Below, in pieces: positions 1 through 64,000 of a stretch of DNA of 64,000 bases. Within the stretch, counting starts at the first letter, position 1. Each line of letters opens with the position of its first letter. The notes beneath the pieces were generated by a model that was given only the letters and a program-made list of their open reading frames with translations, did not search any database and was not told the DNA's origin. The position numbers and the translations under genes were made by a program. The stretch comes from Methylococcales bacterium (lineage in GTDB: Bacteria > Pseudomonadota > Gammaproteobacteria > Methylococcales > DRLZ01). Location of the stretch: the NCBI GenBank assembly GCA_965224565.1, contig CBDCZN010000002.1:602570-666569 (forward strand), read 5' to 3'.

Positions 1-2201
1 GTGCCAATAGGATTAGTATCCGTATCAGGGGTTAGTCCAATCTTGTCTGATCCACGCCATACTATTTCTATATTATTTGACAGGGCTGAACTGCCTTCAA
101 TAAGAGCAGAAGCTCGTACCATGTCTGTGCCTGGTCCATTCGCATCGGTATAGGTAAAAGAAGCTCTGCCTTGAGCATTTGTTGTTCTTGTTTCAACTTT
201 ATCTTTATTGGGTCCATCGGTGATAGAAAAAGACACTTCAAGATCTGGAATCGGATTGCTGTTGTCGTCTGATAGAATGGCATTCACCGTATGTGTTGTA
301 TTTGCCCGAATGGTGACTGTCTCAGGAAATAGAAAGACCCCGTTTGCAAACCATATTTTCTCTACGATTTTTGAATCGACAGGCTTTCCTGCTGCATTAA
401 GAAAAGAAGCTTGTAGCTGGTCTGTTCCTGGTCCTTCCGTGTCCCTGTAGGTATAGGTGAATTTGCCTTGTACATCAGTTGTCCCGGTTCCGGTTTGGCC
501 GTCATTGGGTCCTGCAATAACTCTAAACAAAACATTTCGTTCTGGAATCGGGCTGTTATTGCTATCAGTAACATTTGCTGTCACCGTATCAGTCGTACCT
601 GCCGGATTAATCGCCATTTCAGGGGATAGCACAATTTCCTCGTCACGCCATCTGTTTTCTGCTGGATTTGACAGAACAGGGTCTCCTGCTGAATTTATAG
701 TTGAAGCGAGAATTGTGTCCTTGCCTGGTCCCTTTATGTCGGTGTACGTGAAAACTGCTTCGCCTTGATCATCTGTTGTCCCTGTACCTGTCTTGCCGTT
801 ATTGGGTCCTGCGATGATATTAAATCCAAATCCACGGCCTGCCGTCTCAACAGTTGAACCTGTACTGTCAACTAACAAAGCTGTCACTGTATGTTCTGTC
901 TTTACCGGATTAATTGCCGTATCTGGAGATAGTACGATGCCACTGGAACCGCGCCATACTTGTTCTACGATATTTGACACCTCAGAATTACCGACTGAAT
1001 CTGGGGCTGGAATAGACGCTTGTATTTTATCGGTGCCGGGTCCCTGTGTATCGGTATACATAAAAACAGCATTACCTTGTGCATCAGTTGTCCCTGAGCC
1101 TGTTGTACCACGATTGGGTCCGGATAGAATGTTAAAATCAACAGCACGATTTATAACGCTGGAATTGGGCTCAGCCACCCTGGCAATGACTGTATGTTTT
1201 GTTTTTACTGGTCTCGTTGACGTCGCAGGGGATAACAATATTGACTTTTTAGCGCTCGCAACAGTTGATAACTTAAAATAGGCGAAAAACATCAGATCAT
1301 CGTCTGATGGGTTTTTCATGGATACTTTTAAACCAGTATCCCCCAATTCCAAAAACGGCAGCATTGTATACAACTCATCATCTAATCTGGTATTTCCTTT
1401 AGCTTGCTGTAGCAAGTCTGGATTCGTATTGCTGTCTCCGATTCCACCAACAGTGATTAGCCCTCCGTGAATACCACCATCATTGTTCCCTCCTGCTGAA
1501 GAGGTTAATTGTTTACCATTCACATCAATCACTTTGAACTGCTTGCCACCTTGTGAGCCGGCTTCTTGATGGCTAAACCCAATACCCAGTCCCATATCAG
1601 CCACTGTGCTCGAATCAGCCTGATCAATAGGCCCTGAAAAAGCAATCTCAAAACTATCTCCATTTGGCGATTGTGCACCGTGCATCAAGATGATCGTTTG
1701 TTCTTTTGTCTCGGTTGGGTCATCGAAAACCACCACAAGAACCTCACCATCAATATTAAACCTGATTGTTTCTGTTTCGGTGATAGTAAAGCTCATAACG
1801 CCGGCAGGAGAAGCGTCTAAAATTGGTTTGACCAGTGCTGTAACATCTGCACGACAGGAAATAAGGTTTTCCTGGGGGATGATTGGATCAGAACAAAAAT
1901 TCCATTTAACGGATTCACCGTTGAGCTGAATATCTCCGTCGTTGATGTTTATATTATTGGAAGATTCCATGAGGAAAGCTTTCCTCACAGTAGCTCCAGT
2001 ACTCGGTTTAGCTACATCGATTGTGTGGCCAGCAATGTTATCTGAGCCTGCTCCATCAACTGATGTAAAGATTTTTCCATTCGCTGAATAAAACTCTTCG
2101 AAAGCAGCGAATGAGAGTGAAGGCATTATCCAGACTGACATTAGTAGAATCATTATTGCCAGTTTGAATTTTAGTTTTATTATCTCAAAATTATATTTCA
2201 T
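1..2201 (-). CDS. Secreted repeat protein, 5' part only (continues past window start): signal peptide, unique N-terminal region, then tandem ~100-aa Ig-like (Big-type) repeats
   Basis: Absent from the ORF track because it runs off the edge. Manual minus-strand translation from the ATG at 2201 gives MKYNFEIIKLKFKLAIMILLMSVWIMPSLSFAAFEE (signal-peptide-like). The frame was spot-checked open at 1260-1340 (DLVLKVSMKNPSDDDLMFFAYFKLSTV) and 51-122 (MVRASALIEGSSALSNNIEIVWRG). A ~300-bp DNA periodicity (motifs at about 215, 505, 815, 1120) encodes strands such as AGPNDGQTGTGTTDVQGKFTYTYRD. The + strand ORFs at 208-1281 are its antisense shadow. The whole frame was not checked codon by codon. Confidence 0.6.
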   Translation of the reverse strand, partial: MKYNFEIIKLKFKLAIMILLMSVWIMPSLSFAAFEEFYSANGKIFTSVDGAGSDNIAGHTIDVAKPSTGATVRKAFLMESSNNININDGDIQLNGESVKWNFCSDPIIPQENLISCRADVTALVKPILDASPAGVMSFTITETETIRFNIDGEVLVVVFDDPTETKEQTIILMHGAQSPNGDSFEIAFSGPIDQADSSTVADMGLGIGFSHQEAGSQGGKQFKVIDVNGKQLTSSAGGNNDGGIHGGLITVGGIGDSNTNPDLLQQAKGNTRLDDELYTMLPFLELGDTGLKVSMKNPSDDDLMFFAYFKLSTVASAKKSILLSPATSTRPVKTKHTVIARVAEPNSSVINRAVDFNILSGPNRGTTGSGTTDAQGNAVFMYTDTQGPGTDKIQASIPAPDSVGNSEVSNIVEQVWRGSSGIVLSPDTAINPVKTEHTVTALLVDSTGSTVETAGRGFGFNIIAGPNNGKTGTGTTDDQGEAVFTYTDIKGPGKDTILASTINSAGDPVLSNPAENRWRDEEIVLSPEMAINPAGTTDTVTANVTDSNNSPIPERNVLFRVIAGPNDGQTGTGTTDVQGKFTYTYRDTEGPGTDQLQASFLNAAGKPVDSKIVEKIWFANGVFLFPETVTIRANTTHTVNAILSDDNSNPIPDLEVSFSITDGPNKDKVETRTTNAQGRASFTYTDANGPGTDMVRASALIEGSSALSNNIEIVWRGSDKIGLTPDTDTNPIG

Positions 2202-3157
2202 AAGTGTATCCGGTAGTATTCGATATGGTTTTTATTGAAAATTATGTTCGTTATGTTGAATGTCAGCTGGTCAAGAAACGGAATTGAAGCCCCTTATATT
2301 AGATCTCTATATATTTAATCAATAGCATACACATCAGCCGTTATCTATAAGCGACATTTTTTAGCTGAAAAGCATGTTAAAACAGTAAGAATAGTGTTTG
2401 AAGAAGCCGCTACAAAATTGATTTTCATATCAGACTTTAATATTGTTAATATGATCAATCACTTAAAATGACAAAGATAGCGATTGAGTCTATACATTTC
2501 TGAACGCTTGTATTTTTTTACGATGCAATGAAATAATACAGTGAGCAGCAAAAGTCAAAAAAATCAGGCTAATCTTGTCGCTCACCCTAACATGCACAAT
2601 GTACGAATTCACGTGAATATTCACCATTGACATTTTACAACACAATTATGCAGCTATAAACAACACTATATGATTGTTGTTTATTGATTATTTCAATATT
2701 AGTGTAAGGCAGAGGAGGGTGTGACAAGTGTATTTTATGAGAGAATTATGATTAATAATGCTGATATTAATCATTTGGAGATCATTCACCAGGATTTGCA
2801 TACAGTCTCATTGAGAAGAGATTGCATGTAATACTATTCCCAGTCCATAGGGTATGTGAACATTTTTGAGCCCACTTTTTACGCAACAATGCTGTCTTCA
2901 GTGAGACATTGAATAACTTCTTAATATTCTGATAATACTCAATACATAGAAAAATTGAGCTGATGATAAATATCAGAGTTGTATGGGGGAGGATTAATAA
3001 AGCGGGGATGCTCAACGACATTGTGAATTATCGGCAATCTGAAGATATCGAGGCATTCTTCAGGGAAGATAGTCAGTAGTAAAGTAAGAACTACTGATTC
3101 GAGATTGCTCAACAAGACTGATGGTGACATATTACTTGAGTTGTGCGATGTTGACTT

Positions 3158-3299
3158 AGAACCTGTTCAAGATCTCGCTGAATGGCGCATCACTGCGTTA
3201 AAACTGGACTCAAAATGCTCACATACTCCAGTATGCTGTGCTTTCTCGTCCACTTTTGCCTTGTGCTGCATCCATTGATCAAGATCTTGAACAGGTTCT
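3158..3299. repeat. ~142-bp imperfect palindromic (MITE/ERIC-like) element
   Basis: Perfect 17-bp terminal inverted repeat: agaacctgttcaagatc (3158-3174) versus gatcttgaacaggttct (3283-3299). Inner arms also pair imperfectly (tgaatggcgcatcac versus the reverse complement of gtgctgcatccattga). Confidence 0.6.
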
Positions 3300-3354
3300 T
3301 ACAAAACAAGCAATACAGAATCAAATTGAAAAACAACTACCAAAACGACTAAAT

Positions 3355-3678
3355 TCAGGATACCAATTCCCCGCCACGCATCTTACATTTAACCGCTGAT
3401 GTTTGCACAGTGCGTCTCGGTGTTAAATAGGTGAAATTTGAGCCAATCTTTCTAAGCTGTCCGGGAAGTAAACATTTACTCATTCGCTCGCTAGAAACAG
3501 TATCTGCCTTTGCCAAGTGAACAGATGTATCCGGTTTGTGATTGCTAGAACCACATGCCGTTATACTCAGAAGTACAGCGCATAAAAAACAGGTTTTGAA
3601 GCGAATAGTGCTCGCGTTGAGCGAGCCGAGACTAACTACTTTTATCATTGCATACACCCACAAAAAACGTATAGACAT
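3355..3678 (-). CDS. Hypothetical small lipoprotein
   Basis: 107-aa ORF with a hydrophobic N-terminus and a lipobox-like LLSITAC-GSS. The true start is possibly the internal Met (MIKVV). No family recognised. Confidence 0.4.
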   Translation of the reverse strand: MSIRFLWVYAMIKVVSLGSLNASTIRFKTCFLCAVLLSITACGSSNHKPDTSVHLAKADTVSSERMSKCLLPGQLRKIGSNFTYLTPRRTVQTSAVKCKMRGGELVS

Positions 3679-4229
3679 TACAAGTGTAGTTAACTTTCAG
3701 CATATGATTAGAGAACGGGGTCAAAAATATAGAGATATTTATTGTAGTTCGTTGAAATATAATTAAATACTGTATTTTCGTTTGGCGAATATGTTTGTCT
3801 GGCAACTACAAATTATCGAACTGACACCTGATTTTAAACACGCATTTCCATGTGGAATGAAGGAAAAATGGATTGTTTGATTGGAATTACAATGCTGTGA
3901 AAGCCTATGGTAAAAACCCGTGTTGATTATATTCACGCATTCACATCGGTTGAAGTCTTGCAGTGTTCTAGAAATAGTTACTTGGTAACTGCTCACATCT
4001 AGTGATATACCGCTCGATGGTGAAACCCGAGCATTCCGAAAGTAACAATCGGATGGGTTTTAAGCAGCAAACAAGGTAAAATATTCCCTAAGTGCAAATT
4101 GACTTGCAGAAGTCTGAGTAGCTAGTAGAACAGTGTTCGCATGTTATTTGACACGATGCTTTGATATTTGAAACACACCTGAAAGTGTATCAATTATGAT
4201 AAAAAAGATTTTATTAGAAGGATCGCTAG

Positions 4230-5486
4230 ATGACTGAATTCACAGAAGTACCCAGTCCTTTTTGCGGCATAGGCACTGACGATCTGGCCATCAAGGTTGA
4301 TGGTGTGTCGGTGACAGTCAGCAACAATGGCTGTGCTGTTAATACACCCGCATTTGAACAAGCAATAACAGATACCAGCCCGAGAATTGATGGCAAAGAA
4401 GTTAGCTTGGGTAAAGCTGTTGCGAAAGCAGCTGATATATTAAGAGATACCAATCAACCAGTGATTGGTGGCTGCGCAACCGATGTTAATGGTATGCGAT
4501 CGCTGCTGGCTCTGGCTGATCGTAATGGCGCAGTGGTTGATAACATGAGTTTTAATGCTGCGCGCCGTAACATTCTGGCAATGCAGGATTCGGGCTGGAT
4601 GAATACCACGCTGGCTGAAATTAAGAATCGTTGTGATGTGTTGTTGGTTATTGGTGTTGATCTTGAAGCGTTTTCCCCGCGTTTTTTTGACTTGTTTATC
4701 TGGAACCAGGAATCCATGTTTGTGGATGATACCAGTCAGCGTGAGATTATCTTTTTGGGGAAAGCACCTGCCGGAAAAGCCGCTGTTTCTCCTGACAAGC
4801 GACAGCCAAAGCTGATCGAGTGTGCTGATGCCGTATTACCTGACGTGGTTGCCGTACTCAGGGCTTTGGTTAAAGACAAACCTGTATTGGTTTCTGAGGT
4901 GGGTGGAAATGCGATTGCTGATTTACAACAATTGGCGGATACATTAAAAAAAGCCAGTTATGGCGTGATTACCTGGGCGGCAGGGGCATTGGATTATGAT
5001 CATGCTGAATTGACAGTGCAAACTGTGTGTGAGCTGGTTAAAGATTTGAATGCAGAAACACGTTGCTCTGGTTTTCCATTGGGTGGTCGTGAAGGTGATC
5101 AAACTGCTAATCAGGTTTGCGGCTGGATCACCGGATATCCGGCACGTAGTCGTTTTTCCAGTGGCTTTCCTGAATATGATCCTTTCCTAAATGATATTAA
5201 TGTAATGCTGGCCAATGGCGAAGCAGATGCTCTGGTTTGGGTTCAGGCATTTAATGCGCAAGCACGTCCACCTGAGACGTCCATTCCAACCATCGTCGTT
5301 GGTCGTTCCGGGATGACCTTTGATAAAGAACCCGATGTATTTATTCCAATCGGCACACCGGGCATTGATCATGCCGGTCATGCTTATCGTCTGGATAATG
5401 TAGTGGCGATTCGCTTGAAAAAACTCAGAGATTCTGGTTTGCCTAGTACCGCAGATGTACTTACAGCCCTCGAACAAGCCTTGTAG
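4230..5486 (+). CDS. fhcB: Formyltransferase/hydrolase complex subunit B (formylmethanofuran dehydrogenase subunit B-like)
   Basis: 418-aa ORF, first gene of a four-gene cluster with FwdA-, Ftr- and FwdC-like genes. The N-terminus PFCGIGTDDLAIKVDG is FwdB-like. Confidence 0.85.
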   Translation: MTEFTEVPSPFCGIGTDDLAIKVDGVSVTVSNNGCAVNTPAFEQAITDTSPRIDGKEVSLGKAVAKAADILRDTNQPVIGGCATDVNGMRSLLALADRNGAVVDNMSFNAARRNILAMQDSGWMNTTLAEIKNRCDVLLVIGVDLEAFSPRFFDLFIWNQESMFVDDTSQREIIFLGKAPAGKAAVSPDKRQPKLIECADAVLPDVVAVLRALVKDKPVLVSEVGGNAIADLQQLADTLKKASYGVITWAAGALDYDHAELTVQTVCELVKDLNAETRCSGFPLGGREGDQTANQVCGWITGYPARSRFSSGFPEYDPFLNDINVMLANGEADALVWVQAFNAQARPPETSIPTIVVGRSGMTFDKEPDVFIPIGTPGIDHAGHAYRLDNVVAIRLKKLRDSGLPSTADVLTALEQAL

Positions 5487-5498
5487 GAAAATAAAACT

Positions 5499-7163
5499 AT
5501 GTTAACAAAATTAACAGGTGGAATTGTCTATGATCCTACAAACGGGGTTGATGGCAAGAAGCTGGATATATACATCAAAGACGGGCGCATTGTTAAGCAG
5601 CCCAAGAATGCCAAGGTTGATAAAGAATACAACATCAATGGCAAAGTGGTGATGGCTGGTGCCATTGATTTGCATACCCATATCGGTGGTGGCAAAGGCA
5701 ATATTGCCAGAATTCTGATGCCGGAAAATCACCGCGAAGACCCTGTTGCCAGAACCAGCATCACCCGCTCTGGCACTGGTCATGCCATGCCAAGCACTCA
5801 TGTCACTGGCTATCGTTATGCTGAAATGGGTTATACCGCAGGTTTTGAACCAGCTGTGTTGCCGGTTAATGCCAGGCAAGCGCATATGGAAATGGCAGAC
5901 ATCCCGATTCTTGATAAAGGCGGCTATGTCATGCTTGGCAGTGATGATTATTTGCTACGCATGATGACCGCCAAAAAAGATCAGCAAGCAATTAATGATT
6001 ATGTAGCATGGACATTGCGAGCGGCGCAAGGGGTCGGCATTAAAGTGGTGAATCCGGGCGGGATTAATGCGTTCAAATTTAACCAGCGCAAACTGGATCT
6101 TGATGAAGATAATGTTCACTATAAGGTGACGCCACGCGATATTCTGAGGACATTGGCAACAGCTGTAAAACAACTGGGAATTCCACATCCATTACATGTA
6201 CATGGCTGTAATCTGGGTGTGCCGGGAAATATGGAGACTACCTTAAATTCGATTCAAGCAGTCGATGGTCTGCCGATGCATTTAACCCACATCCAGTTCC
6301 ATAGTTACGGAGCTGAGGGTGATTTCAAATTTTCATCCGGTGCAGCGCAAATCGCAGAAGCCATCAATGGCAATAAAAACATCTCTCTGGATGTGGGACA
6401 AATCATGTTCGGGCAGACCATTACAGCGTCTGGCGATAATATGCGCCAATACGCCAATCACGGCTTTGCCAATCCCAATAAATGGGTGTGTATGGATATT
6501 GAGTGCGATGCTGGTTGTGGTTTGGTGCCATTTAAGTACAGAGATCAAAACTTTGTCAATGCGCTGCAATGGGCGATTGGTCTGGAGATTTTCCTGCTGG
6601 TTGACGATCCATGGCGGATTTTTCTCACCACAGATCACCCCAATGGCGCACCGTTTACCACCTATCCGCATTTGATCCGGTTGCTGATGGATAAGAGTTT
6701 CCGCAATGATATGTTGGCAACCATTCATCCTGAAGCGCAGAAAATGACCACCCTGGCTTCTATCGAACGCGAGTATTCATTGCAGGAAATTGCCATTTTA
6801 ACCCGTGCTGGCGCTGCCAAAATAACCGGTCTGGTGAATCGCGGTAGTTTGGGCGACGGCGACTGGGCAGATATTACTGTGTACACAGACAATGCTGATC
6901 GAGAGGCGATGTTTGAAACACCTGATTTTGTATTCAAAGATGGTGAATTGGTTGTTGAAGATGGCGAGGTTGTCAAAGTAACCTGGGGAACCACCCATGT
7001 TGTCAGGCCGGAATATGATGTATCCGTGGAAAAGCATTTAAAAGATTATTTCGAACGCTATATGACCATGAAGGTTGGTAATTTCAAAATTAGCGATGAT
7101 GAAATCACCGAAGATGGCAGAGGTAGCCTGACCGTGCATCCAACCGTTGGAGGTGCGCAATGA
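5499..7163 (+). CDS. fhcA: Formyltransferase/hydrolase complex subunit A (FwdA-like amidohydrolase)
   Basis: 554 aa with the amidohydrolase metal motif DLHTHIGGGK and HVHGCNLG. It lies 12 bp after fhcB. Confidence 0.9.
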   Translation: MLTKLTGGIVYDPTNGVDGKKLDIYIKDGRIVKQPKNAKVDKEYNINGKVVMAGAIDLHTHIGGGKGNIARILMPENHREDPVARTSITRSGTGHAMPSTHVTGYRYAEMGYTAGFEPAVLPVNARQAHMEMADIPILDKGGYVMLGSDDYLLRMMTAKKDQQAINDYVAWTLRAAQGVGIKVVNPGGINAFKFNQRKLDLDEDNVHYKVTPRDILRTLATAVKQLGIPHPLHVHGCNLGVPGNMETTLNSIQAVDGLPMHLTHIQFHSYGAEGDFKFSSGAAQIAEAINGNKNISLDVGQIMFGQTITASGDNMRQYANHGFANPNKWVCMDIECDAGCGLVPFKYRDQNFVNALQWAIGLEIFLLVDDPWRIFLTTDHPNGAPFTTYPHLIRLLMDKSFRNDMLATIHPEAQKMTTLASIEREYSLQEIAILTRAGAAKITGLVNRGSLGDGDWADITVYTDNADREAMFETPDFVFKDGELVVEDGEVVKVTWGTTHVVRPEYDVSVEKHLKDYFERYMTMKVGNFKISDDEITEDGRGSLTVHPTVGGAQ

Positions 7164-8056
7164 TTATCAACGGTGTCACCATTGATGAAACCTTCGCTGA
7201 AGCGTTTCCGATGAAAGCAACGCGGGTAATCATCACCGCGCACACAGAACAATGGGCGTGGAATTCTGCACTGTCAATGACCGGCTTTGCTACCTCGGTC
7301 ATTGGTTGTGGCTGTGAAGCTGATATTGAACGCAAACTTGATCCATCAGAAACACCGGATGGACGTCCAGGTGTCTCCGCCATGTTATTTGCCATGGGCA
7401 GCAAAGCCTTAATGAAGCAGGTAGAAACGCGTGCTGGACAGACTGTATTAACCTCGCCAGGATCAGCGTTATTTGCCGGAATTGATGGCGGCGATCGTAT
7501 TCCCTTGGGTAAAAACCTGCGTTATTTTGGTGATGGTTTTCAGACTTCAAAATTGATTAATGACAAACGTTATTGGCGTATTCCAGTGATGGATGGTGAG
7601 TTTCTTGTCGAAGAAACAACAGGTAAGGTCAATGCGATTGGTGGTGGTAACTTGCTGGTGATGGCCGAGTCACTGGAAGTGGCTTTGGATGCCAGTGAAA
7701 AAGCTGTAGAGGCGATGAGAAAGATTCCTAATATCATCCTGCCTTTTCCAGGCGGCGTGGTACGTTCAGGCTCGAAAGTTGGCTCCAAATACGCTGCGCT
7801 ACACGCTTCAACCAATGATGCTTTTTGTCCGACATTAAAAGGCGTGACCAAATCTGAACTCTCCGCTGATATTGAATCGGTGCTGGAAATCGTGATTGAT
7901 GGATTAACCGAAGAAGATATCAACAAAGCCATGCGTATTGGCATTGAGACGTTTTGTTCCATCGGCGCATACAACGGCATCAAACGCATTAGTGCGGGAA
8001 ATTATGGTGGTAAATTAGGTCCTCATCACTTTCATTTGCGGGAGATTATGGAATGA
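7160..8056 (+). CDS. fhcD: Formylmethanofuran--tetrahydromethanopterin N-formyltransferase
   Basis: 298 aa with the Ftr-type N-terminus MIINGVTIDETFAEAFPMKATRVIITA. Its start overlaps the fhcA stop by 4 nt. Confidence 0.9.
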   Translation: MIINGVTIDETFAEAFPMKATRVIITAHTEQWAWNSALSMTGFATSVIGCGCEADIERKLDPSETPDGRPGVSAMLFAMGSKALMKQVETRAGQTVLTSPGSALFAGIDGGDRIPLGKNLRYFGDGFQTSKLINDKRYWRIPVMDGEFLVEETTGKVNAIGGGNLLVMAESLEVALDASEKAVEAMRKIPNIILPFPGGVVRSGSKVGSKYAALHASTNDAFCPTLKGVTKSELSADIESVLEIVIDGLTEEDINKAMRIGIETFCSIGAYNGIKRISAGNYGGKLGPHHFHLREIME

Positions 8057-8865
8057 AGCCATTAACGTTAAACGTAAAAAAAACACCTGCTCAGCGCGTG
8101 GATATGTCTCCGTTGGTTTGTCAACAACTGACTGGTAAAAAGACCGTTGATATTGGGAAAATCACTTTGCAATGCGGAAAAAGTCTGATTCGAGTTGATG
8201 AATTGTTTAATCTCAGCGGTGACGATACCTCACATATTGTGATTAAAAACAGTCACGACAAACTGGATTACATTGGTAAAGAACTGGATGGTGGTGAAAT
8301 CGTTGTTGAAGGTGATGTCGGCGCTTATCTGGGGATGAGCATGCAATCTGGAACAATCAATGTCTCAGGCAACACCGGAATTTATGCAGCCTGTGAAATG
8401 AGCAAGGGTTTGCTGCAAATTGATGGCAATGCGGGCGATTTTGTTGGCGGGGCATTACCAGGTAATAAAAAAGGCATGAAAGGTGGAACTGTTCTAATTA
8501 AAGGTAACGTCGGAGATCGTGCTGGTGACCGTATGCGCCGCGGAATCTTATTAGTCGAAGGTGATGCTGGAGATTATTGTGGTTCCAGAATGATTGCCGG
8601 AACGATTGCAGTGATGGGTAAAACAGGACAACACATCGGCTATAACATGCGTCGCGGCACATTATTGTTATGGCAACAACCTGAAATACCACCTACATTC
8701 AATGATTGCGGGTTGCATAGCCTGGCTTTTTTACCGATCTTGTTTGCATCATTTAGACATCTAAACTCAAAGTTTGCAGAGTCTGGTATTGCGTTTAATA
8801 GGGCACGACGCTATGGGGGTGATATTTCAGAAATTGCACGTGGAGAACTGTTGGTAAAAATCTAA
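8053..8865 (+). CDS. fhcC: Formyltransferase/hydrolase complex subunit C (FwdC-like)
   Basis: 270 aa with repeated G-rich beta-helix motifs (GDVGAYLGMSMQSGTINVSGNTG, DGNAGDFVGG, GNVGDRAGDRMRRG) typical of FwdC/GXGXG proteins. 4-nt overlap with fhcD. Confidence 0.85.
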   Translation: MKPLTLNVKKTPAQRVDMSPLVCQQLTGKKTVDIGKITLQCGKSLIRVDELFNLSGDDTSHIVIKNSHDKLDYIGKELDGGEIVVEGDVGAYLGMSMQSGTINVSGNTGIYAACEMSKGLLQIDGNAGDFVGGALPGNKKGMKGGTVLIKGNVGDRAGDRMRRGILLVEGDAGDYCGSRMIAGTIAVMGKTGQHIGYNMRRGTLLLWQQPEIPPTFNDCGLHSLAFLPILFASFRHLNSKFAESGIAFNRARRYGGDISEIARGELLVKI

Positions 8866-8971
8866 TTTGAAAGTTACTAAAGTTTGAGGCTCTTTGGTAC
8901 AAATAATCGTAACGAAACAGCTTTGTAAGTTATGTTGCTTTGCAGTCAAACAGACAGCTAGTCTATTTGAC

Positions 8972-9994
8972 TTAAGTTTTATCCTTTGTCGAACTACTGA
9001 TCGTTAATCTTGAATGGACATAAGTTCGAAAACCGTATAACCAGTTTTTCCAGTCCTTGCTATTACAAAGTTCCTGACCGACAACTGTTTGTTTGCAGTG
9101 AATGTCCAAAAATATTGTTGATTGATTAATCGTTTTCTTGATTAGAACAGCACTTACACCAATATCGTTTTGGTTTGCAGGAGCAGTTGTACTCATGACC
9201 AGGTTAGAGTCAGTAATTAACTTTTTGCCGCTTGGGTTGTTTATCAGATACTCTTTTGTGAGTTGCCATGCTTTTAGGCATTCTTGGTTAGATGTACAGG
9301 TAGCAATGCTTAATTCATCATCATTCTGGGAAGCATGTAATAGTTTTTGTGCATTGATTTTATTGTGCTGGTGGGCAACTATTTTTTTATAACGTTGTGC
9401 ATCTCTTGCATAGTTTTTTTGTAAATCTTCTCTTTTTTCGGAATGTTGTTTAACACTAGCTTCATATGAATTGATCTGGTTTTTTATTTCACTGATTTTG
9501 AAGACGACTGTTTGAGGTACTGAACGACCATTTTTTTCCCATTGTGCAGCAGATTTTTTTTGTTTCTTTAGCTGTTTATTTAGTTGTGAAATGCTGTTTT
9601 TGATGATTTTGAGTTTGGTATCAATAATAGCCAGTTTGTCGCCCAATGAGTTGGTGACATCCTCAAATGTAAACAACAGCAAACGATCACGAGCTGCTTG
9701 TTGCTCGATTAATTTTTTTTGTTGGAAGCGAAGCTTCTGGAGTCTACGTTCTTTCGCAAACTCTTGAGGTGTCTTGGGGCGCTCAATTGTTCTGACGGTA
9801 ACCCCTTGATCATTGATCTGATCTCGCCGATAGCCAGCATCTTCGGGAGGAACTTTATCCGAATAGTGGACGTTCCCTGCTTTATCTACCCAGCGATAGA
9901 GCAGACTATCCTGATTTGCTTGTGCCGAAGCACACACTAAAATAAATAGTATGGAAAGCAATTGAATAATGGTTTTTTTACAAAAAAGATTCAT
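8972..9994 (-). CDS. DUF4124 domain protein with signal peptide and long coiled-coil region
   Basis: 340 aa with a hydrophobic N-terminus and the motif YRWVDKAGNVHYSDKVP (DUF4124 signature), followed by a K/Q/E-rich helical region. Confidence 0.7.
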   Translation of the reverse strand: MNLFCKKTIIQLLSILFILVCASAQANQDSLLYRWVDKAGNVHYSDKVPPEDAGYRRDQINDQGVTVRTIERPKTPQEFAKERRLQKLRFQQKKLIEQQAARDRLLLFTFEDVTNSLGDKLAIIDTKLKIIKNSISQLNKQLKKQKKSAAQWEKNGRSVPQTVVFKISEIKNQINSYEASVKQHSEKREDLQKNYARDAQRYKKIVAHQHNKINAQKLLHASQNDDELSIATCTSNQECLKAWQLTKEYLINNPSGKKLITDSNLVMSTTAPANQNDIGVSAVLIKKTINQSTIFLDIHCKQTVVGQELCNSKDWKNWLYGFRTYVHSRLTISSSTKDKT

Positions 9995-10260
9995 TTAGGA
10001 TAAATTTTTTGTTAACTGGTTTGAATAGAAAAAGGATTAGAAAAACAATAAGTTTGTACTGGAGGATGCTTCTCTCACTCTAAAAGATTAGTTGATGAAC
10101 TGGTTACGTCAAGTTCTGCGGATAGATTAGATCAATGAATGGCTGAGTTTAAGAGTAGCGCAGTCATGTCGCAGTGTGGTGTCAGTATTATTAGAGGCCC
10201 CTTTAGGAATGCCGCATCGTTAATAAATGACAGCACATGGAAACAGCACCTTATTGACTG

Positions 10261-10905
10261 TCAGTTGATTCCAAACTGTTGACGATACTCGAGTATTTGC
10301 TGCTGGTAATCTGAGAATTCATTTAAATTGCTTACAAATTTGGCGATATGTGAGAAATTGATAATTGAGATCACTGGAATTTTATATGTGTCTTCAATCA
10401 TCTGGATGGCTGATTGACTGTTTTCCAATCGTTCCTGTCGATCCAGTGCTATCAATACGCCACAAGCCGTGGCTTGCGACTGTTTGAAAATCTGTATGGA
10501 TTCATTCACAGAAGTTCCAGCGGTAATCACATCATCAACGATTAAAGCGTTACCTTGAAGAGGAGCACCAACCAGCTGACCGCCTTCGCCATGATCCTTT
10601 ACTTCTTTGCGATTAAATGCGTAAGGTAAATCAATTTGATGATGTTTTGCAAGCGCAATTGATAAAGCACACACCAGCGGAATGCCTTTGTATGCAGGGC
10701 CAAATAAGATATCGACTGAAATGTTTGCTGCAATCAGCGCATGTGCATAAAAACCTCCGAGTCGAGCCAGTTTTTCTCCACTATTAAATTGTCCACCATT
10801 AAAAAAATAAGGGCTAATACGTCCAGATTTTAAGCTAAACTGACCAAATTGTAATGCTTCACAATCGAGAGCAAAGCGTATAAATTCTGATTGATAGTCT
10901 TGCAT
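10261..10905 (-). CDS. pyrE: Orotate phosphoribosyltransferase
   Basis: 214 aa with the PRPP-binding motif ALIVDDVITAGTS and the N-terminus FIRFALDCEALQFGQFSLKSGRISPYFFN. Confidence 0.9.
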   Translation of the reverse strand: MQDYQSEFIRFALDCEALQFGQFSLKSGRISPYFFNGGQFNSGEKLARLGGFYAHALIAANISVDILFGPAYKGIPLVCALSIALAKHHQIDLPYAFNRKEVKDHGEGGQLVGAPLQGNALIVDDVITAGTSVNESIQIFKQSQATACGVLIALDRQERLENSQSAIQMIEDTYKIPVISIINFSHIAKFVSNLNEFSDYQQQILEYRQQFGIN

Positions 10906-10918
10906 AGTGGTTTACTTG

Positions 10919-12091
10919 TTAGATAGGTAAGAATTGTTCGAGAATAGAATCCAGATATCGCCATCCCTGGTCAGTACAGCCTATCTGGTTTTTTGATCTA
11001 AATAAAAGATTGTTATTGATACAGTTCGATAATACAGGTTCCAACGTATCAATAGTCAGCCCGGTGTGTTGACTGAATTGGTCGATCTGAAAGCCATCCT
11101 TGAGCCGTAGCTGGTTCATCATGAATTCAAATGCACGGTCTTCCATTCCTATCGTTGATGTGCCTTCAATAGCTTGGGAATTCTGCACATCATTAATATA
11201 TCGGCGTGGATTTTTATGCTTCCAGCAACGGGTGATTTGTTGCGTGGTTATATTGGTTAATTTTCCATGTGCACCTGCACCAATGCCAATATAATCGCCG
11301 AATTTCCAGTAATTTTCATTGTGTTGGCAGCGATGATTGTCTTTTGCCCAGGCTGATACCTCATATTGACGATAGCCATTGTCCATTAATCGTTCGCTAC
11401 AAGCGAGTTGCATGGCCCAGATATCATCATCTTTTGGCAGAATTGGTTGTGAGTAATAAAACGGAGTATCCGGTTCCAGAGTGAGTTGATAATGCGAAAT
11501 GTGTGATGGATTCAAGGCAATCGCTTGTTGTACATCACTCACTGCTGACTGGATACTCTGTCCGGGTAAGCCAAACATTAAATCAGTGTTAAAGTTCTCA
11601 AAGCCTGCACGATGGGCGGCATCGATAGCTTTGATAGCAGATTGACTATCGTGAATACGTCCCAATTGCTTTAATCGGGAATCACAAAAGCTTTGTACGC
11701 CAATCGATAGTCGATTGATGCCCGCTTCAAAATAGCCTTTGAACTTAGCATATTCTACAGTGCCCGGATTTGCTTCAAGTGTAATTTCCATCGTGTTGCT
11801 ACAAGACACTGTTTGTTGGATATTTTGTAGCAATTGAGAAATTGATTCAACAGAAAACAGACTTGGTGTGCCACCGCCGATGAAAATACTGGTAATGTGA
11901 CGTGAGTCCAGCCTGGTTTTTTCATACTCCAAATCCAACACAAGCGCATCAATATAGGCTGATTCCGGCAAATCACCGCGTAAAGAATGAGAATTGAAAT
12001 CGCAATAAGGGCATTTTAGAACACACCAAGGCATATGCACATACAAGCCGACCGGAGGTGCAATTAGTTTCGGCTCAGGTTTTTGGTGCAT
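10919..12091 (-). CDS. hemW: Radical SAM heme chaperone HemW (HemN-like, oxygen-independent coproporphyrinogen oxidase family)
   Basis: 390 aa with the radical-SAM cluster motif CVLKCPYCDFNS near the N-terminus and a HemN-like C-terminal domain. Confidence 0.85.
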   Translation of the reverse strand: MHQKPEPKLIAPPVGLYVHMPWCVLKCPYCDFNSHSLRGDLPESAYIDALVLDLEYEKTRLDSRHITSIFIGGGTPSLFSVESISQLLQNIQQTVSCSNTMEITLEANPGTVEYAKFKGYFEAGINRLSIGVQSFCDSRLKQLGRIHDSQSAIKAIDAAHRAGFENFNTDLMFGLPGQSIQSAVSDVQQAIALNPSHISHYQLTLEPDTPFYYSQPILPKDDDIWAMQLACSERLMDNGYRQYEVSAWAKDNHRCQHNENYWKFGDYIGIGAGAHGKLTNITTQQITRCWKHKNPRRYINDVQNSQAIEGTSTIGMEDRAFEFMMNQLRLKDGFQIDQFSQHTGLTIDTLEPVLSNCINNNLLFRSKNQIGCTDQGWRYLDSILEQFLPI

Positions 12092-12129
12092 TCAGTCTTT
12101 TGATTGTGTCTGATTCAATATGAATGAGT

Positions 12130-12774
12130 CTATTGCGCTAGCTTGCGAAGCGATCGTTGCACATCTTTAAGCCGCCCTTGATGCGCAATTTCACGTCCAG
12201 AACGTAGTTTGGCCTGGTTGGCTTTTAGCAGATAGCGTTTTGCCTGTAGCGGTAAATCTTTGCGGCGTAAAAAATCACCATAGTAGAAGTTAGCATCGAT
12301 TCCAGCTGGATTGTATTTCAAGCCCTTTTTGTACGCTTTCTCTGCTTTGTCATCATCACCAATCGAAAGCGGCCAGCCTGGTGATTTATCGTAAAGCAAA
12401 CCCAGTAAAGTCCAAGCCAGTCCGTCCATTGAGGTGGGATTTTTATTGATCGCCTGTTTTAATGATTTTTTAATTGTATTAATTTTTTTCAGAGTGGAAA
12501 AGCTACTGCTGTTTAACTTTATCATGGAGCCTCTAATCATTGCTTCAATGATTAAGTATTCGGCTGTTGCAAGGCAATCTTTAGGCGCTTGTTTGAACGA
12601 TATCAACATGGATTCAAATGCTTTCATGCGTTGATCTTTAGGTGTTTGATAACGAACTTTTGCCCAGTTGGTTTCAAGCTCTCCGTATGCTGCGCAAACG
12701 GCAGGATTATCCTCAAGAGACCAGCACATTGTTGAGATAAGACTGAATAACGCAAATGTTAAAAATCGGGTCAT
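12130..12774 (-). CDS. Hypothetical secreted protein with TPR-like helical repeats
   Basis: 214 aa with a signal-peptide-like N-terminus. The helical repeat region (AEKAYKKGLKYNPAGIDANFYYGDFL) resembles TPR. Confidence 0.5.
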   Translation of the reverse strand: MTRFLTFALFSLISTMCWSLEDNPAVCAAYGELETNWAKVRYQTPKDQRMKAFESMLISFKQAPKDCLATAEYLIIEAMIRGSMIKLNSSSFSTLKKINTIKKSLKQAINKNPTSMDGLAWTLLGLLYDKSPGWPLSIGDDDKAEKAYKKGLKYNPAGIDANFYYGDFLRRKDLPLQAKRYLLKANQAKLRSGREIAHQGRLKDVQRSLRKLAQ

Positions 12775-13134
12775 GTTTCTAAAAGTTCTCAGATTAAAAT
12801 TGTATGATAAGCCTGTGCGCTTGATCGTGGAGTGTTGTAGAATATTGGTCAGCTGCTAAGGCAACAATAATATAGCACGATAGTGTTTATATTGGCTGAC
12901 CGTGACTTTATCTGATGGATGACATCAAATTCTAGAAGGTAGTTCAACAAAGATTGATCGATTGAGAACAATTTAGCTAATCAGTTGATTGTAAAGATAG
13001 ATTTTTCATACACAGATCAGCACTGGTTAGTATCGTAATTTTTTCACAAACTCTGATTGCCTGAACTTCTGTTGGGATTGTTTTCTCAAATGGCGGTCAC
13101 AGGCTTCTATTTATTTAAATTAAGGAGATTGAAC

Positions 13135-13740
13135 ATGAGTGTATTGGTAGGTAAACCTGCCCCGGATTTTACTGCTGCTGCAGTATTAGGCAATGGGGAT
13201 ATTGTTGACGATTATAATCTTGCAGACGCAAGCAAGGGAAAATATGCATTGGTAGTATTCTACCCGCTTGATTTTACTTTTGTTTGTCCAACTGAATTGG
13301 TTGCTTTGGACCATCGCCTGGATGAATTTACCAGTCGTGATGTAGAAGTTATTGCTGTTTCAGTTGATTCACAGTTTACGCATAGTGCATGGCGCAATAC
13401 AGCGGTCAATCAAGGTGGTATTGGTCCGGTACGTTATACAATGGTTGCTGACGTTTCCCATTCAATCGTAAAAAGTTACGATGTTGAAGTGGATGGCGCT
13501 GCAATTGCTTATCGAGGTACCTTCCTGATTGATAAAGACGGCATTGTTCGACATCAAGTGGTTAACGACTTGCCACTAGGACGCAATATGGATGAAGCGA
13601 TTCGCATGGTTGATGCATTGCAGTTTTTCGAGGAAAACGGCGAAGTGTGCCCAGCAGGTTGGCAGAAAGGCCAATCTGGAATGAATCCAGATGCTGCAGG
13701 TGTAGCCAGTTATCTGAGCAATAATGCTGATCAGTTATAA
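13135..13740 (+). CDS. Typical 2-Cys peroxiredoxin (AhpC/TSA family)
   Basis: Motifs FYPLDFTFVCPTE (peroxidatic Cys) and GEVCPAGW (resolving Cys). I place the start at the ATG at 13135, preceded by taaggagattgaac (Shine-Dalgarno sequence), rather than the TTG at 13057 in the track. Confidence 0.9.
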   Translation: MSVLVGKPAPDFTAAAVLGNGDIVDDYNLADASKGKYALVVFYPLDFTFVCPTELVALDHRLDEFTSRDVEVIAVSVDSQFTHSAWRNTAVNQGGIGPVRYTMVADVSHSIVKSYDVEVDGAAIAYRGTFLIDKDGIVRHQVVNDLPLGRNMDEAIRMVDALQFFEENGEVCPAGWQKGQSGMNPDAAGVASYLSNNADQL

Positions 13741-13762
13741 ATTCAGCTATATAAGGTTTGAT

Positions 13763-13790
13763 AAAAAGGCCTCTGATTCGGGGCCTTTTT
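13763..13790 (+). terminator. Rho-independent terminator after the peroxiredoxin gene
   Basis: aaaaaggcctctgattcggggccttttt: GC stem aggcctc/ggggcct (one G-U pair), a 6-nt loop, then a T-run. The A-run on the other side means it could also act for the convergent minus-strand gene. Confidence 0.7.
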
Positions 13791-13815
13791 AATACTTGCA
13801 TTACATGGTTGACGC

Positions 13816-14121
13816 TTATTCTTTGCTTTTTAACGGCAAGTATTTAGCGTGAACAAAAATAGAAAAAGCCAATCCAATCGCACACCCCAAGCCAATAATG
13901 AGAAACCTGGGCATGTCGGGCTCATTTCCTGTAATTACAGTAATAATAAATATTTGGGATGCCAGAAACATCGACAATTTAGCCGATGCGTAAAAGCCGA
14001 GTCCACCCAAAAATGCCCATAGTACGGGCCAGTTTTCTTTTAACTCTGCACGTTTTGCAGTGATGTAAAACCAGTAAGCCACAACAAATGATATGCACAA
14101 AGGGATTAATAATCCTGACAT
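13816..14121 (-). CDS. Small integral membrane protein (3 predicted TM helices)
   Basis: 101 aa, almost entirely hydrophobic segments. No family recognised. Confidence 0.5.
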   Translation of the reverse strand: MSGLLIPLCISFVVAYWFYITAKRAELKENWPVLWAFLGGLGFYASAKLSMFLASQIFIITVITGNEPDMPRFLIIGLGCAIGLAFSIFVHAKYLPLKSKE

Positions 14122-14666
14122 TTTCTTTCCTCCACGATGACTAGTTATTTGAGTTATTTTGCAGCAAACTGAGGCATGACAAGTGTTAATTCTAGATGTC
14201 TAGCATCTCCATTACCGTTTGTTTCCAGTCCGATCTTTTTCAAGAGTGGTGATAAACAACACTGCGTCATAATTCTGTTATGACTGATTGCTGTGCTCTT
14301 GATAAAGCACTAGATAAAATTTCATCGTCGTTGACGATGTGGAGACTATATAAGCCTACTGCGCTGTCAGCTCATTATAACTTGATAGCTTGTTGTCATG
14401 AAAATTATTGTTGTTATGACAATTCTTCGAAAGAATAATTGCCAACAATAGACTGTTTTCGCAAAGCATCGTTTTGCAGGCGAACACTGCGTGTCACGAT
14501 TCTTCCAGGAATTATTAATTTTTAACACTGTCGAATTGCAGTATGTAGTATGCTGTTATGTGCTGTACATATATGATATTTCGCAACTAAACAGAATACT
14601 AACTGTGCCAGTTATGGTTTAAATATTATATTTCTTTTTGGACACATTGAATAAGGTAGCAGGGTC

Positions 14667-17393
14667 ATGGGTAAACTAGTTCGCTATTTGTTGTACTTTT
14701 TTGGCTTCTTGGTTGTTCTAATTGTTGCCGCAGTAATTCTGGCTCCACGTTTTGTTGACCCTAACGATTTTAAACCAAAAATTGTTAGCCTTGTAAAAGA
14801 GAAGACGGGGCGAGATATTGTGATTGATGGGGATATCAAACTCTCAGTTTTTCCGTGGATAGGTGTCTCTCTTGGCAAGGTCGAACTAAAAGAGCTGCCG
14901 GTATTCGGTACGCAGGAGTTACTGGCGATCAATAGTGCCGATGTTAAAGTGAAACTACTGCCATTAATTTCTAAAAAGGTCGAAGTGGATCGTGTGGTAC
15001 TTGATGGATTGAAACTCAATCTGGTTAAACTTGAAGATGGAATTGCCAACTGGGAAACACTTGGTGGTAGCAATGACAATCAACAGTCCGAGCAAACGGA
15101 GAAATCGCCAACTGAGTCAGTATCCCCTGAAAAAGATGACACGGAGAGTTCAGAGCAAGGTGGGTTTGCAGTGTCTGCATTGTCTGTCGGCGGCATTACG
15201 CTGAAAGATGCGCATATTAGTTTTGACGATAGAACCGCGCCGCAAAAAGTTGTTATTGATCAGTTGAATTTAAATGTTGATGAAGTCAGTTTTGATCAAC
15301 CAATTCCCTTTGATGCTGATTTTATCGCTCATGTTAGTCATCCTCAGTTGAAAGATACGATGAAAGTGTCAGGTGAGTTAACGCTGAATGAGGCAATGAA
15401 TCAGTTTACTATCGATGAGCTGCAACTCAATACAGATATTGAGGGCAGTGTGGTGCAGCAAGGCAAGGTTAACATTGATTTAAGTAGTGCTGTAATACAA
15501 TTTGACAAAAAGACAATGTTTCTTCAATTACCATCTGGGTTACAGCTCAAAGTCAATGGCGCAGGTGGTGACTTGCCGGCGGCATTCAATGCCAACCTAC
15601 AATTACCCAAAGCATCGATTAGTAAAGAGTTCAGTCAGTTTGATCTGGGAGAAATCAAACTTGGCGCTCATCTTGAAGGTGAAGCTATTAAACAAGGTAA
15701 TGTAGATATTGCTCTCAATAGCTCAGAAATCCAGTTTAATAAAAATACCCTGTCAGTTAATTTACCAGCCGGGTTAACGCTTAATATCAATGGCGGCGGC
15801 GGAGAGTTGCCGGAAAAATTTAATGCCAGCCTCAAGTTGCCCAGTATTTCTATTGCTAACCAGGATAAGTTTGACTTAGGTCAGTTAAGTTTGAATGCTC
15901 ATGCTGAAGGCAAACAATTTCCAGGTGGAAAAGTGGATGCTCAACTGACTACAAAAGTGAGCGGAGATTTGGCGAGCCAGGTGTTGTCGCTGTCTGATAT
16001 TCAATTGAATGCGGCTGATCTGGCTGTGAAAGGCCAGCTAACAGGCAGCAAGATTATTGATGCCCCTGAATTTAAGGGAAACTTGATGCTTGCGCAAATG
16101 AATGCCCGAAAACTTGCTGGTGATCTTGGGATTACATTGCCGGAAATGCAAGACACCAATGCATTAACCAAGCTTGGTTTTAATAGTGATGTCTATGTGA
16201 GTAAGCTGGCGGCTCGTTTGACTAATCTGAACATTGTGCTGGATGACAGCAAACTAAACGGTCAGGTTGCCGTCAACGATTTTGAATCACAAGCCATCGC
16301 TTTCAAATTGAATCTGGATAAGATTAATGTTGATCGTTATCTGCCACCAAAATCCAAGCAGGAGAATGATCAGCAAAGCGCACCTGTGCCAGCGGAAACT
16401 GAAAAAGGCACAGACGCTGCCAGTAATACCGATCCAAAAGATACTGCTTCAGATGTTGCTGAATTAATACCGGTTGAAACTATTCGCAAACTGAACATTA
16501 ATGGTGTATTTAAGATTGGTGAAATGTTGGTCAATGGTTTAAAGGCTAAAGATGTTAAGTTTACAGTTAAAGGCAAAGATAGCTTGGTCGATGCGCGACC
16601 ATCCATCGGTAAATTTTATGCTGGAAACATCAGTGCTGGTTTGACTGTTGATGCCAGAAAACAACAACCAACACTGAAAATTAACAATAAGGTAGCAAAT
16701 ATAGCTATTGAACCATTGCTTAAGGAGTTGTTGGAAAAAACCTATATTTCTGGTACCGCCAACATGAATACAAATTTGACATCGCAAGGAGCGACAGAAA
16801 AGGCTATTCTAGCGACCTTGAATGGAGAGGTGACTGCGAATTTTCTGGATGGTGCAATTTACGGTGTCAATATTCCAAAAATGATCCGTGATGGAGTTTC
16901 AACCCTGAAAGGTCAGGCCGTAGATAAAGAAGCTGTCAACAAAACTGATTTTTCCGAACTCAATATGCTGTCTAAAGTTAAAAATGGGGTAGTGACGACA
17001 GAAAAACTAGAATTGAAATCGCCATTACTGCGCATCCTGGGTAGTGGCACGCTGGATCTTAATACCAAAAAGATCGAATATCGAACCCGTGTCAAACTGG
17101 TCGATACCCTGAAAGGGCAGGGTGGTAACGCACCGACTGATTTAACGGGAATCCCGATTCCATTGTTGATTACAGGCACACTGGATAAGATTCGTTATGA
17201 GCTGGATACCAAAGCAGCCATGCAAGAAGCACTCAAAACCAAGGTTGGCAAACAAGCCAAGGAAAAAGCCAAAGCTGCTTTTGATAAAAACAAGGGAAAA
17301 GTGATGGATAAACTCAATAAAAAACTTGGTGGTGAAGCTGGCAAAAATCTTGAGAAAGGTGCGGGTGAACTACTGAAAGGATTTGGTTTCTAG
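14667..17393 (+). CDS. asmA: AsmA family outer-membrane assembly protein
   Basis: 908 aa with an N-terminal TM anchor plus FVDPNDFKPKIVSLVKEKTGRDIVIDGDIKLSVFPWIGVSLGKVEL (AsmA N-terminal signature), a long beta-rich repetitive middle and an AsmA_2-like C-terminus. Confidence 0.85.
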   Translation: MGKLVRYLLYFFGFLVVLIVAAVILAPRFVDPNDFKPKIVSLVKEKTGRDIVIDGDIKLSVFPWIGVSLGKVELKELPVFGTQELLAINSADVKVKLLPLISKKVEVDRVVLDGLKLNLVKLEDGIANWETLGGSNDNQQSEQTEKSPTESVSPEKDDTESSEQGGFAVSALSVGGITLKDAHISFDDRTAPQKVVIDQLNLNVDEVSFDQPIPFDADFIAHVSHPQLKDTMKVSGELTLNEAMNQFTIDELQLNTDIEGSVVQQGKVNIDLSSAVIQFDKKTMFLQLPSGLQLKVNGAGGDLPAAFNANLQLPKASISKEFSQFDLGEIKLGAHLEGEAIKQGNVDIALNSSEIQFNKNTLSVNLPAGLTLNINGGGGELPEKFNASLKLPSISIANQDKFDLGQLSLNAHAEGKQFPGGKVDAQLTTKVSGDLASQVLSLSDIQLNAADLAVKGQLTGSKIIDAPEFKGNLMLAQMNARKLAGDLGITLPEMQDTNALTKLGFNSDVYVSKLAARLTNLNIVLDDSKLNGQVAVNDFESQAIAFKLNLDKINVDRYLPPKSKQENDQQSAPVPAETEKGTDAASNTDPKDTASDVAELIPVETIRKLNINGVFKIGEMLVNGLKAKDVKFTVKGKDSLVDARPSIGKFYAGNISAGLTVDARKQQPTLKINNKVANIAIEPLLKELLEKTYISGTANMNTNLTSQGATEKAILATLNGEVTANFLDGAIYGVNIPKMIRDGVSTLKGQAVDKEAVNKTDFSELNMLSKVKNGVVTTEKLELKSPLLRILGSGTLDLNTKKIEYRTRVKLVDTLKGQGGNAPTDLTGIPIPLLITGTLDKIRYELDTKAAMQEALKTKVGKQAKEKAKAAFDKNKGKVMDKLNKKLGGEAGKNLEKGAGELLKGFGF

Positions 17394-17556
17394 GAGGCTG
17401 TTCGAGAATAGAAGCCGTTGCGGGGGAAAGCGGTTTTGTGTCCTTTTTTTCGATTAAATGAGGCGAATACTTGCTGTATTTAACGAATTTAATCGGAAAA
17501 ATGGAGCAAAATCCGCTTTTCCGCAGTAGACTTTCTATTCTCGGACAGTCTCCTAG
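17390..17556. repeat. 167-bp near-complete imperfect palindrome (MITE/ERIC-like) overlapping the asmA stop codon
   Basis: 24-bp terminal arms: ctaggaggctgttcgagaatagaa (17390-17413) versus ttctattctcggacagtctcctag (17533-17556). The 2 mismatches are both G-U compatible on the + strand. Inner arms (gccgttgcgggggaaagcggttttg / caaaatccgcttttccgcag; ttcgattaaat / aatttaatcgg) also pair. Confidence 0.7.
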
Positions 17557-17613
17557 GGTAGGGCAAGTTCAAATGATTGTTGATTCAGTCAGCTGTGTTC
17601 ATAGTCCTTTATT

Positions 17614-18669
17614 TTGACACCGGAGATATTTCAGCGCCGCTTACTTGATTGGTTTGATTGTCATGGGAGAAAAGATTTTCCCTGGCAAGCAAAGCAGCCA
17701 GATGCCTATGCGATTTGGGTTTCTGAAATCATGCTACAGCAAACTCAGGTTAGCGTGGTTGTTCCTTATTTTCAACGTTTCATGGGACGTTTTCCAACTA
17801 TTGAAACGCTGGCTTCGGCTCCGCTGGACGGTGTTCTGGAGCACTGGGCTGGGCTAGGTTACTATGCCAGAGCGCGTAATTTGCATAAAACCGCGCAGAG
17901 AGTTGTCACCGCACATAATGCAAATTTTCCCACCGAGCTTGATACACTTTGCCAGCTGCCTGGCATTGGTCGCTCAACTGCTGCAGCGATTCTCAGCATG
18001 GCTTTTTCACAGCGACACGCTATCCTCGATGGTAATGTTAAACGAGTATTGGCACGATTTTATGGAGTACAAGGTTGGCCGGGAAAAACCTCCGTCAGTA
18101 AAATCTTGTGGCATTTCAGTGAAACGCTAACGCCCACCCATCGAGTTGCCGAATACACTCAGGCAATTATGGATTTAGGAGCAACACTCTGTACTCGCCA
18201 TAAACCACTATGTCACCAATGTCCTGTTGCAACTGATTGTATCGCTTTAAAAACAAACCGGGTCGCTGAATTACCGACACCACGTAGTCAACAGAAAATC
18301 CCCATCAAACACTGTTTAATGCCTGTTTTGATTCATCCACAATCAGGCGTCTATTTGCAAAAAAGACCGCCAACCGGTATCTGGGGAGGGCTCTGGAGTT
18401 TACCGGAAGATTCAGATCAAGATGGTATTATTCAATGGTTTAATGAAAGATTAGTTGATGAATCTGTCTTGCAGTGGCTACCTGTGCGAAAACATACATT
18501 CTCGCATTTTCATTTACACTTTCAGCCAGTACTGGCAATATCGGAGCAATGTTTGATGGTTAGCGAGGCGAATCGTACTGGGTGGTTTAAGATTGGTCAT
18601 TCACATCCGGCAATGCCTGCCCCGATTCAAAAGTTACTCAATGATATCGCGCCTAAAATAAACTGTTAA
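17614..18669 (+). CDS. mutY: A/G-specific adenine DNA glycosylase
   Basis: 351 aa. Motifs: FPWQ...YAIWVSEIMLQQTQV, HhH-GPD (LPGIGRSTAAAI), a 4Fe-4S Cys cluster (CTRHKPLCHQCPVATDC) and a NUDIX-like C-terminus. The start is a non-ATG codon in the track. Confidence 0.9.
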   Translation: MTPEIFQRRLLDWFDCHGRKDFPWQAKQPDAYAIWVSEIMLQQTQVSVVVPYFQRFMGRFPTIETLASAPLDGVLEHWAGLGYYARARNLHKTAQRVVTAHNANFPTELDTLCQLPGIGRSTAAAILSMAFSQRHAILDGNVKRVLARFYGVQGWPGKTSVSKILWHFSETLTPTHRVAEYTQAIMDLGATLCTRHKPLCHQCPVATDCIALKTNRVAELPTPRSQQKIPIKHCLMPVLIHPQSGVYLQKRPPTGIWGGLWSLPEDSDQDGIIQWFNERLVDESVLQWLPVRKHTFSHFHLHFQPVLAISEQCLMVSEANRTGWFKIGHSHPAMPAPIQKLLNDIAPKINC

Positions 18670-18707
18670 AGCCTATTTCAACAAACCCGGAACCCAGGAA
18701 AGGCAAA

Positions 18708-19322
18708 GTGCGATCAACCCTATATTATATCCATGATCCAATGTGCAGCTGGTGCTGGGCATTTCGACCAGTGTGGCAAGTTGTACGCAAGCAACTCCCG
18801 CAACACATTGAGATAAAATACTTGCTCGGCGGTTTGGCTGCTGATACAAATAAAGCTATGCCAGAGGATTTACAAAAGACCATTCGACAAACCTGGCTGC
18901 GTATTCAGAAGGTTGTCCCCGGTACTGAATTTAATTTCGATTTCTGGGAAATGTGCCTGCCAAGACGATCGACTTATCCCGCGTGCAGAGCTGTAATCGC
19001 TGCTCGTAATCAAGGTCATCAATATGAAGAAGTCATGATCTATGCCATTCAACAAGCCTATTATCTGAATGCGGAAAATCCATCTGACGATGAAGTTTTA
19101 TCCAGTCTGGCAGAAAATCTGGAATTAGATCTCAAGCAATTCCAAATCGACCTGAATTCTCAGCAAACTCAACAACAACTAGAACAGGAAATCGTTAATT
19201 CCAGAACAATTGGCGCACAAGGTTTCCCAAGTCTTATCTGGCTAGGCTATGGAAACTATTGTTCGATAGCGATTGATTACAATAATGCTGATATTGTGTT
19301 AGAAGCAATCACGTCGCAATGA
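18708..19322 (+). CDS. DsbA-family thioredoxin-fold protein
   Basis: 204 aa with a CxxC active site in YIHDPMCSWCWAF and a C-terminal GAQGFPSL motif typical of the DsbA/FrnE-like family. Confidence 0.75.
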   Translation: MRSTLYYIHDPMCSWCWAFRPVWQVVRKQLPQHIEIKYLLGGLAADTNKAMPEDLQKTIRQTWLRIQKVVPGTEFNFDFWEMCLPRRSTYPACRAVIAARNQGHQYEEVMIYAIQQAYYLNAENPSDDEVLSSLAENLELDLKQFQIDLNSQQTQQQLEQEIVNSRTIGAQGFPSLIWLGYGNYCSIAIDYNNADIVLEAITSQ

Positions 19323-19553
19323 GTATTGAATTGTCCACAAATGTTTGGCCTCAGAGCTGCGATAGAAAATTAAAAGTCGATTACTGTCAGTAAGGTATAA
19401 ATTATTATGCTGATGGGTTTGATGGCCAGTAAGACAAACTAATGTGGAGACGGAAAACCACGTTGATGATGGTTTATTTATCATCAATCACTATAATTTC
19501 AGCAAGCCCACCACTGGAGTATGACTATGATTGGTAACAGATGCTAACGATTA

Positions 19554-21044
19554 TTAGCTATACCTAAAATTTATTGAACCCTCAAACTTGTCTTCAAGCT
19601 TTTCACCATGCAAGGCACTAAACGGCCCAAGAGCTGGTAATAACACGAATAACACATTATTTTCTTCGCACCATTTTTTGACTCTAGATAACTTAACAGG
19701 ATCTGGTATTTGAACAAACCAGAGTTGATCAAAATGATAGCGTTGCTGAATAGTGGAAAGATCTCTTTCACTTCCAAGAATTTTAACGCCCAACAACGGT
19801 TTGCCTTGTTGAGTAATTTCATCTTCAATGAATCCAACTAATTCTGCGTCAGGGAAACCCACTTGAATAAGCGAACCTAGTTTTACAGCACGATCATCTA
19901 CGCCATAAATGAGGACGTGCTTACATGTATCTGTATTCTTCCTTGATTGTTTTAATGCACTGAATCGAATGAACTCTTTATAGATAACTCTGGGTGTTAT
20001 CATAAAAGTAGATGATAACAAAAAGCCCAAGGGGGCTAACATAAAAGATATGTCACGCCCTAAGAAATACAATAAAGTTAAAAATGCCGTTCCCCATCCC
20101 AAGGCAAGTAAGAGTACTGTGCGTATAACATCGGATGGTGAAATATGCCGTAGAGTCCGACGATAAACACCACCTATAATCAATAGGGGCATTAAAATAA
20201 ACGGAAACATCCACATTCCAGCGATTAAATAATCGTACTGAAGAATAAAATCTTCCTTCCCGTAACGCATCAAAATGGCAAGTGTCCAGGAAAGGCTGAT
20301 AAAAAAGCCATCAATAACAATGAGAGGTAAATGTTCTTTGCAAATCTGTTTCCAGTTAATCGCCCCAACGAAGCTTACATATAAGCCCCTAACAATCCAT
20401 CCTAATTCACTAAAAAAATTTGAGTTGGAGAAAAAAGCGTAGTCTCGTTTAGCTTTTCTTGGAAACAAGTTCTCAGTGTAAAACACTTCAGGATCAATAT
20501 CTAAGGGGTACATAGCAGACTCGTTTCTAAATTCAACCTGGTTAGGGCCAAAAATTCCTGGAACAAACCTAAGTACACCAGAATACTCACCATCAAATAA
20601 ATGCTTATATCTCAATGACTCCGGACGAGGTCCAACAAATGACATCTCCCCAATAAAAATATTCCATAACTGGGGTAACTCATCCAGCTTGGTGCGTTCT
20701 AAAATATTCCCCACTCGAGTCATTCTGACGTCACCAGCTACAGTTACACCTGGCCCTTTGTTTCCCCAATTAGACGGAAACTTTCTAAATTTCAGGATAT
20801 TGAAAGGTTTTCCACCTTTACCTAAACGCGGTTGAGAAAAAATTATTTCACCAGGGCTTTCAAGTTTTACCGCCAATGTTATCAGCAGCATAATTGGCGC
20901 GCTTAAAACTAAGCCTACGGTAGCCAAAGTCATATCAAAAAAACGCTTACCAAAACTAACATTTCTGATTTGGAGCGAGTTATTTTTATTATGAAAACTC
21001 GGTTTAAGCCCTAATACTATTTCCTGATTTCTCATGAAACTCAA
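19554..21044 (-). CDS. Initiating phosphoglycosyltransferase (bacterial sugar transferase domain) fused to a C-terminal 4-TM + Rossmann-like module
   Basis: 496 aa. N-terminal half: KRFFDMTLATVGLVLSAPIMLLITLAVKLESPGEIIFSQPRLGKGGKPFNILKFRKF...DELPQLWNIFIGEMSFVGPRPE (PglC/WbaP catalytic domain). C-terminal half: hydrophobic helices, then HVLIYGVDDRAVKLGSLI...ELVGFIEDEITQQGKPLLGVKILG (CapD/WbaP-type nucleotide-binding-like module). Confidence 0.85.
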   Translation of the reverse strand: MSFMRNQEIVLGLKPSFHNKNNSLQIRNVSFGKRFFDMTLATVGLVLSAPIMLLITLAVKLESPGEIIFSQPRLGKGGKPFNILKFRKFPSNWGNKGPGVTVAGDVRMTRVGNILERTKLDELPQLWNIFIGEMSFVGPRPESLRYKHLFDGEYSGVLRFVPGIFGPNQVEFRNESAMYPLDIDPEVFYTENLFPRKAKRDYAFFSNSNFFSELGWIVRGLYVSFVGAINWKQICKEHLPLIVIDGFFISLSWTLAILMRYGKEDFILQYDYLIAGMWMFPFILMPLLIIGGVYRRTLRHISPSDVIRTVLLLALGWGTAFLTLLYFLGRDISFMLAPLGFLLSSTFMITPRVIYKEFIRFSALKQSRKNTDTCKHVLIYGVDDRAVKLGSLIQVGFPDAELVGFIEDEITQQGKPLLGVKILGSERDLSTIQQRYHFDQLWFVQIPDPVKLSRVKKWCEENNVLFVLLPALGPFSALHGEKLEDKFEGSINFRYS

Positions 21045-21956
21045 TTGCTCCCTACTTCATACATTTGACCGGGCTCAACCATGCGATTATTCCGATATAG
21101 GTATGTATGAAAAAATGAAATCATAATGATGTGCCTATAAAATGAAACGGTTGCAAATCTACTCGTCCTATCTCTTTGATATTAAACCCATCTAAATTTT
21201 TGTGAGAATAATAACTCAGTTGTTAGATGATTTGTCTTTGCAGGCAGTTTTCTGATTTTTTACGTATTCTATAGGTTGTGTAAAAAAATTATCGAAAAAA
21301 GGAGGATGTAAATTTACAATAAAAAATGATAAAATACAAGTGGTTTTGGTATCTGTATAATATTTATTTATATTTTTTTGTATAATAACTACTATCACTA
21401 TCGCTATACATTTAATAATTGAAGTTATAAATATTAAGTGGCTTTATTTAATAAAATTAATTACTTAGAGTTTGTATGTAATTTTGTTTATATATGACCT
21501 GTCCCCTATAAATCAAATAAAATGGGTGCGGATTTCAGAGCTGTTTAGTCCATCTGAAAAAATTTTTGATTTCACAAGGGAAGAAGTGATCAAATCTGCC
21601 CGCATGAGATAGTAGAGTTATTAATAAAATTTGAAGTCAATTGCCAGCTGAACCACCAAACCTCCAGTCGCGAATAACGACTGACAAGATAAGAAGTGAT
21701 TTTTAACAAAATAGAGCAAGCGTACTCTGGATGAATCCAGTTGGTTGACTTGATATAGGGATTAAGCCTACCTGTTTGATTTCAAAGACATGTGACCAGG
21801 AACCCAAGCCAGTTTTTTGTCAAGCAGGATGTGCATTCACTGTACACGTACACAAAATGATTAGGTTTTTCAGATATCCAAAGAAGATACCATCTATGAA
21901 ATAGTGAGTATTCGTTGTTTTGTAAGGTGGAATAGTAGTGAAAATATACACATGTT

Positions 21957-22049
21957 ATACCAATCCCAATATATTCTTAGTTAAATAATCATCGTTAATA
22001 CATTTTCCTGTATGGAAAGGTATATATGAGAACTTATTGGGATTGGTAT
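21957..22049. repeat. 93-bp hairpin-forming element with perfect 15-bp inverted repeats
   Basis: ataccaatcccaata (21957-21971) versus tattgggattggtat (22035-22049), located just downstream of the minus-strand nucleotidyltransferase gene. Confidence 0.55.
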
Positions 22050-22140
22050 TAGATGGCAGTTGATAGCTGCCTGAGGGAAGATTCAGTCAGTTGTTTTGCG
22101 AAAAGGCAGATGAAGAAAAAACCAGAGAAACGACCGAAGA

Positions 22141-22875
22141 TTATGTTGCCTTATCAATTGCATTATTACTGATATAAAAGCCGTCTTCATTAGAATCAAC
22201 CAATTCCTGAGCTTTTTGAAAATCTTCAGGACGACCAATATCCATCCATAGCCCATCATGCTGGAAAACATGAATAGGGACATTCTTCTCCAATAAGATA
22301 TGAACCAGATCATCAAAACCAAAAGCCACACCCTTCGGTATATGTTTAAGAATTTTAGGCTCCATACAATACATACCCATGCTTACCTGATATTGCATGG
22401 ATGGTTTTTCTCTAAAGCGTGTTACTCTTGATAAATTATCAGTATCCAATACACCCAAATCAACTTTAACTGTTTTAGAAGTGACTGCAATGCTCAATAA
22501 CCCACCATGTGAACGATGAAAATCTCTGAATGCATTTAAATCAAGATCAGTCACCAAATCTCCATTAAGTACCAAAAAAGTCTCATCAAGTTGATCTTCC
22601 ACCAGTCTTAAAGCACCCACTGTACCCATTGGTTCCTTCTCTTCAGAATAAGCAATACTCATATCCCACTGGCTGCCATCACCAATTAACGATCTTAATA
22701 AATGTCCTAAATACCCCGTAGTCACATAAGCTTCTTCAATGCCATTGCGACGTAGCCATTTCAGTAAGCTCTCAATGACTGGTACTCCTCCCACAGGCAT
22801 CATGGGTTTAGGCAAAATTAACGTATAAGGTCTTAGCCGAGTCCCTTGACCACCGGCTTGAATGACAGCTTTCAT
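22141..22875 (-). CDS. Sugar-phosphate nucleotidyltransferase (NTP_transferase family)
   Basis: 244 aa with the N-terminal signature MKAVIQAGGQGTRLRPYTLILPKPMMPVGG. The sugar and nucleotide specificity cannot be read from sequence. Confidence 0.8.
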   Translation of the reverse strand: MKAVIQAGGQGTRLRPYTLILPKPMMPVGGVPVIESLLKWLRRNGIEEAYVTTGYLGHLLRSLIGDGSQWDMSIAYSEEKEPMGTVGALRLVEDQLDETFLVLNGDLVTDLDLNAFRDFHRSHGGLLSIAVTSKTVKVDLGVLDTDNLSRVTRFREKPSMQYQVSMGMYCMEPKILKHIPKGVAFGFDDLVHILLEKNVPIHVFQHDGLWMDIGRPEDFQKAQELVDSNEDGFYISNNAIDKAT

Positions 22876-22931
22876 GATTTTATCCTTTGAAGTAAAATAT
22901 ATTCGGTCACGCTATTACATAGCACCACTCT

Positions 22932-24122
22932 TTACATCTTGTTATCAAGATGCTCACCCGTCTCCAGATGTCCAAACTCTGGTACCATCATTTGGAAAAA
23001 TGCCAACATATCCGCTTTATTCCACTTTCCGGATTTTTTCAGCTGACCAATTTCAGCAGTAAACTGTTCCAGTTTCTCAGCATTAAATTCCGGATCATTT
23101 TTAATAACGCCCAGGTTAATAAAGCGCTGCATGTCCAACGTTTCATTGCCCGTATAAAATTCCTCGAAATCCTTTTCACCGGTCGTATTGCTGGGTGAAA
23201 AATAACAAGGCCATTTCCCCTCACGAGATAAGCTATCTACAGAATTTCGTGCCTCATCTTCAGACTCGCATTCCACAGCTTCATAGCCCATTTGCTGCAA
23301 ATAACGTCGAGCAATTTCATCAAAAGTAATCAAATGTAATTGATCGCTTAACTTAGGGAAAAAAATCTCACGGTTATTACCCAGCAAGCAAGACATCAAA
23401 CAGAGTTCCCCCGACTCTTTAGGCGACACAAAATAGCGCCGAACATCATTTGGAGCGGCGATTGGTTGCTTTTTCTGAAGGCGATTATTAAAACCGTGCA
23501 ATAAACTCCCATCAGAAAAAGCCACATTCGCAAAGCGAGCAGTCGAAACCGGGATGTCAAGACTGCGGCGCATCAAATAATGTTCCATAATCCGTTTTGA
23601 ACAGCCCATCATGTTAACTGGGTTAGCAGCCTTATCGGTTGATACACAAAAATACTTCTGAGCACCCATTTGAGCTGCTTGTCTTAGTGTTTTCTCCGTA
23701 TTAAATACATTCACATTAACCATGCGCATCAATGTAAACGGATCTTTTTCGCTACGCACATGCTTTAAAGCGGATAGATTCAAAATATAATCATATGACC
23801 CTTCATGCGCCAGCATTGCATCAAATTCTGGTGAGCCAATATCCAGAGAAAACGATTTAAAATCGCCTTCAAGATAACCAAATGAACTGCGAATATCACG
23901 AACCAGCTCAACAAGGTTGTTTTCACTAATATCAACAACATGCAAAGACTTTGGATTACGTCGGAAAATCTCTTTGGTAACCGCTTGACCAATTGACCCT
24001 GCGCCGCCAATGACCAGAAATGAACTGCGTGACACAATATTCCGCATTTCAGCATCATGGATTGCAATATCATCCGTAAACAACTCAGCTTCACGACCGA
24101 TTAAATCCAGTACAAAATCCAT
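22932..24122 (-). CDS. CapD/PglF/WbpM-type NDP-sugar 4,6-dehydratase catalytic domain, lacking the usual N-terminal membrane module
   Basis: 396 aa. It begins at the linker (DLIGREAELF...), followed by the SDR glycine motif FLVIGGAGSIGQAV and CVSTDKAANPVNMMGCSKR (Polysacc_synt_2-type). Confidence 0.8.
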   Translation of the reverse strand: MDFVLDLIGREAELFTDDIAIHDAEMRNIVSRSSFLVIGGAGSIGQAVTKEIFRRNPKSLHVVDISENNLVELVRDIRSSFGYLEGDFKSFSLDIGSPEFDAMLAHEGSYDYILNLSALKHVRSEKDPFTLMRMVNVNVFNTEKTLRQAAQMGAQKYFCVSTDKAANPVNMMGCSKRIMEHYLMRRSLDIPVSTARFANVAFSDGSLLHGFNNRLQKKQPIAAPNDVRRYFVSPKESGELCLMSCLLGNNREIFFPKLSDQLHLITFDEIARRYLQQMGYEAVECESEDEARNSVDSLSREGKWPCYFSPSNTTGEKDFEEFYTGNETLDMQRFINLGVIKNDPEFNAEKLEQFTAEIGQLKKSGKWNKADMLAFFQMMVPEFGHLETGEHLDNKM

Positions 24123-24480
24123 TAAAACATCCTAAAAAAATAGAAATGACAAGCTGATATAGCCAAGAATACAAGGCTGCTTAAAATGGGGCCTGCAGGA
24201 GTTTTTACGATTAATAATGTCATGGTTTAAATTGCCAATAGCTGCCATTTCAGCGTTCGAGATAGCAAATAACTCTTCGAGGTAACTTGCTCCCAGCACC
24301 TTATCCTTCACCACAATTATCATTACTGGCCTCTTGTTCTTACCCTCTGCGCCATTGACCAATGTAAAGCATTGCACAAGATCTTGTAAATCGAACTTTA
24401 AATAAATAGTTTATTTGATGTAAAATATACTTTAGACTAATGTTGTATTCGTATAAAACGTTCTTTATATCTACAATCTT

Positions 24481-25671
24481 ATGATACCAATCATTCTTCA
24501 GCAAGCATCGATGTTTATTCTGGCCAAGGGTCAACCAGCATATCATCGGTTTCTTTATAAAGAAATAGACTTTAGCGAACGCCTGATCGGGATAAAAGGC
24601 GCACGCGGTTCTGGAAAAACCACACTAATATTGCAATTTGCAAAAAATAGTGGTCTAAAGTCTTCTCAAATTTTGTATCTCTCTTGCGATCACCCAGCCA
24701 TGGCAGAAGGAGATCTATATAATCTTGCCCAGACCTTTTATCAGGAAGGTGGGAAACTTCTTCTACTAGACGAAATCCATAAATTCAGAAACTTCGCAAC
24801 ACATCTGAAAGCTATTTATGACACCTTTGAATTAAAGGTGATTTTTTCTGGTTCTTCCGCGTTAAGAATAGAACACGAACTCGTTGACCTGTCACGAAGA
24901 GCCATTGTATTTGAGCTGCCTGTTCTGTCTTTTCGGGAATTCCTGGAAATTGAAACTCAAGAAACTTATATAAGTTCTACATTGGAAGATATACTGAACG
25001 ATCATGTCAATATTGCCACAACCATTACACAACGCATTCGTCCTATCGAATACTACAAAAGATACCTTTCTTACGGAGCATACCCATTTTACAAGGAATC
25101 TATTAAAAGTTACACACAAAAACTTACAGAAATCATTAATATAACCATTGATTCCGACCTTTGTGGTATCTACAACATTGAGCCGCTCAAGTTAGATAAG
25201 TTAAAGAAGATTCTCTACATGTTGTGTATAACCAATCCTGTGGAACTAAACATTTCAAAACTAAGCAGTGCAGTAGGAACGTCATGGCCCACGCTATCCA
25301 AATACCTGGAACGCATGGATGCCGGCAGCTTAATTCACATCATACGAGGTGGAACAGGAATGCGATCCGTAAACAAGCCAGACAAACTGTTACTTGATAA
25401 CCCGAATCTATTCTACACACTATGTGCCACGCCGAATATAGGGTCAATTCGAGAAAGCTTCTTTATCTCACAAGTATCCTACTCTCACCCAGTTCACTAC
25501 CATGACAAAGGCGATTTTATCATTGATGACGATATAATATTTGAAATTGGCGGAGCTAGCAAACCCTTCAAACAAATTGCCAACACTAAAAAAGCATTTC
25601 TTGCCGTTGATGATATAGAAACAGGCAATACCACACGTATTCCTCTTTGGTTACTGGGAATGCTCTATTAA
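24481..25671 (+). CDS. AAA_14/DUF4143-type ATPase
   Basis: 396 aa with Walker A GIKGARGSGKTTL and Walker B LLLLDEIHKF, plus a C-terminal region resembling DUF4143. It is one of the few genes on the + strand in this part of the locus. Confidence 0.7.
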   Translation: MIPIILQQASMFILAKGQPAYHRFLYKEIDFSERLIGIKGARGSGKTTLILQFAKNSGLKSSQILYLSCDHPAMAEGDLYNLAQTFYQEGGKLLLLDEIHKFRNFATHLKAIYDTFELKVIFSGSSALRIEHELVDLSRRAIVFELPVLSFREFLEIETQETYISSTLEDILNDHVNIATTITQRIRPIEYYKRYLSYGAYPFYKESIKSYTQKLTEIINITIDSDLCGIYNIEPLKLDKLKKILYMLCITNPVELNISKLSSAVGTSWPTLSKYLERMDAGSLIHIIRGGTGMRSVNKPDKLLLDNPNLFYTLCATPNIGSIRESFFISQVSYSHPVHYHDKGDFIIDDDIIFEIGGASKPFKQIANTKKAFLAVDDIETGNTTRIPLWLLGMLY

Positions 25672-25732
25672 TTTTCAGTCACGAAATCCATCGACAAATT
25701 GCTAAAAGAAGATAGGTTTCAGGGGTAAAAAA

Positions 25733-26863
25733 TCACCCTAGAGCTTCCAATAAACTCTCAATCACCCAATCCATTTGCCCAAAAGACATGCTAGGAAACA
25801 AAGGCAAAGTCAATACACGTTCAGCGATATCATCAGCAATCGGTGTAGCCTGGAAATGTCTATCTTTATAGGCGCTAAATTGTCGGAAAGAGGGATAATG
25901 AATACTAGTTTGAACTCCCTTGTTTTTCATCGCGTTAATCACTGAAATGCGGTCCACATCCTTATCCAGCAAAACCGGAAGAATATGATAAGCACTAACA
26001 CAATCCTGCAATCCAATAAATGGAACAGTGACTTTTTCACACTCGTTTAACGCAGCAACACAACGCTCCACCAATACTCCACGTTGTAGATTACCCGCTT
26101 GTAACTTTGATAGTTGAACCAGTCCGATAGCCGCACGAATTTCATCCATTCGATAATTTAACCCCGGGCGAACCACATCGTAAGAAATAGCACGACCCTT
26201 ATGTCGATCAAGTGTCAATGTGGTCATTCCATGAGAACGTAAAAATTGTGCCTGTTGACTTAACTCAGCCGACTTAGCCGAAAGCATTCCACCCTCACCA
26301 ATCGATAAATTTTTATTGGTAAAAAAAGAAAAACAGCCAAAATCACCAAACGTGCCGCACGTTTGTCCCTTATAAGAAGCACCAGGAGCATGCGCAACAT
26401 CTTCTATTAATCGAATGCCTCGCTCCTTACACAAGGCAGTAATTGCATCCATCTCGCAAGGATATCCAGCAAAATGCACCACAATAACAGCCTTTGTTTT
26501 CTCAGTAAGACAAGCTTTAATAGAATCTGCAGTTACATTCCAGTTAGCATAAGATCCGCAATCAGCCAAAACCGGGGTCGCACCAACCATCTCTACTGCA
26601 TTAATATCGGCTACAAACGTTAAGGCAGGAATGACCACTTCATCGCTATTTCCAACATCCAAAGCCAACAAAGCCAAATGCAACGCAGCCGTACAGCTAG
26701 ACAAAGCAGTGCAAAATACCTCGCCGCCTAAATTTTCAGCAAACGTTGATTCGAAGGATTGAATACGCTCACCCATCGTCAGCCAGCGACTTTCAATAAC
26801 CGCAGACACAGCATCAGACTCTTGATGATCAAAATTCAATTTAAATAATGGGACTTTCCACAT
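25733..26863 (-). CDS. DegT/DnrJ/EryC1/StrS family sugar aminotransferase
   Basis: 376 aa. It is PLP aminotransferase fold type I-like, with NFDHQESDAVSAVIESRWLTMG at the N-terminus and a FSFFTNKNLSIGEGG motif (PLP Lys). Confidence 0.85.
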   Translation of the reverse strand: MWKVPLFKLNFDHQESDAVSAVIESRWLTMGERIQSFESTFAENLGGEVFCTALSSCTAALHLALLALDVGNSDEVVIPALTFVADINAVEMVGATPVLADCGSYANWNVTADSIKACLTEKTKAVIVVHFAGYPCEMDAITALCKERGIRLIEDVAHAPGASYKGQTCGTFGDFGCFSFFTNKNLSIGEGGMLSAKSAELSQQAQFLRSHGMTTLTLDRHKGRAISYDVVRPGLNYRMDEIRAAIGLVQLSKLQAGNLQRGVLVERCVAALNECEKVTVPFIGLQDCVSAYHILPVLLDKDVDRISVINAMKNKGVQTSIHYPSFRQFSAYKDRHFQATPIADDIAERVLTLPLFPSMSFGQMDWVIESLLEALG

Positions 26864-26985
26864 AAAAATATTCCAGCTATAACGACAGAGGCAAACTACA
26901 GGGTACTATCCATTTTGTCATTGATGAGAAAACAATGTCACTTGATTTCTAAGAGTTTCCGCTGCAAAAAACAACATCTATGAAC

Positions 26986-27204
26986 TTATTCAACAATAAA
27001 ATTAGAATGCTGTTCTAAAAACGAAAGAATTTTATCAACATTGCTGGATGTCGTGGGTAAGTTCACGACATGAGAAGACAAATATTGAGCAACAGGAAAG
27101 TGATCACGCTGCAATCCCCATACTGACAAATCACCCTCAACAGGATGTAACGGAGAAGTAAACCATTCACCCAGGTTAATTCGGTGCTTCTCTGCTAAAG
27201 CCAT
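26986..27204 (-). pseudogene. 3'-terminal remnant (last 72 codons) of a second DegT-type aminotransferase
   Basis: MALAEKHRINLGEWFTSPLHPVEGDLSVWGLQRDHFPVAQYLSSHVVNLPTT... aligns almost residue for residue with the C-terminus of the intact gene at 31840-32994. There is no upstream coding continuation; the remnant abuts the palindromic element at 27211. Confidence 0.8.
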
Positions 27205-27210
27205 AAATTT

Positions 27211-27353
27211 AGGGTGCCTCTAATAATTAGGATTTTTGTTCGAGTTCAAGGCGGATGATTTTCGAGAACCGCAGTGTATATGGAATACATGAGGATCGCA
27301 GAAAACCATCCAACGCTGAAATCGGGCAAAAAGGCAATTATTAGAGGTGCCCT
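27211..27353. repeat. 143-bp imperfect palindromic (MITE/ERIC-like) element
   Basis: 18-bp arms agggtgcctctaataatt (27211-27228) versus aattattagaggtgccct (27336-27353). The 2 mismatches are both G-U compatible on the + strand. The inner arms ggatgattttcg / gcagaaaaccatcc pair. A solo arm-like copy (tattattagaggcccctttagg) occurs near 10187-10210. Confidence 0.65.
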
Positions 27354-27543
27354 TTACTACGTTGATTAACGGCTTTGTATAGATTAAGAGAGAAATTGAA
27401 TGCCTAATTTTGATAAAAACCCCTGGCCAATATTATTTTTGTGTAGAGATGCAATCTGAATTATTTCATTATCCGTAATATTGGTGTGCTTGATGATCAT
27501 TTTGTGAATTTTTTTGGTTTAAGCAAGAATATCAGTTATTACT

Positions 27544-28896
27544 CTATATTGCATGATAGCCACCTGTTTTGGGTGATCCTCTATACTCAATTTTGTGTTC
27601 ATCTTTTAATTGTTTTAGCCAGCGCTCCAGAGTTCTTTGAGGTAGAGAGAGTACCACTTTTAGCTCATTGGTTCTTTTCCCCGGATGGGCATCAATATAT
27701 GCCAAGAGGTCATTTACTCCGCCATTTACTCCGCCATTTACTCCGCCATGCCTCTCTTCATCTTGCTGAAATGTGACCAATACACCATCGCCCATTTCCT
27801 CAATTTTGAAGGTTACGTGTGGATAATCCTGAAGTGCTTTGCGAATACGGATGAAGCCACTGCCGTATTTTTCAATATTTTTTGTCAGGTAAAATGCTTC
27901 TGCAACTAACTTGTTACGCAGGTGTGATTGATAGTGATCCGTTTTGATGTCTTCTATCGTTAAGCCACCAAAAAATCGACCAGGGCTAAAAATCGTGATG
28001 CTGTGATCAAAAATCTTGATTTGAATATCAGATGGGCTAGTGTAATCACGGTGAACCAATGCATTTAAAAGTGCTTCGCGCAGAGCAGGCAGTGGATAAG
28101 CAAAGCGCTCTTGTCGTTGCAATTGTCCAGCGAATTCGAAACTAACACTGATATGCGACAAAATAAATTTCATCGCTTGTTCAACTGCTTCAAACAGAGT
28201 GTCTGTGATTTGACGGTCGTCCAGGATCAAGGTGGGTGTTTTGAAACGCCCAATATGGATGTGGTGTCGCAAAGGGTCTTGTGCGAACAGGAGTAATGCA
28301 GCCCAGCTAGGTTGTTGTTCAGTGATATATTTAAGCTTTTCCAGTGCTAATAATGGTGATGGATCAAGGTTAAACCGTCCCCCGTCGTTCACCTGCGTGA
28401 TAAACGCTTCTATTTTTGTAACAGACAAATCATCGAGTTTCGCATTAATTGCTGGGTAGGTATCCCACGACAATTGCAATGATTGCATGTAAAGATCATT
28501 AATCTCACTCAGACTAAGCTGGTGATTAGAGCTAGCAACGCGTTTGAAATATCGTCCTCGTGTATTGACTGGCTTAACCGGATATTCACCTATGGAGATT
28601 AGCGCTAGAGTTTTTCCATTCAGGTCAACAGCTGAGATGTCAGGAATGATTGATGGACTGCTGGTGGATTTGATTTGACCAAGCCATTCATTCAGCGTCT
28701 CTTTCCCTAAAGTAACACCTTGAACAACACCTTTGTCAGTAACGCCAACCAATACGCAACCACCTTCAGCATTGGCAAAAGCAACCAAAGTTTCAATCGT
28801 GCTGCGATCGAACGAGGTTTTAAACTCAGTAGTTTGTGATTCGCCTTGTGTGATGAGTGTCGTAAGGTTTTGTTTTTTCATTCCATTCCATTTCAC
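27544..28896 (-). CDS. AlbA_2 (Schlafen-like) DNA-binding domain + HATPase_c_4 + C-terminal winged-helix protein (copy 1)
   Basis: 450 aa. N-terminus: LITQGESQTTEFKTSFDRSTIETLVAFANAEGGCVLVGVTDKG (AlbA_2 signature). Middle: ALREALLNALVHRDYTS (HATPase_c_4 signature). C-terminus: PQRTLERWLKQLKDEHKIEYRGSPKTGGY (wHTH-like). Confidence 0.8.
   Translation of the reverse strand: MKWNGMKKQNLTTLITQGESQTTEFKTSFDRSTIETLVAFANAEGGCVLVGVTDKGVVQGVTLGKETLNEWLGQIKSTSSPSIIPDISAVDLNGKTLALISIGEYPVKPVNTRGRYFKRVASSNHQLSLSEINDLYMQSLQLSWDTYPAINAKLDDLSVTKIEAFITQVNDGGRFNLDPSPLLALEKLKYITEQQPSWAALLLFAQDPLRHHIHIGRFKTPTLILDDRQITDTLFEAVEQAMKFILSHISVSFEFAGQLQRQERFAYPLPALREALLNALVHRDYTSPSDIQIKIFDHSITIFSPGRFFGGLTIEDIKTDHYQSHLRNKLVAEAFYLTKNIEKYGSGFIRIRKALQDYPHVTFKIEEMGDGVLVTFQQDEERHGGVNGGVNGGVNDLLAYIDAHPGKRTNELKVVLSLPQRTLERWLKQLKDEHKIEYRGSPKTGGYHAI
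27711..27746. repeat. In-frame 12-bp tandem repeat, 3 copies (catttactccgc), encoding (GGVN)3
   Basis: Read directly from the sequence. It lies in the linker before the C-terminal wHTH of the gene at 27544-28896. Confidence 0.9.
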
Positions 28897-29113
28897 TCAG
28901 CTTTGTTATACACAGCAACTTGACCTTATTATGGAATGGGGATGAAGTAAATTGCGCGTGAGGGCGCAGGATTTTTGTTTGTCTTTAAGGTACGAAAACG
29001 AGGCGCATATCAAACTGCGTGGCTGTATTTGTTCATTGCTCTCGGGAAAAAATTAATGCGCCATCAATACGGTAATGTAACCTCACGTAGTGAATCCAGT
29101 GTAAAAATAATAT

Positions 29114-29653
29114 TCATCTACGCCAGATTGCAGAAAAATCAAGGGGAATGGTACATCCTGATAATTCAAATTCAAGCGTACCCTTTGAAAAATCCCCTTT
29201 TTTTTGATAGGAGCCATTGATCCATATGTAAACTTTAGCGACATTGGTTTCTGGATAAACAAGAATATAATAGGCAACACCTTCTTTTTCGTATAACTGG
29301 AATTTTAATAACTCATCTCGTTTTGCAGTTGATGGCGAAGATACCTCAAATATAACACTCGGAACCATTACGACTTTTTCATCAACCTCATCACAAAGAA
29401 TTAAAACATCCGGCTTAACAATGGTATCGTTAGAAACTAGCCAATCAATCTCCATCAGCGCATAGCAACCAGAACAATGATCATGCTTATCTCTAATAAC
29501 GTTATTTAACTCGGTGAGGATATTGCCTGCAACAATTTGATGGGAAACTGATGGGGCTGGTGACATTGCATAAGGTGTACCTGCAACCAATTCCCAGTCA
29601 CCTTCCCAAATTTTGTAGTCTTCAAGAGTGTAATGCTCATGATAAGCTAACAT
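29114..29653 (-). CDS. Uma2 (DUF820) family PD-(D/E)xK putative endonuclease, long type (copy 1)
   Basis: YTLEDYKIWEGDWELVAGTPYAMSP...KPDVLILC...VIFEVSSPSTAKRDELLKFQLYEKEGVAYY is the Uma2 signature. The start is placed at MLAYHE (aggtg Shine-Dalgarno sequence 5 nt upstream); the track ORF extends to 29674. Confidence 0.8.
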   Translation of the reverse strand: MLAYHEHYTLEDYKIWEGDWELVAGTPYAMSPAPSVSHQIVAGNILTELNNVIRDKHDHCSGCYALMEIDWLVSNDTIVKPDVLILCDEVDEKVVMVPSVIFEVSSPSTAKRDELLKFQLYEKEGVAYYILVYPETNVAKVYIWINGSYQKKGDFSKGTLEFELSGCTIPLDFSAIWRR

Positions 29654-29774
29654 ATGAACACCTAAATACAGCAACTAATAAATGGATTGACAGCATAGCA
29701 TAAGAATGAACAACACTAAACGTTAAGCTATCTTCAACATGAAATGAACCTGAGCTCATCTTTTCAGCAAATCC

Positions 29775-29923
29775 TCGCGTAGAGCAGGCAGTGGATAAGC
29801 AAAGCGTTCTTGTCGTTGCAATTGCCCAGCGAATGCGAAACTGACATTAATATGCGACAAAATAAATTTCATTGCTTGTTCAAGCGCTTCAAACAGGGTG
29901 TCTGTGATTTGACGATCATCCAG
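29775..29923 (-). pseudogene. Internal ~150-bp remnant of a third AlbA_2/HATPase_c_4 gene copy
   Basis: The nucleotide stretch aligns by eye with 28075-28228 and 35400-35555. It encodes LDDRQITDTLFEALEQAMKFILSHINVSFAFAGQLQRQERFAYPLPAL and has no flanking coding continuation. Confidence 0.75.
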
Positions 29924-30028
29924 ACTTCATGCTGCTTATAGAGGCTGTGTACACAAGCTGGGAAAGGATACTTTGGTTTACGCGAGTCGATTTGCGTTAA
30001 TGTGCAGGCTGGTTTAATTGACAAGTTT

Positions 30029-30719
30029 TCAAGTGATAGATTTCAACTTTTTTTCAAAACAAGACCTAATCTCTTCTTTACTAATATTAACTTTAGGCTC
30101 AAGATGTAAAATATTATCATCATCTATATCATCTATATAGATCAAGGCAATGGCGAAAAGCTTGAAATTAACTCCTTCAACAATAGACATAGAATAGTCA
30201 AATATTTCTTTTAGAGAAAATACTTCATTTGCTAAAAAATATAAATCATAATAATCTCTATATTTAGCCCTCAAGAAGAGAGTGTTTACTTTCATAGCAG
30301 CGATTGATTCAATCGATGATAAATTAAAATCCTCTGTTTTTTTTTGGTTTTAAAAAATCCCATTTAGCATTAAAAAAAGTCACTTTAACAGTATTAATCA
30401 ATATATCGATTTGATCATCCGTTTGATTGATTATTTCTTTATTATCAAATCTTTTTAGGTAAGAAATAATTTCTCCTTTGTCAAAAGTGTCATTATAAGT
30501 AAAAAAATACAGATCTTCACTTTTTCTATGTCGTAAATGCAACGCCAAAGCAGAGCTACCCACTAATACATAATCACTTAAAAAAGGTGCCGTATTTATT
30601 AAGGTAAGCAGCAGTCGCTGTGTGTCAAACAACAAGTAATCTAAGTTTTTCACGTCTGGCACTTTTGATTTCCTTAAAGTAGCCGCTTTCAATATCCATA
30701 GAGAACAATACTCTTGCAA
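30029..30719 (-). pseudogene. AbiEii/AbiGii-type nucleotidyltransferase toxin, split into two ORFs (30324-30719 and 30029-30295)
   Basis: The N-terminal ORF has VLVGSSALALHLRHRKSEDLYFF (AbiEii G-x-x-AL...R.S.DLDF-like motif). The C-terminal ORF has LRAKYRDYYDLYFL (R..RDxYDL motif). The frames differ and the break lies next to an A9 run (T9 on the + strand at about 30336-30344). Confidence 0.6.
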
Positions 30720-31074
30720 TAAAAAGGTTTAAGCGAATAAATCTTCTATCATCAACTAATTTTTCTAACCAAACCTGCTTAACCATTTTTAGACCAAAAA
30801 TATCAAGAGCAGTCTTGAGATCACCAAAATCCCCATATTTCAAAATTGTCTCACACAAGGCTTCATCACCCAGCTGTTCACAGGAGAGTTCTTTTGAATA
30901 ACTCCAAAATAACCCCTTATTTTTTAGTACCTCAAACAAGGAAACTTTAATTCTGTGTTGTTTTAAAACTTTTGAAATTAAGACATTAGATACTTTTAAG
31001 TATTCAGCAATATCATTCTGTTTATAACCATCATAGACAGCCTTTACAATATTATAATTTCTCGTTGCAATCAA
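30625..31074 (-). CDS. HTH protein, probable cognate antitoxin/partner of the AbiEii-like gene
   Basis: 149 aa with an N-terminal HTH (QNDIAEYLKVSNVLISKVLK). LFWSYSKELSCEQLGDEALCETILKYGDFGDLKTALDIFG resembles the small domain often encoded just upstream of AbiEii genes. It sits immediately upstream of, and overlaps, the toxin ORF. Confidence 0.5.
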   Translation of the reverse strand: MIATRNYNIVKAVYDGYKQNDIAEYLKVSNVLISKVLKQHRIKVSLFEVLKNKGLFWSYSKELSCEQLGDEALCETILKYGDFGDLKTALDIFGLKMVKQVWLEKLVDDRRFIRLNLFIARVLFSMDIESGYFKEIKSARREKLRLLVV

Positions 31075-31735
31075 AAAGAGAATAATCGCTCAAATGTTTA
31101 CATTTAACTCTAGCAATACCATTGCTTTTTTTATTAAATTTAGCCTGATGTAACTCAGACAACTGGTTTTTATCATTTTCATTAACTATATTTTCAGATA
31201 ATCCTAATAAACCCGTTGTATTATCAAGTCTAATAATAATTCCAAGATTTAAACAGTGCATTTTAATCTTGGGCGCGATTGGTTTGGTTAAGAAAAAAGA
31301 GGACGCATATGCAAAATCACCAATTTTTCGAGTAATCCCAGCCTTAATCGGATTACACTCAATATATTTAACCAAGCTAAAGAGGTATGACTCATCATAA
31401 ATATACCAAGATTGAAACCTTCCCTGCCAAAGGTGGCCTACTCGATTATATTTTTTATTAAAATAGATAGCATATTTTGAGTTTATTTGTCTCATTATTA
31501 GAGACAGGTTAGTCTTTGTTATTTCAATAAGCAAATGATAATGATTGTCCATCAGGCAAAATGAATGCATGATGAATTTATAAAGGTCCGCAGTCTCATC
31601 AATAATATCTATGAATTTGTCCCGATCATCATCGCTGAGAAAAACGGTACGGTGCTCAACTCCTCTATTGATGATGTGATAAAACCCTATTTCCTCTATT
31701 CTAACTCGTCTTGCCATATGGATAGTAACAGTCAT
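31052..31735 (-). CDS. IS200-like Y1 (HUH) transposase / REP-associated tyrosine transposase-like protein
   Basis: 227 aa. Motifs: FYHIINRGVEHRTVF, HUH motif MDNHYHLLIE, GHLWQGRFQS and the catalytic-Tyr region VKYIECNPIKAG. No flanking IS ends were identified. Confidence 0.75.
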   Translation of the reverse strand: MTVTIHMARRVRIEEIGFYHIINRGVEHRTVFLSDDDRDKFIDIIDETADLYKFIMHSFCLMDNHYHLLIEITKTNLSLIMRQINSKYAIYFNKKYNRVGHLWQGRFQSWYIYDESYLFSLVKYIECNPIKAGITRKIGDFAYASSFFLTKPIAPKIKMHCLNLGIIIRLDNTTGLLGLSENIVNENDKNQLSELHQAKFNKKSNGIARVKCKHLSDYSLFDCNEKL

Positions 31736-31839
31736 GATGACTCAATAGAGTACTAGTTTATATCAAGAAAAGTTAAAAATAAATACCTGGCACCATTTGT
31801 TGAAAGTCTTTCATGACAGAGATAACAGCATTCATAAAC

Positions 31840-32994
31840 TCAGTCAACAATAAAATCAGAATACCGCTCTAAAAAGGAAAGAACCCGATCAATATTGTCT
31901 GGAGTCGTAGGTAAATTCACAACATGGGAAGATAAATATTGAGCAACAGGAAAGTTCTCACGCTGAAATTTCCATGCTGATAAATCACCTTCAACAGGAT
32001 GTAACGGAGAAGTAAACCATTCCCCCAGATTAATACGGTGCTTTTCCGCTAATGCCATGAATTCACTACGCTGATTAACTAACAAGGGATATTTCAAAAA
32101 TGAATGATTTACAAACCATTTCTCAGCAACATGATTTTTGCCAAGTTGGATAAGAAAATTGGTATATATTTCAGCGTTCTGTTTGCGCTTTACAAGATCT
32201 GAAGAAAGATTTGGTAGGGTCCTTAAACCTTCTTTCGCTTGTATATTACTAAATCCTTTAAAATAGTCATCAGGCATGTTAATAGAAATAATTTCCTCAC
32301 CAGAAGATGAACCTACAACGAGATTATTTCTACTTAACAAACGAAAAAATTTTACTAGTGGCCAATAAGTAATTTCATTAATTAAAAAACGCTTAATAAA
32401 ATACAACACCTTCAAATTCAATAAATCTTTAGTCGAAGGAGCGATTAGTTCAGAATTCAAGGACAATAAATGATCTGTTATTGTTTTATTATTAGCAATA
32501 GAAAAACCACCTAGCCCTGTTGAAAAAGGTTTATTCCACTGCGTCGAATAAATGGCGGCATCACAAGTCAATCCGTTAGCAATCCCATCATATGTTCCCC
32601 CGAAGCCTTGTGTGCAATCCTCAATGGTATAAAGATGATATTTCTTGGCTAATGCATTAAGCACTTGAAGATCAGTAGATAAACCATAAGTATTTTGACA
32701 AATAATAACCTTTGATTTATCTGTAATAGCATTCTCTACTTGAGCAACATCCATGTTATAGGTATCAGCAGCCACATCTACATAGACAGGTTTCGCGCCT
32801 AAATAAATAATCGCATTTGGGACAACCACACAAGTGTATGCAGGAAGAATAATCTCATCACCTTCTTGTACATCCATTGCCTTTAATAAGGCATAGAGGC
32901 CAACACGTGCTTTCCAATAAAACGTGATTGTCTTCTTATTGACTGATAATAGTTGAGCGATTGAAAATAGGAACGAATTTTTAGTGTTAGACAT
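31840..32994 (-). CDS. DegT/DnrJ/EryC1/StrS family aminotransferase (second, intact)
   Basis: 384 aa. PLP aminotransferase-like (ILPAYTCVVVPNAI, YSTQWNKPFSTGLGG). Its C-terminus matches the remnant at 26986-27204. Confidence 0.8.
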   Translation of the reverse strand: MSNTKNSFLFSIAQLLSVNKKTITFYWKARVGLYALLKAMDVQEGDEIILPAYTCVVVPNAIIYLGAKPVYVDVAADTYNMDVAQVENAITDKSKVIICQNTYGLSTDLQVLNALAKKYHLYTIEDCTQGFGGTYDGIANGLTCDAAIYSTQWNKPFSTGLGGFSIANNKTITDHLLSLNSELIAPSTKDLLNLKVLYFIKRFLINEITYWPLVKFFRLLSRNNLVVGSSSGEEIISINMPDDYFKGFSNIQAKEGLRTLPNLSSDLVKRKQNAEIYTNFLIQLGKNHVAEKWFVNHSFLKYPLLVNQRSEFMALAEKHRINLGEWFTSPLHPVEGDLSAWKFQRENFPVAQYLSSHVVNLPTTPDNIDRVLSFLERYSDFIVD

Positions 32995-33005
32995 ATTGTA
33001 GAGAC

Positions 33006-33587
33006 TTAAACCCAGTGTTGTTCATCAGCAAGCGACATGATATCAATATCAGATGCTTCATCTGCATAAGACACGATATAATAATTTTTTACATCAAGGA
33101 TTTTTTTGAGTTCGACAGACTTAACAGCGCCACGACAAACATTACCATGTATTTCACCTGTATATATATCATTATAACAAACCAAATTAGTGGCTATTAC
33201 CTCTACAGATTCACCTATATTATTCGACTGTAGCCAGGTTTTTATAACAACATCAAAGTTTGCTGAAACAATAATTACTCTGTCATTCTCACTTCTTGAG
33301 TTAAGAAAATCATGATACACACTTGAATTATGATCTACTTTTTCTTGGAGGAATTTGAGTAGGATCTTATTGATCTGATGAACACTCTTTCCCTTGAAAA
33401 AATATTTAGAAAATCTTCTTTTTAACTCTTCATTAGAAAAAAAAGTCAACTTGAAACCTAGGTAGTAATAAAAAAACTTCCCAAAAGAAATAAATCGCCC
33501 ATTTGTAGCAAAAAAAAGTGCCATGGGAAGCAAGGTATCCCTGTTGGTCAAGGTACCATCAAAATCAAATACAGTCGCTTTATTCAT
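33006..33587 (-). CDS. HAD-superfamily (IB-like) hydrolase/phosphatase
   Basis: 193 aa with HAD motif I VFDFDGTLT at the N-terminus and a C-terminal acidic motif YADEASDIDIM. Confidence 0.7.
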   Translation of the reverse strand: MNKATVFDFDGTLTNRDTLLPMALFFATNGRFISFGKFFYYYLGFKLTFFSNEELKRRFSKYFFKGKSVHQINKILLKFLQEKVDHNSSVYHDFLNSRSENDRVIIVSANFDVVIKTWLQSNNIGESVEVIATNLVCYNDIYTGEIHGNVCRGAVKSVELKKILDVKNYYIVSYADEASDIDIMSLADEQHWV

Positions 33588-34780
33588 ATAGCGTCTATAT
33601 CTAACAAAGCTTCATCGCTGGGATTTACACTTTGAGTACTTACAAATTTATTAAAGTAATATAAACCTTCAAATAAAAATGGAACTGGGTCATCAAGAAA
33701 GAAATCATCATATCCATCAACGCTGCCGCTTAAGAAACCTTTAATCGGAGTTATTAACTGCTTGGTATGTCCCATCTCACTCATCAATGACAAGACATCA
33801 CCTAATAACCATTTAACTTTTACGCCAAGCTTATAATCCATTACAGGATCTATATCACCATCAGTAGCCATTTGATATAGCAGATAGGGAAAATCTACAC
33901 CAGACTGTATTGCAAGTGACAACGATCCCCAAAAACGTGGATTAACATCTATAACCATTGCGGTATTAGATTTTTTATCATATTTAAATTCAACCATAGC
34001 AACACCATGAAACTTTACCCTCGAAAGGAGTTCTATCGCATATTCTTCAAGTAGAGGTTCTCTAACACTGACCCTTACAGTACTTGTTCCACCAGTGTAT
34101 GTTTTTTCACGTAAGCGTTTATGTGTAAAAACAGCTCTAACTTCACCATGATTCATCAATACAGATACACCATATCCATTTCCTTTCACATATTGTTGAA
34201 CAAAAGGATACTGATCTTTGGTTTCGCATAGTCTTGAATAAATCGCTTCAGCGCCATCCCTGTTATGTATATAGTGAACACCCTTGGCGCTATTAGTCTG
34301 GCTATCTTTGATTACAACAGGATATGCCATGCTGGAAAATATATCGGGCAAGTTATCTAACGAAGTAATTCTATAAATCTCTGGAGTTGGTATCCCGTAC
34401 TTTTGACACACATCAAATAAGCATTCTTTCTTGTGCAATTGTTCTAACACATCAAAATCAGCTATAGGAACTATAAATCCAGACTGTTCTAATTGTTCAC
34501 GGTATTTAGCAGCAATAAATATCTCTTCATGTACAGGAAGGTATACCCTGGAATGATCATCTTTAACCTGTTGTGTAAGCGAATTTACAAAAGAAGCTGG
34601 GTTTTTATAAAATGATGGATATTGAAAAAAATCATCGCCATAACGAGAAAATCGAGCCATTGCTAGCTTGTTAGCATCCCCAACGATTACACGTACTCCT
34701 TTCGCAGCTAATGATCTTAATACATTGTATCCGACCCGATTCCAACAATAAGTGACTAATGCATCAATATTTTTATTCAT
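33584..34780 (-). CDS. ATP-grasp domain protein (carboxylate-amine ligase-like)
   Basis: 398 aa with a pre-ATP-grasp Rossmann N-terminus (VRVIVGDAN). The central region (YPVVIKDSQTNSAKGVHYI...VQQYV...AMVEFKYD...VIDVNPRFWGS) is typical of ATP-grasp ligases. 4-nt overlap with the HAD gene. Confidence 0.75.
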   Translation of the reverse strand: MNKNIDALVTYCWNRVGYNVLRSLAAKGVRVIVGDANKLAMARFSRYGDDFFQYPSFYKNPASFVNSLTQQVKDDHSRVYLPVHEEIFIAAKYREQLEQSGFIVPIADFDVLEQLHKKECLFDVCQKYGIPTPEIYRITSLDNLPDIFSSMAYPVVIKDSQTNSAKGVHYIHNRDGAEAIYSRLCETKDQYPFVQQYVKGNGYGVSVLMNHGEVRAVFTHKRLREKTYTGGTSTVRVSVREPLLEEYAIELLSRVKFHGVAMVEFKYDKKSNTAMVIDVNPRFWGSLSLAIQSGVDFPYLLYQMATDGDIDPVMDYKLGVKVKWLLGDVLSLMSEMGHTKQLITPIKGFLSGSVDGYDDFFLDDPVPFLFEGLYYFNKFVSTQSVNPSDEALLDIDAI

Positions 34781-34827
34781 TATAATAAATTAGCTAAAAG
34801 GCATAATAGTCTTTAGGAAGCTAAACT

Positions 34828-36207
34828 TTATTCCTCTTCGCAGGTAAGATTCTTATTCAATATTGCATGATAACCACCTGTTTTGGGTGATCCTCTAAAC
34901 TCGATTTTGTTTTCATCTTTTAATTGTTTCAGCCTGCGCTCCAGAGTTCTCTGGGGTACAGCGAATACCATTTTTAGCTCACTGGTTCTTTTCCCAGGAT
35001 GAGTGCCAATATAAGCCAAGAGGGAATTTACTCCGTCATTTACTCCGTCATTTACTCCGTCATTTACTCCGCCATGCCTCTCTTCATCTTGCTGAAATGT
35101 GACCAATACACCATCGCCCATTTCCTCAATTTTGAAGGTTACGTGTGGATAATCCTGAAGTACTTTGCGAATACGGATGAAGCCACTGCCGTATTTTTCA
35201 ATATTTTTTGTCAGGTAAAATGCTTCTGCAACTAACTTGTTACGCAGGTGTGATTGATAGTGATCCGTTTTGATGTCTTCTATCGTTAAGCCACCATAAA
35301 ATCGACCAGGGCTAAAAATCGTGATGCTGTGATCAAAAATTTTTATTTGAATATCAGATGGGCTAGTGTAATCACGGTGAACCAATGCATTTAAAAGTGC
35401 TTCGCGCAGAGCAGGCAGTGGATAAGCAAAGCGTTCTTGGCGTTGCAATTGTCCAGCGAATTCGAAACTAACACTGATATGCGACAAAATAAATTTCATC
35501 GTTTGTTCAACTGCTTCAAACAGAGTGTCTGTGATTTGACGGTCATCCAGAATCAAGGTGGGTGTTTTGAAACGCCCAATATGGATGTGGTGTCGCAAAG
35601 GTTCTTGTGCGAACAGGAGTAATGCAGCCCAGCTAGGTTGTTGTTCAGTGATATATTTAAGCTTTTCCAGTGCTAATAATGGTGATGGATCGAGGTTAAA
35701 CCGTCCCCCGTCGTTCACCTGCGTGATAAATACTTCTATTTTTGTAACAGACAAATCATCGAGTTTCGCATTAATTGCTGGGTAGGTATCCCACGACAAT
35801 TGCAATGATTGCATGTAAAGATCATTAATCTCACCTAAGCTAAGCTGGTGATTGGAGCTGGCAATGCGTTTGAAATATCGTCCTCGAGTATTGACTGGCT
35901 TAACCGGATATTCACCTATGGAGAATAGTGCTAGAGTTTTTCCATTTATATCAACAGCTGAAATGTCAGGAATGATTGATGGACTGGTAGTGGATTTAAC
36001 TTGACCAAGCCATTCATTCAGTGTCTCTTTCCCTAATGTGATGCCTTGAACAACACCTTTGTCAGTAACGCCAACCAATACGCGACCGCCTTCAGCATTG
36101 GCAAAAGCAACCAAAGTTTCAATCGTGTTGCGATCGAACGAGGTTTTAAACTCAGTACTTTGTGATTCGCCTTGTGTGATTAGTGTCGCAAGGTTTTGTT
36201 CTTTCAT
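34828..36207 (-). CDS. AlbA_2 (Schlafen-like) + HATPase_c_4 + wHTH protein (copy 2)
   Basis: Paralog of 27544-28896 with very high amino-acid identity across the whole length. The track ORF extends to 36279; I prefer the Met of MKEQNLATLITQGES by alignment with copy 1. Confidence 0.8.
   Translation of the reverse strand: MKEQNLATLITQGESQSTEFKTSFDRNTIETLVAFANAEGGRVLVGVTDKGVVQGITLGKETLNEWLGQVKSTTSPSIIPDISAVDINGKTLALFSIGEYPVKPVNTRGRYFKRIASSNHQLSLGEINDLYMQSLQLSWDTYPAINAKLDDLSVTKIEVFITQVNDGGRFNLDPSPLLALEKLKYITEQQPSWAALLLFAQEPLRHHIHIGRFKTPTLILDDRQITDTLFEAVEQTMKFILSHISVSFEFAGQLQRQERFAYPLPALREALLNALVHRDYTSPSDIQIKIFDHSITIFSPGRFYGGLTIEDIKTDHYQSHLRNKLVAEAFYLTKNIEKYGSGFIRIRKVLQDYPHVTFKIEEMGDGVLVTFQQDEERHGGVNDGVNDGVNDGVNSLLAYIGTHPGKRTSELKMVFAVPQRTLERRLKQLKDENKIEFRGSPKTGGYHAILNKNLTCEEE
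35025..35072. repeat. In-frame 12-bp tandem repeat, 4 copies (a/catttactccgt/c), encoding GGVN(DGVN)3
   Basis: Read directly from the sequence. It sits at the same position as the 3-copy array in copy 1. Confidence 0.9.
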
Positions 36208-36428
36208 CCCACCTTGCTCAACTTTGTTATATGCAGCAACTTGACCATTATTAATGGAATGGGGATAGCTGTTTGTCATGATTGCGCAGAACTATTGTTT
36301 ATCTTTAAGGCGCTAAAACAGGCGCATAGCTATCTACGTGACTGTTTTAGTGTATTGCTCTCGGCAAAAAATCAACACGCTATCAATTCCGCAGCCGCGC
36401 GAAGTATAAGCCTGCCTCAAAATAATCA

Positions 36429-36968
36429 TCAGCTACGCCAGATAGCAGAAAAATCAAGGGGAATGGTCCATCCTGATAATTCAAACTCAAGCTTACCCTT
36501 AGAAAAATCCCCTTTTTTTTGGTAGGATCCATTGACCCATATGTAAACTTTAGCAACATTTGTTTCTGGATAAACAAGGATATAATAGGCAACACTTTCT
36601 TTTTCGTATAACTGGAATTTTAATAACTCATCTCGTTTTGCAGTTGATGGAGAAGACACCTCAAATATAACACTCGGAACCATTACGACTTTTTCATCAA
36701 CCTCATCACAAAGAATTAAAACATCCGGCTTAACAATGGTATCGTTAGAAACCACCCAATCAATCTCCATCAGCGCATGGCAACCAGCACAATGATCATG
36801 CTTATCTCTAATAATATTATTTAACTGGGTGAGGATATTGCCTGCAACAATTTGATGGGAGACCGATGGAGTTGGAGACATTGCATAAGGCGTACCTGCA
36901 ACCAACTCCCAATCTCCTTCCCAAATCTTGTAGTCTGCAAGAGTGTAATGCTCATGATAAGCTAGCAT
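36429..36968 (-). CDS. Uma2 (DUF820) family putative endonuclease, long type (copy 2)
   Basis: Near-identical paralog of 29114-29653 (MLAYHEHYTLADYKIWEGDWELVAGTPYAMSP...). The track ORF extends to 37034. Confidence 0.8.
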   Translation of the reverse strand: MLAYHEHYTLADYKIWEGDWELVAGTPYAMSPTPSVSHQIVAGNILTQLNNIIRDKHDHCAGCHALMEIDWVVSNDTIVKPDVLILCDEVDEKVVMVPSVIFEVSSPSTAKRDELLKFQLYEKESVAYYILVYPETNVAKVYIWVNGSYQKKGDFSKGKLEFELSGWTIPLDFSAIWRS

Positions 36969-37244
36969 ATGAACACCTAAATATGGCAACAAAGAAATAA
37001 CGGGTTGACAGCATAGCATAAGAATGATCAACACAAAACGTCAGAGACCTAAATCCGCAAATGATTGTGAAATCGGGTGCTGATTCAGCACAATGTCTAT
37101 TATGTGGACCGTTTGTGACCTGATTGATAACCGTGAAGAACATAAAGATAATGAAGGAAAGAGAATTTAGTGATTTGTCGAATAAAGAGTGAGGAATTAA
37201 TAATTAAGTGACTATTTTTGATTAAAACATGTATTCGCTTCTAT

Positions 37245-37946
37245 TTAATATTGTTCTTCTTTTTTTCTAATTAAGTATATACGATTAAGACGAACAATGA
37301 CAAAAGCAATAACTGAAAAGATTGTCGGCCATATTCCTCTTATTGAAATATTCTTTTTTAGAAGAGATAATCTTGCGATCATCGCCAGATATTTAAGATC
37401 AAATTCTTCATGTTCGATGCTTGAGATAAATTGATCAACTAAGGCAGGTGGGAAATATTGTTCGAAGGGTGTACGGTAAGGACTGCTTAATTTTTGTTTC
37501 AACCCTAAAACCTTGTCCTGTCTTAATCTACCCATATGAAGTAGTTCCTTTAAATAGGATAAGGCTAATTCATTTTCCGGCTTTAAAACTTTAATGCTAT
37601 TGTGGTACTTATAGTCATGAATTATAACATAATGATTCATATAGACTAAACCAGCATAATTAAACGTCGACCATATGTCGATATCTATAGAATCTGCTTT
37701 TGAAATTAAGCGTAGTTTTAAAACATCAAGTCTTATGTCTTTTATGTTTAAAGTATATGAATATTCTTCACCTATACTTATAATAATAGCGATAAAATCA
37801 TCTAAGTCATTTTTTAAAACGCCAAAGTCAATGTCGTTAGAATAGGCGTTAGGGAGGTTTTCGAACCCTCTTAACACAACATAGCAAATTTTACTTAGCT
37901 CAAGTTTTAGAAACAAATAAGGTAATATCGACTCTGAATGACTCAT
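37245..37946 (-). CDS. Hypothetical protein, possibly an uncharacterised nucleotidyltransferase-fold protein with a C-terminal TM helix
   Basis: 233 aa. VVLRGFENLPNAYSNDIDFGVL resembles the KG...R..DIDLL motif of uncharacterised NTases found in glycan loci. The C-terminus (WPTIFSVIAFVIV) is hydrophobic. Confidence 0.4.
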   Translation of the reverse strand: MSHSESILPYLFLKLELSKICYVVLRGFENLPNAYSNDIDFGVLKNDLDDFIAIIISIGEEYSYTLNIKDIRLDVLKLRLISKADSIDIDIWSTFNYAGLVYMNHYVIIHDYKYHNSIKVLKPENELALSYLKELLHMGRLRQDKVLGLKQKLSSPYRTPFEQYFPPALVDQFISSIEHEEFDLKYLAMIARLSLLKKNISIRGIWPTIFSVIAFVIVRLNRIYLIRKKEEQY

Positions 37947-38430
37947 ATAGGTTAGTCCAGAATAAAATCAGGTTTAGTGCCGCCATTTAATATCCAGTCA
38001 TAAAGTGCTTTTGTATGATTTTCTGTTGCTTTCCAGCATATCTTTATGATATTAGTGCTTCCATTTTCTCCTATCCTAACTTCTCATAGGGTGTTAATCT
38101 ATATCTTAAGACTTATTTTTCACAATATCATTGTTTATACTATTTGCATCTATTGGATAAAATGCATTTGAATTCTTCGGGATAGGCACAAAACAATGGT
38201 TTTACCATGGCTACCTACATATTTTCTATCTAGTAAAGTCCAGTATTACGCCCATATCTATAAAATCTCCACCTTAATTTATTTTTTTTAATCCATGTGG
38301 CTGTTTCTATTTCATATAATCCGAGAGGCATCCAATACTGATGATCTTTATTACAAAGCCACTTATATCCTTTTAAAGGTCCATTTACAATTGTAATAAT
38401 TCGACCATCTCTAAAATAAATATTTCACTA
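37947..38430 (-). pseudogene. Decayed FkbM-type methyltransferase remnant
   Basis: No ORF of 60 aa or more. Minus-strand translation of 38215-38420 gives IVNGPLKGYKWLCNKDHQYWMPLGLYEIETATWIKKNKLRWRFYRYGRNTGLY-stop. This resembles the FkbM N-terminus plus a degraded YDIGAN.G SAM motif. Further FkbM-like pieces (IIKICWKATE in place of KIDVEGAE) lie in other frames. Confidence 0.4.
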
Positions 38431-38491
38431 TTTTTCTAACCAATATTTTTTTTCCTGATGAGCGCATATTCCATAAATTCATAAGTAGTTC

Positions 38492-39706
38492 TTATAGATT
38501 GTTATTTAAATTGATAATACCTGATGTGTTCAAAGAGAATAGCAATTCTCTCATACAGATTGATCGAGAGTATTTTTTTTCAGCAGCACGTCTTGCGTTT
38601 TGTCTAAGAATGTTCAATTGCTTTTTGTTATCAACTAGATCAGTGATTGCCTTGCTAATTGCTTCGGGTTTTCCAGGGTCAACAATTACACCACAAGACT
38701 CGGTTTGTAAAGTCAAGGCAAGGTCATTCCTCCCTTGACAGATGCCTATGATGGCTGAACCCGCTGCCATGTAGTAATACATCTTGCTGGGTATCATCAG
38801 CCCTTCAGCGCCTTTGTCTAAGGTTACTAATGAAATATCACCAAGAGTCATTGTAAAAGGAAGCTGATCTTCTGGTTGAAAGGGAAGAACTCGTACATTT
38901 TTCAAACTATGTTGTTTTACAAAGTCAACTGCGGTTTGCCATTTCGCACCTTCACCAATAAACAAGAAATTAATATCATTACGGTGGGAAAGAGACTTAG
39001 AGGCTTGAAGCATGCATTCAATATCATGGCTAATACCCATATTCCCCGAATAAAGAACCGTAATCTTATCTTCCTGATTGAGTTGTTGTGCCAATGGGTT
39101 TTTACTTTTAAGCAGTGGCTTAATATTATTAGTATCAGCCCAAGGAGGAATGACCCCGACTTCACCTAATGTAGTTTTTTCGGCAGAGAATTGAACGGTT
39201 AACTTTTCAGCCATTACCTTTCCAATCGTATAAACAGCCACAGCATTGCTCCAGACTTGTTTATTTATCTTTCGCCAAATTTTTGTTAACCAAGATTGTT
39301 CGTCGAGAACACCAAAACTTACTAATGTTTCAGGATGTATATCATAGACCAACACAACATAAGGTGTTTTTTTAACAGACTTAACAAACCATGCCAAAAA
39401 TCCTAAAAAGGGTGGGTTCGAAACAATAAACAAACATGTCTGCTTATCTGCTTTTAGCATATACCAAAAAGCAATAACAGAGTAATGAAGCCAAGATAGT
39501 ACCCTATTAAGTTTGGAAGATCTGTTATAAACAGGAGCCTTGGCGATCATTAGGTGTTGTAGTGAATCTGCTAATGTCAAAGTATCAGGGTGTCCTGTTA
39601 AAAGTACGCATTTACTTGGCATTTGCTTTGCTAAATCTTCAGCTAACTCACGAAACAAGGGACCTGCCATTTGATTTAAAAATAAAAATTTGTTTATTTT
39701 AGCCAT
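38492..39706 (-). CDS. Glycosyltransferase family 4 (WbuB-like)
   Basis: C-terminal GT4 motifs (LYSGNMGISHDI, EGLMIPSKMYYYMAAGSAII). The start is placed at MAKINKFLFLNQMAGP, which overlaps the upstream stop by 8 nt; the track ORF extends to 39742. Confidence 0.8.
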   Translation of the reverse strand: MAKINKFLFLNQMAGPLFRELAEDLAKQMPSKCVLLTGHPDTLTLADSLQHLMIAKAPVYNRSSKLNRVLSWLHYSVIAFWYMLKADKQTCLFIVSNPPFLGFLAWFVKSVKKTPYVVLVYDIHPETLVSFGVLDEQSWLTKIWRKINKQVWSNAVAVYTIGKVMAEKLTVQFSAEKTTLGEVGVIPPWADTNNIKPLLKSKNPLAQQLNQEDKITVLYSGNMGISHDIECMLQASKSLSHRNDINFLFIGEGAKWQTAVDFVKQHSLKNVRVLPFQPEDQLPFTMTLGDISLVTLDKGAEGLMIPSKMYYYMAAGSAIIGICQGRNDLALTLQTESCGVIVDPGKPEAISKAITDLVDNKKQLNILRQNARRAAEKKYSRSICMRELLFSLNTSGIINLNNNL

Positions 39707-40898
39707 GATCGTTAGAAAAAAATTGTAATAAAGGGGCTTCAATTTTTAAAAGTTCAGATAAGTAATCAGCCAATAAGTCTGACTTGGTGTGGATGGGTTC
39801 TACAGCCACTTCTTGAAGCCTAACCAATAAATCTTCGAGTAGAAAAACAGGTAGGTAATATTTGTTTTCCCAGCTAAGAGGGTGCCCTGTCCAATCATAA
39901 AAGCTTTCTCCTTTCATTAATTTTTTAAATAAAGAAAGAAAACGAGTAGATAAGTCGTTGACAAATCGGCTTTCTAGATTAAAAACAATAGCATCATAAA
40001 AAATAGAGCGATTAGATGAATATTCCCAATCAATGATCCAAAAATCATCATCTGCACAGAGTAAGTTGCCTGGTTGAAAATCGCCATGAGTCATAGCCAT
40101 TAGAACGATTTCACCCTCATACACATGCAAGGCTTCTTGCATGTTTTTCACAAAATGGCGTACGTTAGATTGATCGTGAGTAGGTAGTTCGTGCAAAGTA
40201 GAATCAAGAAAGCCCAAGATATGATTTACAATTTTTTGGCTATAATGTTGCACAGACAATGAGTGTCTGGAATGATCATACAATTTAGCAAGTGCTTCGT
40301 TTGTCTTTTTAAGGATAGTTGTTCGCTGTGCTAAAGATGAGAGGCGATTCCATGGCAGGCCAATCACACGTTGCTCTTCATACCAACCACTACCTTGTTT
40401 TAATACAGAGGGAGAAGGTAGCCATTCATACTGTGATCTTATCGTTGAATCTGCTTTCAAAAACTCAAGGTTGAAGCCTGTCTTAACAAAAACAAAACAA
40501 CGATTTTGAATAACATCAATTACACGAATACTATGATTCCCTGGAATAAAAACCCAGTTATTACAGTCTTCTGGAAGGCCGTTAATAGTAATTGATGGAG
40601 TTGATAAAAAAAACTCAAAAGGTTTTCTTACCGCTAAAAACGTATATAACGTCTGAGCCATTCTGCGTAAGAATTTCGGGTGATATAAGAACTCACTCGT
40701 TAATGCGGATAGCTGGCTTCTTTTGATGCCAGTAGGGTAAATAACGTTTAAGAAGCTATTAGAAAGAAACCGTGTACCTTTGGATGATTCCCACTTTATC
40801 TTCCCTTGCCATTCAAACTGCTCTTGTAAAAAACAGGTTACAGAGGAAACGAAAATATCATTAAAGTTTTCCCTTTTTTTTAATAACGCTATTCTCAT
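39699..40898 (-). CDS. Aminoglycoside/choline-kinase-like phosphotransferase (APH fold)
   Basis: 399 aa with the catalytic-loop and DxD-type motifs THGDFQPGNLLCADDDFWIIDWEYS. The substrate is unknown. Confidence 0.7.
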   Translation of the reverse strand: MRIALLKKRENFNDIFVSSVTCFLQEQFEWQGKIKWESSKGTRFLSNSFLNVIYPTGIKRSQLSALTSEFLYHPKFLRRMAQTLYTFLAVRKPFEFFLSTPSITINGLPEDCNNWVFIPGNHSIRVIDVIQNRCFVFVKTGFNLEFLKADSTIRSQYEWLPSPSVLKQGSGWYEEQRVIGLPWNRLSSLAQRTTILKKTNEALAKLYDHSRHSLSVQHYSQKIVNHILGFLDSTLHELPTHDQSNVRHFVKNMQEALHVYEGEIVLMAMTHGDFQPGNLLCADDDFWIIDWEYSSNRSIFYDAIVFNLESRFVNDLSTRFLSLFKKLMKGESFYDWTGHPLSWENKYYLPVFLLEDLLVRLQEVAVEPIHTKSDLLADYLSELLKIEAPLLQFFSNDHG

Positions 40899-41554
40899 TA
40901 GGGTGTGTTAAAAATGACTTTTTGTATTTCTTCTTGGATTGCTTCTACAGACTGTTGACAATCAATTTTGTGATATTTGTTAGAAGGAAAGAGGGATTCA
41001 TCCATATAGGATTCTAGTCTAAAATACAGTGTTTCAGGAGAATCGGGGAAGGGTTCATTTTTCATTTTTGAGCGTACTAAACTTACATTAACCGGAACGT
41101 AAAGTAAAAATCTATAATCAGGTTCAGGGACTAACCTAACAAGCATGCGCCATAAAAAACCATCCTCATTAAATTGACTTGAAAAGTTACGTTTAAAATC
41201 AATTTGAGTGTCCTTGATATAGCGGTCGCATATAACTATTTTTCCAGTTAAATTTAGGTAGCGAGCATAAATACCAAGATAGAGAAAAAGATCAATTGTT
41301 GAAATTGTTAACCATAAGCTTGATACTGAATTCTTACGAATTAAATCTTCTCTTTTTTTGCTGTCTCCTGATGTGGGTAACTTTTCCCTAAAAACAATGC
41401 GTACAATATTTTTTAAAGATACAAAGAATGGTGTGTAACCACCTCTAGCCCATAAACATCTAGTTTGCTTATTTTGTGATTGGATTTTTTTTGCTAACAA
41501 GTCAATTTGTGTGGACTTGCCAGAACCATCAGTACCACTATATGTAATAATCAT
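40898..41554 (-). CDS. P-loop kinase of the thymidylate-kinase-like family
   Basis: 218 aa with the N-terminal P-loop MIITYSGTDGSGKSTQIDLL (dTMP-kinase-like) and DRY in VICDRYIKD. 1-nt stop/start overlap (TAATG) with the APH-like gene. Confidence 0.65.
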   Translation of the reverse strand: MIITYSGTDGSGKSTQIDLLAKKIQSQNKQTRCLWARGGYTPFFVSLKNIVRIVFREKLPTSGDSKKREDLIRKNSVSSLWLTISTIDLFLYLGIYARYLNLTGKIVICDRYIKDTQIDFKRNFSSQFNEDGFLWRMLVRLVPEPDYRFLLYVPVNVSLVRSKMKNEPFPDSPETLYFRLESYMDESLFPSNKYHKIDCQQSVEAIQEEIQKVIFNTP

Positions 41555-42711
41555 AGTACACTCTTATACAATGAGAGTAGTGTAGATTGACCAAATGACT
41601 TTGATTCTAAATCTTTAGAAAAGTGAAGTGCATTTTGATGTAAAATATCCCAATTTTCAGGTGAGTCTAGTAGCTTCTTTATTTTATGCAAATAGTCGTT
41701 ATAGGAATTACCAGAAACAACATGTCCTGCTTTTGATTCTGAAATAATATCAGGAAGAGCCCCTTTATCAGATACTAATATAGGTGTTCCATGTACGACA
41801 GCTTCTGCAGCAGCAAGTCCAAAACTTTCGGAACATATTGATGGCATAATCAATAGTTTAGACCTTGAAAGGTATTTTAAAATATCAGTGTGGGATAGCT
41901 TACCAAGGATACGAACGTTATCTAAGTCTTTAATACGATGTAGTTTTTTCATATCAGGACCATCACCACAAATGTATATACTATAGGATGAGTTTTCTGC
42001 AAGATCTATTAGTATATCAATACCTTTTGCTACACTAACTCTTCCAGTAAAAATAATGTCAATATCCCTCTCCTCGAAAGTAGAATGGCTGTTTCCTTCA
42101 TTATAATTTTTCCAGTGCCCCAATACTGATAATTTGTTATCAGGAAAACCTAAGTTTGTATGAATAGTTTTTGTAAATGAAGAAACAGAAATATACTTAT
42201 CAACCCATTTATGCATGAAACCTGTTTTAATCCATATGAGGTTATTCATGGTCATTAATATACTTGCGAGCTTTGAGCCTTTAACACAACTTTTTCGAAT
42301 TCCAGAATAGGTATTTGTTAAACAATCAGTGCAGGGAGTGTCATTATTATAAAATGATCCTTCTATGCATGCCCAACGAGAGTGATGAAGTGTGTGAAAA
42401 ACCTTACATGATTTTAGCTTTGCGGCAATAAAAACAGAAGGCGAAAGGTAGGGCGTTATGTTGTGAATATGGACTATATCAGCATTGAATACGGCTATTT
42501 CATTTTTGAGACAAAAGAATGCACGAAGCGAAAAGAATAAATTTAAAAGTACAAACAAATTATTCTTGTTACTACCAATTAATTTCTGGGTGCTTATTAC
42601 CTTAACTGATACTCCTGATTTTTCTAACTCACATACATTATTTTTTGCAGCTATATATTCACCTGATACTTTTACATCCGAGAAATCATCGAATATTATT
42701 ATTACTCTCAT
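41551..42711 (-). CDS. Glycosyltransferase family 4
   Basis: 386 aa with the GT4 C-terminal motif PSICSESFGLAAAEAVVHGTPILVSDKGALPDII (E-x7-E). Confidence 0.8.
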   Translation of the reverse strand: MRVIIIFDDFSDVKVSGEYIAAKNNVCELEKSGVSVKVISTQKLIGSNKNNLFVLLNLFFSLRAFFCLKNEIAVFNADIVHIHNITPYLSPSVFIAAKLKSCKVFHTLHHSRWACIEGSFYNNDTPCTDCLTNTYSGIRKSCVKGSKLASILMTMNNLIWIKTGFMHKWVDKYISVSSFTKTIHTNLGFPDNKLSVLGHWKNYNEGNSHSTFEERDIDIIFTGRVSVAKGIDILIDLAENSSYSIYICGDGPDMKKLHRIKDLDNVRILGKLSHTDILKYLSRSKLLIMPSICSESFGLAAAEAVVHGTPILVSDKGALPDIISESKAGHVVSGNSYNDYLHKIKKLLDSPENWDILHQNALHFSKDLESKSFGQSTLLSLYKSVL

Positions 42712-42817
42712 TATTTTTGCTTACTAAGGGCTTTAGCGGCACTCTCAAACGCCAATGACTGACCATTAACTGGTGGTGATTTTGATCCTACAAGTAATAT
42801 TTTAATTTGGACACTAT

Positions 42818-44026
42818 CTAAAGCTTCTGATAATATTTATAATGACAACTATTCTTTATATTTCTTGATCTGATATAAGGTAAAATCAGTACAACACCCA
42901 TAAATATAACAAGTGGAGAGAAAAATGATGTTATAGTGGTTATAAATAATGATTGAGCTAGATATGCCACATATATACTATAATACATTCTTTTATTGTA
43001 ATGGTCACTATATTTAACAATTTTATACACATAGTAATATGGGATTAAGAATATTATAATCCCTAGAAGCCCTCCTTCCATGTATAATTCTAGATATGAG
43101 TTATCTGCATGAAGCTTTTGAATAGAGTTAACATTTGAGACTCTCGAATATCGATTAACCATATGGCTTGTGTCTATAATATCATTTGCACCAAATAATA
43201 GAGACATGGTGCTCTGACTTAACATCTCATTAATCTTATATTCCCATATAACAAGTCTGCCACTCGATAATGAGTTTGCTTGATCATAGCTTAGAGTGCT
43301 TAATGTGAAAATAACCAGAAGTGCACCCATAATCTGTAATATAATCTTTCCTCGTAGCTTATATATATAAAACAAATAAATAAAAACAAGCATCCATACT
43401 ATTACATTTCTAGAATTAGCCAGAAACACATGGTATATTGAAATAATCATTATAAGGATAGAAAAAATCCTGACCCATTTTGACATGCTTTTATATAAAA
43501 TTACTAATGAAATAAAAATAATCTGCCAATATTGCGCATAATAATTAGGGTTTTCATATCCCATGGTATACCTTTTTATAAAGATCGTCTCTGTGTAAAT
43601 ATTTGTATAGGTTGAATAGAGCCCCCATAATAAAACTAAGCTAGCTGCTGCAATTGTATATAAAAAGTACTCCCTTATTTTAATATCATCGTTTAGAAAT
43701 ATAAAGCTCAATATAAAAATATAGTACACCCAAACAAAATATAATATAGAAGTATAAATATTTAGGCTGTTCTTATAAAATAAACTTATAGCTAAGTAAT
43801 AAATTGGGTATATTAAAGCACTAATAAATATCTTTCTATTCAATACCCCATTCATGCATAGCCAATTAACAGTTAATGTTAGCAATAAAAAGCCAAGGAT
43901 AATCATTTTCGATGAGTCGATTCTACTTGCTAGTTCTTGTGGAATTGCTAGGCTTGTCCTCAATCCCATGACTAATAATAGCGCACTATATAGAATGATG
44001 GGTATTTTTCTGATAACTCGTTTCAT
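42818..44026 (-). CDS. O-antigen/oligosaccharide-repeat polymerase or ligase-like membrane protein (Wzy-like)
   Basis: 402 aa with about 10 or more hydrophobic helices. It has a periplasmic-loop region with HADNSYLELYMEGGLLG, resembling the Wzy_C/O-antigen ligase motif. Confidence 0.65.
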   Translation of the reverse strand: MKRVIRKIPIILYSALLLVMGLRTSLAIPQELASRIDSSKMIILGFLLLTLTVNWLCMNGVLNRKIFISALIYPIYYLAISLFYKNSLNIYTSILYFVWVYYIFILSFIFLNDDIKIREYFLYTIAAASLVLLWGLYSTYTNIYTETIFIKRYTMGYENPNYYAQYWQIIFISLVILYKSMSKWVRIFSILIMIISIYHVFLANSRNVIVWMLVFIYLFYIYKLRGKIILQIMGALLVIFTLSTLSYDQANSLSSGRLVIWEYKINEMLSQSTMSLLFGANDIIDTSHMVNRYSRVSNVNSIQKLHADNSYLELYMEGGLLGIIIFLIPYYYVYKIVKYSDHYNKRMYYSIYVAYLAQSLFITTITSFFSPLVIFMGVVLILPYIRSRNIKNSCHYKYYQKL

Positions 44027-44031
44027 TTTAC

Positions 44032-45528
44032 CTATCTTTTTATTATATTAAGTACTATGCTAGCTGCGATTATAAAAAGTTTTCTTGATTGAGGCATAGA
44101 AAACATCGTGAAGCTGTATAATACCATAAATATACTACCTGATATGATTATGCTAATAATGGAAATTGAGTTTTGGTCTGCAACAAATAGAGTAATTGTA
44201 CTCAGGCTTATCTTTCCTAATATATATGCAATTATTGCATTGCTGATAATAATAATCCATAGAGGGATTACATGGTTAGCTATTTTTGATAATTTAATTC
44301 CAAAATTACGCATAGAAAAACCGGCAAAAATTAATGAGAATCCTCCTAGATAAATCCCAATTACTAATGATATAACCCTTATATCATCACTTTTAGTCGA
44401 CATTAATAACGCAATCAGAATCAAACCAACACCCTGAATTATATTAATCATTGCAAGTCTTCGGAATAATCCTAATGTCATTAGGCTTGTGCTCGTGAAT
44501 ATAGTTAATATTCTTAATGGAAAAAATATAGAAAGTAACTGTACAATTTGTTCGATACCTGGATATTTTTCAGACCAACCAAGCAAATATGATATGGGTT
44601 CTATTGAGATAGCTATTAGCATACTTAAAAAAGGACCGATCATCATAACTGCTGTTAATGCTTGTAATAGTTGCGTTCGTTGTTCTTCTTTTTTTCCATC
44701 TAGCCCAGATAAAGATGGGAATAATACTTTTTGTACATTGTTCGCGAGCAGAGCACCAATTTGTGCTACAAGTTCAAATGAAAAATAATATATACCGACC
44801 ATACCTTTAGAAAAAAATACACCAAGTACTAAGTAGTCACCACATTGTAACAATGCCACAGCAAATTGTCCTATGATAATCCAAATAGTGGCGTCTAGTA
44901 TTAATCTACATTGCAAACAACTTAAACTATTCTTCCACAATGAAACTTTTGTGTGCTTATAAGTCCAAATGCTTTCTAAGATGGCAATAAGAGGAATTGG
45001 TATTACAAAACTGTAAGGACCAAAGTCAAGCCATGCAAGTAGGATCCAAGATCCAAACTTTATTAATGCTGTTACAGTTGTTATATGAGCAATTAAAATA
45101 AATTTCCCATCTATTGAAAGCTTGGTAATAAAAATACTGGCAGGAGTTCTTAGTGGAATAGAGACAGCTAATATGATAAGGAGTAATAGAATTCTGTCGT
45201 CAAAATAATAGTCAGCTAGAAAAGGTGCAACACAACTTATTAATATAGCAATAATAATATTGAAACTTAAAGCTAACCAGAAGGCTGATACAGATAAAGA
45301 ATCAAAACTATTTTTATTCCTGTGTGTTAAATAATTTGCAACCCCTGCATCACGTAACGAATTGAAAAGTAGATAAATTGAAATAACAATGGCGTAAACG
45401 CCAAAATCTTCCTTTACTAGTAGAGCTGCTAATGCAATCTGTGCAACTAAACTACCAAGCCTGGTTGCAATTGCTCCTGCTATCATCCAAGTTACATTAG
45501 TTATGAATGATACGCTACGTGTTTTCAC
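44032..45528 (-). CDS. wzx: Oligosaccharide flippase (MOP/Wzx family)
   Basis: 498 aa polytopic membrane protein. The N-terminus (NVTWMIAGAIATRLGSLVAQIALAALL) is typical of polysaccharide-biosynthesis flippases. It is adjacent to the Wzy-like gene. Confidence 0.7.
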   Translation of the reverse strand: MKTRSVSFITNVTWMIAGAIATRLGSLVAQIALAALLVKEDFGVYAIVISIYLLFNSLRDAGVANYLTHRNKNSFDSLSVSAFWLALSFNIIIAILISCVAPFLADYYFDDRILLLLIILAVSIPLRTPASIFITKLSIDGKFILIAHITTVTALIKFGSWILLAWLDFGPYSFVIPIPLIAILESIWTYKHTKVSLWKNSLSCLQCRLILDATIWIIIGQFAVALLQCGDYLVLGVFFSKGMVGIYYFSFELVAQIGALLANNVQKVLFPSLSGLDGKKEEQRTQLLQALTAVMMIGPFLSMLIAISIEPISYLLGWSEKYPGIEQIVQLLSIFFPLRILTIFTSTSLMTLGLFRRLAMINIIQGVGLILIALLMSTKSDDIRVISLVIGIYLGGFSLIFAGFSMRNFGIKLSKIANHVIPLWIIIISNAIIAYILGKISLSTITLFVADQNSISIISIIISGSIFMVLYSFTMFSMPQSRKLFIIAASIVLNIIKR

Positions 45529-45569
45529 TTAAAATATATGAAGCATTTATTCATATGCAATTAATATAA

Positions 45570-46706
45570 TCAGTTCACATATTTATTCAATGCTTTTTTA
45601 ACTATTTCTACCACACGAGAGATTGGCCATGTTTCAGCCGTTTCTCTGGCATTAATGCTAGCATCCTTCAATAAATTTATATCTTCAAATGCCTGCATAG
45701 CAGCAACCATTTCAGACACATTGCCAACTTCAACTGTAAAACCATTTACTCTTGATATGACTCTTTCCTCTATGCTGCCGCAGGTAGTCGAGCCAATGAC
45801 AGGAATCCCCCAGCTCATTGCCTCAATAACTACAAGTGGAAAAGGATCATAGTATGCGGGATGAAATAACACATCGATTGCCATATAGAAATCGATCATG
45901 CCAGCTGGCTCCAACCAACCCAAAAACTCCACTTTTTCATGAATACCCATCTCTCTCGCTAGGTTCATTAATTTTGGTAACTGATCACCTGCTCCGGCAA
46001 CAAGCAAGCCTACTTTTTTTGTTGATTTCTTTTGACATTCGAAAAAGGTCTTTAATCCAATATCTTGAGCTTTTTTTTGGAAATCAATAGTTCCGCTAAT
46101 GCCAAACACTAGACCGTCTTTCTCGCACCCGATTTTTTTACGTAACGCTTCAGCTCTTTCACGGTTGACTTGGTTTTTTTTAAATAACTCAGGCTTGTTT
46201 AAGTCAACGACAAATTGGAAGTCATGAATTATTTCTTCTTTTGCTCCCATTTTGAGCAGCGCACGTTTTGCTGGTTGACCGCTGCCAAAAATTAAATCCA
46301 CATTGTTTAATAACCAGTATAAAAAACGTTTTCGAAAATATTGCTTCACAGCTGGTCTCTGTAATTGTTCTTGCGGGGTATCAACCCATAATGCTACTGG
46401 GTAATTTCTTATTATTCTTGCAAATAATAGCACTATACAGGGAATATGCGCCCAATCTCCAATTAAAAAAAGACTATTACTATCTTTCCACGCTTTATTA
46501 AATGAGGTCCAGTCGACTCCAAAAATTGTATTCATGAAATGGTTTGAATAACCCGTTGCCAAGACAGTATTCCAGGGGCGGCGATTACTTCTTTTCCATA
46601 GATGATATACTTGTAGGTTTATATCATAGTCATCATGTAGTGCTCTGAATAGATCATCATGATATGGAGTAGGTAGTTTATGAACTATGTATAAGTTATT
46701 TTTCAT
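45570..46706 (-). CDS. Glycosyltransferase family 4
   Basis: 378 aa with the C-terminal motif HPAYYDPFPLVVIEAMSWGIPVIGSTTCGSIEE (E-x7-E). Confidence 0.8.
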   Translation of the reverse strand: MKNNLYIVHKLPTPYHDDLFRALHDDYDINLQVYHLWKRSNRRPWNTVLATGYSNHFMNTIFGVDWTSFNKAWKDSNSLFLIGDWAHIPCIVLLFARIIRNYPVALWVDTPQEQLQRPAVKQYFRKRFLYWLLNNVDLIFGSGQPAKRALLKMGAKEEIIHDFQFVVDLNKPELFKKNQVNRERAEALRKKIGCEKDGLVFGISGTIDFQKKAQDIGLKTFFECQKKSTKKVGLLVAGAGDQLPKLMNLAREMGIHEKVEFLGWLEPAGMIDFYMAIDVLFHPAYYDPFPLVVIEAMSWGIPVIGSTTCGSIEERVISRVNGFTVEVGNVSEMVAAMQAFEDINLLKDASINARETAETWPISRVVEIVKKALNKYVN

Positions 46707-48147
46707 TACGATAAACTATTTTTGTTAACTTTATTATTCTATGACTAACAATGAGATATATCATTTTAACAAAAAGCTTAAAATCTCTCAATTTAGATAA
46801 AATATATGTTTTTGTAAACACCTTGCGTGCTTTTATCTTTATAAGCAGCAATAAAGGTTCTTTTTTTCCTTCCAATAATGAATTAATTAATTGTATGTCA
46901 TAACGATCCTTTGTTTCATTTCTATTTTTTTTCATTTTTTTAATAATATTTAATGAAGCGTATTTTAATCCGTCATAATAAAAGTGGTTTTCTGGATTAA
47001 ATATGATTTCATCTTTTGATGTAGGATGAAAGTGAAGTTCAGAATTATGATTGTCAATTTCATGGTTGGTACAATCAATTTCATAGTCACCGAAATTTAT
47101 GTAATCAAGATCTCTTGAATCCCGAATACCATATGCGGCTATTACAGAGCTACCATCTATACACAAAAATTCTTCATTAATTGCCAGACTCTTTAACCAG
47201 ACTTTATAATGTGTTAGTAGCTCTGAGTATTTTGGAAAGTTTTTGATTTTGGCATTGTTCATAAAGTGTATGCTGTTTAAATTAAAAACTTGTTGGGCTA
47301 GACGTATGGACTCCTCATGTGTATCTGTTGTATGGATGGTGTGATTTCCCATGCCATATAGTTTTCGTATATCTAGTTTTGCCTTTGTCAGGGATTCAAG
47401 ATGGCTCCGAATGACAAATACCTGTAGTTTTTCTTTACCCTGGAAACACCATTTTGCTTTTCGTTTAGCGCCTGCATAATCATCCTTATCATTACCAAGC
47501 CATTTTTCATTTTTATATAGTTGTCGCATTAATATTATTTGCCCAGTTTTAGTCAATGATATATCTTTTTTGTAGAATACTTTTCCCGCATTTTTTATAA
47601 TTGATTTGGCTTCATTTGTAAGCTCATTTATTGAGGGAAAAATAAACACCAAAAATGAATTTTTATTCAATTTACAATATTCAATTGCCACTGAATCTAA
47701 ATATTTTTCTTGAATACCTCTGTTTTTAAAGTATTTGTAGTCGTAGACTGGGCTTGATATTTTTTCCTTTTTAAATAATGGATTTTTTCCATAAAATAAA
47801 CATGCTGCTAAGCGGTGAGCGCCATTTAGCGGAGTGTTATCGATGCCTAATGGAATGGATCCAAAGGAAGGATCAAATCCTTTATCATTAATTGAATTTA
47901 AAATTATTTCATAAGCTTTGATGAAATCATCTTTGCCTAATTTTTTGGTGTTGTTTTCCTCTATAAATCCATTGAATACTCTAATATGTTCAATATACAG
48001 TTCTTTAAACCAAGTAGATTCTGTGTTTATTTCGCAACTTTTAGCGTACATGTATTTTATGATTACATCAAAGCGGTTTTCTAAAAATAATGTAGTTTCT
48101 GATATCATTGTGTTTTCCACATGTTGAGCATTAATGCAATCAACCAT
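46696..48147 (-). CDS. Hypothetical two-domain protein; the C-terminal half has a pol-beta-type nucleotidyltransferase-like motif
   Basis: 483 aa. The C-terminal DGSSVIAAYGIRDSRDLDYI fits the hG[GS]-x9-13-DhD NTase motif. The N-terminal half (PLNGAHRLAACLFYG) is unrecognised. It is the first gene of the overlapping-gene run 48147-38492. Confidence 0.4.
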   Translation of the reverse strand: MVDCINAQHVENTMISETTLFLENRFDVIIKYMYAKSCEINTESTWFKELYIEHIRVFNGFIEENNTKKLGKDDFIKAYEIILNSINDKGFDPSFGSIPLGIDNTPLNGAHRLAACLFYGKNPLFKKEKISSPVYDYKYFKNRGIQEKYLDSVAIEYCKLNKNSFLVFIFPSINELTNEAKSIIKNAGKVFYKKDISLTKTGQIILMRQLYKNEKWLGNDKDDYAGAKRKAKWCFQGKEKLQVFVIRSHLESLTKAKLDIRKLYGMGNHTIHTTDTHEESIRLAQQVFNLNSIHFMNNAKIKNFPKYSELLTHYKVWLKSLAINEEFLCIDGSSVIAAYGIRDSRDLDYINFGDYEIDCTNHEIDNHNSELHFHPTSKDEIIFNPENHFYYDGLKYASLNIIKKMKKNRNETKDRYDIQLINSLLEGKKEPLLLLIKIKARKVFTKTYILSKLRDFKLFVKMIYLIVSHRIIKLTKIVYRNEK

Positions 48148-48714
48148 TTATACAGAAAATGCGTAGGTTATGATTCATTTCACATTTTTTATAGTCTCTG
48201 AATTCATGGTTTATAGTACAATGGGATAAAAAACAGATAAAATATATGAATTCAATGTCTGTGTAAGAATATGCTTATAATTTGGTTAGAAATCATGCAA
48301 CTAAATATATCATTGCTATTTTATACAATTCTATTTTAAGGGTTCTGATGAGTTTCAGCAATATTTTGTGGTATAACATTTGTGATATTTCCTGTTGGAA
48401 AGTACCTTGCCAGTAATATTTGGTCTTAAGGGAGTGTAGAAAAGGGGTCTGAGCCCAATGCCGCTTCCAGTCGCTTAAAACATCAATTAATCAGTAAGTT
48501 ATGTGCATTTCACGCTTGGTTACAAATTGACACCATAATAATAAACAATAGCTTACCAAGATCGTTTATTAAAAATTGCACTTTAAATTTAATATACAAT
48601 TGTTCAAGTCATTGTTTTTAAGGTGACACTAACATTATAAAACAGGGAAACATTAGTCTTAAATAATTATAATTCAATTATTTAACACGTTACTCGGTAT
48701 TGGGGTCTGAGCCT

Positions 48715-49263
48715 TTAAAATTTTCTAAATCGCTTAAACACATTATCAAAATCTATTTTTGCCTTGCACGTAGTATCTTCGAATTCGTATGTTTCCTTAA
48801 AAAAGTCTCCCTGTTTGGAGTATTTATTGTTTTCTAGTCGATATAGTTTTGCCTTGCAATCATTTGGATACACGATTATGTAGTATGGAACTTTCTCTTT
48901 TTCGTATATTTCAAATTTGAAAATTTCATCTCGCTTGGCTGAAGATTTACTGACAACTTCTACAATAATCTCAGGTGTTTTTGTGATGTATTGATCATTT
49001 GGTTCATCGCATATTAAAACTACGTCAGGTTTCAAAATAGTATCATTTCTTACTTTCCAATCTTCCTCACCTAACACCAAGCATCTTTCACAATCACCTA
49101 TTGAATTCATCAATTAATTTAATATTTTACCTGCTATCGCTTGATGCTTGATCACTGGAGATGGGGTCATTGACACAGGAATTCATCCTATTAATTCCCA
49201 TTTTCCTTCCCAGTGAAGATAATTATCGTAGGTATAATATTCTATTGCTTTTTCAGTTGTCAT
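48715..49263 (-). pseudogene. Uma2 family endonuclease pseudogene (paralog of 54827-55378) with two in-frame stops
   Basis: Translation from the ATG at 49263: MTTEKAIEYYTYDNYLHWEGKWELIG-TGA-IPVSMTPSPVIKHQAIAGKILN-TAA-LMNSIG. The intact paralog has EG and E at those positions. The track ORF covers only the last 132 codons. Confidence 0.8.
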
Positions 49264-49522
49264 TACTTACTTTTCTTCCCTGCCTCCAGCTTGTTAATCT
49301 CGCTGAATAGCCGTTCAGGCTCTTGGTATCGATGAATCACCATCGGTAATACTCTTCCCTGCGACCGATCAATATCGTGAATTCACTAGCTGAGCTCATC
49401 CTGATAATAGTTATTCTCAATAACTTATGCTCGAGAATTAGGGGGCATTTTTTACATTCAATAGAATTTTGATAAAAATTAACGAATCCGACCATTTTAA
49501 AGCAAAGAGTATACAATTGCTA

Positions 49523-50927
49523 GTAACAGTCTTTTCCAATATGAAATGATGCTGAAAGCAAGAAAGGTGATTCCAATATAAAATGAGCCTGAAATAGCGA
49601 TCAATGTCGCTCATGATCACAGGATGAAAACGATCATGAGGCTGGAACAACTGACGAGCATTCAAGCGATCTATCAATTTCTTGATGGAACCCAAGCGGT
49701 TGCCTTCACGATGGCAACGAACAAGCAAGACCGTTATCGCTGGGTGCAGAAAACACTGGTGAAGCACCGCTACATACAACTTGGCAAGGTCGACAAGGGA
49801 ATCGTGATCCGCTACCTGATGAAAGTAACGGGTTATTCTTTGGCTCAGACTAAACGCCTGATACAGCAATACATCAAAACGGGTCGAGTGATCGCTAAGC
49901 CTGCCCGTGGCAACGGTTTCAGACGAACCTATTCAGAGCAGGATATTCGTTTGCTAGCCAGTATGGATGAACGACACGGCCAACCCAGCGGACCAGTCCT
50001 TAAAAAGCTTTGTGAGCGTGCGTACCAGCGTTTTAACCAAACTCAGTATCAACAATTGGCAAGGATTTCGGTCTCACACCTGTATAACTTGCGCGGCTCC
50101 AAAACCTATCAGCGCCAACGTTGCACTCTGACAAAAACACGCCCGAAAGCCGTTTCAATTGGACAACGCCGTAAGCCTTGCCCAAATGACCAACCAGGCT
50201 ATATTCGTATTGATTCTGTCCATCAGGGGGATCAGGATAAGCGCAAAGGGATTTACCACGTCAATGCAGTCGATGAGGTGACGCAATTCCAGATCATTGT
50301 GACACTTGAGCGGATTAGTGAGGACTTTATGCTACCCGCGTTACAACACATACTGGCTGCTTTCCCGTTTAAAATAAAGGGATTTCACACCGATAATGGT
50401 GGTGAATATATCAACTACAGCGTGGCTCAGTTGCTAGAAAAGCTGCGGATTGAATTCACCAAATCACGACCACGACGCAGCAATGATAATGGTCTGGTTG
50501 AAAGTAAAAATGGATCCGTGATTCGTAAACTCTATGGCTATACGCACATCCCTCAGCAGTACGCCACAGACTTCACAGAACTGAATCGGCAGCAAGTCTA
50601 CCGCTACGTCAATTTCCACCGCCCCAGTTTTTTCCCGACCATTGTCACGGATAACAAGGGCAAGCAGCGCAGAATGTATCGTTATAAAGAGATCAGGACA
50701 CCGTATGAAAAGTTCCGATCCTTGCCTCGCCCTAGCCAATACTTAAAGCCAGGGATCACACTTAAAATACTGGATGCATTTGCTGGTGAAATGACAGACA
50801 ATGAGGCAGCTGAACAAATGAATTCAGCACGCGATTATTTATTTAAACAACTCCATGAGCGACTCCAAATAAGGGCTTAAGACTCTCTTACCTTCAGGCT
50901 CATTTCTGGATTGGAAAAGACTGTAAC
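49523..50927 (+). mobile_element. Insertion sequence (~1.4 kb) with an rve-type DDE transposase (ISNCY/IS481-like)
   Basis: Terminal inverted repeats gtaacagtcttttccaat (49523-49540) versus attggaaaagactgtaac (50910-50927), 1 mismatch. Subterminal tccaat..aaatga.cctgaa motifs occur on both ends. No clear target-site duplication was seen. Confidence 0.7.
49624..50880 (+). CDS. DDE transposase with integrase-core (rve) domain
   Basis: 418 aa. N-terminal HTH region, then GYIRIDSVHQGDQD...YHVNAVDEVTQF...HTDNGGEYIN...ESKNGSVIRK (DDE triad context). Confidence 0.8.
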   Translation: MKTIMRLEQLTSIQAIYQFLDGTQAVAFTMATNKQDRYRWVQKTLVKHRYIQLGKVDKGIVIRYLMKVTGYSLAQTKRLIQQYIKTGRVIAKPARGNGFRRTYSEQDIRLLASMDERHGQPSGPVLKKLCERAYQRFNQTQYQQLARISVSHLYNLRGSKTYQRQRCTLTKTRPKAVSIGQRRKPCPNDQPGYIRIDSVHQGDQDKRKGIYHVNAVDEVTQFQIIVTLERISEDFMLPALQHILAAFPFKIKGFHTDNGGEYINYSVAQLLEKLRIEFTKSRPRRSNDNGLVESKNGSVIRKLYGYTHIPQQYATDFTELNRQQVYRYVNFHRPSFFPTIVTDNKGKQRRMYRYKEIRTPYEKFRSLPRPSQYLKPGITLKILDAFAGEMTDNEAAEQMNSARDYLFKQLHERLQIRA

Positions 50928-50985
50928 ACCAAGATATAGATTGACAGTAATATGCTGATTTTGCTCTTGGTTCTGGTTTACTGGT

Positions 50986-51113
50986 ATTATTTGATTTTCT
51001 TTTTTGCCATATATTTTGATTTTGGATTGACTTCTATAGTTTGTAGCTTTGGTACTAACACGACATCCATATCTTCCATAGGGATTGCTCCCAATAATAC
51101 TTCAGACTCACCA
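50986..51113 (-). pseudogene. 3' fragment (~40 codons) of a retropepsin-like protease gene
   Basis: Aligns by eye almost base for base with 56429-56566 (the 3' end of the intact gene 56428-56850). It abuts the IS right end. Confidence 0.75.
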
Positions 51114-51215
51114 CAGTATTGTCCTATTGGGCGTCCCCGTTTTCGGCTTGACATAATTTAGCATGAGGCATATAGCGAGTTATTATGACTCACTTTTTGA
51201 TGCTAGATTAACACA

Positions 51216-51479
51216 ATGAAACAGTTAACCATTCGCGGGTTTGATGAAGAACTGGAGAAATATTTATGTCAACTGGCAAAAGACGAAAATATTTCCCTGA
51301 ATAAGGCAACAGTTAAACTTCTACGCCAAGCAGCCGGTCTTGACAGAAAAAAGCGAGCACCCGACGTCATTGGTAATGCGCTGGATGAGTTTATTGGCGT
51401 ATGGTCGAGCCAGGAAGAGCGTCAATTTAACGATGCCATTCAGGTGTTTGAGGTTGTTGACGATACTTTATGGCAATGA
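51216..51479 (+). CDS. vapB: Ribbon-helix-helix antitoxin (VapB/FitA-like)
   Basis: 87 aa. MKQLTIRGFDEELEKYLCQLAKDENISLNKATVKLLRQA is an RHH pattern. It overlaps the downstream PIN gene by 10 nt. Confidence 0.75.
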   Translation: MKQLTIRGFDEELEKYLCQLAKDENISLNKATVKLLRQAAGLDRKKRAPDVIGNALDEFIGVWSSQEERQFNDAIQVFEVVDDTLWQ

Positions 51480-51871
51480 AACTTTTATTGGACACCAACG
51501 CCTATTCAGTCTTCATGTCGGGGCGCGACGAAGTGGTCGATCGTATCCGCCGCGCGGAGCGGGTTTTCCTTTCCACTATCGTGATCGGCGAGTTGCTATT
51601 CGGCTTTCGCAATGGCAATCAGTTTGATAAGAATTATCGAATACTGGAAGCCTTTCTCGACAATCACTTTGTGGAGCTAGTGCCGGCTACACTCACGACG
51701 GCGGATCGTTTTGGCCGAATTGCTGCCGCATTACGCGCGAAGGGACGACCATTGTCTTCTAACGATATATGGATTGCCGCTCATACTCTGGAAACGGGCG
51801 CGGATTTGCTCTCATACGATAACCACTTTCGGGAGATTGATGGCTTGCCCTGGATCCACTTAACGATTTAA
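51470..51871 (+). CDS. vapC: PIN-domain toxin VapC
   Basis: 133 aa. LLLDTNAYS (first acidic residue), GELLFG and SSNDIWIAAH are typical PIN/VapC motifs. Confidence 0.85.
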   Translation: MAMKLLLDTNAYSVFMSGRDEVVDRIRRAERVFLSTIVIGELLFGFRNGNQFDKNYRILEAFLDNHFVELVPATLTTADRFGRIAAALRAKGRPLSSNDIWIAAHTLETGADLLSYDNHFREIDGLPWIHLTI

Positions 51872-51976
51872 CGCGTGATACGGATGTGCGCAGGATGAAA
51901 AATCTATAGGATACCCATATTTATCATGGACACTAATCCCTGCTAAACTGCCACCTCATTTGAGATACACAGGTTT

Positions 51977-52528
51977 TCATTTTCTAAAACGTTTAAAAAT
52001 GGTTGAGAAGTCAAAACTGAGCGGACAACTTAGTTTGGTGAAATCAAAGGCTTCAGTATCGCATTCGGCGACTTTTAATAGTTTTTTGCCATTATGCTGA
52101 TAGATTCTGGCAACAAGATCATCTGGATAAACCTGGCAGTAATATTTAACCCCTTGATTCTGGTAGATCTCAAATTTCAGACCTTCATCCCGTTTGGCTG
52201 TCGATGGGCTTAGTACCTCAAAAATAATTTCGGGTGTTTTGGCGATGTAATTGGGGTTTTCATCATTGCAAACGACTGCAACATCAGGTTTGAGGATAGT
52301 GGAGGTATCCAGCTTCCAGTCTTCATCAATCAGAATTTCACAGTTTGGACAATTATTTGTTTTGTTGTTTATCTCACTAAAAATATAGCCTACAAGCATC
52401 TGATGTGTTTTGACTGGCGCAGGCGACATCGCATAGGGAATACCTTCAATAAGTTCCCAGTCGCCTTGCCAGTGTTGGTAATCTTCATAAGTATAGGCTG
52501 GCAGGTCTTCTGTTTTTAGTATTCCCAT
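51977..52528 (-). CDS. Uma2 (DUF820) family putative endonuclease, long type
   Basis: 183 aa. YTYEDYQHWQGDWELIEGIPYAMSP...KPDVAVVC...IIFEVLSPSTAKRDEGLKFEIYQNQGVKYY. Confidence 0.8.
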   Translation of the reverse strand: MGILKTEDLPAYTYEDYQHWQGDWELIEGIPYAMSPAPVKTHQMLVGYIFSEINNKTNNCPNCEILIDEDWKLDTSTILKPDVAVVCNDENPNYIAKTPEIIFEVLSPSTAKRDEGLKFEIYQNQGVKYYCQVYPDDLVARIYQHNGKKLLKVAECDTEAFDFTKLSCPLSFDFSTIFKRFRK

Positions 52529-52866
52529 GGTTTGTCCTTACGCTTATCTGCATGAGTAATAATAACATGAGCCCTTTGTTCTAAAAATATAGTTTCTCAA
52601 CTCTTCGAGTTGACTCTGATTAAAAAACCAGACCCCATGTTAAAAAATAGGGGCAGGCAACGTTTTCTGCGATAAGTAGGCGATGAAAAAGTTATTTAAA
52701 TAAAAGGAACTGAGCCAGGCTGTCGAATATTAATAAAAAGCCCGTATTTCGTTGAACTGCATTCTAACTGGCTGATTTTTTATTGTGATTTTTTCACTTG
52801 GCAAGAAAGGATGCTCAAAAACATCATGAAAAAGGTGTTGATAAACTAGAGTTAGAAATCTGAAAT

Positions 52867-54525
52867 GGATTAATCGTAACTTCTCATTATCCACAGGCAG
52901 CAGCTTGAAGAATATCCGCCATTGGAGGAATCTGTTTCGCATTCGACGTACGATCAAGCAGGTAGCTCCAGAACGAAATCCCATGCTTGCGACAGGTTTT
53001 CTTTAAACTGGCAAAGGTGTCCCTGCATTGCCGACCCGCTTCACTGCGGGTGCTCCCACTGATCTTGCGTTTCTTGACGTAATCCCGAATATCCCGTTCA
53101 CTCAGGTTATTGTGCAAGGGAATCTCCGGTCTTTCCAATACACGGAATAATTCATGCTGATTGTTGCCCATGCGTTTCAGGATCTGATTCAGCGTTTCAT
53201 AATCGGTGCGCGTCGATACCAGTTGATGGAACTGCGCTTTCAAGCGCGTTGCGTGCGCTGGGTCAGGCGCTGTTTTATAGATTTTCAAACCCGCATAAAT
53301 CGACCAAACTTCATCCCGCGCCCAGCTGACTGCTTGCTTTTGCAGATCATTCACAGGAATGAGCCGCGTCATCAGTCGCTCTGTATGAATCCAGCACAGG
53401 ACATGATCAAAGACATTGAATTGCCCCGCATCGTCACTCACAATGCCAAGATTGATTGGAATGCCTTGATCGAGCAAGCGCCCAACCAGCATCCCTTCGG
53501 TGAGAATCCGCTGATGACGTTGATTGGTGATCCCTTGCTCTTCCAGCCAGTGCTCTAAAGCAGCGGGTGTCTCAAATTTAATTGGTTGGGTTTCAAGCGA
53601 TTCCAATAGAAATTTCGGAAGCTTTTGGCGTTGCATGTATTCCAGAGCACCCGCATTGATGACGTAGGCCTGGCAACCACTTCTGCTCAGCAGCTCAAGA
53701 AAGTTAACACGACTTTTAGACTCAGTACTTTCAAACCAGGCAAACAGCTCATTGCCAATATGAGTACAGTAACCGGTCTTGCCCTGATGGCGAGCCCCGG
53801 TGTCATCTGCGTGAATATAGCTGGACAGCGGCAGTCCATAACGCAGCAGATCGCTTTTTTCCTGGTGAAACACGTCAAGGTCTTTGGTCAGCATTTGACT
53901 TAATTGACCGCTGGAGATATCAATACCAAGATCATGCAGTTGTTCCAGCAACAGGGGCTGAGTGACGTGCTGATGATGATATTGATACAAGATAAAACTG
54001 TGTAAGTTTGATCCCCAATGGCCACTACGAACCGATTCAGGTAACTGGGCAATGACATAACCCTCACTGGTTTCATATTCGGCCAGACGATAACGAATGG
54101 TGTGAGGACAAATGATCAGATCTTGAACAATAATGTCTCGATAGCCTTTAAAGCGTGCGTCCTCCGAAAGATTGGCGGGCTGTATGATGCGCTCTTCATG
54201 AATCGTCAAATGCTGGGTTTTACTGCGTTTGGGGCCTTTCTTTTTTCCGGTACGAGCACTATCGTCTTCTGGTTCTGTCTGTTGATCCATCCCGCTGGAC
54301 TTGAATTTAGGTTTTCGAGTCTGTTTGTTCAACCTGTGAATGTCATCTTCTAATTGCTCAATGCGATCTGATTGCCATTGGAGAAGTTCAAGCAACGCAT
54401 CGACTAGTGGCGTGCGATCAGCATCTGAAATGGGTGGCAATAGCGGCTTTACAGAATTCATTGAATGTAGTTTATTACATTTAATTCGTAATTGCCTGTA
54501 AATAATGAGAAGTTACGATTAATCC
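52867..54525 (-). mobile_element. Insertion sequence (1659 bp), IS66-family-like
   Basis: Perfect 24-bp terminal inverted repeats ggattaatcgtaacttctcattat (52867-52890) versus ataatgagaagttacgattaatcc (54502-54525). A single transposase ORF lies inside. No obvious target duplication. Confidence 0.8.
52887..54461 (-). CDS. IS66-like DDE transposase
   Basis: 524 aa. N-terminal coiled coil, IHADDTGARHQG, and a C-terminal HNNLSERDIRDYVKKRKISGSTRSEAGRQCRDTFASLKKTCRKHGISFWSYLLDR that resembles the IS66 TnpC C-terminus. The family assignment is by resemblance only. Confidence 0.65.
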   Translation of the reverse strand: MNSVKPLLPPISDADRTPLVDALLELLQWQSDRIEQLEDDIHRLNKQTRKPKFKSSGMDQQTEPEDDSARTGKKKGPKRSKTQHLTIHEERIIQPANLSEDARFKGYRDIIVQDLIICPHTIRYRLAEYETSEGYVIAQLPESVRSGHWGSNLHSFILYQYHHQHVTQPLLLEQLHDLGIDISSGQLSQMLTKDLDVFHQEKSDLLRYGLPLSSYIHADDTGARHQGKTGYCTHIGNELFAWFESTESKSRVNFLELLSRSGCQAYVINAGALEYMQRQKLPKFLLESLETQPIKFETPAALEHWLEEQGITNQRHQRILTEGMLVGRLLDQGIPINLGIVSDDAGQFNVFDHVLCWIHTERLMTRLIPVNDLQKQAVSWARDEVWSIYAGLKIYKTAPDPAHATRLKAQFHQLVSTRTDYETLNQILKRMGNNQHELFRVLERPEIPLHNNLSERDIRDYVKKRKISGSTRSEAGRQCRDTFASLKKTCRKHGISFWSYLLDRTSNAKQIPPMADILQAAACG

Positions 54526-54826
54526 TCATAACATATTGTTTAATAACGAATACATAATTTAAGACTTAACTGAGTTTCATAGGTAATCAGGATTTTTTAA
54601 CTGTCGGACATCACTAGCTCCGATATTTTAATGTTTCGGAAAAACAAAGTTGTTGAAGAAAATTACATTAATTATCAATTGTTTGCCAAGAGGGTATCAT
54701 GTTCTCTGATTTGATGCCTGCTGTCGATCAATACCGCAAATTCGATGGCTCATTGTTAAGTGGTTTTATCAGTACCTGTATGTATATCCATAATTTCTTA
54801 TAATCCACCTAAGGTCTGAAGCGACT

Positions 54827-55378
54827 TCATGCCTGTTTTCTAAATTGCTTAAACACATTATCAAAATCTATTTTTGCCTTGCACGTAGTATCTTCGAATT
54901 CATAAATTTCCTTAAAAAAGTCGCCCTGTTTGGAGTATTTACTATTTTCTAGTCGATACAGTTTTGCCTTGCAGTCATCTGGATACACGATTATGTAGTA
55001 TGCAACTTTCTCTCTTTCGTATATTTCAAATTTGAAAACTTCATCTCGCTTGGCTGAAGATTGACTTACAACTTCTACTATAATTTCCGGGGTTTTTGTG
55101 ATGTATTGATCATTTGGTTCATCACATATCAAAACCACATCAGGTTTCAAAATAGTATCATTTCTTACCTTCCAATCTTCCTCACCTAACACCAAGCATC
55201 TTTCACAATTTCCTATTGAATTCATCAATTCATTTAATATTTTACCTGCTATCGCTTGATGATTGATCACTGGAGATGGGGTCTTTGACATAGGGATACC
55301 CTCTAGCAATTCCCATTTTCCTTCCCAGAGAAGATAATCATCGTAGGTGTAATACTCTATTGCTTTTTCAGTTGTCAT
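54827..55378 (-). CDS. Uma2 (DUF820) family putative endonuclease, long type
   Basis: 183 aa. YTYDDYLLWEGKWELLEGIP...KPDVVLIC...IIVEVVSQSSAKRDEVFKFEIYEREKVAYY. Confidence 0.8.
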   Translation of the reverse strand: MTTEKAIEYYTYDDYLLWEGKWELLEGIPMSKTPSPVINHQAIAGKILNELMNSIGNCERCLVLGEEDWKVRNDTILKPDVVLICDEPNDQYITKTPEIIVEVVSQSSAKRDEVFKFEIYEREKVAYYIIVYPDDCKAKLYRLENSKYSKQGDFFKEIYEFEDTTCKAKIDFDNVFKQFRKQA

Positions 55379-55551
55379 TGATTATTTCCTTCTTCTACCT
55401 TCAGTTTTCTAATTTCGCTGTATAGGTAGCTCAGGCGATCGTTAGGGTTTGCTATATACAGGGCAAACACCGCTTAAATTCAATCCCAGCGCACCGCTAT
55501 TGCGTACTCTTGATTTTAATAAGCAGGAAACTTCAGTAAATAAACAGCTAA

Positions 55552-56022
55552 TTACTCATTCTCGGCAGCCAATTTCAACACCGCCTCAATCAACGACTGA
55601 GATAGATATATCCTGCTTGCAGCGATATCTTCAACTTGGGTTTTTATTTTTGATACAAGCCCTGCTTGTTTTGCACTGAATAAAATACCAAGAGAGCCAA
55701 TTGTATTAATCCCATTAATTTTGGCAGTTCTTCTGCCTCTTCTGTCATCAATTAAAAGCATGTCTGCTGATTTTTGTTTGTATAGCAACATGGCTTCAGT
55801 TTCTCCTGCATCAGTATTTCCATCCAGGTAGATAAAATCATGCATATTTACTTCGCGTACTTTTTCTTGTAGATAGTTCTCAAGTATTTTTGCTTCTGGC
55901 TTATCACTTTTTACTACTTCCAGAAAGACAGCTTCCGGCACAAACACTTCTTTAAAAAGTTGATCTTATAGTATAAGACCATCGCATACTGAAAGTGCTG
56001 AACTATCAGCAACTAAAATCAT
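55552..56022 (-). pseudogene. DUF3368 (PIN-like) toxin gene with an in-frame TAA at codon 19
   Basis: The ATG at 56022 overlaps the upstream stop (ATGA). Translation: MILVADSSALSVCDGLIL-TAA-DQLFKEVFVPEAVF... in the same frame as the track ORF 55552-55947. The C-terminus GETEAMLLY...LLIDDRRGRRTAKINGINTIGSLGIL is DUF3368-like. Confidence 0.7.
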
Positions 56023-56270
56023 TGATTGACCATACTTTCAAGTTCTTTCTGTAACTCCTCTTTTGTAACATTGATTACTGGTATTTGTTCTTCTTTACAG
56101 CATCTCATAAATTCATAGATATCCAAATTAGCTAGCTCTGCTGCTTTTGAGAGGGTAAGGTTGGCTGTTTTGTATAATCTTAGTGCATACGATAAACGCG
56201 TTTCTTGTTTGACTTTTTGCTCAGACTGCATTGTCATAAAGTCATTGGGTAATTCTATCGCTATTTGCAT
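56019..56270 (-). CDS. UPF0175 family antitoxin
   Basis: 83 aa. ALRLYKTANLTLSKAAELANLDIYEFMRCCKEEQIPV matches the UPF0175 pattern. It sits upstream of, and overlaps, the DUF3368 gene. Confidence 0.7.
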   Translation of the reverse strand: MQIAIELPNDFMTMQSEQKVKQETRLSYALRLYKTANLTLSKAAELANLDIYEFMRCCKEEQIPVINVTKEELQKELESMVNQ

Positions 56271-56285
56271 ATTTGCTTCTGTTAC

Positions 56286-56427
56286 TGAACCAAAGCCAAT
56301 CTGGTCGGATTTGATTGATTTTCCATAAGTGGAACGCCGTTTTCGGCAACACAGACATGCATCGCCAGATTAGAACGACACAGTTCAATCAAGTCAGTTT
56401 TATCTAATTCAATGCCCTTTACTTTAG
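56286..56427 (-). pseudogene. C-terminal remnant of an MNT-type nucleotidyltransferase antitoxin gene
   Basis: Encodes KVKGIELDKTDLIELCRSNLAMHVCVAENGVPL, alignable with MGIESNKIDLIELRRSNLAMRASVAENGISL of the intact gene 57340-57723. It starts directly after the stop codon of the protease gene. Confidence 0.65.
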
Positions 56428-56850
56428 CTATTTTTTGATTTTCTTTTTTGCCATATATTTTGATTTTGGATTGACATCTATAGTTTGTAGCTTTGGTACT
56501 AATACGACATCCATATCTTCCATAGGGATTGCCCCCAATAAAACTTCAGACTCACCAGGAAGTACAGCAGCATTACAGCTAGTCGTTCTGTTTTTAAAAT
56601 TAATTATTAAAGGCCCAACAACTTTCATAGGTTGCAATGAACCATCAGCAAGTTCTGCTTCCATCGTATCCATAACAGGCAAATCTAGTTGAGCTTTTAT
56701 GTGTTCATTGATACACATCATATATGCACCACTATCAACTAATGCTGTTACATTTTCTTTTTTAATGTCTTCCTTGTCGATGTAACCTTTCCTCGCTAAT
56801 TCAAAATCCCCAGCACTTACTAGTTCTAAATCCGCATAAATTAATTCCAT
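56428..56850 (-). CDS. Retropepsin-like (clan AA) aspartic protease, small stand-alone form
   Basis: 140 aa with the catalytic motif in TALVDSGAYMMCI and a second-half GAIPMEDMDVVL typical of small bacterial/archaeal retropepsin-like proteins. Confidence 0.7.
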   Translation of the reverse strand: MELIYADLELVSAGDFELARKGYIDKEDIKKENVTALVDSGAYMMCINEHIKAQLDLPVMDTMEAELADGSLQPMKVVGPLIINFKNRTTSCNAAVLPGESEVLLGAIPMEDMDVVLVPKLQTIDVNPKSKYMAKKKIKK

Positions 56851-56915
56851 ATTTCAATCCTCGTTGCTTAAAGTGGCTTTAGTCCGAGATATCCTCGCCA
56901 GCACAGGGGTGGAGG

Positions 56916-57350
56916 TCATTCATGCTTAGCTTTTCCATTCTCTTCAATTGTCTTAAGTAAAAAGTTCATGACAAATTGTTCGCTATCAGACATCACCCAT
57001 TCTATTACTTTATTCATGTCAATATTCATATAATCGTGAACGATACGATTACGAAACCCGATGACTTCATTCCATGCTGGAAGAGTGGTTGCTTCTATTT
57101 CACCACAACGTGCTAACGCAGAAAATGCGTCATAAGCCGAAATTGGTACAGCTTCGTTATGTGCTTTAAGGAGTTGTTTTGCTTTTCCTATTGCATTTTC
57201 GATTAGTACCTGCAAAGCATGCAGCACACCACTTTGTTCTAACAAGCTCAAGGTGCCACGCTGAGCCATAATTTCTCTTGCCTGTATTAATAATGCTGCT
57301 TGCTCTGTGGCAATGCGCGCAGTTTCTGCTTGATATAAATCAAGCCGCAT
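56916..57350 (-). CDS. hepT: HepT (DUF86) toxin of a HepT/MNT type VII toxin-antitoxin pair
   Basis: 144 aa with the Rx4HxY motif in FRNRIVHDYMNID. It overlaps the upstream MNT gene by 11 nt. Confidence 0.8.
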   Translation of the reverse strand: MRLDLYQAETARIATEQAALLIQAREIMAQRGTLSLLEQSGVLHALQVLIENAIGKAKQLLKAHNEAVPISAYDAFSALARCGEIEATTLPAWNEVIGFRNRIVHDYMNIDMNKVIEWVMSDSEQFVMNFLLKTIEENGKAKHE

Positions 57351-57723
57351 GACTTTGATCCCAGTAGAAATCTTCCAGTTCGCGCCAGGTGCGGGTTAAA
57401 AAATATGCCCAGGCCAAGGTCTCTTCACCTGTAAGTGAAATACCATTTTCGGCAACAGATGCACGCATTGCGAGATTAGAGCGACGTAGTTCAATCAGGT
57501 CAATTTTATTTGATTCGATGCCCATTGCTTCCGCTATATTTCTACGCAATGTCTCGGTTTTGCCAAGTAGCTCTAGCCAGTCTAACTGCATATTCCATTG
57601 CAAGGCGATATCCCAATCGCTGTCGGGTTGGGCTGTACCATTTGCTCTGCTGCCGATCAATACTGCGAATTCTATAGCCGACTCATCGTGTAGTTGTTTC
57701 CTCAGTAGCTTATGTATATCCAT
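57340..57723 (-). CDS. mntA: MNT minimal nucleotidyltransferase antitoxin
   Basis: 127 aa with the NTase motif VLIGSRANGTAQPDSDWDIAL (GSx...DxD). Confidence 0.8.
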   Translation of the reverse strand: MDIHKLLRKQLHDESAIEFAVLIGSRANGTAQPDSDWDIALQWNMQLDWLELLGKTETLRRNIAEAMGIESNKIDLIELRRSNLAMRASVAENGISLTGEETLAWAYFLTRTWRELEDFYWDQSHAA

Positions 57724-57763
57724 GGGGGTGGGATTGTAGTATGGAAAATGATAATTGATAATA

Positions 57764-58231
57764 TTAGACCAAGCCTTTTAAATCTATATTGAAAATTGAT
57801 TGAGTTTGTTGACCCTGGTGATTATGATATGTTACCTGACCATCCTCCGTTACTAGCCAAACTTCTTTTGCGCCCGCTTCTAAAAACAATACAACCTTGT
57901 CGATCATTTCTTCTCGCGTATTTGAGGGAGAAATAATTTCCACACATAATTCTGGTGCTGATAATGCATAGACATCTTTTATATGCTTTTGCACATATTC
58001 TTTGGAGCCCCACGCCACATCAGGCACACGAATTCCTTGCGTTGTTTGCACTGCAAGCTCGGTAAATACTTCGCCATCTAATTGATTACCCAATAATTTA
58101 GTTAATCTTCCTTGCAACAAACTATGAATAAATGATGCCGGGGACATTTCTATTATACCTTTTTCATTCAGTTCTATTTTATAAGGTAGATCATGTAATG
58201 ATTTGTCTGCTAAAACATCTTGCCATTGCAT
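57764..58231 (-). CDS. Uma2 (DUF820) family putative endonuclease, short type (1 of a tandem triplet)
   Basis: MQWQDVLADKSLHDLPYKIELNEKGIIEMSP...VPDVAWGS...ELCVEIISPSNTREEMIDKVVLFLEAGAKEVW. The start is at the ATG at 58231, preceded by ggag (Shine-Dalgarno sequence); the track ORF extends to 58270. Confidence 0.75.
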   Translation of the reverse strand: MQWQDVLADKSLHDLPYKIELNEKGIIEMSPASFIHSLLQGRLTKLLGNQLDGEVFTELAVQTTQGIRVPDVAWGSKEYVQKHIKDVYALSAPELCVEIISPSNTREEMIDKVVLFLEAGAKEVWLVTEDGQVTYHNHQGQQTQSIFNIDLKGLV

Positions 58232-58351
58232 GTTTTCTCCTATTTTGTTGCTAATGCTAAAGATACTCATAATAAACGGAGTTGTGTCTCAGGCGGGGTC
58301 AGGATTTAAGGACTTTACCTCTATAGCTCCATTATATGATAGGGCTAAATA

Positions 58352-58828
58352 CTATTGTTTTTTTATTGTCTGCGCAGTCGGTGCAATGCTACTTTCTTTA
58401 ATTTCGCCCGTATGTGTATAGGTGTTTATTCTTCCATTCTCATAGACTATCCATACTTCATTTGCACCTTTTGCAAGATAGAGATTAACTTTAGTAGCTA
58501 TTTCTTCCTTTGAATTGGATGGAGAAACAATTTCAACACAAATCTCTGGTGCTTTTGGGTAAGGTGTTTTGTAGGAAAATTTGTTTATAAAATCATTTGA
58601 AGCCCAGGCTACGTCCGCTACTTTTACGCCGTCAGCTGTTTGGATAGAACATTCTGCTATGACTTCTCCTTTTGGTAGCTTACTATTTAAATTAATGCTA
58701 ATTTGTACTTGTATGCGACCATGTTGATTAGAAGCTGGACTCATTAGAATGTTGCCGAATTTGTTCAGCTCAATTTTAAAAGGAAGGTCTTGTAGTAAAG
58801 GGTTGTTGATGACTTCAGACCATTGCAT
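58352..58828 (-). CDS. Uma2 (DUF820) family putative endonuclease, short type (2 of 3)
   Basis: 158 aa. MQWSEVINNPLLQDLPFKIELNKFGNILMSP...VADVAWAS...EICVEIVSPSNSKEEIATKVNLYLAKGANEVW. Confidence 0.75.
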   Translation of the reverse strand: MQWSEVINNPLLQDLPFKIELNKFGNILMSPASNQHGRIQVQISINLNSKLPKGEVIAECSIQTADGVKVADVAWASNDFINKFSYKTPYPKAPEICVEIVSPSNSKEEIATKVNLYLAKGANEVWIVYENGRINTYTHTGEIKESSIAPTAQTIKKQ

Positions 58829-59071
58829 TTTACACCTCTACAATCATAATATTTTCTTAAGAAAATAAGCGTTAAGTAATTACCGGGATTGGATCAAACC
58901 TGTGGATTTAATAATTTTCTATAACTTCTAACTATATAATAAGCTGAAATATATTTTATTTTTGCATTGGTGAAATATCATTAGCCTCAAACTTGCCCCG
59001 TTACCTTTTCTCTACCTTTTGTGTTAATTGCACGAAAAAATCACTGTAATGCAAAAAAAAAAAACAGAAAA

Positions 59072-59542
59072 TTAAATACTTGATGGAAAACTAACAGCCA
59101 CATTTGAGCTTTCCAGCTCACCTTCTTTTACAAAAAAACTCATATTACCAAGACTGTCACATACCCAAAACTCTAAAGCCCCTTGCAGAAAATATAATTC
59201 TTTTTTCTCATTTAGTTCACCTTTTGTGTTGGAAAAAGAAATTACTTCAATACAAATCTCGGGGGCTATTGAGCATTCAACCTCATTTTTTATTTTTTCC
59301 AATAAGTCATTTGATGCCCAGGCAACATCGGCTACTTTTGTTCCCTGTTGTGTGCTGATGGCGCATTCAGCTAAAGCCTCGCCTCCCGTCAAGCATTGAT
59401 ACAAGTTGCCGATGATTTTTCCTTGAAGAATAGAATGATTAACTTTGACCGGAGTCATCAATACTTTCCCTTGGTTATCGAGTTCTATCTTGAACGGAAT
59501 ATTTTTAAGGTATTGATTTTCACATGCTTCTTGCCACTGCAT
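59072..59542 (-). CDS. Uma2 (DUF820) family putative endonuclease, short type (3 of 3)
   Basis: 156 aa. MQWQEACENQYLKNIPFKIELDNQGKVLMTP...VADVAWAS...EICIEVISFSNTKGELNEKKELYFLQGALEFW. Confidence 0.75.
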   Translation of the reverse strand: MQWQEACENQYLKNIPFKIELDNQGKVLMTPVKVNHSILQGKIIGNLYQCLTGGEALAECAISTQQGTKVADVAWASNDLLEKIKNEVECSIAPEICIEVISFSNTKGELNEKKELYFLQGALEFWVCDSLGNMSFFVKEGELESSNVAVSFPSSI

Positions 59543-59808
59543 ATAAAATTTCCTTTTACTATTATGTTAATCTGGCAACAGGTTGAGGCTGACGGCTAAA
59601 ATTAAGGGCACTGATTTCTTAAAACAAAAAACTTACCAAATAAGAGAGAGTTAGCTTCCTATTCTACACATCGCTATTTATCAAATGCATTCGCTAACTC
59701 TAACATAAAATCTTTGTAAGGATTTTTATAGATATTACCCACTTGAAACAGGAGCTAAATCAGTTGCTTTTATGCCTTTAGGTGTCAGGATTGATTGCTC
59801 TGGCATCA

Positions 59809-62058
59809 TTAGTTTTTCTGGTAATTATATTGATAAACATATTTACCATATCCATATCGTGATGAACTTAGTGGCAACTGATTGAAAACAATGCCTTTTA
59901 TATCAACATCGTTTTGCTTTAATCGTTTTACGCATTGTTGAAGCTCTCTTAATGGGTGTTCACCTGCTTTAACAACCATTAGCGTTGCACTGACCATACG
60001 ACCAATTATACAAGCATCGGTTACTGCCAATACTGGTGGGGAATCAATAATAATATGATCATAATGTCGATCTAAGACTTCAAGCAATTTTCCAAAACGC
60101 TCGTGTAATAATAATTCTGATGGGTTTGGGGGTATAGCTCCGGTAGGAATAAAATCGATATCGCCTGCCTCAATAGTCTGTATCCCTTCAGCCGGTATTG
60201 TGATTTCTTCCGAAATCAGATCCGATAATCCATTTTCTCGGGTTACGCCAAGTGATTTGTTCAATACACCTTTACGCAAATCAGCGTCAATTAATAATAC
60301 TTTCTTTCCTGAATTAGCCAATACAATGGCCAGATTGATTGAAATAAAAGTCTTTCCTACATTTGGGCTGGGGCCAGTAATCATAATAATGTTGTTTTTT
60401 GCTTCCAGGAATGCAAAATGCAATGTTGTACGCAGACTACGCAAACTTTCTATCGCCATATCTTCAATATCCTCTAATGCCAGAATGACAGGAGAATTAG
60501 CAGTCGATTTGTTTTTTTTCTGTTGATTGTTTAACTTTTGTTGAAAATCGCTATGGGGAACAGTTGCATAAACGGGTATGTTGAGATGTTTTTCTATAAT
60601 GTCTGGATCTTCTATACCATGGCTCATCATCTTACGTATAAAGACCAAAGCCGTACCTAGCATTACACCTAAAACAGATGCCAGCGCAATTATTAGTGCT
60701 TTTTGGGGTTTAACTGGCTTGGTTGGCAATACTGCATAATCAATTATCCTTACATTTCCAACGGTTCCAGCTTTGGCGACTTTGAGTGTTTGTAAATTGT
60801 TCAGCAGCGTCGTATATAACTCTGTATTAACCTTGACATCTCTGGATAGCCTGAGAATGACTTGCTGAGTTTCAGGTAATTCAGCAATTTTTTTGTTTTG
60901 AGCATTTAACTGGGTACGAAGTCTGTTAATTTGTTTATCAATTGTTACAACGGATGGATGTGAAGGTGTAAAGCTGCGGCGTAATTCTTCGCGGTTTTGT
61001 TGTAATAGTGTTATTTGGGTTCTATTTTCAACAACACCGCCTAAAATGCTCTGTGTTTCTAGATTTAAATCTATGGAGCCTTTGTTTAGTCTGTATTCGT
61101 TTAATGCGGCGGTTGCGGCTTCTAGTTGATCTTTGATTAGTGGTAGTTGTTTATCCAGAAACTCTAGTTTATTTTGTGCTTCTGCCGATTTTTGTTCTAC
61201 ATTTAATTGAACATAAATATTAGCGATTTTATTCAGTACTTCCATGGCCATAACAGGTGATGCTGATTCCATGGTAAAACTAAGAATACCTGTTCCCTTG
61301 CCTTTTTCTGAAACGGATAATTTCTTTTGTAATGAGCTAATTGTTTCTATATGTGATTGCCTGCTGATTTTAAAATGTGTGCCAGGTCTGGCTTTAAGCA
61401 AGGATACAAAGAGACGAAAGGAGACATCTTCGCCTGCAATCGGTCTGTTGATGAATTTTCCAACTTCGCCTTCGGCTAGAAATTGGTTGTTATTATCGAC
61501 TATTTTAAATAACTTATTTCTACCTGTGATTAGAGTTAATTCTTCCCCGATCCAACTTGTAGGCAGTACTAAAGTATCGACTTTAATTAACTCGCCTCCC
61601 CAGGCGTAATCAGAATAACCGAACAAGGGGGCGGCAACTTTATCTTTGTTGCCTAATTGAAAGTATCTGGCAATCGCTTTACCAATCAGTGGAAAAAATT
61701 TAGGTTGAGCGGTGATTTCCATATTTAGAGCTTTAACCGCCGCGCCCAATACCATTCTGGATTTAATGATTTCTATTTCCGCGTCTACCGGTACTTTGCT
61801 TTCTATTAATTCAGCCAGAGGATCCAGAGTTCCTAAAGGTTGCGATGATTCTTCAACCTGAAGCATGGCATTTGCTTGATAGATAGGGGTATCCAATATT
61901 GCCTTTGCTGTTCCTACGAGTAATGCGATTGTTGTTATTGCAATAATCAGCCATTTATTATCAAACAAAGTGACAATTATCTCTCCTAAATCTATTTCGT
62001 CATCATCTTGAGTTTGGTAACTATTTAAAGTCTGATTAATACTTGAATTGTCTGACAT
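59809..62058 (-). CDS. wzc: Polysaccharide co-polymerase / tyrosine autokinase (PCP-2a, Wzc)
   Basis: 749 aa. Wzz-like N-terminus with 2 TM helices and a periplasmic coiled coil, Walker A ITGPSPNVGKTFISINLA, and the C-terminal Tyr cluster RYGYGKYVYQYNYQ. Confidence 0.9.
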   Translation of the reverse strand: MSDNSSINQTLNSYQTQDDDEIDLGEIIVTLFDNKWLIIAITTIALLVGTAKAILDTPIYQANAMLQVEESSQPLGTLDPLAELIESKVPVDAEIEIIKSRMVLGAAVKALNMEITAQPKFFPLIGKAIARYFQLGNKDKVAAPLFGYSDYAWGGELIKVDTLVLPTSWIGEELTLITGRNKLFKIVDNNNQFLAEGEVGKFINRPIAGEDVSFRLFVSLLKARPGTHFKISRQSHIETISSLQKKLSVSEKGKGTGILSFTMESASPVMAMEVLNKIANIYVQLNVEQKSAEAQNKLEFLDKQLPLIKDQLEAATAALNEYRLNKGSIDLNLETQSILGGVVENRTQITLLQQNREELRRSFTPSHPSVVTIDKQINRLRTQLNAQNKKIAELPETQQVILRLSRDVKVNTELYTTLLNNLQTLKVAKAGTVGNVRIIDYAVLPTKPVKPQKALIIALASVLGVMLGTALVFIRKMMSHGIEDPDIIEKHLNIPVYATVPHSDFQQKLNNQQKKNKSTANSPVILALEDIEDMAIESLRSLRTTLHFAFLEAKNNIIMITGPSPNVGKTFISINLAIVLANSGKKVLLIDADLRKGVLNKSLGVTRENGLSDLISEEITIPAEGIQTIEAGDIDFIPTGAIPPNPSELLLHERFGKLLEVLDRHYDHIIIDSPPVLAVTDACIIGRMVSATLMVVKAGEHPLRELQQCVKRLKQNDVDIKGIVFNQLPLSSSRYGYGKYVYQYNYQKN

Positions 62059-62433
62059 CTGATTAAAAAACCTTCTGATTTGCTTTATCGTGGCGGGCGA
62101 TTATGACTTATTTTCAGGTTTGGAAACCCACGCTGATGCAATTTAGCGCATCTAGCCCAACATGCTGAATATGGATCATATCTTAACTGAATGGTGGTGA
62201 AGTTCATTGAGGGAATGCAGTGAATAGCACCACTGCAACACAGAACATAAGAATATCCAAGTCAAGATATCCACAGCGATGAGGAATCAGGTTCAATCGC
62301 TATGACAACAAAGAAGTGTGTCGATCAAACAACACTTAATAAGCACTGGTGTTGGATACGTTACACTTTGATAACCCCGCGAAAGATACTGCATCCCTAT
62401 GCACTATAACGAGAATATCAGGGATATTAAAAT

Positions 62434-63636
62434 TTATTGTCCGATGAATGGCTGTACTTTAATTGACCCATCAAATGCATTTAACAGAGAAATGGTTGGT
62501 TGAATCTGGGCAATAATTTGATTCCAGCGAATACCTTCGGCACGGTCGATATAAACCACGTCTCGCGGTTGAAGAGGAAAACGGTCTGCCAATAATAATG
62601 CATCGGGTGATTTCGCATCTAGATGAAAGATTTCAGGTTTTCCAAGCCCCCCTCTAAAAACAAAAACTCTGGCTGGATCTGATGTTGTTTGATCTGGGGC
62701 ACCCGCATCGCTGATAGCTTCAGTTAATGTCATTCTTGCTTTGTTCATGAATATGCTGCGTGATCTTGCTGAACCTGTCCCAGAAGAGCCTGTTTCCCCC
62801 AGCACAAACACTTTGTTGAAATTATTATCTGGCACATTTATTACATCACCATGCTTAAGCATGACATTTTGACTAATGTCCCCACCTTCGTACAGGGCTA
62901 ATAAATTAATGCTGTATGTTTTATCATCTCTGGTTAAGGTGATGTTGCGTTGATCTGAGTCCTTTGTAACGCCACCAGCACTGTTAATGGCTTCTAAAAC
63001 TGTTAGTGGAATATCCTTAACGAGTTGAATTCCTGGTTGTGCCACTTCTCCCACAACGTAAACCCGTTGGCTACGATAGGATGCTACGCGCACGTCCAGT
63101 TGTAGGCGTTCAATATAGTTAGATACTTTTCGAGTTAATTCTTCTCGAATTTCCTCTACAGTTCTGCCTGCTGCTTTTATAACGCCTGCATAAGGATAGT
63201 AAATATTTCCGTCTTCCCCGACTATATTACCTGCTGTTTCCGCAGATCGGAATTCACCAGCGGGTATGGTTAATTCTGGATGTTCCCACACTGTGATATT
63301 GAGAATATCGCGTGGGCCAACACGATACTGAGTATATGTTTCCTGGTCTGGAGTACCTTTTTTAGTTTTCGATCCAATTCGGTAATCAAAATAATGGTTT
63401 GCAACATTGGCAGGGCTTAAGCTACGACTATTGTTATCTTTTTCCAAGTCAATAATTAATTGGGCAGTAATGTTTTGTATGTTTAGTTTTTTTAAAATGG
63501 TTTCATTGTTTTTAGTAACTGGCATTTCTTCGCTGGATTCACTGGAAAAATGCCCCATATGCATACCAGGAATGATAGAGCAACCAGTAAGGTTGAGTGA
63601 GCTAAGCAGAGTTAAAATTAAGATTGTTTTGCGCAT
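62434..63636 (-). CDS. wza: Outer-membrane polysaccharide export lipoprotein (Wza/OPX family)
   Basis: The start is set at MRKTILILTLLSSLNLTGC (lipobox); the track ORF has a 60-codon upstream extension. YRVGPRDILNITVWEHPELT is the Poly_export motif, and SLBB-like repeats follow. Confidence 0.85.
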   Translation of the reverse strand: MRKTILILTLLSSLNLTGCSIIPGMHMGHFSSESSEEMPVTKNNETILKKLNIQNITAQLIIDLEKDNNSRSLSPANVANHYFDYRIGSKTKKGTPDQETYTQYRVGPRDILNITVWEHPELTIPAGEFRSAETAGNIVGEDGNIYYPYAGVIKAAGRTVEEIREELTRKVSNYIERLQLDVRVASYRSQRVYVVGEVAQPGIQLVKDIPLTVLEAINSAGGVTKDSDQRNITLTRDDKTYSINLLALYEGGDISQNVMLKHGDVINVPDNNFNKVFVLGETGSSGTGSARSRSIFMNKARMTLTEAISDAGAPDQTTSDPARVFVFRGGLGKPEIFHLDAKSPDALLLADRFPLQPRDVVYIDRAEGIRWNQIIAQIQPTISLLNAFDGSIKVQPFIGQ

Positions 63637-63822
63637 CGTCTGATTTTTATCTGTGTAGTCAGGGCCCCCTAAGTGGGAAGTCTGATGACGGTTGTATAAG
63701 CTCAAGGGAGCTTCCGATGTTAAACTTTTCTGGTTTTGTTGAAATTCCTTTTGCAGGTGTACACCTGCAAATTTAGATGGAATTTGTATCAACATGCGAA
63801 CATTGAGTATGATCACGCCCTT

Positions 63823-63983
63823 AGGAGCGAGGATTTAATAATATACGAATATTGACTTGTCTTTTTACCCGTCTTCCGCGTTGTAGAAACAGTTGCGTAG
63901 CTAGCTATGCGCCTATTTCTACGCCTTGAAGACGAACAAAAACCCTGCGTCAAACTTTCGTATATTATTAAATCCTCGCTCCT
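63823..63983. repeat. 161-bp palindromic (MITE/ERIC-like) element upstream of wza
   Basis: Perfect 27-bp arms aggagcgaggatttaataatatacgaa (63823-63849) versus ttcgtatattattaaatcctcgctcct (63957-63983). The inner arms cgtcttc/gaagacg and gcgtagcta/tagctatgcgc pair around a central tagcta. Confidence 0.7.
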
Positions 63984-64000
63984 TAGTGTTCTATGTCGCA

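Follow-up and report, generated by a model that had tools for sequence, protein, structure and literature searches.

A paralogous two-gene repeat in the exopolysaccharide locus of an uncultured methanotroph: a probably old, maintained duplication with a patch of gene conversion

Introduction

Few regions of bacterial genomes vary as much as the loci for surface polysaccharides, on which susceptibility to phages and grazers depends. Two long direct repeats that bracket three sugar-modification genes in such a locus raise the question of whether the repeats are a young duplication that switches a surface glycan on and off or a trace of older remodelling. The window analyzed here is a 64,000-nucleotide stretch of a metagenome-assembled genome from a Methylococcales bacterium (GCA_965224565.1, CBDCZN010000002.1:602570-666569), and all positions are counted from its first letter. 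The host is an uncultured gammaproteobacterial methanotroph. The first-pass annotation of the window placed the repeats at 27546-29725 and 34860-37040 and interpreted them as a recent segmental duplication and a ready substrate for recombination.

Results

The repeats are located in an exopolysaccharide locus of the Wza/Wzc/Wzx/Wzy type, the glycan genes of which have a G+C content of 0.30-0.36 in the window. Loci for Wzx/Wzy-dependent O-antigen, capsule, and exopolysaccharide are mosaics with gene remnants, insertion sequences (IS), and cassettes of low G+C content. The methanotroph locus shares with them the low-G+C glycan genes, remnants of sugar genes at junctions, transposases, MITE-like elements, and a gene order that differs in a relative. 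It is distinguished from them by toxin–antitoxin modules within the operon and by an unusually high number of Uma2 genes, eight, which are co-oriented; IS elements are also present. Rfam and tRNA scans of the whole window gave no match, and a scan for promoters and terminators gave signal no higher than the shuffled background. A gene encoding an AAA_14 protein (24481-25671) matches the PADLOC candidate PDC-S01, which has not been validated as a system.

The repeated unit and its genes are as follows:

27536-29723, minus strand: direct repeat copy A, containing Uma2 A, a spacer, and AlbA_2 A (self-BLASTN; boundaries taken from alignments)
34850-37041, minus strand: direct repeat copy B, containing Uma2 B, a spacer, and AlbA_2 B (self-BLASTN; boundaries taken from alignments)
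27544-28896, minus strand: AlbA_2 A, intact, with AlbA_2 (Schlafen-like) and HATPase_c_4 domains (PF04326, 1e-20; PF13749, 8e-18)
34828-36279, minus strand: AlbA_2 B, intact, 483 residues, 93% amino acid identity to A (Pfam)
29114-29674, minus strand: Uma2 A, intact, PD-(D/E)XK-type "Uma2 family endonuclease" (PF05685, 2e-22; PADLOC PDC-S03, 2e-26)
36429-37034, minus strand: Uma2 B, intact, 179 residues from the ATG at 36968 (Pfam, PADLOC)

The copies are each 2.2 kb long, lie on the same strand, and are 7.3 kb apart. Gapped self-BLASTN, the check that the first-pass annotation had proposed, aligns them in direct orientation with 91.4% identity over 2,206 columns (158 mismatches, 11 gap openings) and places their boundaries within about 10 nt of those read by eye, so that the repeats are real. 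Alignment by MAFFT gives 92.4% identity across 2,174 ungapped columns. The boundaries closely follow the Uma2 and AlbA_2 genes, which are the only genes that Pfam detects in the repeated unit, and 188 nt to the left of copy A have no counterpart. The unit is not a transposon- or IS-bounded mobile module: the module ends have no terminal inverted repeats (local alignment scores of 10-12), neither copy has a target-site duplication, and there is no internal transposase. Because the source is a metagenome-assembled genome, and short-read contigs break at the repeats, an artefact of assembly has to be considered. However, about 9% of sites differ between the copies, each of which has unique flanks, and a 42-kb contig of another assembly (GCA_044240345.1, which may share sequencing data) spans both copies at 99.995% identity, with one mismatch in 21 kb. 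It is extremely improbable that the duplication was created by the assembly.

The AlbA_2 and HATPase_c_4 domains score 74.8 bits (cut-off 25.3) and 64.7 bits (cut-off 26), above the Pfam gathering thresholds. AlbA_2 A has 450 residues from a GTG start, and 445 in the public record. In PADLOC the AlbA_2 protein has partial, domain-level matches only, to pAgo-associated models. Bacterial AlbA_2 (Schlafen-like) proteins are associated with defence islands, for example Avs9 (PMC12680541), which the protein resembles in its N-terminal AlbA_2 domain and in a neighbourhood rich in defence- and toxin-type genes; however, the approximately 450 residues comprise AlbA_2, HATPase_c_4, and a C-terminal wHTH-like tail instead of a STAND NTPase. 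No AlbA_2 homolog closer than 76% was found elsewhere in genome, metagenome, and protein collections, a ceiling that may partly reflect incomplete sampling, because the clustered protein collection lacks AlbA_2 B itself. No contigs of the same species turned up among the genomes and metagenomes searched, only homologs at 75% or less.

Uma2 A has 179 residues from the ATG at 29653. The two Uma2 copies score 79.9 and 78.8 bits against PF05685 (cut-off 27), and their relatives in the PDB are 9y1l and 6okh. The PADLOC match, PDC-S03, is a candidate rather than a validated defence system, and no functional study of Uma2 or AlbA_2/HATPase_c_4 proteins of this type was found in the literature. AlbA_2 and Uma2 do not form a conserved two-gene system, since Uma2 is a neighbour in 0 of 47 other loci with AlbA_2 homologs. 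Another locus (L067) also has AbiE next to AlbA_2, but the AbiE genes have no sequence similarity, so that the likeness is at family level only.

As the first-pass annotation had described, the repeats bracket a segment of the glycan locus, which contains the following genes together with a fragment of a third AlbA_2 copy:

33584-34780, minus strand: ATP-grasp carboxylate-amine ligase-like enzyme (Pfam and further searches)
33006-33587, minus strand: HAD-IB phosphatase, the start of which overlaps the ATP-grasp stop by 4 nt (Pfam, NCBIfam)
31840-32994, minus strand: DegT-family sugar aminotransferase DegT2, intact (Pfam, 9e-49; PDB sugar aminotransferases, 4e-29)
31052-31735, minus strand: Y1 (HUH) transposase, nearest to REP-associated tyrosine transposases (Y1_Tnp, 7e-16)
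30625-31074, minus strand: 149-residue ORF upstream of the AbiEii-like gene (weak PADLOC DNA-binding match)
30029-30719, minus strand: degraded AbiEii-like gene in two ORFs, 30324-30719 and 30029-30295 (PF08843, weak PADLOC match)

The three glycan genes look functional, in agreement with the first reading, with intact ORFs and with family assignments confirmed by Pfam. DegT2 has the lysine-containing motif SxxxxKxxxxGxGG, as read by eye, and the ATP-grasp–HAD pair is conserved in other polysaccharide loci. A Campylobacter-type glucuronamide (serinol or ethanolamine amide) cassette, considered as a candidate identity of the trio, is not claimed, because searches of the PDB returned generic sugar aminotransferases and distant ATP-grasp enzymes only. 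The Y1 transposase scores 73.9 bits against the RAYT model NF047646 of NCBIfam (cut-off 80), and the only palindromic element found lies 3.7 kb from it. An AbiE-like module is present; however, it is degraded. The N- and C-terminal pieces of AbiEii are in separate ORFs and score about 17 bits each against the PF08843 cut-off of 22.5, and the module is not an intact AbiE type IV toxin–antitoxin system. The 149-residue ORF has no match in Pfam or NCBIfam and is possibly the antitoxin partner of AbiEii.

The divergence of the copies contradicts the proposed recent origin. Between A and B, AlbA_2 has a dS of 0.14 and Uma2 one of 0.22, with a range of 0.16-0.32 outside a homogenized core; the non-coding spacer between the two genes differs at 25% of its sites (53/208). 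The Uma2 identity between A and B (93.7%) is barely above that between B and the homolog from another organism, L065 (93.1%; remaining pair, 91.9%). The informative sites, 9 against 2 and 3, make A and B sisters relative to that homolog. With dN/dS of 0.24 for AlbA_2 and 0.14 for Uma2, both full copies are intact and under purifying selection. The identity is also mosaic: it reaches 98.3% in 27736-28505, falls to about 70-75% in the spacer, and is about 89% elsewhere. The conserved stretch and its partner (35062-35831), within AlbA_2, contain 13 mismatches in 770 nt and no indels, and form a statistically significant gene-conversion tract: the maximal chi-square of 59.8 was matched in 0 of 200 permutations, and differences at third codon positions amount to 9/258 inside against 28/190 outside (Fisher p = 3.6e-5). 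Therefore, copies A and B have recombined at least once. A and B are best explained as a passenger module of two genes that was duplicated long ago, has been kept by selection, and carries one patch of gene conversion.

Three further elements lie between and beside the repeats:

29775-29924, minus strand: fragment of a third AlbA_2 copy (residues ~244-301), 91% identical to both A and B
26970-27209, minus strand: 3′ remnant of a DegT2-like gene, 84% identical to 31824-32063 over 241 columns
27211-27353, no strand assigned: palindromic (MITE/REPIN-like) element of 143 nt, which abuts the break of the DegT2 remnant

Both remnants had been noticed in the first reading, the second as a duplicated aminotransferase 3′ end next to a palindrome, and both hold. 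The AlbA_2 fragment aligns to 28076-28225 and 35402-35551 in self-BLASTN, with 1, 2, and 11 differences at codon positions one, two, and three, each of 50. The DegT2 remnant retains a 72-codon ORF (26986-27204) without a stop or frameshift, and its differences at the three positions, in the same order, are 9/73, 5/74, and 22/74. Because the differences fall mainly at third positions, the remnants probably derive from older functional copies that were truncated later and not from eroding fresh duplicates. Of the earlier picture of repeated duplication and decay, segmental duplication and the remnants thus stand, whereas decay is supported neither for the full copies nor for the remnants. The parts of the structure do not share one level of divergence at third positions (14%, 22%, and 30%); the DegT2 remnant pair is about twice as diverged there as A and B (30% versus 14%), and its divergence is clearly beyond theirs. 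The palindromic element has 18-nt terminal inverted repeats and a predicted DNA hairpin of -35.9 kcal/mol (z = -8.1), and is single-copy in the window. Integration into the 3′ end of the DegT gene with an att-like duplication was rejected, since neither an integrase nor a shared core was found, and the two 240-nt sequences match at only 84% of positions and differ in the pattern typical of coding DNA.

Homologous recombination requires a minimal processing segment of approximately 25-30 nt. The perfect-identity tracts between A and B are 134, 102, 101, 95, 89, and 89 nt long. As direct copies with long perfect tracts and past exchange, the repeats are a substrate for homologous recombination, as the first-pass annotation had proposed. 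Because the converted tract contains no indel, crossing over there would remove or multiply the ATP-grasp/HAD/DegT cassette, and the hybrid AlbA_2 gene that results would stay in frame. The further proposal, that such crossovers occur at an appreciable frequency and make the surface glycan heterogeneous within the population, draws on this geometry, on the proof from gene conversion that the copies have interacted, and on the functional appearance of the cassette genes. However, the search for a deletion or amplification junction that it called for found none in GCA_044240345.1, GCA_036479825.1, SRR10729170, and SRR17063066, a search of very low power, and all five public contig sets of the population have the same arrangement or end at the repeats. 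The arrangement has also persisted long enough for the converted tract itself to gain 13 differences and for the rest of the repeat to diverge by about 11%, which suggests that crossovers are infrequent or selected against. Sequence divergence of about 9%, the overall value here, is generally known to suppress recombination controlled by RecA and MutS. Furthermore, deletion by crossover would be irreversible, and would therefore not constitute a switch. Nothing shows that the repeats act as a surface-sugar switch, and a working one is very unlikely. Exchange within the conserved core could still delete or tandemly amplify the cassette, but as a structural mutation of rare occurrence.

Discussion

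The A and B copies are, in the reading that we consider rather likely, paralogs of a passenger module of Uma2 and AlbA_2/HATPase_c_4 genes that was anciently duplicated within a long-lived mosaic exopolysaccharide locus. The module would have been duplicated in this lineage long ago, with a neutral divergence of about 0.2-0.3 substitutions per site, and purifying selection has since kept both copies intact, while gene conversion later homogenized the 770-bp stretch inside AlbA_2. The two remnants, of AlbA_2 and of the DegT gene, probably come from copies that once worked and lost part of their sequence later. Their truncations lie beside mobile DNA, namely the RAYT-like transposase, the hairpin-forming palindrome, and what is left of the AbiE module. 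Repeated rounds of segmental duplication, recombination, and deletion may have assembled the locus, in a region where selfish and defence-type genes gather, and a RecA-dependent crossover in the conserved core could still remove or multiply the sugar genes. More than one order of events is compatible with the data. A simple tandem duplication of Uma2-AlbA_2-ATP-grasp-HAD-DegT2 would account for copy A being colinear with the DegT2 remnant; however, the greater third-position divergence of the remnant pair and the 188 nt without a counterpart strain this scheme, and a single tandem duplication with an internal deletion is at best a partial account.

The recombination of homeologous cassettes is common in O-antigen and capsule loci, and the second copy might have been imported in this way from a diverged sister strain. 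The divergence of A and B would then pre-date their co-residence, and the remnants would mark old recombination junctions. The substitution spectra of both remnants, which are those of functional genes diverged elsewhere, the uneven third-position divergence, and the tight fit of the repeat boundaries to the two genes speak for import, as does the presence of the same Uma2 at other positions of polysaccharide loci in the relatives L056 (SRR27899019) and L065 (ERZ25083849). By contrast, the sole close homolog of Uma2 from outside places A and B as sisters, copy A is colinear with the DegT2 remnant as expected from local duplication, and no donor-like sequence was found in any collection searched. 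Import is considered unlikely, but it is the most probable of the alternatives.

The abundance of Uma2 genes suggests another origin, in which Uma2 is intrinsically mobile. As a nuclease cassette of its own, similar to homing elements, it would spread into the intergenic sites of operons with the same orientation, and here it would have dragged its AlbA_2 neighbour along. The eight Uma2 loci lie within 31 kb, all co-oriented with the operon and seven of them intact, and their proteins are mostly just 25-49% identical to one another. Self-BLASTN identifies a second young pair, 48721-49310 and 54836-55425. In L065, Uma2 stands alone, and the homology begins only about 70-90 nt upstream of the gene and stops about 15 nt past its end. 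The order in L056, known from a single 2.9-kb short-read contig, is orf233, ATP-grasp, HAD, and Uma2; module B is absent between orf233 and ATP-grasp, and homology to the window resumes at 34838. These two loci and a third relative, L066, hold the same Uma2 clade inside polysaccharide clusters at differing positions. Lineage-specific expansions of Uma2 (PF05685/DUF820/COG4636) have been described in cyanobacteria, Thermus, and Thermosynechococcus, with many diverged paralogs per genome and copy numbers that vary between close relatives (PMC1274311, PMC9403480). The proteins studied here likewise clear the Pfam threshold; however, their host is a gammaproteobacterial methanotroph, and the copies, counted in the window alone, are concentrated in one polysaccharide locus. 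Against mobility, terminal inverted repeats and target-site duplications were not found, the duplicated units include AlbA_2 or, in the second young pair, extra flanking DNA, as in ordinary segmental duplication, and the literature search found no biochemical or genetic support. It is very doubtful that the copies arose in this manner. A broader proposition is that Uma2 genes, each with a short leader, are self-propagating, homing-like cassettes roughly 0.6 kb in length that favour intergenic sites of co-oriented polysaccharide operons, and that the 2.2-kb repeat is one product, in which an AlbA_2 gene was carried along; it is only slightly less improbable.

Ancient local duplication, the favoured reading, has partial parallels in known systems. 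In the cap locus of Haemophilus influenzae type b, flanking IS1016 copies mediate amplification or deletion of the capsule genes. The methanotroph locus is similar in that long direct repeats flank polysaccharide genes and RecA-dependent unequal crossover can alter copy number. However, its repeats are 9%-diverged paralogous gene pairs under selection instead of IS elements, they bracket only three decoration genes, and a copy-number variant was not observed. The tufA and tufB genes of Salmonella evolve in concert by gene conversion, and A and B are likewise two paralogs on one chromosome with an internal homogenized tract and diverged flanks; here, however, only a 770-bp patch is homogenized, and the genes are accessory passengers and not essential translation factors.

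Overall, the mosaicism is of the kind usual for such loci, with a single side pattern that is modestly new. The window provides a dated, internally calibrated example of the remodelling of a polysaccharide locus in an uncultured methanotroph, comprising duplication, long co-existence of paralogs, patchy gene conversion, and truncation beside mobile DNA. It indicates that repeats which look poised for recombination can last for long periods without working as a switch. Uma2 genes are concentrated in polysaccharide clusters both in this window and on three related contigs, which offers a testable clue to a large family; if Uma2 genes do propagate themselves, their scattered homologies would drive the rearrangement of surface-glycan loci.

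Organization of the repeat region

The dominant internal match of the window, detected by gapped self-BLASTN, is a pair of direct repeats at 27536-29723 (copy A) and 34850-37041 (copy B). Their alignment has 2,206 columns, 91.4% identity, 158 mismatches, and 11 gap openings. Each copy is a two-gene module of Uma2, a spacer, and an AlbA_2/HATPase_c_4 gene. The repeats are located in a Wza/Wzc/Wzx/Wzy-type exopolysaccharide locus (NCBIfam), which spans the window from roughly 63.8 kb to 19.5 kb, where the initiating phosphoglycosyl transferase lies. Every gene of the region is on the minus strand.

Genes of the repeat region, in gene direction
37245-37946, minus, orf233
36429-37034, minus, Uma2 B
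34828-36279, minus, AlbA_2/HATPase_c_4 B
33584-34780, minus, ATP-grasp
33006-33587, minus, HAD-IB phosphatase
31840-32994, minus, DegT2, a DegT-family aminotransferase
31052-31735, minus, Y1 transposase, nearest to RAYTs (73.9 bits against a cut-off of 80)
After the Y1 transposase, minus, 149-aa ORF (orf149)
After orf149, minus, AbiEii-like gene broken into two pieces, both sub-threshold
29775-29924, minus, AlbA_2 fragment
29114-29674, minus, Uma2 A
27544-28896, minus, AlbA_2 A, followed by a hairpin element and a DegT2 3' remnant
25733-26863, minus, PseC-like DegT

The first-pass annotation had read from the sequence a long direct repeat, a third-copy remnant, a duplicated aminotransferase 3' end, and a palindromic element, and all of these are present. 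The third-copy remnant is the AlbA_2 fragment, 150 nt long and 91% identical to an internal part of A and B; the DegT2 3' remnant (26970-27209) matches 31824-32063 at 84% identity; and the palindrome is a 143-nt hairpin at 27211-27353. A single 42-kb contig of GCA_044240345.1 covers both copies with 1 mismatch in 21 kb, and therefore the repeat structure, which is real and well bounded, is not an assembly artefact. Neither terminal inverted repeats nor target-site duplications occur at the module ends of either copy. The G+C content of the repeats, 0.40-0.43, is like that of the backbone; that of the glycan genes is low, 0.30-0.36.

The bracketed trio of ATP-grasp, HAD, and DegT2 looks functional: all three reading frames are intact, ATP-grasp overlaps HAD, and a Lys-containing PLP motif is kept in DegT2, as judged by eye. 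A likeness of the trio to Campylobacter-type amide-decoration cassettes found no support in PDB searches. Uma2 is a PD-(D/E)XK-type family with lineage-specific expansions, namely 15 copies in Thermus versus 3 in Deinococcus (PMC1274311) and 4 versus 16 copies among Thermosynechococcus strains (PMC9403480); in PADLOC it appears only as candidate PDC-S03. In bacteria, AlbA_2 is a Schlafen-like nuclease domain that shows a statistical link to defence islands (PMC12680541). The AlbA_2/HATPase_c_4 architecture has PADLOC matches at the domain level only and one distant PDB relative, 3lmm. A 12-nt indel between AlbA_2 A and B (27708 / 35023) falls in the linker that precedes the C-terminal domain and reflects different copy numbers of a short tandem peptide repeat: three GGVN in A, and GGVN with three DGVN in B. 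An AAA_14 ATPase (24481-25671, plus strand; PADLOC candidate PDC-S01), positioned on the opposite strand between a Polysacc_synt_2 dehydratase and the PseC-like DegT, is a further non-glycan passenger within the operon.

Age of the duplication and gene conversion

The duplication is old and kept by selection, and its initial description as recent is not borne out. Both Uma2 and AlbA_2 are intact in the two copies. Nei-Gojobori estimates are dS 0.138 and dN/dS 0.24 for AlbA_2, and dS 0.223 and dN/dS 0.14 for Uma2. In the non-coding intergenic spacer 53 of 208 aligned sites differ, in addition to indels. Uma2 A and Uma2 B are 93.7% identical, and B and A share 93.1% and 91.9% identity, respectively, with the homolog of a different organism (L065). 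With the L066 homolog as outgroup, nine informative sites join A and B, and the alternatives have two and three. Thus A and B are sisters, yet their duplication is almost as old as the split from the L065 gene.

The identity of the copies is strongly uneven. A maximal chi-square scan selects 27736-28505, a stretch of 770 nt with 13 mismatches and 0 indels (98.3% identity, compared with 89.1% outside it), and the statistic is reached in 0 of 200 permutations. The simplest reading is that gene conversion produced this stretch within an older duplication, since the contrast holds at synonymous positions: AlbA_2 third codon positions differ at 9 of 258 sites inside the tract and 28 of 190 outside (Fisher p = 3.6e-5). 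The tract is direct evidence of past non-reciprocal recombination between A and B. Perfectly identical runs of 134, 102, 101, and 95 nt occur within and around it, and a crossover in this region would generate an in-frame hybrid AlbA_2.

It had been proposed that such recombination switches a glycan modification on and off in the population. The substrate is present, past exchange is demonstrated, and a switch is plausible in principle; however, there is no evidence for one at the population level. Look-ups with flanking and internal proteins identified GCA_044240345.1, which has the full structure, GCA_036479825.1, SRR10729170, and SRR17063066, all 99.995-100% identical to the window. None of their contigs contains a deletion or amplification junction, at a contig level that does not detect minority variants. 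The short-read contigs stop at or just before sequence common to both copies: 27963 falls in the 134-nt perfect tract, 35055 shortly precedes a 101-nt one, 36831 coincides with a perfect tract of 33 nt, and 27166 and 31993 are inside the DegT2 repeat. The arrangement has lasted for the time that 13 substitutions took even within the converted tract; crossover products are therefore probably rare or selected against.

Origin of the remnants

The DegT2 remnant retains an uninterrupted 72-codon frame and differs from intact DegT2 at 9, 5, and 22 sites in codon positions 1, 2, and 3; for the AlbA_2 fragment against copy A the counts are 1, 2, and 11. This third-position bias indicates that both remnants diverged while they were functional genes and were truncated later, so they are neither slowly eroding fresh duplicates nor simple decay products. 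One tandem duplication of the segment Uma2-AlbA_2-ATPgrasp-HAD-DegT2, followed by internal deletion, would leave copy A colinear with the DegT2 remnant. As a full history it is rejected, because the ages are unequal, with third-position divergence of 30% for the DegT2 remnant, 22% for the AlbA_2 fragment, and 14% for the unconverted A/B flanks, and because 188 nt left of copy A have no counterpart. The suggestion of repeated rounds of duplication and decay is right in spirit, but the rounds span a long time and passed through functional intermediates.

The near-perfect hairpin (-35.9 kcal/mol, z = -8.1), bounded by 18-nt terminal inverted repeats, occurs once in the window and starts one base past the break of the 240-nt DegT2 remnant, which is its truncation point. 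The distance to the RAYT-like Y1 transposase is 3.7 kb, and no REP-like copies flank the transposase gene.

Related loci

Most closely related to the cassette is a 2.9-kb contig (L056; Logan SRR27899019, 1-2888), with 88% ATP-grasp protein identity and about 85% nucleotide identity over the cassette. Its order is orf233, ATP-grasp, HAD, Uma2; within its 2.9 kb there is neither a Uma2-AlbA_2 module between orf233 and ATP-grasp nor a DegT2 behind HAD. Homology to the window picks up at 34838, 12 nt off the boundary of repeat B, and the contig shows the same locus in another arrangement. The ATP-grasp-HAD pair is also kept in other polysaccharide loci, which have neither AlbA_2 nor Uma2. In L065, Uma2 stands alone beside a flippase-like gene, and window homology is limited to Uma2 with some 70-90 nt on its upstream side and some 15 nt on its downstream side; the 74% identical Uma2 of L066 follows GT2, phosphomannomutase, and WecA-like transferase genes.

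No AlbA_2 homolog elsewhere exceeds 76% identity, in a sampling that is incomplete, since the clustered protein collection lacks AlbA_2 B itself. Uma2 is not a neighbour in any of 47 AlbA_2-homolog loci; therefore, the AlbA_2-Uma2 pairing is lineage-specific and not a conserved system. On long contigs, the closest homolog is that of L067 (5547-8766; 76% aa), which comes after a split AbiEii and a partner ORF in a polysaccharide locus rich in HepT/MNT and RelE modules. This gene-family order is that of orf149-AbiEii-AlbA_2 fragment in the window, with no sequence similarity between the AbiE genes.

AlbA_2 homologs directly adjoin DegT aminotransferases in four other contigs (L010 8870-11359, L011 8865-11323, L025 326-2783, L029 8458-13479), with gaps of 6-22 nt in Arcobacter. 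In L025 AlbA_2 is flanked by 150-nt direct repeats (90%), and in L029 its 5' region is duplicated (210 nt, 97%). In L036, from an unrelated metagenomic organism, and also in L035 and L037, AlbA_2 (L036 4643-6013, 69% aa) is bracketed by direct repeats carrying DegT (3081-4463 versus 7567-8929, 1.4 kb, 88%), with three more remnants between them. This is the mirror image of the window, where AlbA_2 repeats bracket the DegT2 cassette.

Distribution of Uma2 in the polysaccharide locus

Eight Uma2-family (PF05685) loci lie in the 29-60 kb part of the window, every one on the minus strand, which is the operon strand; the first 29 kb has none. Seven of the eight are intact, and most are only 25-49% identical in amino acid sequence. 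Six of them, together with two transposases, are in an 11.6-kb selfish-gene patch (48150-59800) between Wzc and glycosyltransferases.

Features of the selfish-gene patch
48730-49242, minus, Uma2 pseudogene with two in-frame stops
49624-50880, plus, rve integrase
51470-51871, plus, PIN toxin
51977-52528, minus, Uma2
52887-54461, minus, IS66 transposase
54827-55378, minus, Uma2
55552-55947, DUF3368
56428-56850, aspartyl-protease-like ORF
56916-57350 / 57340-57723, HepT/MNT toxin-antitoxin pair
57764-58270, minus, Uma2
58352-58828, minus, Uma2
59072-59542, minus, Uma2

Another collinear group of direct repeats (48721-49310 / 54836-55425, 91%; 50985-51113 / 56429-56557, 96%), with an additional repeat at 56326-56435 versus 57432-57541 (79%), points to a further segmental duplication involving Uma2; the integrase and the IS66 transposase lie between its copies. 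At the very start of the window, a weak internal repeat (95-809 versus 392-1121; 742 columns, 64% identity, shifted by about 300 nt) is suggestive of repetitive coding sequence. Colonization of polysaccharide operons by Uma2 is the most original lead and is speculative.

Polysaccharide-synthesis genes accompany AlbA_2 homologs in 9 of 26 loci of at least 6 kb. Together with the second repeat pair and L035-L037, this makes the A/B structure one instance of a recurrent phenomenon, in which selfish and defence-type genes gather in polysaccharide loci under repeated local duplication and recombination. The structure is a fresh example of an already known kind of locus mosaicism.

Follow-up and report, generated by a model that had tools for sequence, protein, structure and literature searches.

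The window considered here, that is, the whole 64-kb stretch of DNA that was analysed, carries eight Uma2 ORFs, every one of them on the minus strand. A preliminary description of this DNA had reported eight such genes, and all were found at the coordinates it gave. It had also allowed that HMM searches might fail to assign them to the family; all eight match Pfam Uma2 (PF05685) above its gathering threshold of 27 bits, with E values between 2e-22 and 2e-12. A search of all six reading frames of the window (64 kb) with an HMM built from these copies found no ninth. Five copies are of a long type, one of them a pseudogene, and three are of a short type, leaving seven of the eight intact. This division into two length classes, likewise proposed earlier, is borne out by the identity matrix: long-type lineages are 42-49% identical to each other and short-type copies 37-43%, as against 21-31% between the long and short classes. 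The host is a Methylococcales MAG of the methane-oxidiser type, not a cyanobacterium.

The long type carries an N-terminal YxxxDYxxWxGxWEL motif and a CxxC pair. U1 (29114..29653; 179 aa, intact; Pfam 79.9 bits, E 2.1e-22) lies within copy A of a 2.2-kb repeat, and its ATG start at 29653 fits homologues that begin MLAYHEHYT. U2 (36429..36968; 179 aa; 78.8 bits, E 4.6e-22) is 93% identical to U1 and identical to P0121. U3 (48715..49263), 90% identical to U5, is a pseudogene as first described, its translation broken by two in-frame stops but by no frameshift; its largest open piece scores 59.7 bits (E 3.2e-16). U4 (51977..52528; 183 aa; 76.4 bits, E 2.5e-21) represents a separate lineage, and the last long-type copy is U5 (54827..55378; 183 aa; 77.9 bits, E 8.6e-22). 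The short-type genes are U6 (57764..58231; 155 aa; 70.2 bits, E 1.9e-19; NCBI MEE9425431, annotated there as 'Uma2 family endonuclease'), U7 (58352..58828; 158 aa; 59.8 bits, E 3.1e-16; MEE9425432) and U8 (59072..59542; 156 aa; 47.2 bits, E 2.3e-12; MEE9425433), of which U8 adjoins wzc directly on its downstream side.

The wzc gene (59809..62058, minus strand; tyrosine kinase/chain-length co-polymerase with Pfam Wzz, WZC_N, GNVR and AAA_31) is the conserved anchor of a glycan locus and lies immediately upstream of the U8-U7-U6 array; in L003, wza and wzb are found beyond wzc. A glycan block (38492..48147, minus strand) bounded by U2 and U3 holds three GT1 glycosyltransferase genes, Wzy, Wzx, kinase-like genes and a 483-aa ORF by Pfam, and has a GC content of 0.30-0.36 vs 0.40-0.47 in the core part of the window. 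The earlier view of a variable glycan locus is sound: this Wzx/Wzy/Wzc polysaccharide locus is accessory, low in GC and variable between strains. All eight Uma2 genes share the orientation of the glycan genes, and therefore co-transcription and some locus-related role are possible.

In keeping with a further claim of the preliminary description, a Pfam scan of the neighbours placed Uma2 genes beside toxin–antitoxin (TA) modules (VapBC, UPF0175/DUF3368, MNT/HepT), IS elements (Y1_Tnp, rve, IS66) or an AlbA_2 gene. U4 is flanked by a convergent VapBC-type module of RHH antitoxin and PIN toxin (51216..51871, plus strand; FitA-like_RHH weak, PIN E 6.7e-17) and by an IS66-family transposase gene (52887..54461, minus strand; DDE_Tnp_IS66 E 5.7e-19) that separates it from U5. 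Between U5 and an Asp-protease gene sits a UPF0175/DUF3368 two-gene module (55552..56270, minus strand; Pfam; PADLOC PDC-S70, E 1e-30 and 6e-40), and directly downstream of U6 lies an MNT/HepT module (56916..57723, minus strand; Pfam Polbeta and HepT-like), a module whose position beside Uma2 genes is conserved in L097 and L100. An rve-family transposase gene (49624..50880, plus strand; Pfam rve) is located between U3 and an Asp-protease fragment; self-blastn matches the fragment at 50985-51113 to 56429-56557 at 96%.

All eight copies fall within 30.4 kb of the glycan locus, and the remaining 33.6 kb of the window, including 19 kb of core genes, contain none. For comparison we used 24 metagenome loci, each 8 kb or longer (281 kb in total) and centred on a U7-type gene, of which four carry a second Uma2 gene and none carries three. 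If genes were placed at random along the 3.32-Mb contig, six insertions arising independently within a single 30-kb stretch would be unsurprising only at well over 100 copies per genome. The enrichment of Uma2 is accordingly one within the 64-kb window and relative to the metagenome locus sample.

Each intact copy keeps the active-site residues E...H...(P/A)D...ExxS...K, in which the conserved Lys follows the Glu by 14 residues. E21, H38, E103 and K117 are invariant and D82 is at least 90% conserved among 39 long-type sequences, and E20, D72, E99 and K113 are invariant among 28 of the short type. It had been stated that all copies retain PDV...SPS...K; the D, E and K are indeed conserved in the intact copies, but U7 and U8 have ADV instead of PDV, and SPS is replaced by SQS in U5, SKS in U3 and SFS in U8. 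The long-type alignment further reveals four co-conserved Cys residues (C60, C63, C87 and C167), the fourth of which is Trp in U2. AF2 models of U1 (pLDDT 89.8) and U7 (pLDDT 90.8) both match the DUF820 structures 6okh, 9y1l, 3ot2 and 1wdj, and for both class models these crystal structures of uncharacterised proteins are the only matches at E<1e-3 (TM 0.6-0.84). The Uma2 copies are thus predicted to adopt a PD-(D/E)xK fold. The dN/dS ratio is 0.13 for U1 vs U2 (dS 0.22) and 0.17 for the U3/U5 pair, values which indicate that both duplicate pairs have been under purifying selection. A literature search yielded no report of a Uma2 protein with nuclease activity, toxicity or a defence phenotype.

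The eight copies represent six lineages and two recent duplications (U1/U2 and U3/U5), with ~91% DNA identity within each pair. Of local duplication and independent acquisition, which the preliminary description had sought to separate, the former accounts for two of the eight copies, which derive from recent local duplication, and the latter probably for the six lineages. In the identity matrix the other lineages are more similar to proteins from other organisms than they are among themselves. U4 is 62% identical to foreign proteins vs 42-48% to its paralogues in the window, and relatives elsewhere are 55% identical to U5, 75% to U1 and 92% to U7. The closest of 2578 U7 homologues are 70-92% identical, among them proteins of Ca. 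Electrothrix, which belongs to another phylum (70-75%).

The U1/U2 duplication is segmental. Copy A (27536..29723, minus strand) comprises an AlbA_2/HATPase_c_4 gene (27544-28896) and U1, and copy B (34850..37041, minus strand) the corresponding gene (34828-36279; Pfam domains SLFN_AlbA_2 and HATPase_c_4) and U2, with 91.4% identity over 2206 nt by self-blastn. The association with AlbA_2 pointed out earlier comes down to this local 2.2-kb duplication and is no conserved module. Self-blastn also located rearrangement scars nearby, namely an AlbA_2 fragment (29775-29924) and a DegT 3' fragment (26970-27209), and it detected a 91% repeat between 48721-49310 (U3) and 54836-55425 (U5). This second pair is apparently what is left of a larger duplication that was broken by an IS.

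Lineages U5-U8 recur in two related strains, L097 and L098, beside their own, different glycan genes. The order and number of Uma2 genes vary among these strains, and so do the pseudogenes and interleaved TA modules: the layout is Wzc-gmd-fcl-U6(pseudogene)-U7-MNT/HepT-U5 in L097 and U7-U6(pseudogene)-MazE/PIN-U6-U5(IS-split)-U8 in L098. The U5 orthologue is 91% identical in L097 and split by an IS in L098, U6 is a pseudogene in L097 and duplicated in L098, and U8 is absent from L097 and occupies the opposite end of the array in L098. Homology blocks between strains consist of single ORFs plus 13-57 nt upstream, and similarity between U7 orthologues ends at the start and stop codons. Such ORF-precise blocks could reflect a dedicated mobility mechanism, as an alternative to trimming after illegitimate insertion.

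U7-type genes elsewhere are mostly solo, and some are precisely inserted in housekeeping operons (pqqC|pqqD and prlC|ubiD, with gaps of 2-34 nt). The pqq-operon orthologues are held in place across organisms whose PqqC differs by ~9%; these copies look vertically inherited, and their retention could mean a useful cellular role and not mere tolerance. Confinement to accessory DNA, as originally envisaged, thus describes the present genes, all of which lie in the accessory glycan locus, but not the U7-type orthologues that are stable inside pqq and prlC-ubiD operons.

We favour, with a probability of roughly 0.55, the view that solitary Uma2 (DUF820/COG4636) nuclease genes have accreted in an accessory hotspot inside the Methylococcales Wzx/Wzy/Wzc locus. 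Each protein would be a small DNA endonuclease, metal-dependent and probably dimeric, that acts alone, without a cognate methylase, antitoxin or other partner, and the cell would tolerate it because its substrate is narrow, be it a rare sequence, a particular DNA structure or a state of modification. The genes would travel horizontally as Shine-Dalgarno-plus-ORF units and persist at harmless insertion points. Their density would arise because the genes inserted repeatedly and independently, because two segments were duplicated and because recombination, to which the locus is prone, shuffled them, and the eight genes would not make up one machine. The benefit to the host would be either defence against phage or foreign DNA, or none, in which case the gene is purely selfish. 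Selfish or defence-type behaviour, the general proposal of the preliminary description, fits the data, but the idea was already published in 2005, 2009 and 2012. The published views (PMC551604; PMC2701414; PMC3424549), which include mobile-element contexts noted in gamma-proteobacteria (Steczkiewicz 2012, PMC3424549), agree with accretion, and the locus is a dense new instance of an already known phenomenon.

Alternatively, the genes could form a dedicated anti-phage array of single-gene defence nucleases, each with its own specificity, whose stacking with TA/abortive-infection modules beside a capsule locus (a phage-receptor determinant) widens protection. PADLOC carries the Uma2 family as candidate defence family PDC-S03, whose models match all seven intact copies (E 2e-26 to 3e-8), and neighbours match candidate families PDC-S01, PDC-S70 and PDC-S09. 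HepT/MNT and VapBC modules are present, the divergent paralogues appear to be under purifying selection, viral contigs are essentially devoid of the family (0 and 1 matches), and Microcystis type III CRISPR loci contain Uma2 genes (PMC11855584). However, the PDC families are association-based candidates with no reported phenotype, and PDC-S03 was not found mentioned in the literature searched. A Pfam scan of neighbouring ORFs found no DNA methyltransferase family that could serve in self/non-self discrimination, which also speaks against the restriction-like nucleases first suggested. Moreover, close U7-type relatives are solitary in housekeeping operons and not in defence islands, and pseudogenes are common (U3, the L097 U6 copy and L098 copies). 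We regard such an array as possible but unlikely. Homing-like behaviour, already proposed by Feder & Bujnicki in 2005 for Uma2 as selfish nucleases (PMC551604), is doubtful. Breaks made near the gene's own insertion point in Uma2-less genomes or alleles would lead repair to copy the ORF in, with shuffling of cassettes and duplications in the glycan locus as a by-product. A mobile unit of ORF and ribosome-binding site lacking terminal repeats, the precise operon insertions, the swapped order of U6 and U7 between strains with ORF-precise module boundaries, spread across phyla and the two Uma2 direct-repeat pairs that bracket 6-7 kb cassettes (self-blastn) are all consistent with it. Yet no common target or flank motif was found at the different insertion sites, and the pqqC-linked copies look vertically inherited. 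Because AlbA_2 is a passenger in the U1/U2 duplication and U3/U5 is apparently an IS-broken remnant, ordinary recombination suffices.

That the genes are solo toxins or addiction genes which stabilize the glycan locus, under control of an unrecognized RNA or a distant antitoxin, seems improbable; a stable nuclease would then penalize cells that lose the region. Uma2 repeatedly adjoins TA modules (VapBC, MNT/HepT and MazE/PIN) and was termed a likely solo toxin by Makarova 2009 (PMC2701414), and TA modules and a TA-associated DUF820 gene in the hox hydrogenase operon have been discussed with regard to possible stabilization of this operon by TA (Kopfmann 2016, PMC4963859). Contrary to the small partner ORFs and addiction modules considered at the outset, no conserved partner gene, antitoxin or small adjacent ORF occurs across the Uma2 contexts compared; the window holds no Rfam RNA, spacers are not conserved between strains, and pseudogenes arise with no apparent loss of the neighbourhood. 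Very little weight falls on housekeeping nucleases of DNA repair or recombination, such as structure-specific enzymes akin to resolvases, multiplied here by chance, even though Holliday-junction resolvases have a related fold (PMC551604), housekeeping operons stably keep U7-type genes and the duplicates are evidently under purifying selection. The distribution is patchy and copy number varies with strain (strain layouts; PMC9403480), close relatives occur across phyla, pseudogenes exist, the Methyloprofundus wzc orthologue has no Uma2 gene in the 3.2 kb available downstream, and the copies sit in an island formed by TA and IS genes.

Among the nearest known systems are the Uma2/DUF820/COG4636 (PF05685) cassettes published from Cyanobacteria, Thermus and others (PMC551604; PMC2701414). 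These share the family and the fold of 1wdj, 3ot2, 6okh and 9y1l and a PD-EXX-K site with shifted Lys and conserved His; their proteins are likewise small and stand alone, and their genes spread horizontally, form tandem or clustered sets of paralogues and lack a conserved partner. Unlike them, the present genes reside in a gamma-proteobacterial methylotroph-type MAG (Methylococcales), and they are denser than the published examples compared, which reach a maximum of four consecutive genes (Crocosphaera); structures 6okh and 9y1l lack the four Cys of the long-type subfamily. Synechocystis sll1222 (DUF820) lies co-directionally in the hoxEFUYH operon near TA modules (Kopfmann et al. 2016, PMC4963859), a pattern resembled by the U7-type genes in pqq and prlC-ubiD operons and by the eight copies co-oriented with glycan genes. 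Here, in contrast, many copies of several lineages are interleaved with IS elements and pseudogenes, and the operon is variable, not conserved. Like a PDC-S03 gene, each copy is a single gene among other defence or TA genes, but PDC-S03 is a candidate only, and many U7 relatives lie outside any island.

Integron gene-cassette arrays and CALINs are made of co-oriented, ORF-sized, apparently promoterless modules, TA genes among them, whose order and content vary between strains. The Uma2 array has similar co-oriented, ORF-sized modules in strain-variable order; membership in this class was rejected, as there were no attC-like inverted-repeat sites in the array, no shared motif in the spacers compared between strains and no integrase. 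Free-standing homing endonuclease genes of T4-like phages are patchy in distribution, lack terminal repeats and are inserted precisely between conserved genes. The Uma2 genes resemble them in all three respects, but belong to another nuclease family, have no target site that we could find and are hosted by bacterial chromosomes, where some of their insertions look old and vertically inherited.

All eight Uma2 (DUF820) open reading frames listed in the preliminary description are present on the minus strand of the window, and all match the Pfam family PF05685, with scores of 47.2-79.9 bits and E values from 2e-22 to 2e-12 (n = 8; U3 was scored on its largest open fragment). A match was accepted at the gathering score of 27 bits and over most of the model, and 8/8 ORFs lie well above that score, so that the family assignment on which the earlier reading had been made to depend is secure. 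Five copies are of a long type (U1, 29114-29653; U2, 36429-36968; U3, 48715-49263; U4, 51977-52528; U5, 54827-55378) and three of a short type (U6, 57764-58231; U7, 58352-58828; U8, 59072-59542). U3 is indeed a pseudogene, with one frame throughout and two nonsense codons. The ATG codons proposed as starts of U1 (29653) and U2 (36968) agree with the starts of homologues, and U6 most likely begins at 58231, giving the 155-aa product annotated by NCBI. The NCBI annotation of U6-U8 is 'Uma2 family endonuclease', and U7 is identical to the GenBank protein 'MAG: Uma2 family endonuclease [Methylococcales bacterium]'. No ninth Uma2 was found when the six-frame translation of the 64-kb window was searched with an HMM built from the eight copies; the next best match had E = 1. 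The HMMs of PDC-S03, the PADLOC single-gene phage-defence candidate for Uma2, match the six intact copies scanned (U1 and U4-U8) with E values from 2e-26 to 3e-8. Our literature search found no report of nuclease activity for any Uma2 member and no experimental report of phage protection by PDC-S03.

The left 19 kb of the window contains core genes (formylmethanofuran/H4MPT C1 enzymes, HemW, AsmA, MutY and DsbA), and a minus-strand polysaccharide locus extends from 19.5 kb to beyond 62 kb. This locus encodes Bac_transf, nucleotide-sugar genes, DegT, ATP-grasp, HAD, three GT1, Wzy, Wzx and Wzc, with wzb and wza after Wzc, and its glycan blocks have a GC content of 0.30-0.36 versus 0.40-0.47 in the core. 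All eight Uma2 genes lie inside the locus and share its orientation. The claim that they sit beside toxin-antitoxin (TA) modules, insertion sequences or AlbA_2 genes is borne out by a Pfam scan of the adjoining ORFs, which identified two AlbA_2/HATPase_c_4 genes, IS200-type Y1, rve and IS66 transposases, VapBC, UPF0175/DUF3368 and MNT/HepT modules, and a retropepsin-like gene. Several of these neighbours match PADLOC 'phage defence candidate' models (PDC-S01, PDC-S70, PDC-S09). Promoter and terminator scans at each Uma2 copy gave uninformative results, at the level of shuffle background. The idea of an RNA partner is unsupported, as the window has neither an Rfam match nor a tRNA.

Other genes of this region also deserve mention. 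An AAA_14 ATPase gene on the plus strand (24481-25671), opposed to the glycan genes, matches PDC-S01 with E 2e-25. The AlbA_2 (Schlafen-like) plus HATPase_c_4 proteins, duplicated at 27544-28896 and 34828-36279, match the PADLOC Argonaute-associated models Aga_SIR2-PNTD and pAgo in their central parts (E 1e-15 to 1e-9), although the scanned ORFs of the window include no Argonaute. The glycan locus also holds a 483-aa ORF (46696-48147, upstream of U3 and unrelated to AlbA_2) and a 233-aa ORF (37245-37946), both without a Pfam family, as are three small ORFs at 30029-31074 beside the IS200-type Y1 transposase gene (31052-31735).

The two length classes proposed from inspection hold up, in that the long type has a YxxxDYxxWEGDWEL head and a CxxC pair and the short type, about 25 residues shorter, has neither. 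D, E and K, as had been claimed, and also H are retained in all intact copies, but the wording of the PDV and SPS motifs needs small corrections: U7 and U8 have ADV in place of PDV, and the SPS position reads SQS in U5, SKS in U3 and SFS in U8. The active-site K lies 14 residues past the E in all intact copies. In our alignment of the long type (39 sequences), E21, H38, E103 and K117 do not vary and D82 is conserved in 90% or more of the sequences; in that of the short type (28 sequences), E20, D72, E99 and K113 are invariant and the His is absent from three sequences. Feder & Bujnicki predicted for this family a 'PD-EXX-K' site, made up of Asp, Glu, a Lys shifted to the next helix and a conserved N-terminal His (PMC551604), and to judge from residue conservation the Uma2 copies carry this predicted site.

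The AlphaFold model of U1 (pLDDT 89.8) matches 6okh (E 3e-13, TM 0.83-0.84), 9y1l, 3ot2 and 1wdj, and that of U7 (pLDDT 90.8) matches 1wdj (E 1e-9), 6okh, 9y1l, 3ot2 and 3ijm; as modelled, both proteins share the PD-(D/E)xK (restriction-endonuclease-like) fold with solved DUF820 structures. In the structure search, the matches of both models below E 1e-3 are to DUF820 entries and to nothing else, and the next, weak matches are to nuclease domains of other PD-(D/E)xK proteins, among them DrdV, Bax1 and R2. When the PDB was searched by sequence, the long type matched 9y1l and 6okh alone and the short type had no match. The DUF820 entries matched are structural-genomics entries without a described function. 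The long subfamily is further distinguished by four cysteines (C60, C63, C87 and C167), each conserved in at least 90% of the aligned sequences and missing from the aligned solved relatives 6okh and 9y1l. The fourth is lost in U2. From their co-conservation, it is reasonable to suppose that these residues form a structural metal site.

Self-comparison of the window identified two segmental duplications. The larger, of 2.2 kb (27536-29723 versus 34850-37041, 91% identical), contains an AlbA_2 gene together with U1 or U2. Thus AlbA_2 does occur as a Uma2 neighbour, beside U1 and U2, but by way of one duplication and not as a conserved module. The second repeat, of 590 nt (48721-49310 versus 54836-55425, 91%), spans U3 and U5. 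As the 3' end of the Asp-protease gene is also duplicated (50985-51113 versus 56429-56557, 96%), this repeat appears to be the rest of a once larger duplication that was later interrupted by the rve insertion sequence. Rearrangement scars are represented by a DegT 3' fragment (26970-27209, 84% identical to 31824-32063) and by an internal piece of the AlbA_2 gene (29775-29924, 91%).

Protein identity is 93% for U1/U2 and 90% for U3/U5, versus 42-49% for other long-type pairs, 37-43% among short-type copies and 21-31% between the types. The dN/dS ratios of 0.13 (U1/U2) and 0.17 (U3/U5), at dS of about 0.22-0.25, indicate that the duplicates evolved under constraint and that the two stop codons of U3 are recent. 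The nearest foreign relatives of U1 (75%), U4 (62%), U5 (55%) and U7 (92%) are each closer than any window copy of another lineage, and U6 and U8 are 37-43% identical to each other and to U7 versus 46-53% to foreign sequences. By sequence comparison the eight copies are therefore six lineages plus two recent duplications, and local amplification of one gene was not the origin of the cluster.

Two contigs from related populations (L097 and L098) carry the same Uma2 lineages beside glycan genes of their own, which differ from those of the window. The window has the order Wzc, U8, U7, U6, MNT/HepT, Asp protease, UPF0175/DUF3368, U5. L097, whose DNA is 83-91% identical to the window, has Wzc, gmd, fcl, U6 (with an in-frame stop), U7, MNT/HepT, a U5-like gene and GT4, and L098 has U7, a degenerate U6, MazE/PIN, U6, U5 (split by a DDE_Tnp_1 insertion sequence), U8, a methyltransferase and glycosyltransferases. 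The blocks homologous among the three are single ORFs or single TA operons plus 3-57 nt upstream, and the intervening spacers are unrelated. The Uma2/TA array bordering the capsule locus therefore persists in the lineage but undergoes active reshuffling and decay of copies. Five other assemblies of the locus (L001-L004 and L010) match the window at 99.995-100% identity and contribute no further variants.

Farther afield, close U7-type homologues (85% and 74% identity) are solo genes whose DNA similarity to the window ends at the start and stop codons. A metagenome scan for U7-type genes gave 80 loci, 24 of them 8 kb or longer (281 kb in total). A second Uma2 occurs in 4 of these 24 and three occur in none, so the density in the window is unusual. 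The genes often have a Shine-Dalgarno sequence and are fitted almost without spacer between housekeeping genes: at least six loci have pqqC/Uma2/pqqD (L049, L054, L057, L059, L067 and L076), three have prlC (oligopeptidase A)/Uma2/ubiD (L030, L040 and L063), and one has Uma2 after purM. In the pqq loci PqqC is 90-98% and Uma2 75-95% identical, which implies that the insertion is old and has been inherited in place. Co-orientation with the upstream neighbour (21/25 loci versus a 68% baseline, P = 0.06) is a trend only. Another U7-type gene comes after two MNT/HepT modules, and in one locus (L006) two Uma2 genes are separated by 6 kb, one of which follows a series of TA modules. Long-type homologues adjoin either VapBC, within an island of TA and IS genes, or a DNA ligase gene close to glycan genes; those of 49-53% identity never adjoin AlbA_2, and a conserved AlbA_2/HATPase_c_4 plus Uma2 module was rejected. 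Five proteins of Ca. Electrothrix, cable bacteria of another phylum (P0046, P0069, P0085, P0111 and P0115), are 70-75% identical to U7, which indicates recent cross-phylum transfer. Two wzc loci from GTDB genomes had no Uma2 in the short flank covered. Phage origin was discarded, as pattern scans of IMG/VR gave no long-type locus and one short-type locus, L016 (6001-6447, 58% identity), the only viral contig there with a U7-type Uma2.

The literature describes Uma2 proteins as horizontally spreading, proliferating putative nucleases without a fixed partner (PMC551604), and their gamma-proteobacterial contexts as non-conserved and rich in mobile elements (PMC3424549). Our data agree with this picture, as does the selfish or defence-type behaviour put forward in the preliminary description, but the genes do not conform to type II TA or restriction-modification systems. 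The suggested partner ORF failed to appear, as neighbours vary among the loci compared (L005, L006, L011-L015, L097, L098, L100 and 25 metagenome loci). Type II TA was rejected because close homologues have no conserved adjacent small antitoxin gene, and the TA modules near Uma2 genes are complete pairs in themselves. Type II restriction-modification was likewise rejected, with no DNA methyltransferase family among the ORFs around the eight genes, and Feder & Bujnicki had reached the same conclusion (PMC551604). We favour, at a probability of roughly 0.55, a reading in which solitary, ORF-sized putative nuclease genes accumulate in an accessory hotspot that tolerates recombination, the two segmental duplications and shuffling add to the cluster, and each Uma2 protein would be a narrow-specificity endonuclease working on its own. 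A dedicated defence array we consider unlikely, guilt by association being its sole positive evidence. A solo toxin or addiction gene would be a very doubtful description of copies that have no partner or conserved spacer and that turn pseudogene freely, and a housekeeping nuclease, which the placement of U7 relatives inside operons might recall, is scarcely credible given the patchy, strain-variable distribution.

Homing-like self-propagation is quite improbable. The units are ORF-precise and their positions change between strains, but a homing endonuclease is recognized by presence/absence polymorphism at one site together with cleavage of the empty site, and we found no target, no empty site and no common flank motif at the Uma2 insertion sites compared. 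The ORF-sized blocks also recall integrons, in which each cassette is followed by attC (R''-L''...L'-R' imperfect inverted repeats) and which also possess intI. An integron cassette array or CALIN was rejected, since there are no attC-like sites and no integrase: folding and scanning of the spacers yielded neither a RYYYAAC...GTTRRRY pair at a distance of 40-160 nt nor a convincing hairpin, no 10-mer occurs in more than 3 of 29 spacers from the three strains, and no integrase domain was found among Pfam-scanned ORFs of 27-62 kb. One could instead imagine that Uma2 genes and small TA operons at the wzc-proximal edge form a cassette array free of attC and integrase, in which Uma2 nucleases would break module borders and recombination repair would excise, insert and reorder ORF-sized modules, the same activity might drive exchange of neighbouring glycan blocks between strains, and the long-type cysteines might coordinate a metal or an Fe-S cluster through which the nuclease is gated. 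All parts taken jointly, we regard this scheme as distinctly improbable.

The GenBank annotation as Uma2 is already known, and earlier publications cover the family's expansion and clustering, its association with TA modules and the hypotheses of a selfish or defensive role. The new findings are descriptive. A capsule locus of Methylococcales contains a Uma2 cluster of unusual density, made up of six lineages and reshuffled between strains in blocks the size of an ORF; the long subfamily bears four cysteines; and genes of the U7 lineage are inserted precisely and stably in pqq and prlC-ubiD operons. Dense Uma2 clustering is thereby extended to Methylococcales, and a single lineage, that of U7, has relatives in two kinds of setting, an accessory island and housekeeping operons. 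Uma2/DUF820 is among the larger prokaryotic families without a demonstrated activity, although the predictions of its fold and active site date back some 20 years. The locus offers a compact natural test bed: within 30 kb it has six lineages belonging to two structural classes and places copies with an intact active site beside fresh pseudogenes, and two further strain variants have the same genes in another order. Constructs to assay toxicity, nuclease activity and phage challenge can be drawn from it, and it is a place to seek ongoing rearrangement in long-read population data.

Several features lie outside the cluster. A 418-aa ORF without a Pfam family (4230-5486) is located beside fmd/ftr genes. 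Two intergenic, near-perfect hairpins of about 170 nt (17385-17560 and 63815-63990; MFE -95 and -76 kcal/mol, z about -12) both begin ...TAGGAG and finish CTCCTA..., have no Rfam match, and may be MITE-like palindromic elements. An internal repeat at 95-1121, offset by about 300 nt and 64% identical over about 740 nt, runs across the ORFs at 208-1281, which points to a repetitive protein or to gene fragments in tandem.

Follow-up and report, generated by a model that had tools for sequence, protein, structure and literature searches.

The 11,661-bp interval between wzc and the synthesis block (positions 48148–59808 of the window, the whole 64,000-nucleotide stretch that was analysed) is best explained as a zone in which selfish and accessory genes have accreted at the junction of the export and synthesis genes, an explanation to which we assign a probability of about 0.65. 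Its older nucleus would consist of the type VII pair MntA-HepT with Uma2 (PD-(D/E)XK-type) nuclease genes on either side, all intact, under purifying selection and shared at the same junction by other lineages of Methylococcaceae. The UPF0175/DUF3368 and vapBC pairs, Uma2_B, two insertion sequences and a partial duplication of the segment from the retropepsin-like gene to Uma2_C would be later additions, several of them decaying. As an earlier note on this DNA had claimed, toxin-antitoxin, nuclease and insertion sequence genes occupy the interval and no ORF of ≥55 aa within it matches a glycan family in Pfam; all the elements listed by that note were found where it had placed them (Pfam, NCBIfam).

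The interrupted polysaccharide locus

The genome is that of a methanotroph of the Methylococcales, with Methyloprofundus as its nearest named relatives. The polysaccharide locus extends from Bac_transf at 19554 to wza at 63816, on the minus strand except for 24481–25671, and its synthesis module is low in GC and variable. Judged by sequence, the glycan genes flanking the interval are parts of one Wzy-dependent locus. In the relative L010 (Wzc 71%) wzc is followed, after a gap of 37 bp, by genes for an NTP-transferase, an epimerase and an aminotransferase and by wzx, GT2, wzy and GT1 genes, and in L012 (Wzc 68%) by ugd and epimerase genes. This uninterrupted order identifies the interval as an interruption of one locus, and upholds the earlier treatment of the flanks as one locus rather than two unrelated ones. 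The order attH-wzb-wza-wzc is kept in every relative whose contig reaches far enough upstream, while the gene content 3′ of wzc is different in every relative examined, which fits a variable junction.

The interruption probably divided an ancestral transcription unit running from wza into the synthesis genes, and the synthesis block would therefore probably need a promoter of its own. A candidate site is the spacer 48148–48714, which contains no ORF of ≥55 aa and has stops throughout all three minus-strand frames; promoter and terminator scans, including the promoter scan of this spacer, gave scores no higher than shuffled sequence. The product of the first synthesis-block gene has no match in Pfam, NCBIfam or PADLOC, and the gene overlaps the next, GT4 gene (45570–46706) by 11 nt. 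Separate short-read contigs match both outer junctions of the island at 100% identity (L001, covering 54390–64000, and L006, covering 36831–48761), and the middle of the island (48761–54390) rests on a single assembly. With 100% identity to the window, L001–L003 and L006 do not constitute independent evidence.

Table 1. Features of the interval and its flanks, in window coordinates.
Feature	Position	Strand	Remarks
First synthesis-block gene, 483 aa	46696–48147	−	No family match; island flank
AT-rich non-coding spacer, 567 bp	48148–48714	.	Between island and first synthesis-block gene; GC ~0.30
Uma2_A, pseudogene	48715–49263	−	Full-length; paralogue of Uma2_C; in-frame stops at codons 27 and 50
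Degraded MntA N-terminal remnant	~49337–49516	−	Weak evidence; translation '...HKLLRITIIRMSSASEFTILIGRREE' resembles MntA N-terminus
rve/IS481-like element	49523–50927	+	18-nt inverted repeats (49523–49540/50910–50927), 94% complementary
Retropepsin-like 3′ fragment, 41 codons	50985–51113	−	96% nucleotide identity to 56429–56557
vapB	51216–51479	+	FitA-like RHH 19.7 bits, under its cut-off
vapC (PIN)	51470–51871	+	PIN 62.7 bits; VapC NCBIfam matches under cut-off
Uma2_B	51977–52528	−	Intact, long subtype, 183 aa; Pfam Uma2 76.4 bits; PADLOC PDC-S03
IS66-family element	52867–54525	−	33-nt inverted repeats, 94% complementary
MntA N-terminal remnant	54718–54791	−	Between Uma2_C and IS66 element; 78% nucleotide identity to 57647–57723
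Uma2_C	54827–55378	−	Intact, long subtype; Pfam Uma2 77.9 bits; conserved-core member
DUF3368 (PIN-like) toxin gene, disrupted	55552–56022 (full frame)	−	In-frame stop at codon 19 (55966–55968)
UPF0175 antitoxin-like gene	56019–56270	−	Pfam 62 bits; PADLOC PDC-S70, E=6e-40
MntA internal fragment, residues ~50–102	56312–56464	−	tblastn 49% amino-acid identity, E=2e-10
Retropepsin-like aspartic protease gene, 140 aa	56428–56850	−	DSGA motif; Pfam
hepT	56916–57350	−	NCBIfam 73.5 bits (cut-off 60); intact
mntA	57340–57723	−	NCBIfam 65.5 bits (cut-off 60); intact
Uma2_D	57764–58270	−	Short subtype; Pfam Uma2 70.2 bits
Uma2_E	58352–58828	−	Short subtype; Pfam Uma2 59.8 bits
Uma2_F	59072–59542	−	Short subtype; Pfam Uma2 47.2 bits
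wzc	59809–62058	−	Pfam Wzz/WZC_N/GNVR/AAA_31; island flank, conserved export module
wza	62434–63816	−	Pfam Poly_export/SLBB; island flank, conserved export module

Gene content and decay

The six Uma2 (PF05685) copies of the interval include one pseudogene, as had been reported. Uma2_A is not a mere fragment: it is full-length with stops, is 90.9% identical to 54836–55425 over 591 nt, and its 132-aa tail still matches Pfam Uma2 (E=3e-16). Residues E23, D80, E102, S105, S107 and K116 are retained in all seven intact Uma2 copies, and Uma2_B likewise retains the putative catalytic residues. Uma2_D, Uma2_E and Uma2_F form a tandem cassette (57764–59542) with mutual identities of 38–45%; paralogue cassettes of Uma2 genes have been described (PMC2701414).

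The toxin-antitoxin pairs and the retropepsin-like gene named by the earlier note are present (Pfam, NCBIfam), with one qualification. Genes mntA and hepT form an intact type VII pair that is more widely conserved than anything else in the interval; its sequence contains the GSX10DXD and RX4HXY motifs as defined in PMC7641770. The type II pair vapB/vapC overlaps by 10 nt and is oriented opposite to the locus. The UPF0175/DUF3368 pair was correctly recognized, but the stop at codon 19 of the toxin gene had been missed: the full DUF3368 frame starts in overlap with the UPF0175 stop (ATGA), the annotated ORF (55552–55947) restarts at GTG, and the PADLOC match to PDC-S70 begins only at position 30 of the profile. 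The retropepsin-like gene scores barely over the cut-offs for gag-asp_proteas (28.8 bits) and Asp_protease_2 (27.4 bits), and under that for TIGR03698.

Both insertion sequences have intact inverted repeats, as previously described, and neither shows a target-site duplication. The IS66-family element, at which same-strain short-read contigs end, contains a single 524-aa transposase gene (52887–54461; DDE_Tnp_IS66 69 bits; NCBIfam IS66 132 bits, cut-off 180). For the rve-type transposase gene (49624–50880, 418 aa; Pfam rve 34.8 bits) IS481 is the best NCBIfam match, far under the cut-off. Each element is abutted by different truncated genes, which together with the missing duplications points to rearrangement.

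At least four gene fragments are present, where at least three had been claimed. The retropepsin-like fragment shows 97.6% amino-acid identity to residues 99–139 of the intact protein. The internal MntA fragment is 79% identical to 57432–57541 over 110 nt, and 56435–56323 matches the mntA gene of the relative L007 at 80.5% nucleotide identity over 113 nt (blastn). The remnant beside Uma2_C translates as 'MDIH...AIEFAVLIDSR' and contains stops. In the more weakly supported remnant at ~49337–49516, a 35-nt copy of repeat family D4 (49359–49393) matches the mntA copy 57647–57681 at 77%. The island repeats reach BLAST E-values of 0 and ~1e-55 and are thus above chance. Altogether, six pseudogenes or fragments stand against thirteen intact ORFs. 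No integrase, tRNA or att-like repeat was found in the interval, which speaks against the earlier view of one single island.

Conservation and selection at the junction

The junction could be compared with enough flank in one close relative (L007, Wzc 84%) and one distant relative (L093, Wzc 62%). In L007, wzc is followed by gmd, an epimerase gene, Uma2_D′, Uma2_E′, MntA, HepT, Uma2_C′ and a non-homologous glycosyltransferase block; the core (Uma2_D, Uma2_E, MntA-HepT and Uma2_C) shows 88–91% nucleotide identity to the window. In L093, MntA-HepT lies between the glycosyltransferase block and wzc, and L013 has a stretch colinear with the window at 88.5% that comprises Uma2_D, MntA, HepT and the retropepsin gene. 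MntA and HepT orthologues at the same junction are 87% and 94% identical in L007, and 81% and 89% in L093. The pair thus occupies this junction in three Methylococcaceae lineages with non-homologous glycosyltransferase blocks, and is retained where AttH and Wzb are only 57–58% identical.

The earlier note had set its island apart from conserved core content. This does not hold for Uma2_D, Uma2_E, MntA-HepT and Uma2_C, which are shared with L007, nor for MntA-HepT in L093. UPF0175/DUF3368, vapBC, Uma2_B, both insertion sequences and the partial duplication of the retropepsin-to-Uma2_C segment were not found at the junction in any relative with readable context. The retropepsin gene and the E-like Uma2 are not lineage-specific: the former has a 91% identical orthologue directly 3′ of HepT in L013 and is absent from the HepT-Uma2_C gap in L007, and a degraded copy of the latter follows wzc in L004.

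The five core genes are under purifying selection, with dN/dS values of 0.06–0.20: 0.06 for Uma2_D (94% identical to its L007 orthologue), 0.11 for Uma2_E (88%), 0.13 for Uma2_C (90.6% amino-acid identity) and 0.11–0.20 for mntA-hepT. For Uma2 this suggests that the host benefits, which selfishness alone does not explain. Synonymous divergence from L007 is 0.16–0.47 in the core and 0.75–0.97 in the export genes, a contrast drawn from short genes and few flanking genes; because a flanking aminotransferase gene has a dS of 0.25, the export genes rather than the core may be the outliers. Against L093, dS is 0.55–0.71 for MntA-HepT and 1.7 for wzb; for wza, wzc and attH it was not computable and was taken as saturated.

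Competing explanations and the setting of MntA-HepT

In the accretion reading, the junction would be non-essential as an insertion target and prone to recombination. Toxin-antitoxin pairs would stay there because their loss is costly, the stable toxin outliving its antitoxin, and neighbouring DNA may be retained with them; insertion sequences and recombination between paralogues would then reshuffle and shorten the contents. An addiction or stabilising cassette, as the earlier note had suggested, is plausible, and the settings in which MntA-HepT occurs lend it indirect support. That the interval is instead a neutral junkyard, a permissive gap that collects mobile DNA and lets it degrade, no part being under selection, seems quite unlikely. 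The six pseudogenes or fragments and the insertion sequences lacking target duplications agree with it, as do the similar genes scattered in the synthesis block of the window, which is also interrupted by Uma2 and Schlafen-type ATPase pairs, a Y1 transposase and an AAA_14 gene, and the richness of the clade in insertion sequences and toxin-antitoxin systems (reportedly up to 1,847 and 13–73, respectively, in Methyloprofundus-clade genomes; PMC8788690). It does not account for the low dN/dS of the core across lineages, the conserved residues of seven Uma2 copies or the persistence of MntA-HepT beside strongly diverged export genes.

The proposal of an anti-phage defence island, with Uma2 and the toxin-antitoxin pairs providing defence or abortive infection beside phage-receptor genes, is doubtful. 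PADLOC assigned PDC-S03 to all eight Uma2 genes of the window, PDC-S70 to UPF0175/DUF3368, a weak PDC-S09 to MntA and PDC-S01 to the AAA_14 gene (24481–25671). These PDC families, which we take to be candidates only, and the clustering of genes under purifying selection are compatible with defence. PADLOC detected no experimentally established defence system in the interval and no match for HepT, VapC or the retropepsin-like protein; furthermore, inactivating stops lie in one toxin gene (DUF3368) and one Uma2 gene, and a Pfam scan of the interval revealed no partner methylase or specificity gene for Uma2.

It is possible, although short of an even chance, that the MntA-HepT lineage, perhaps with Uma2, has a functional link with loci for polysaccharide export and that the rest of the island accreted around it. 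The dereplicated metagenome loci whose flanks could be used number 16, all of the same MntA-HepT subfamily (56–70% identity); a Wza-like (Poly_export/SLBB) gene lies within 4.5 kb of MntA-HepT in eight and a Wzz/GNVR gene in six, counts that cover this one subfamily of MntA-HepT among the toxin-antitoxin families and are set against an estimated background rate. A recurrent order comprises export protein (759–942 aa), MntA, HepT and chain-length determinant, all encoded on the same strand and separated by short gaps, and three more loci have gmd, glycosyltransferase or wzx genes around them. The identities of export protein and MntA covary (83/82, 67/77 and 43/63), and the shared junction in three Methylococcaceae lineages, despite their unrelated glycosyltransferase blocks, points in the same direction. 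None of the HEPN and toxin-antitoxin surveys that were consulted was found to mention this association. On the other hand, the 80 loci picked by two peptide patterns may be largely from related Betaproteobacteria sharing one inherited arrangement, and five loci (L026, L050, L055, L087 and L095) have no export genes nearby. Unlike the recurrent order, the window pair sits 3′ of wzc and not between wza and wzc, and toxin-antitoxin pairs inside biosynthetic operons are already known (PMC2701414).

As an accretion zone the interval is ordinary overall, and the position of MntA-HepT beside export genes in distant bacteria is unexpected and a lead worth following. If the functional link were true, the pair could serve as an addiction device specific to the locus, could regulate capsule mRNA, or could be an abortive-infection switch coupled to the capsule as phage receptor.

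Layout of the interval and of the locus around it

The island spans 11,661 bp (48148-59808) and is flanked by wzc (59809-62058) and by a gene for a 483-residue protein (46696-48147), the first of the synthesis block. All elements listed in the earlier note are found within this interval with Pfam and NCBIfam models, and its statement that no glycan gene lies there is borne out by zero glycan-family Pfam matches among the ORFs of at least 55 residues. The six Uma2 copies (PF05685), one of them a pseudogene, score 47-78 bits (cut-off 27), and both insertion sequences keep good inverted repeats, of 33 nt and 18 nt, 94% complementary each. Gene fragments are likewise present, but they number at least four rather than three. 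In total, 13 intact ORFs stand against 6 pseudogenes or fragments. The GC content is 0.40 in the island, 0.33 in the glycosyltransferase/wzx/wzy block and 0.42 at the housekeeping end of the window.

Features of the island and non-glycan features of the synthesis block (window positions)
Feature	Position	Strand	Remark
Uma2_F	59542-59072	-	nearest island gene to wzc
Uma2_E	58828-58352	-	
Uma2_D	58270-57764	-	
mntA	57723-57340	-	overlaps hepT
hepT	57350-56916	-	
Retropepsin-like gene	56850-56428	-	
mntA internal fragment	56464-56312	-	
UPF0175 gene	56270-56019	-	
DUF3368 gene	56022-55552	-	disrupted frame
Uma2_C	55378-54827	-	
mntA N-terminal remnant	54791-54718	-	
IS66-family element	54525-52867		
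Uma2_B	52528-51977	-	
vapBC	51216-51871	+	opposite to wzc
Retropepsin 3' fragment	51113-50985	-	
rve/IS481-like element	50927-49523		transposase on +
Degraded mntA remnant	about 49516-49337	-	
Uma2_A pseudogene	49263-48715	-	
AT-rich spacer, 567 bp			between Uma2_A and synthesis block
Y1 (IS200-like) transposase	31052-31735		synthesis block
Schlafen gene fragment	29775-29924		synthesis block
Aminotransferase 3'-end copy	26970-27209		84% identical to 3' end of 31840-32994
AAA_14 ATPase (PDC-S01)	24481-25671		strand opposite to locus

No tRNA or tmRNA genes are found in the window, nor is an ops/JUMPStart core (GGCGGTAG), and a search of Rfam over 47000-61000 gives zero matches at E<=0.1. Scans of 47900-60100 show no excess over shuffled sequence, either of promoters (38 versus 36.8) or of terminators (10 versus 9.0). 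Both outer junctions are recovered at 100% identity in short-read contigs (among L001-L003 and L006), which are from the same strain as the window and were left out of the comparative evidence. Short-read contigs stop at the IS66 element or within the Uma2_A/Uma2_C repeat, and the island accounts for the short-read assembly breaks at the capsule locus.

The glycan genes on the two sides form one interrupted locus, as the earlier note had supposed. It is a Wzy-dependent (group 1-like) locus, with Wza, Wzc, Polysacc_synt_3, Wzy_C, three GT4 genes and Bac_transf in the window, and wzb (LMWPc) just outside it, as seen in the same-strain contig L001. The locus extends from the initiating transferase (19554-21044) to wza (ending at 63816), all on the minus strand except 24481-25671, and comprises wzx, wzy, GT4 genes, aminotransferases and sugar-nucleotide genes. 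The export module attH-wzb-wza-wzc is kept in every relative whose contig reaches far enough upstream. In L010 (Wzc 71% identical) wzc is followed, after a 37-bp gap, by genes for an NTP-transferase, an epimerase and an aminotransferase, wzx, GT2, wzy and GT1, and in L012 (68%) by ugd and epimerase genes, whereas L008 (69%) and L005 (67%) have other genes after wzc. The junction is thus variable, and direct adjacency of synthesis genes to wzc does occur. A search of genome contigs with Wzc contributed only two loci, one with a doubtful taxonomic label; the nearest named relatives of the genome are Methyloprofundus. Given the 11.7-kb span, two opposing genes and two insertion sequences, against the 37-bp gap in L010, it is reasonable that the island would split the transcription of the locus.

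The synthesis block is itself interrupted by the same kinds of genes. These include a 2.2-kb duplication (27536-29723 and 34850-37041, 91% identity), of which each copy encodes a Schlafen/AlbA_2 plus HATPase_c_4 protein and a long-type Uma2 (dN/dS of 0.18-0.25 between copies), together with the Y1 transposase, the AAA_14 gene and the fragments in the table. The first gene of the block shares 11 nt with the GT4 gene that follows it. Its 483-residue product has no match in Pfam, NCBIfam or PADLOC; on visual inspection, 'NGAHRLAA' resembles a motif of ParB/sulfiredoxin-fold proteins and 'GSS...DSRDLD' one of nucleotidyltransferases. Elsewhere, three imperfect palindromes of about 145-170 nt, mutually unrelated in sequence (63820-63986, 17390-17556 and 3158-3299), have predicted hairpins of -61 to -95 kcal/mol. 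One lies immediately 5' of the wza start codon, and two carry TAGGAG...CTCCTA-like arms at both ends; the palindromes may have a regulatory function or be mobile hairpin elements. A diverged direct repeat occupies 95-1121 (95-809 versus 392-1121, 64% identity, offset about 300 nt).

Nuclease, toxin-antitoxin and transposable elements of the island

The Uma2 copies fall into two subtypes, of 156-168 and 183-201 residues. Uma2_D, Uma2_E and Uma2_F form a tandem trio with 38-45% mutual identity, and the long-type copies are dispersed. Uma2_A is a full-length copy with nonsense codons at 27 and 50, and shares 90.9% nucleotide identity with Uma2_C over 591 nt, including ~57 nt 5' of the start. Residues E23, D80, E102, S105, S107 and K116 are invariant in 7 intact Uma2 copies, which is compatible with a putative PD-(D/E)XK-type site. 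Paralogue cassettes of Uma2 (COG4636/DUF820, PF05685) have been described in cyanobacteria as likely solo toxins (Makarova et al. 2009, PMC2701414). Here too, small PD-(D/E)XK-type proteins occur in paralogue cassettes and a known antitoxin partner is rare; the present host, however, is a gammaproteobacterial methanotroph, its copies bracket MntA-HepT within a polysaccharide locus, and the two subtypes stand side by side.

In type VII toxin-antitoxin systems the toxin HepT is neutralised via adenylylation by MntA. In the window pair, mntA lies 5' of hepT on the same strand with an 11-nt overlap, and the pair passes the NCBIfam cut-offs of 60 bits (HepT NF047751, 73.5 bits; MntA NF047752, 65.5 bits). 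The MntA translation contains GSX10DXD as 'GSRANGTAQPDSDWD' and that of HepT RX4HXY as 'RNRIVHDY', following the motif definitions for the type VII pair of Shewanella oneidensis (SO_3166/SO_3165; PMC7641770). The two pairs agree in gene order and overlap, in both motifs and in passing the equivalog cut-offs, but they are remote in sequence (27.7 bits to PDB 5yep, 25.6 bits to 7ae2), and the window subfamily recurs beside polysaccharide export genes, a context not described in the literature searched. The S. oneidensis pair, which may sit in a polysaccharide cluster, was rejected as a guide to genomic context, being too remote (about 27 bits).

The other toxin-antitoxin genes are less clear-cut. 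The vapBC genes overlap by 10 nt; the PIN domain scores 62.7 bits, above its cut-off, the FitA-like RHH match of VapB 19.7 bits (cut-off 27), and the VapC equivalogs of NCBIfam stay below theirs. The UPF0175 and DUF3368 families both exceed their cut-offs and the genes are joined by an ATGA overlap, but this is not an intact pair (PADLOC PDC-S70): the full DUF3368 frame, starting at the overlap with the UPF0175 stop, has an in-frame stop at codon 19, and the listed ORF of 131 residues restarts at a GTG and is missing the N-terminal 'ILVAD' segment. The toxin gene is dead or truncated. In three unrelated metagenome loci, UPF0175/DUF3368 pairs with 29-55% identity to that of the window lie 0.5-8 kb 3' of MntA-HepT (L027:12822-13305, L037:12348-13068 and L043:2255-2976), so that co-occurrence of both modules extends beyond the window.

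IS66 elements typically carry accessory tnpA/tnpB genes and make an 8-bp target duplication. In the IS66-like element (DDE_Tnp_IS66 69 bits, above the Pfam cut-off; NCBIfam 132 against a cut-off of 180) neither a target duplication nor an accessory ORF is found. The IS481-like element has an rve match just above cut-off (34.8 bits) and scores 58 against 224 for NF033577. Around both elements no credible target duplication is found with +/-6 nt slack, and truncated genes adjoin each of them, which points to rearrangement after insertion.

The earlier note had proposed a defence annotation of the island. With PADLOC protein models, PDC-S03 matches every Uma2, PDC-S70 the UPF0175/DUF3368 genes and, weakly, PDC-S09 MntA, and elsewhere in the window PDC-S01 matches the AAA_14 gene; HepT, VapBC and the retropepsin-like protein have no match. 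These are candidate families and not an established defence system; the island may have a defence role.

A conserved nucleus and a lineage-specific shell

Neither an integrase among the island ORFs, nor a tRNA gene in the window, nor flanking direct repeats are found, and parts of the interval recur separately in relatives. The interval is therefore not an integrative genomic island, and its description as a single island does not stand. In L007, a relative with 84% Wzc identity, the order is wzc, gmd, epimerase, Uma2_D', Uma2_E', MntA, HepT and Uma2_C', with amino acid identities to the window of 94%, 88%, 87%, 94% and 91% for the last five. The tail of HepT is in a different reading frame there, and beyond Uma2_C' lies an opposite-strand glycosyltransferase block that is non-homologous to that of the window. 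Window 58095-56429 (Uma2_D, MntA, HepT and the retropepsin gene) has a colinear counterpart of 88.5% identity in L013, and in L004 (Wzc 73%) a degraded gene resembling Uma2_E lies 265 bp beyond wzc. In the more distant L093 (Wzc 62%, AttH 58%, Wzb 57%), MntA (81%) and HepT (89%) have a non-homologous glycosyltransferase block on one side and, on the other, wzc with a NusG-like gene. Comparison of these four relatives distinguishes a conserved nucleus (Uma2_D, Uma2_E, MntA-HepT and Uma2_C), kept in L007 and, in part, in L013 and L093, from a lineage-specific shell.

Three features of these contigs are recorded separately. At L093:8898-13884, on a Methylococcaceae MAG contig, Transposase_31 (Rpn-type PD-(D/E)XK) genes and fragments take the place of Uma2 around MntA-HepT, and the pair is thus associated there with another family of nucleases. 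Two distinct Methylococcaceae capsule junctions (L007 and L094) occur within assembly GCA_044240345.1, which therefore behaves like a metagenome assembly and not like one genome. L004 is labelled Roseivirgaceae, yet its Wzc is 73% identical to the Methylococcales protein of the window, which points to an error of binning or labelling.

Between the window and L007, dN/dS is 0.06 for Uma2_D, 0.11 for Uma2_E, 0.17 for MntA, 0.20 for HepT and 0.13 for Uma2_C. The corresponding dS values of 0.16-0.47 are lower than those of wzc, wza, wzb and attH (0.75-0.97), which indicates that the nucleus is younger than the adjoining export genes. Against L093, dS is 0.55-0.71 for MntA-HepT and 1.7 for wzb; wza, wzc and attH give no NG86 estimate, which is taken as saturation. 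Either the nucleus may have been exchanged between lineages in place, or the export genes may have been replaced. Among other genes compared with L007, GT2 has a dS of 0.51 and the neighbouring aminotransferase 0.25, and since the latter value is also low, lateral transfer of the core is not concluded.

Recurrence beside export genes and interpretation

A metagenome scan with the MntA alignment yields 80 loci, forming 56 clusters at 95% nucleotide identity. A Poly_export/SLBB gene lies within 4.5 kb in 8 of the 16 dereplicated loci with usable flanks, and a Wzz/GNVR gene in 6 of them; for a random 9-kb neighbourhood, roughly 1% would be expected to contain Poly_export, a rough estimate and not a computed control. 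In the usual arrangement, genes for an export protein of 759-942 residues, MntA, HepT and a chain-length determinant follow one another in this order, co-oriented and separated by short gaps (L014, L017, L019, L028, L063, L069 and L071; variant order in L058), and in L037, L039 and L042 the pair has gmd, glycosyltransferase or wzx genes around it. The GC content of these loci is 50-66%, with named homologues from Gallionella, Rhodoferax and Xylophilus. No export genes are nearby in L026, L050, L055, L087 and the Rhodoferax contig L095. The identity of the export protein rises and falls with that of MntA, which suggests that the two are co-inherited within this group.

The association of MntA-HepT with polysaccharide export is not mentioned in the HEPN and toxin-antitoxin surveys searched. 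MNT-HEPN pairs are known from biosynthetic operons, namely the lysine operon of Thermus thermophilus HB8 and a GNAT cluster of Deinococcus radiodurans (PMC2701414). There, as here, the pair lies within an operon of unrelated function and its presence varies among relatives, but those cases are one-off strain differences, whereas the present subfamily recurs with polysaccharide export in many lineages.

The interpretation in the earlier note is partly right: it is retained for the one interrupted locus, and abandoned for the single island. The interval is best read as a zone of accretion where export and synthesis genes meet, in which a shell in decay surrounds a nucleus of MntA-HepT and Uma2 that is under selection. 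The persistence of the interval would most likely be due to addiction through the intact toxin-antitoxin pairs, and the fragments would have been produced by insertion sequences and by recombination between paralogues. Going beyond the accretion zone, one MntA-HepT lineage could be a specialised, horizontally mobile resident of Wzy-type export loci, placed between outer-membrane export and chain-length-determinant genes in GC-rich Betaproteobacteria-like genomes and at the export/synthesis junction in Methylococcaceae. Its role would be that of an addiction module or regulator specific to the locus, and in this genome it would have seeded the larger pile-up of toxin-antitoxin and Uma2 genes. 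This proposal is tentative and, with all its parts taken jointly, rather unlikely; MntA-HepT may have a capsule-linked role.

Parallels to the accretion zone exist in other capsule loci. The toxin-antitoxin pair ntaAB is found at the cps locus of non-typable Streptococcus pneumoniae, where it was suggested to aid persistence of the cluster (PMC3541774). Both loci combine a toxin-antitoxin pair with insertion sequences, but in S. pneumoniae, a Gram-positive, a single Fic/Doc pair is present and the capsule genes are lost, whereas the present locus holds several toxin-antitoxin and nuclease modules and looks complete. We know of no multi-kilobase toxin-antitoxin/nuclease cluster between wzc and the synthesis genes of Klebsiella K-loci. 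In these loci, conserved export genes likewise adjoin a variable synthesis region, in which interruptions by insertion sequences, together with recombination, drive variation (for example PMC4453057, PMC12057282).

Insertion sequences and toxin-antitoxin systems are abundant in the clade (PMC8788690), and the island is a further case of such toxin-antitoxin, nuclease and insertion-sequence clutter, of use mainly for annotation: a capsule locus split in this way should be annotated as one locus. The part worth pursuing is the recurrence of MntA-HepT with polysaccharide export. Toxin-antitoxin pairs are usually viewed as freely mobile, and a subfamily that is associated with export genes in distant bacteria, and whose synonymous sites show it to be younger than the genes beside it, would be a concrete, testable case for asking whether toxin-antitoxin pairs lend stability to the surface-antigen loci that are exchanged most often, or move along with them.
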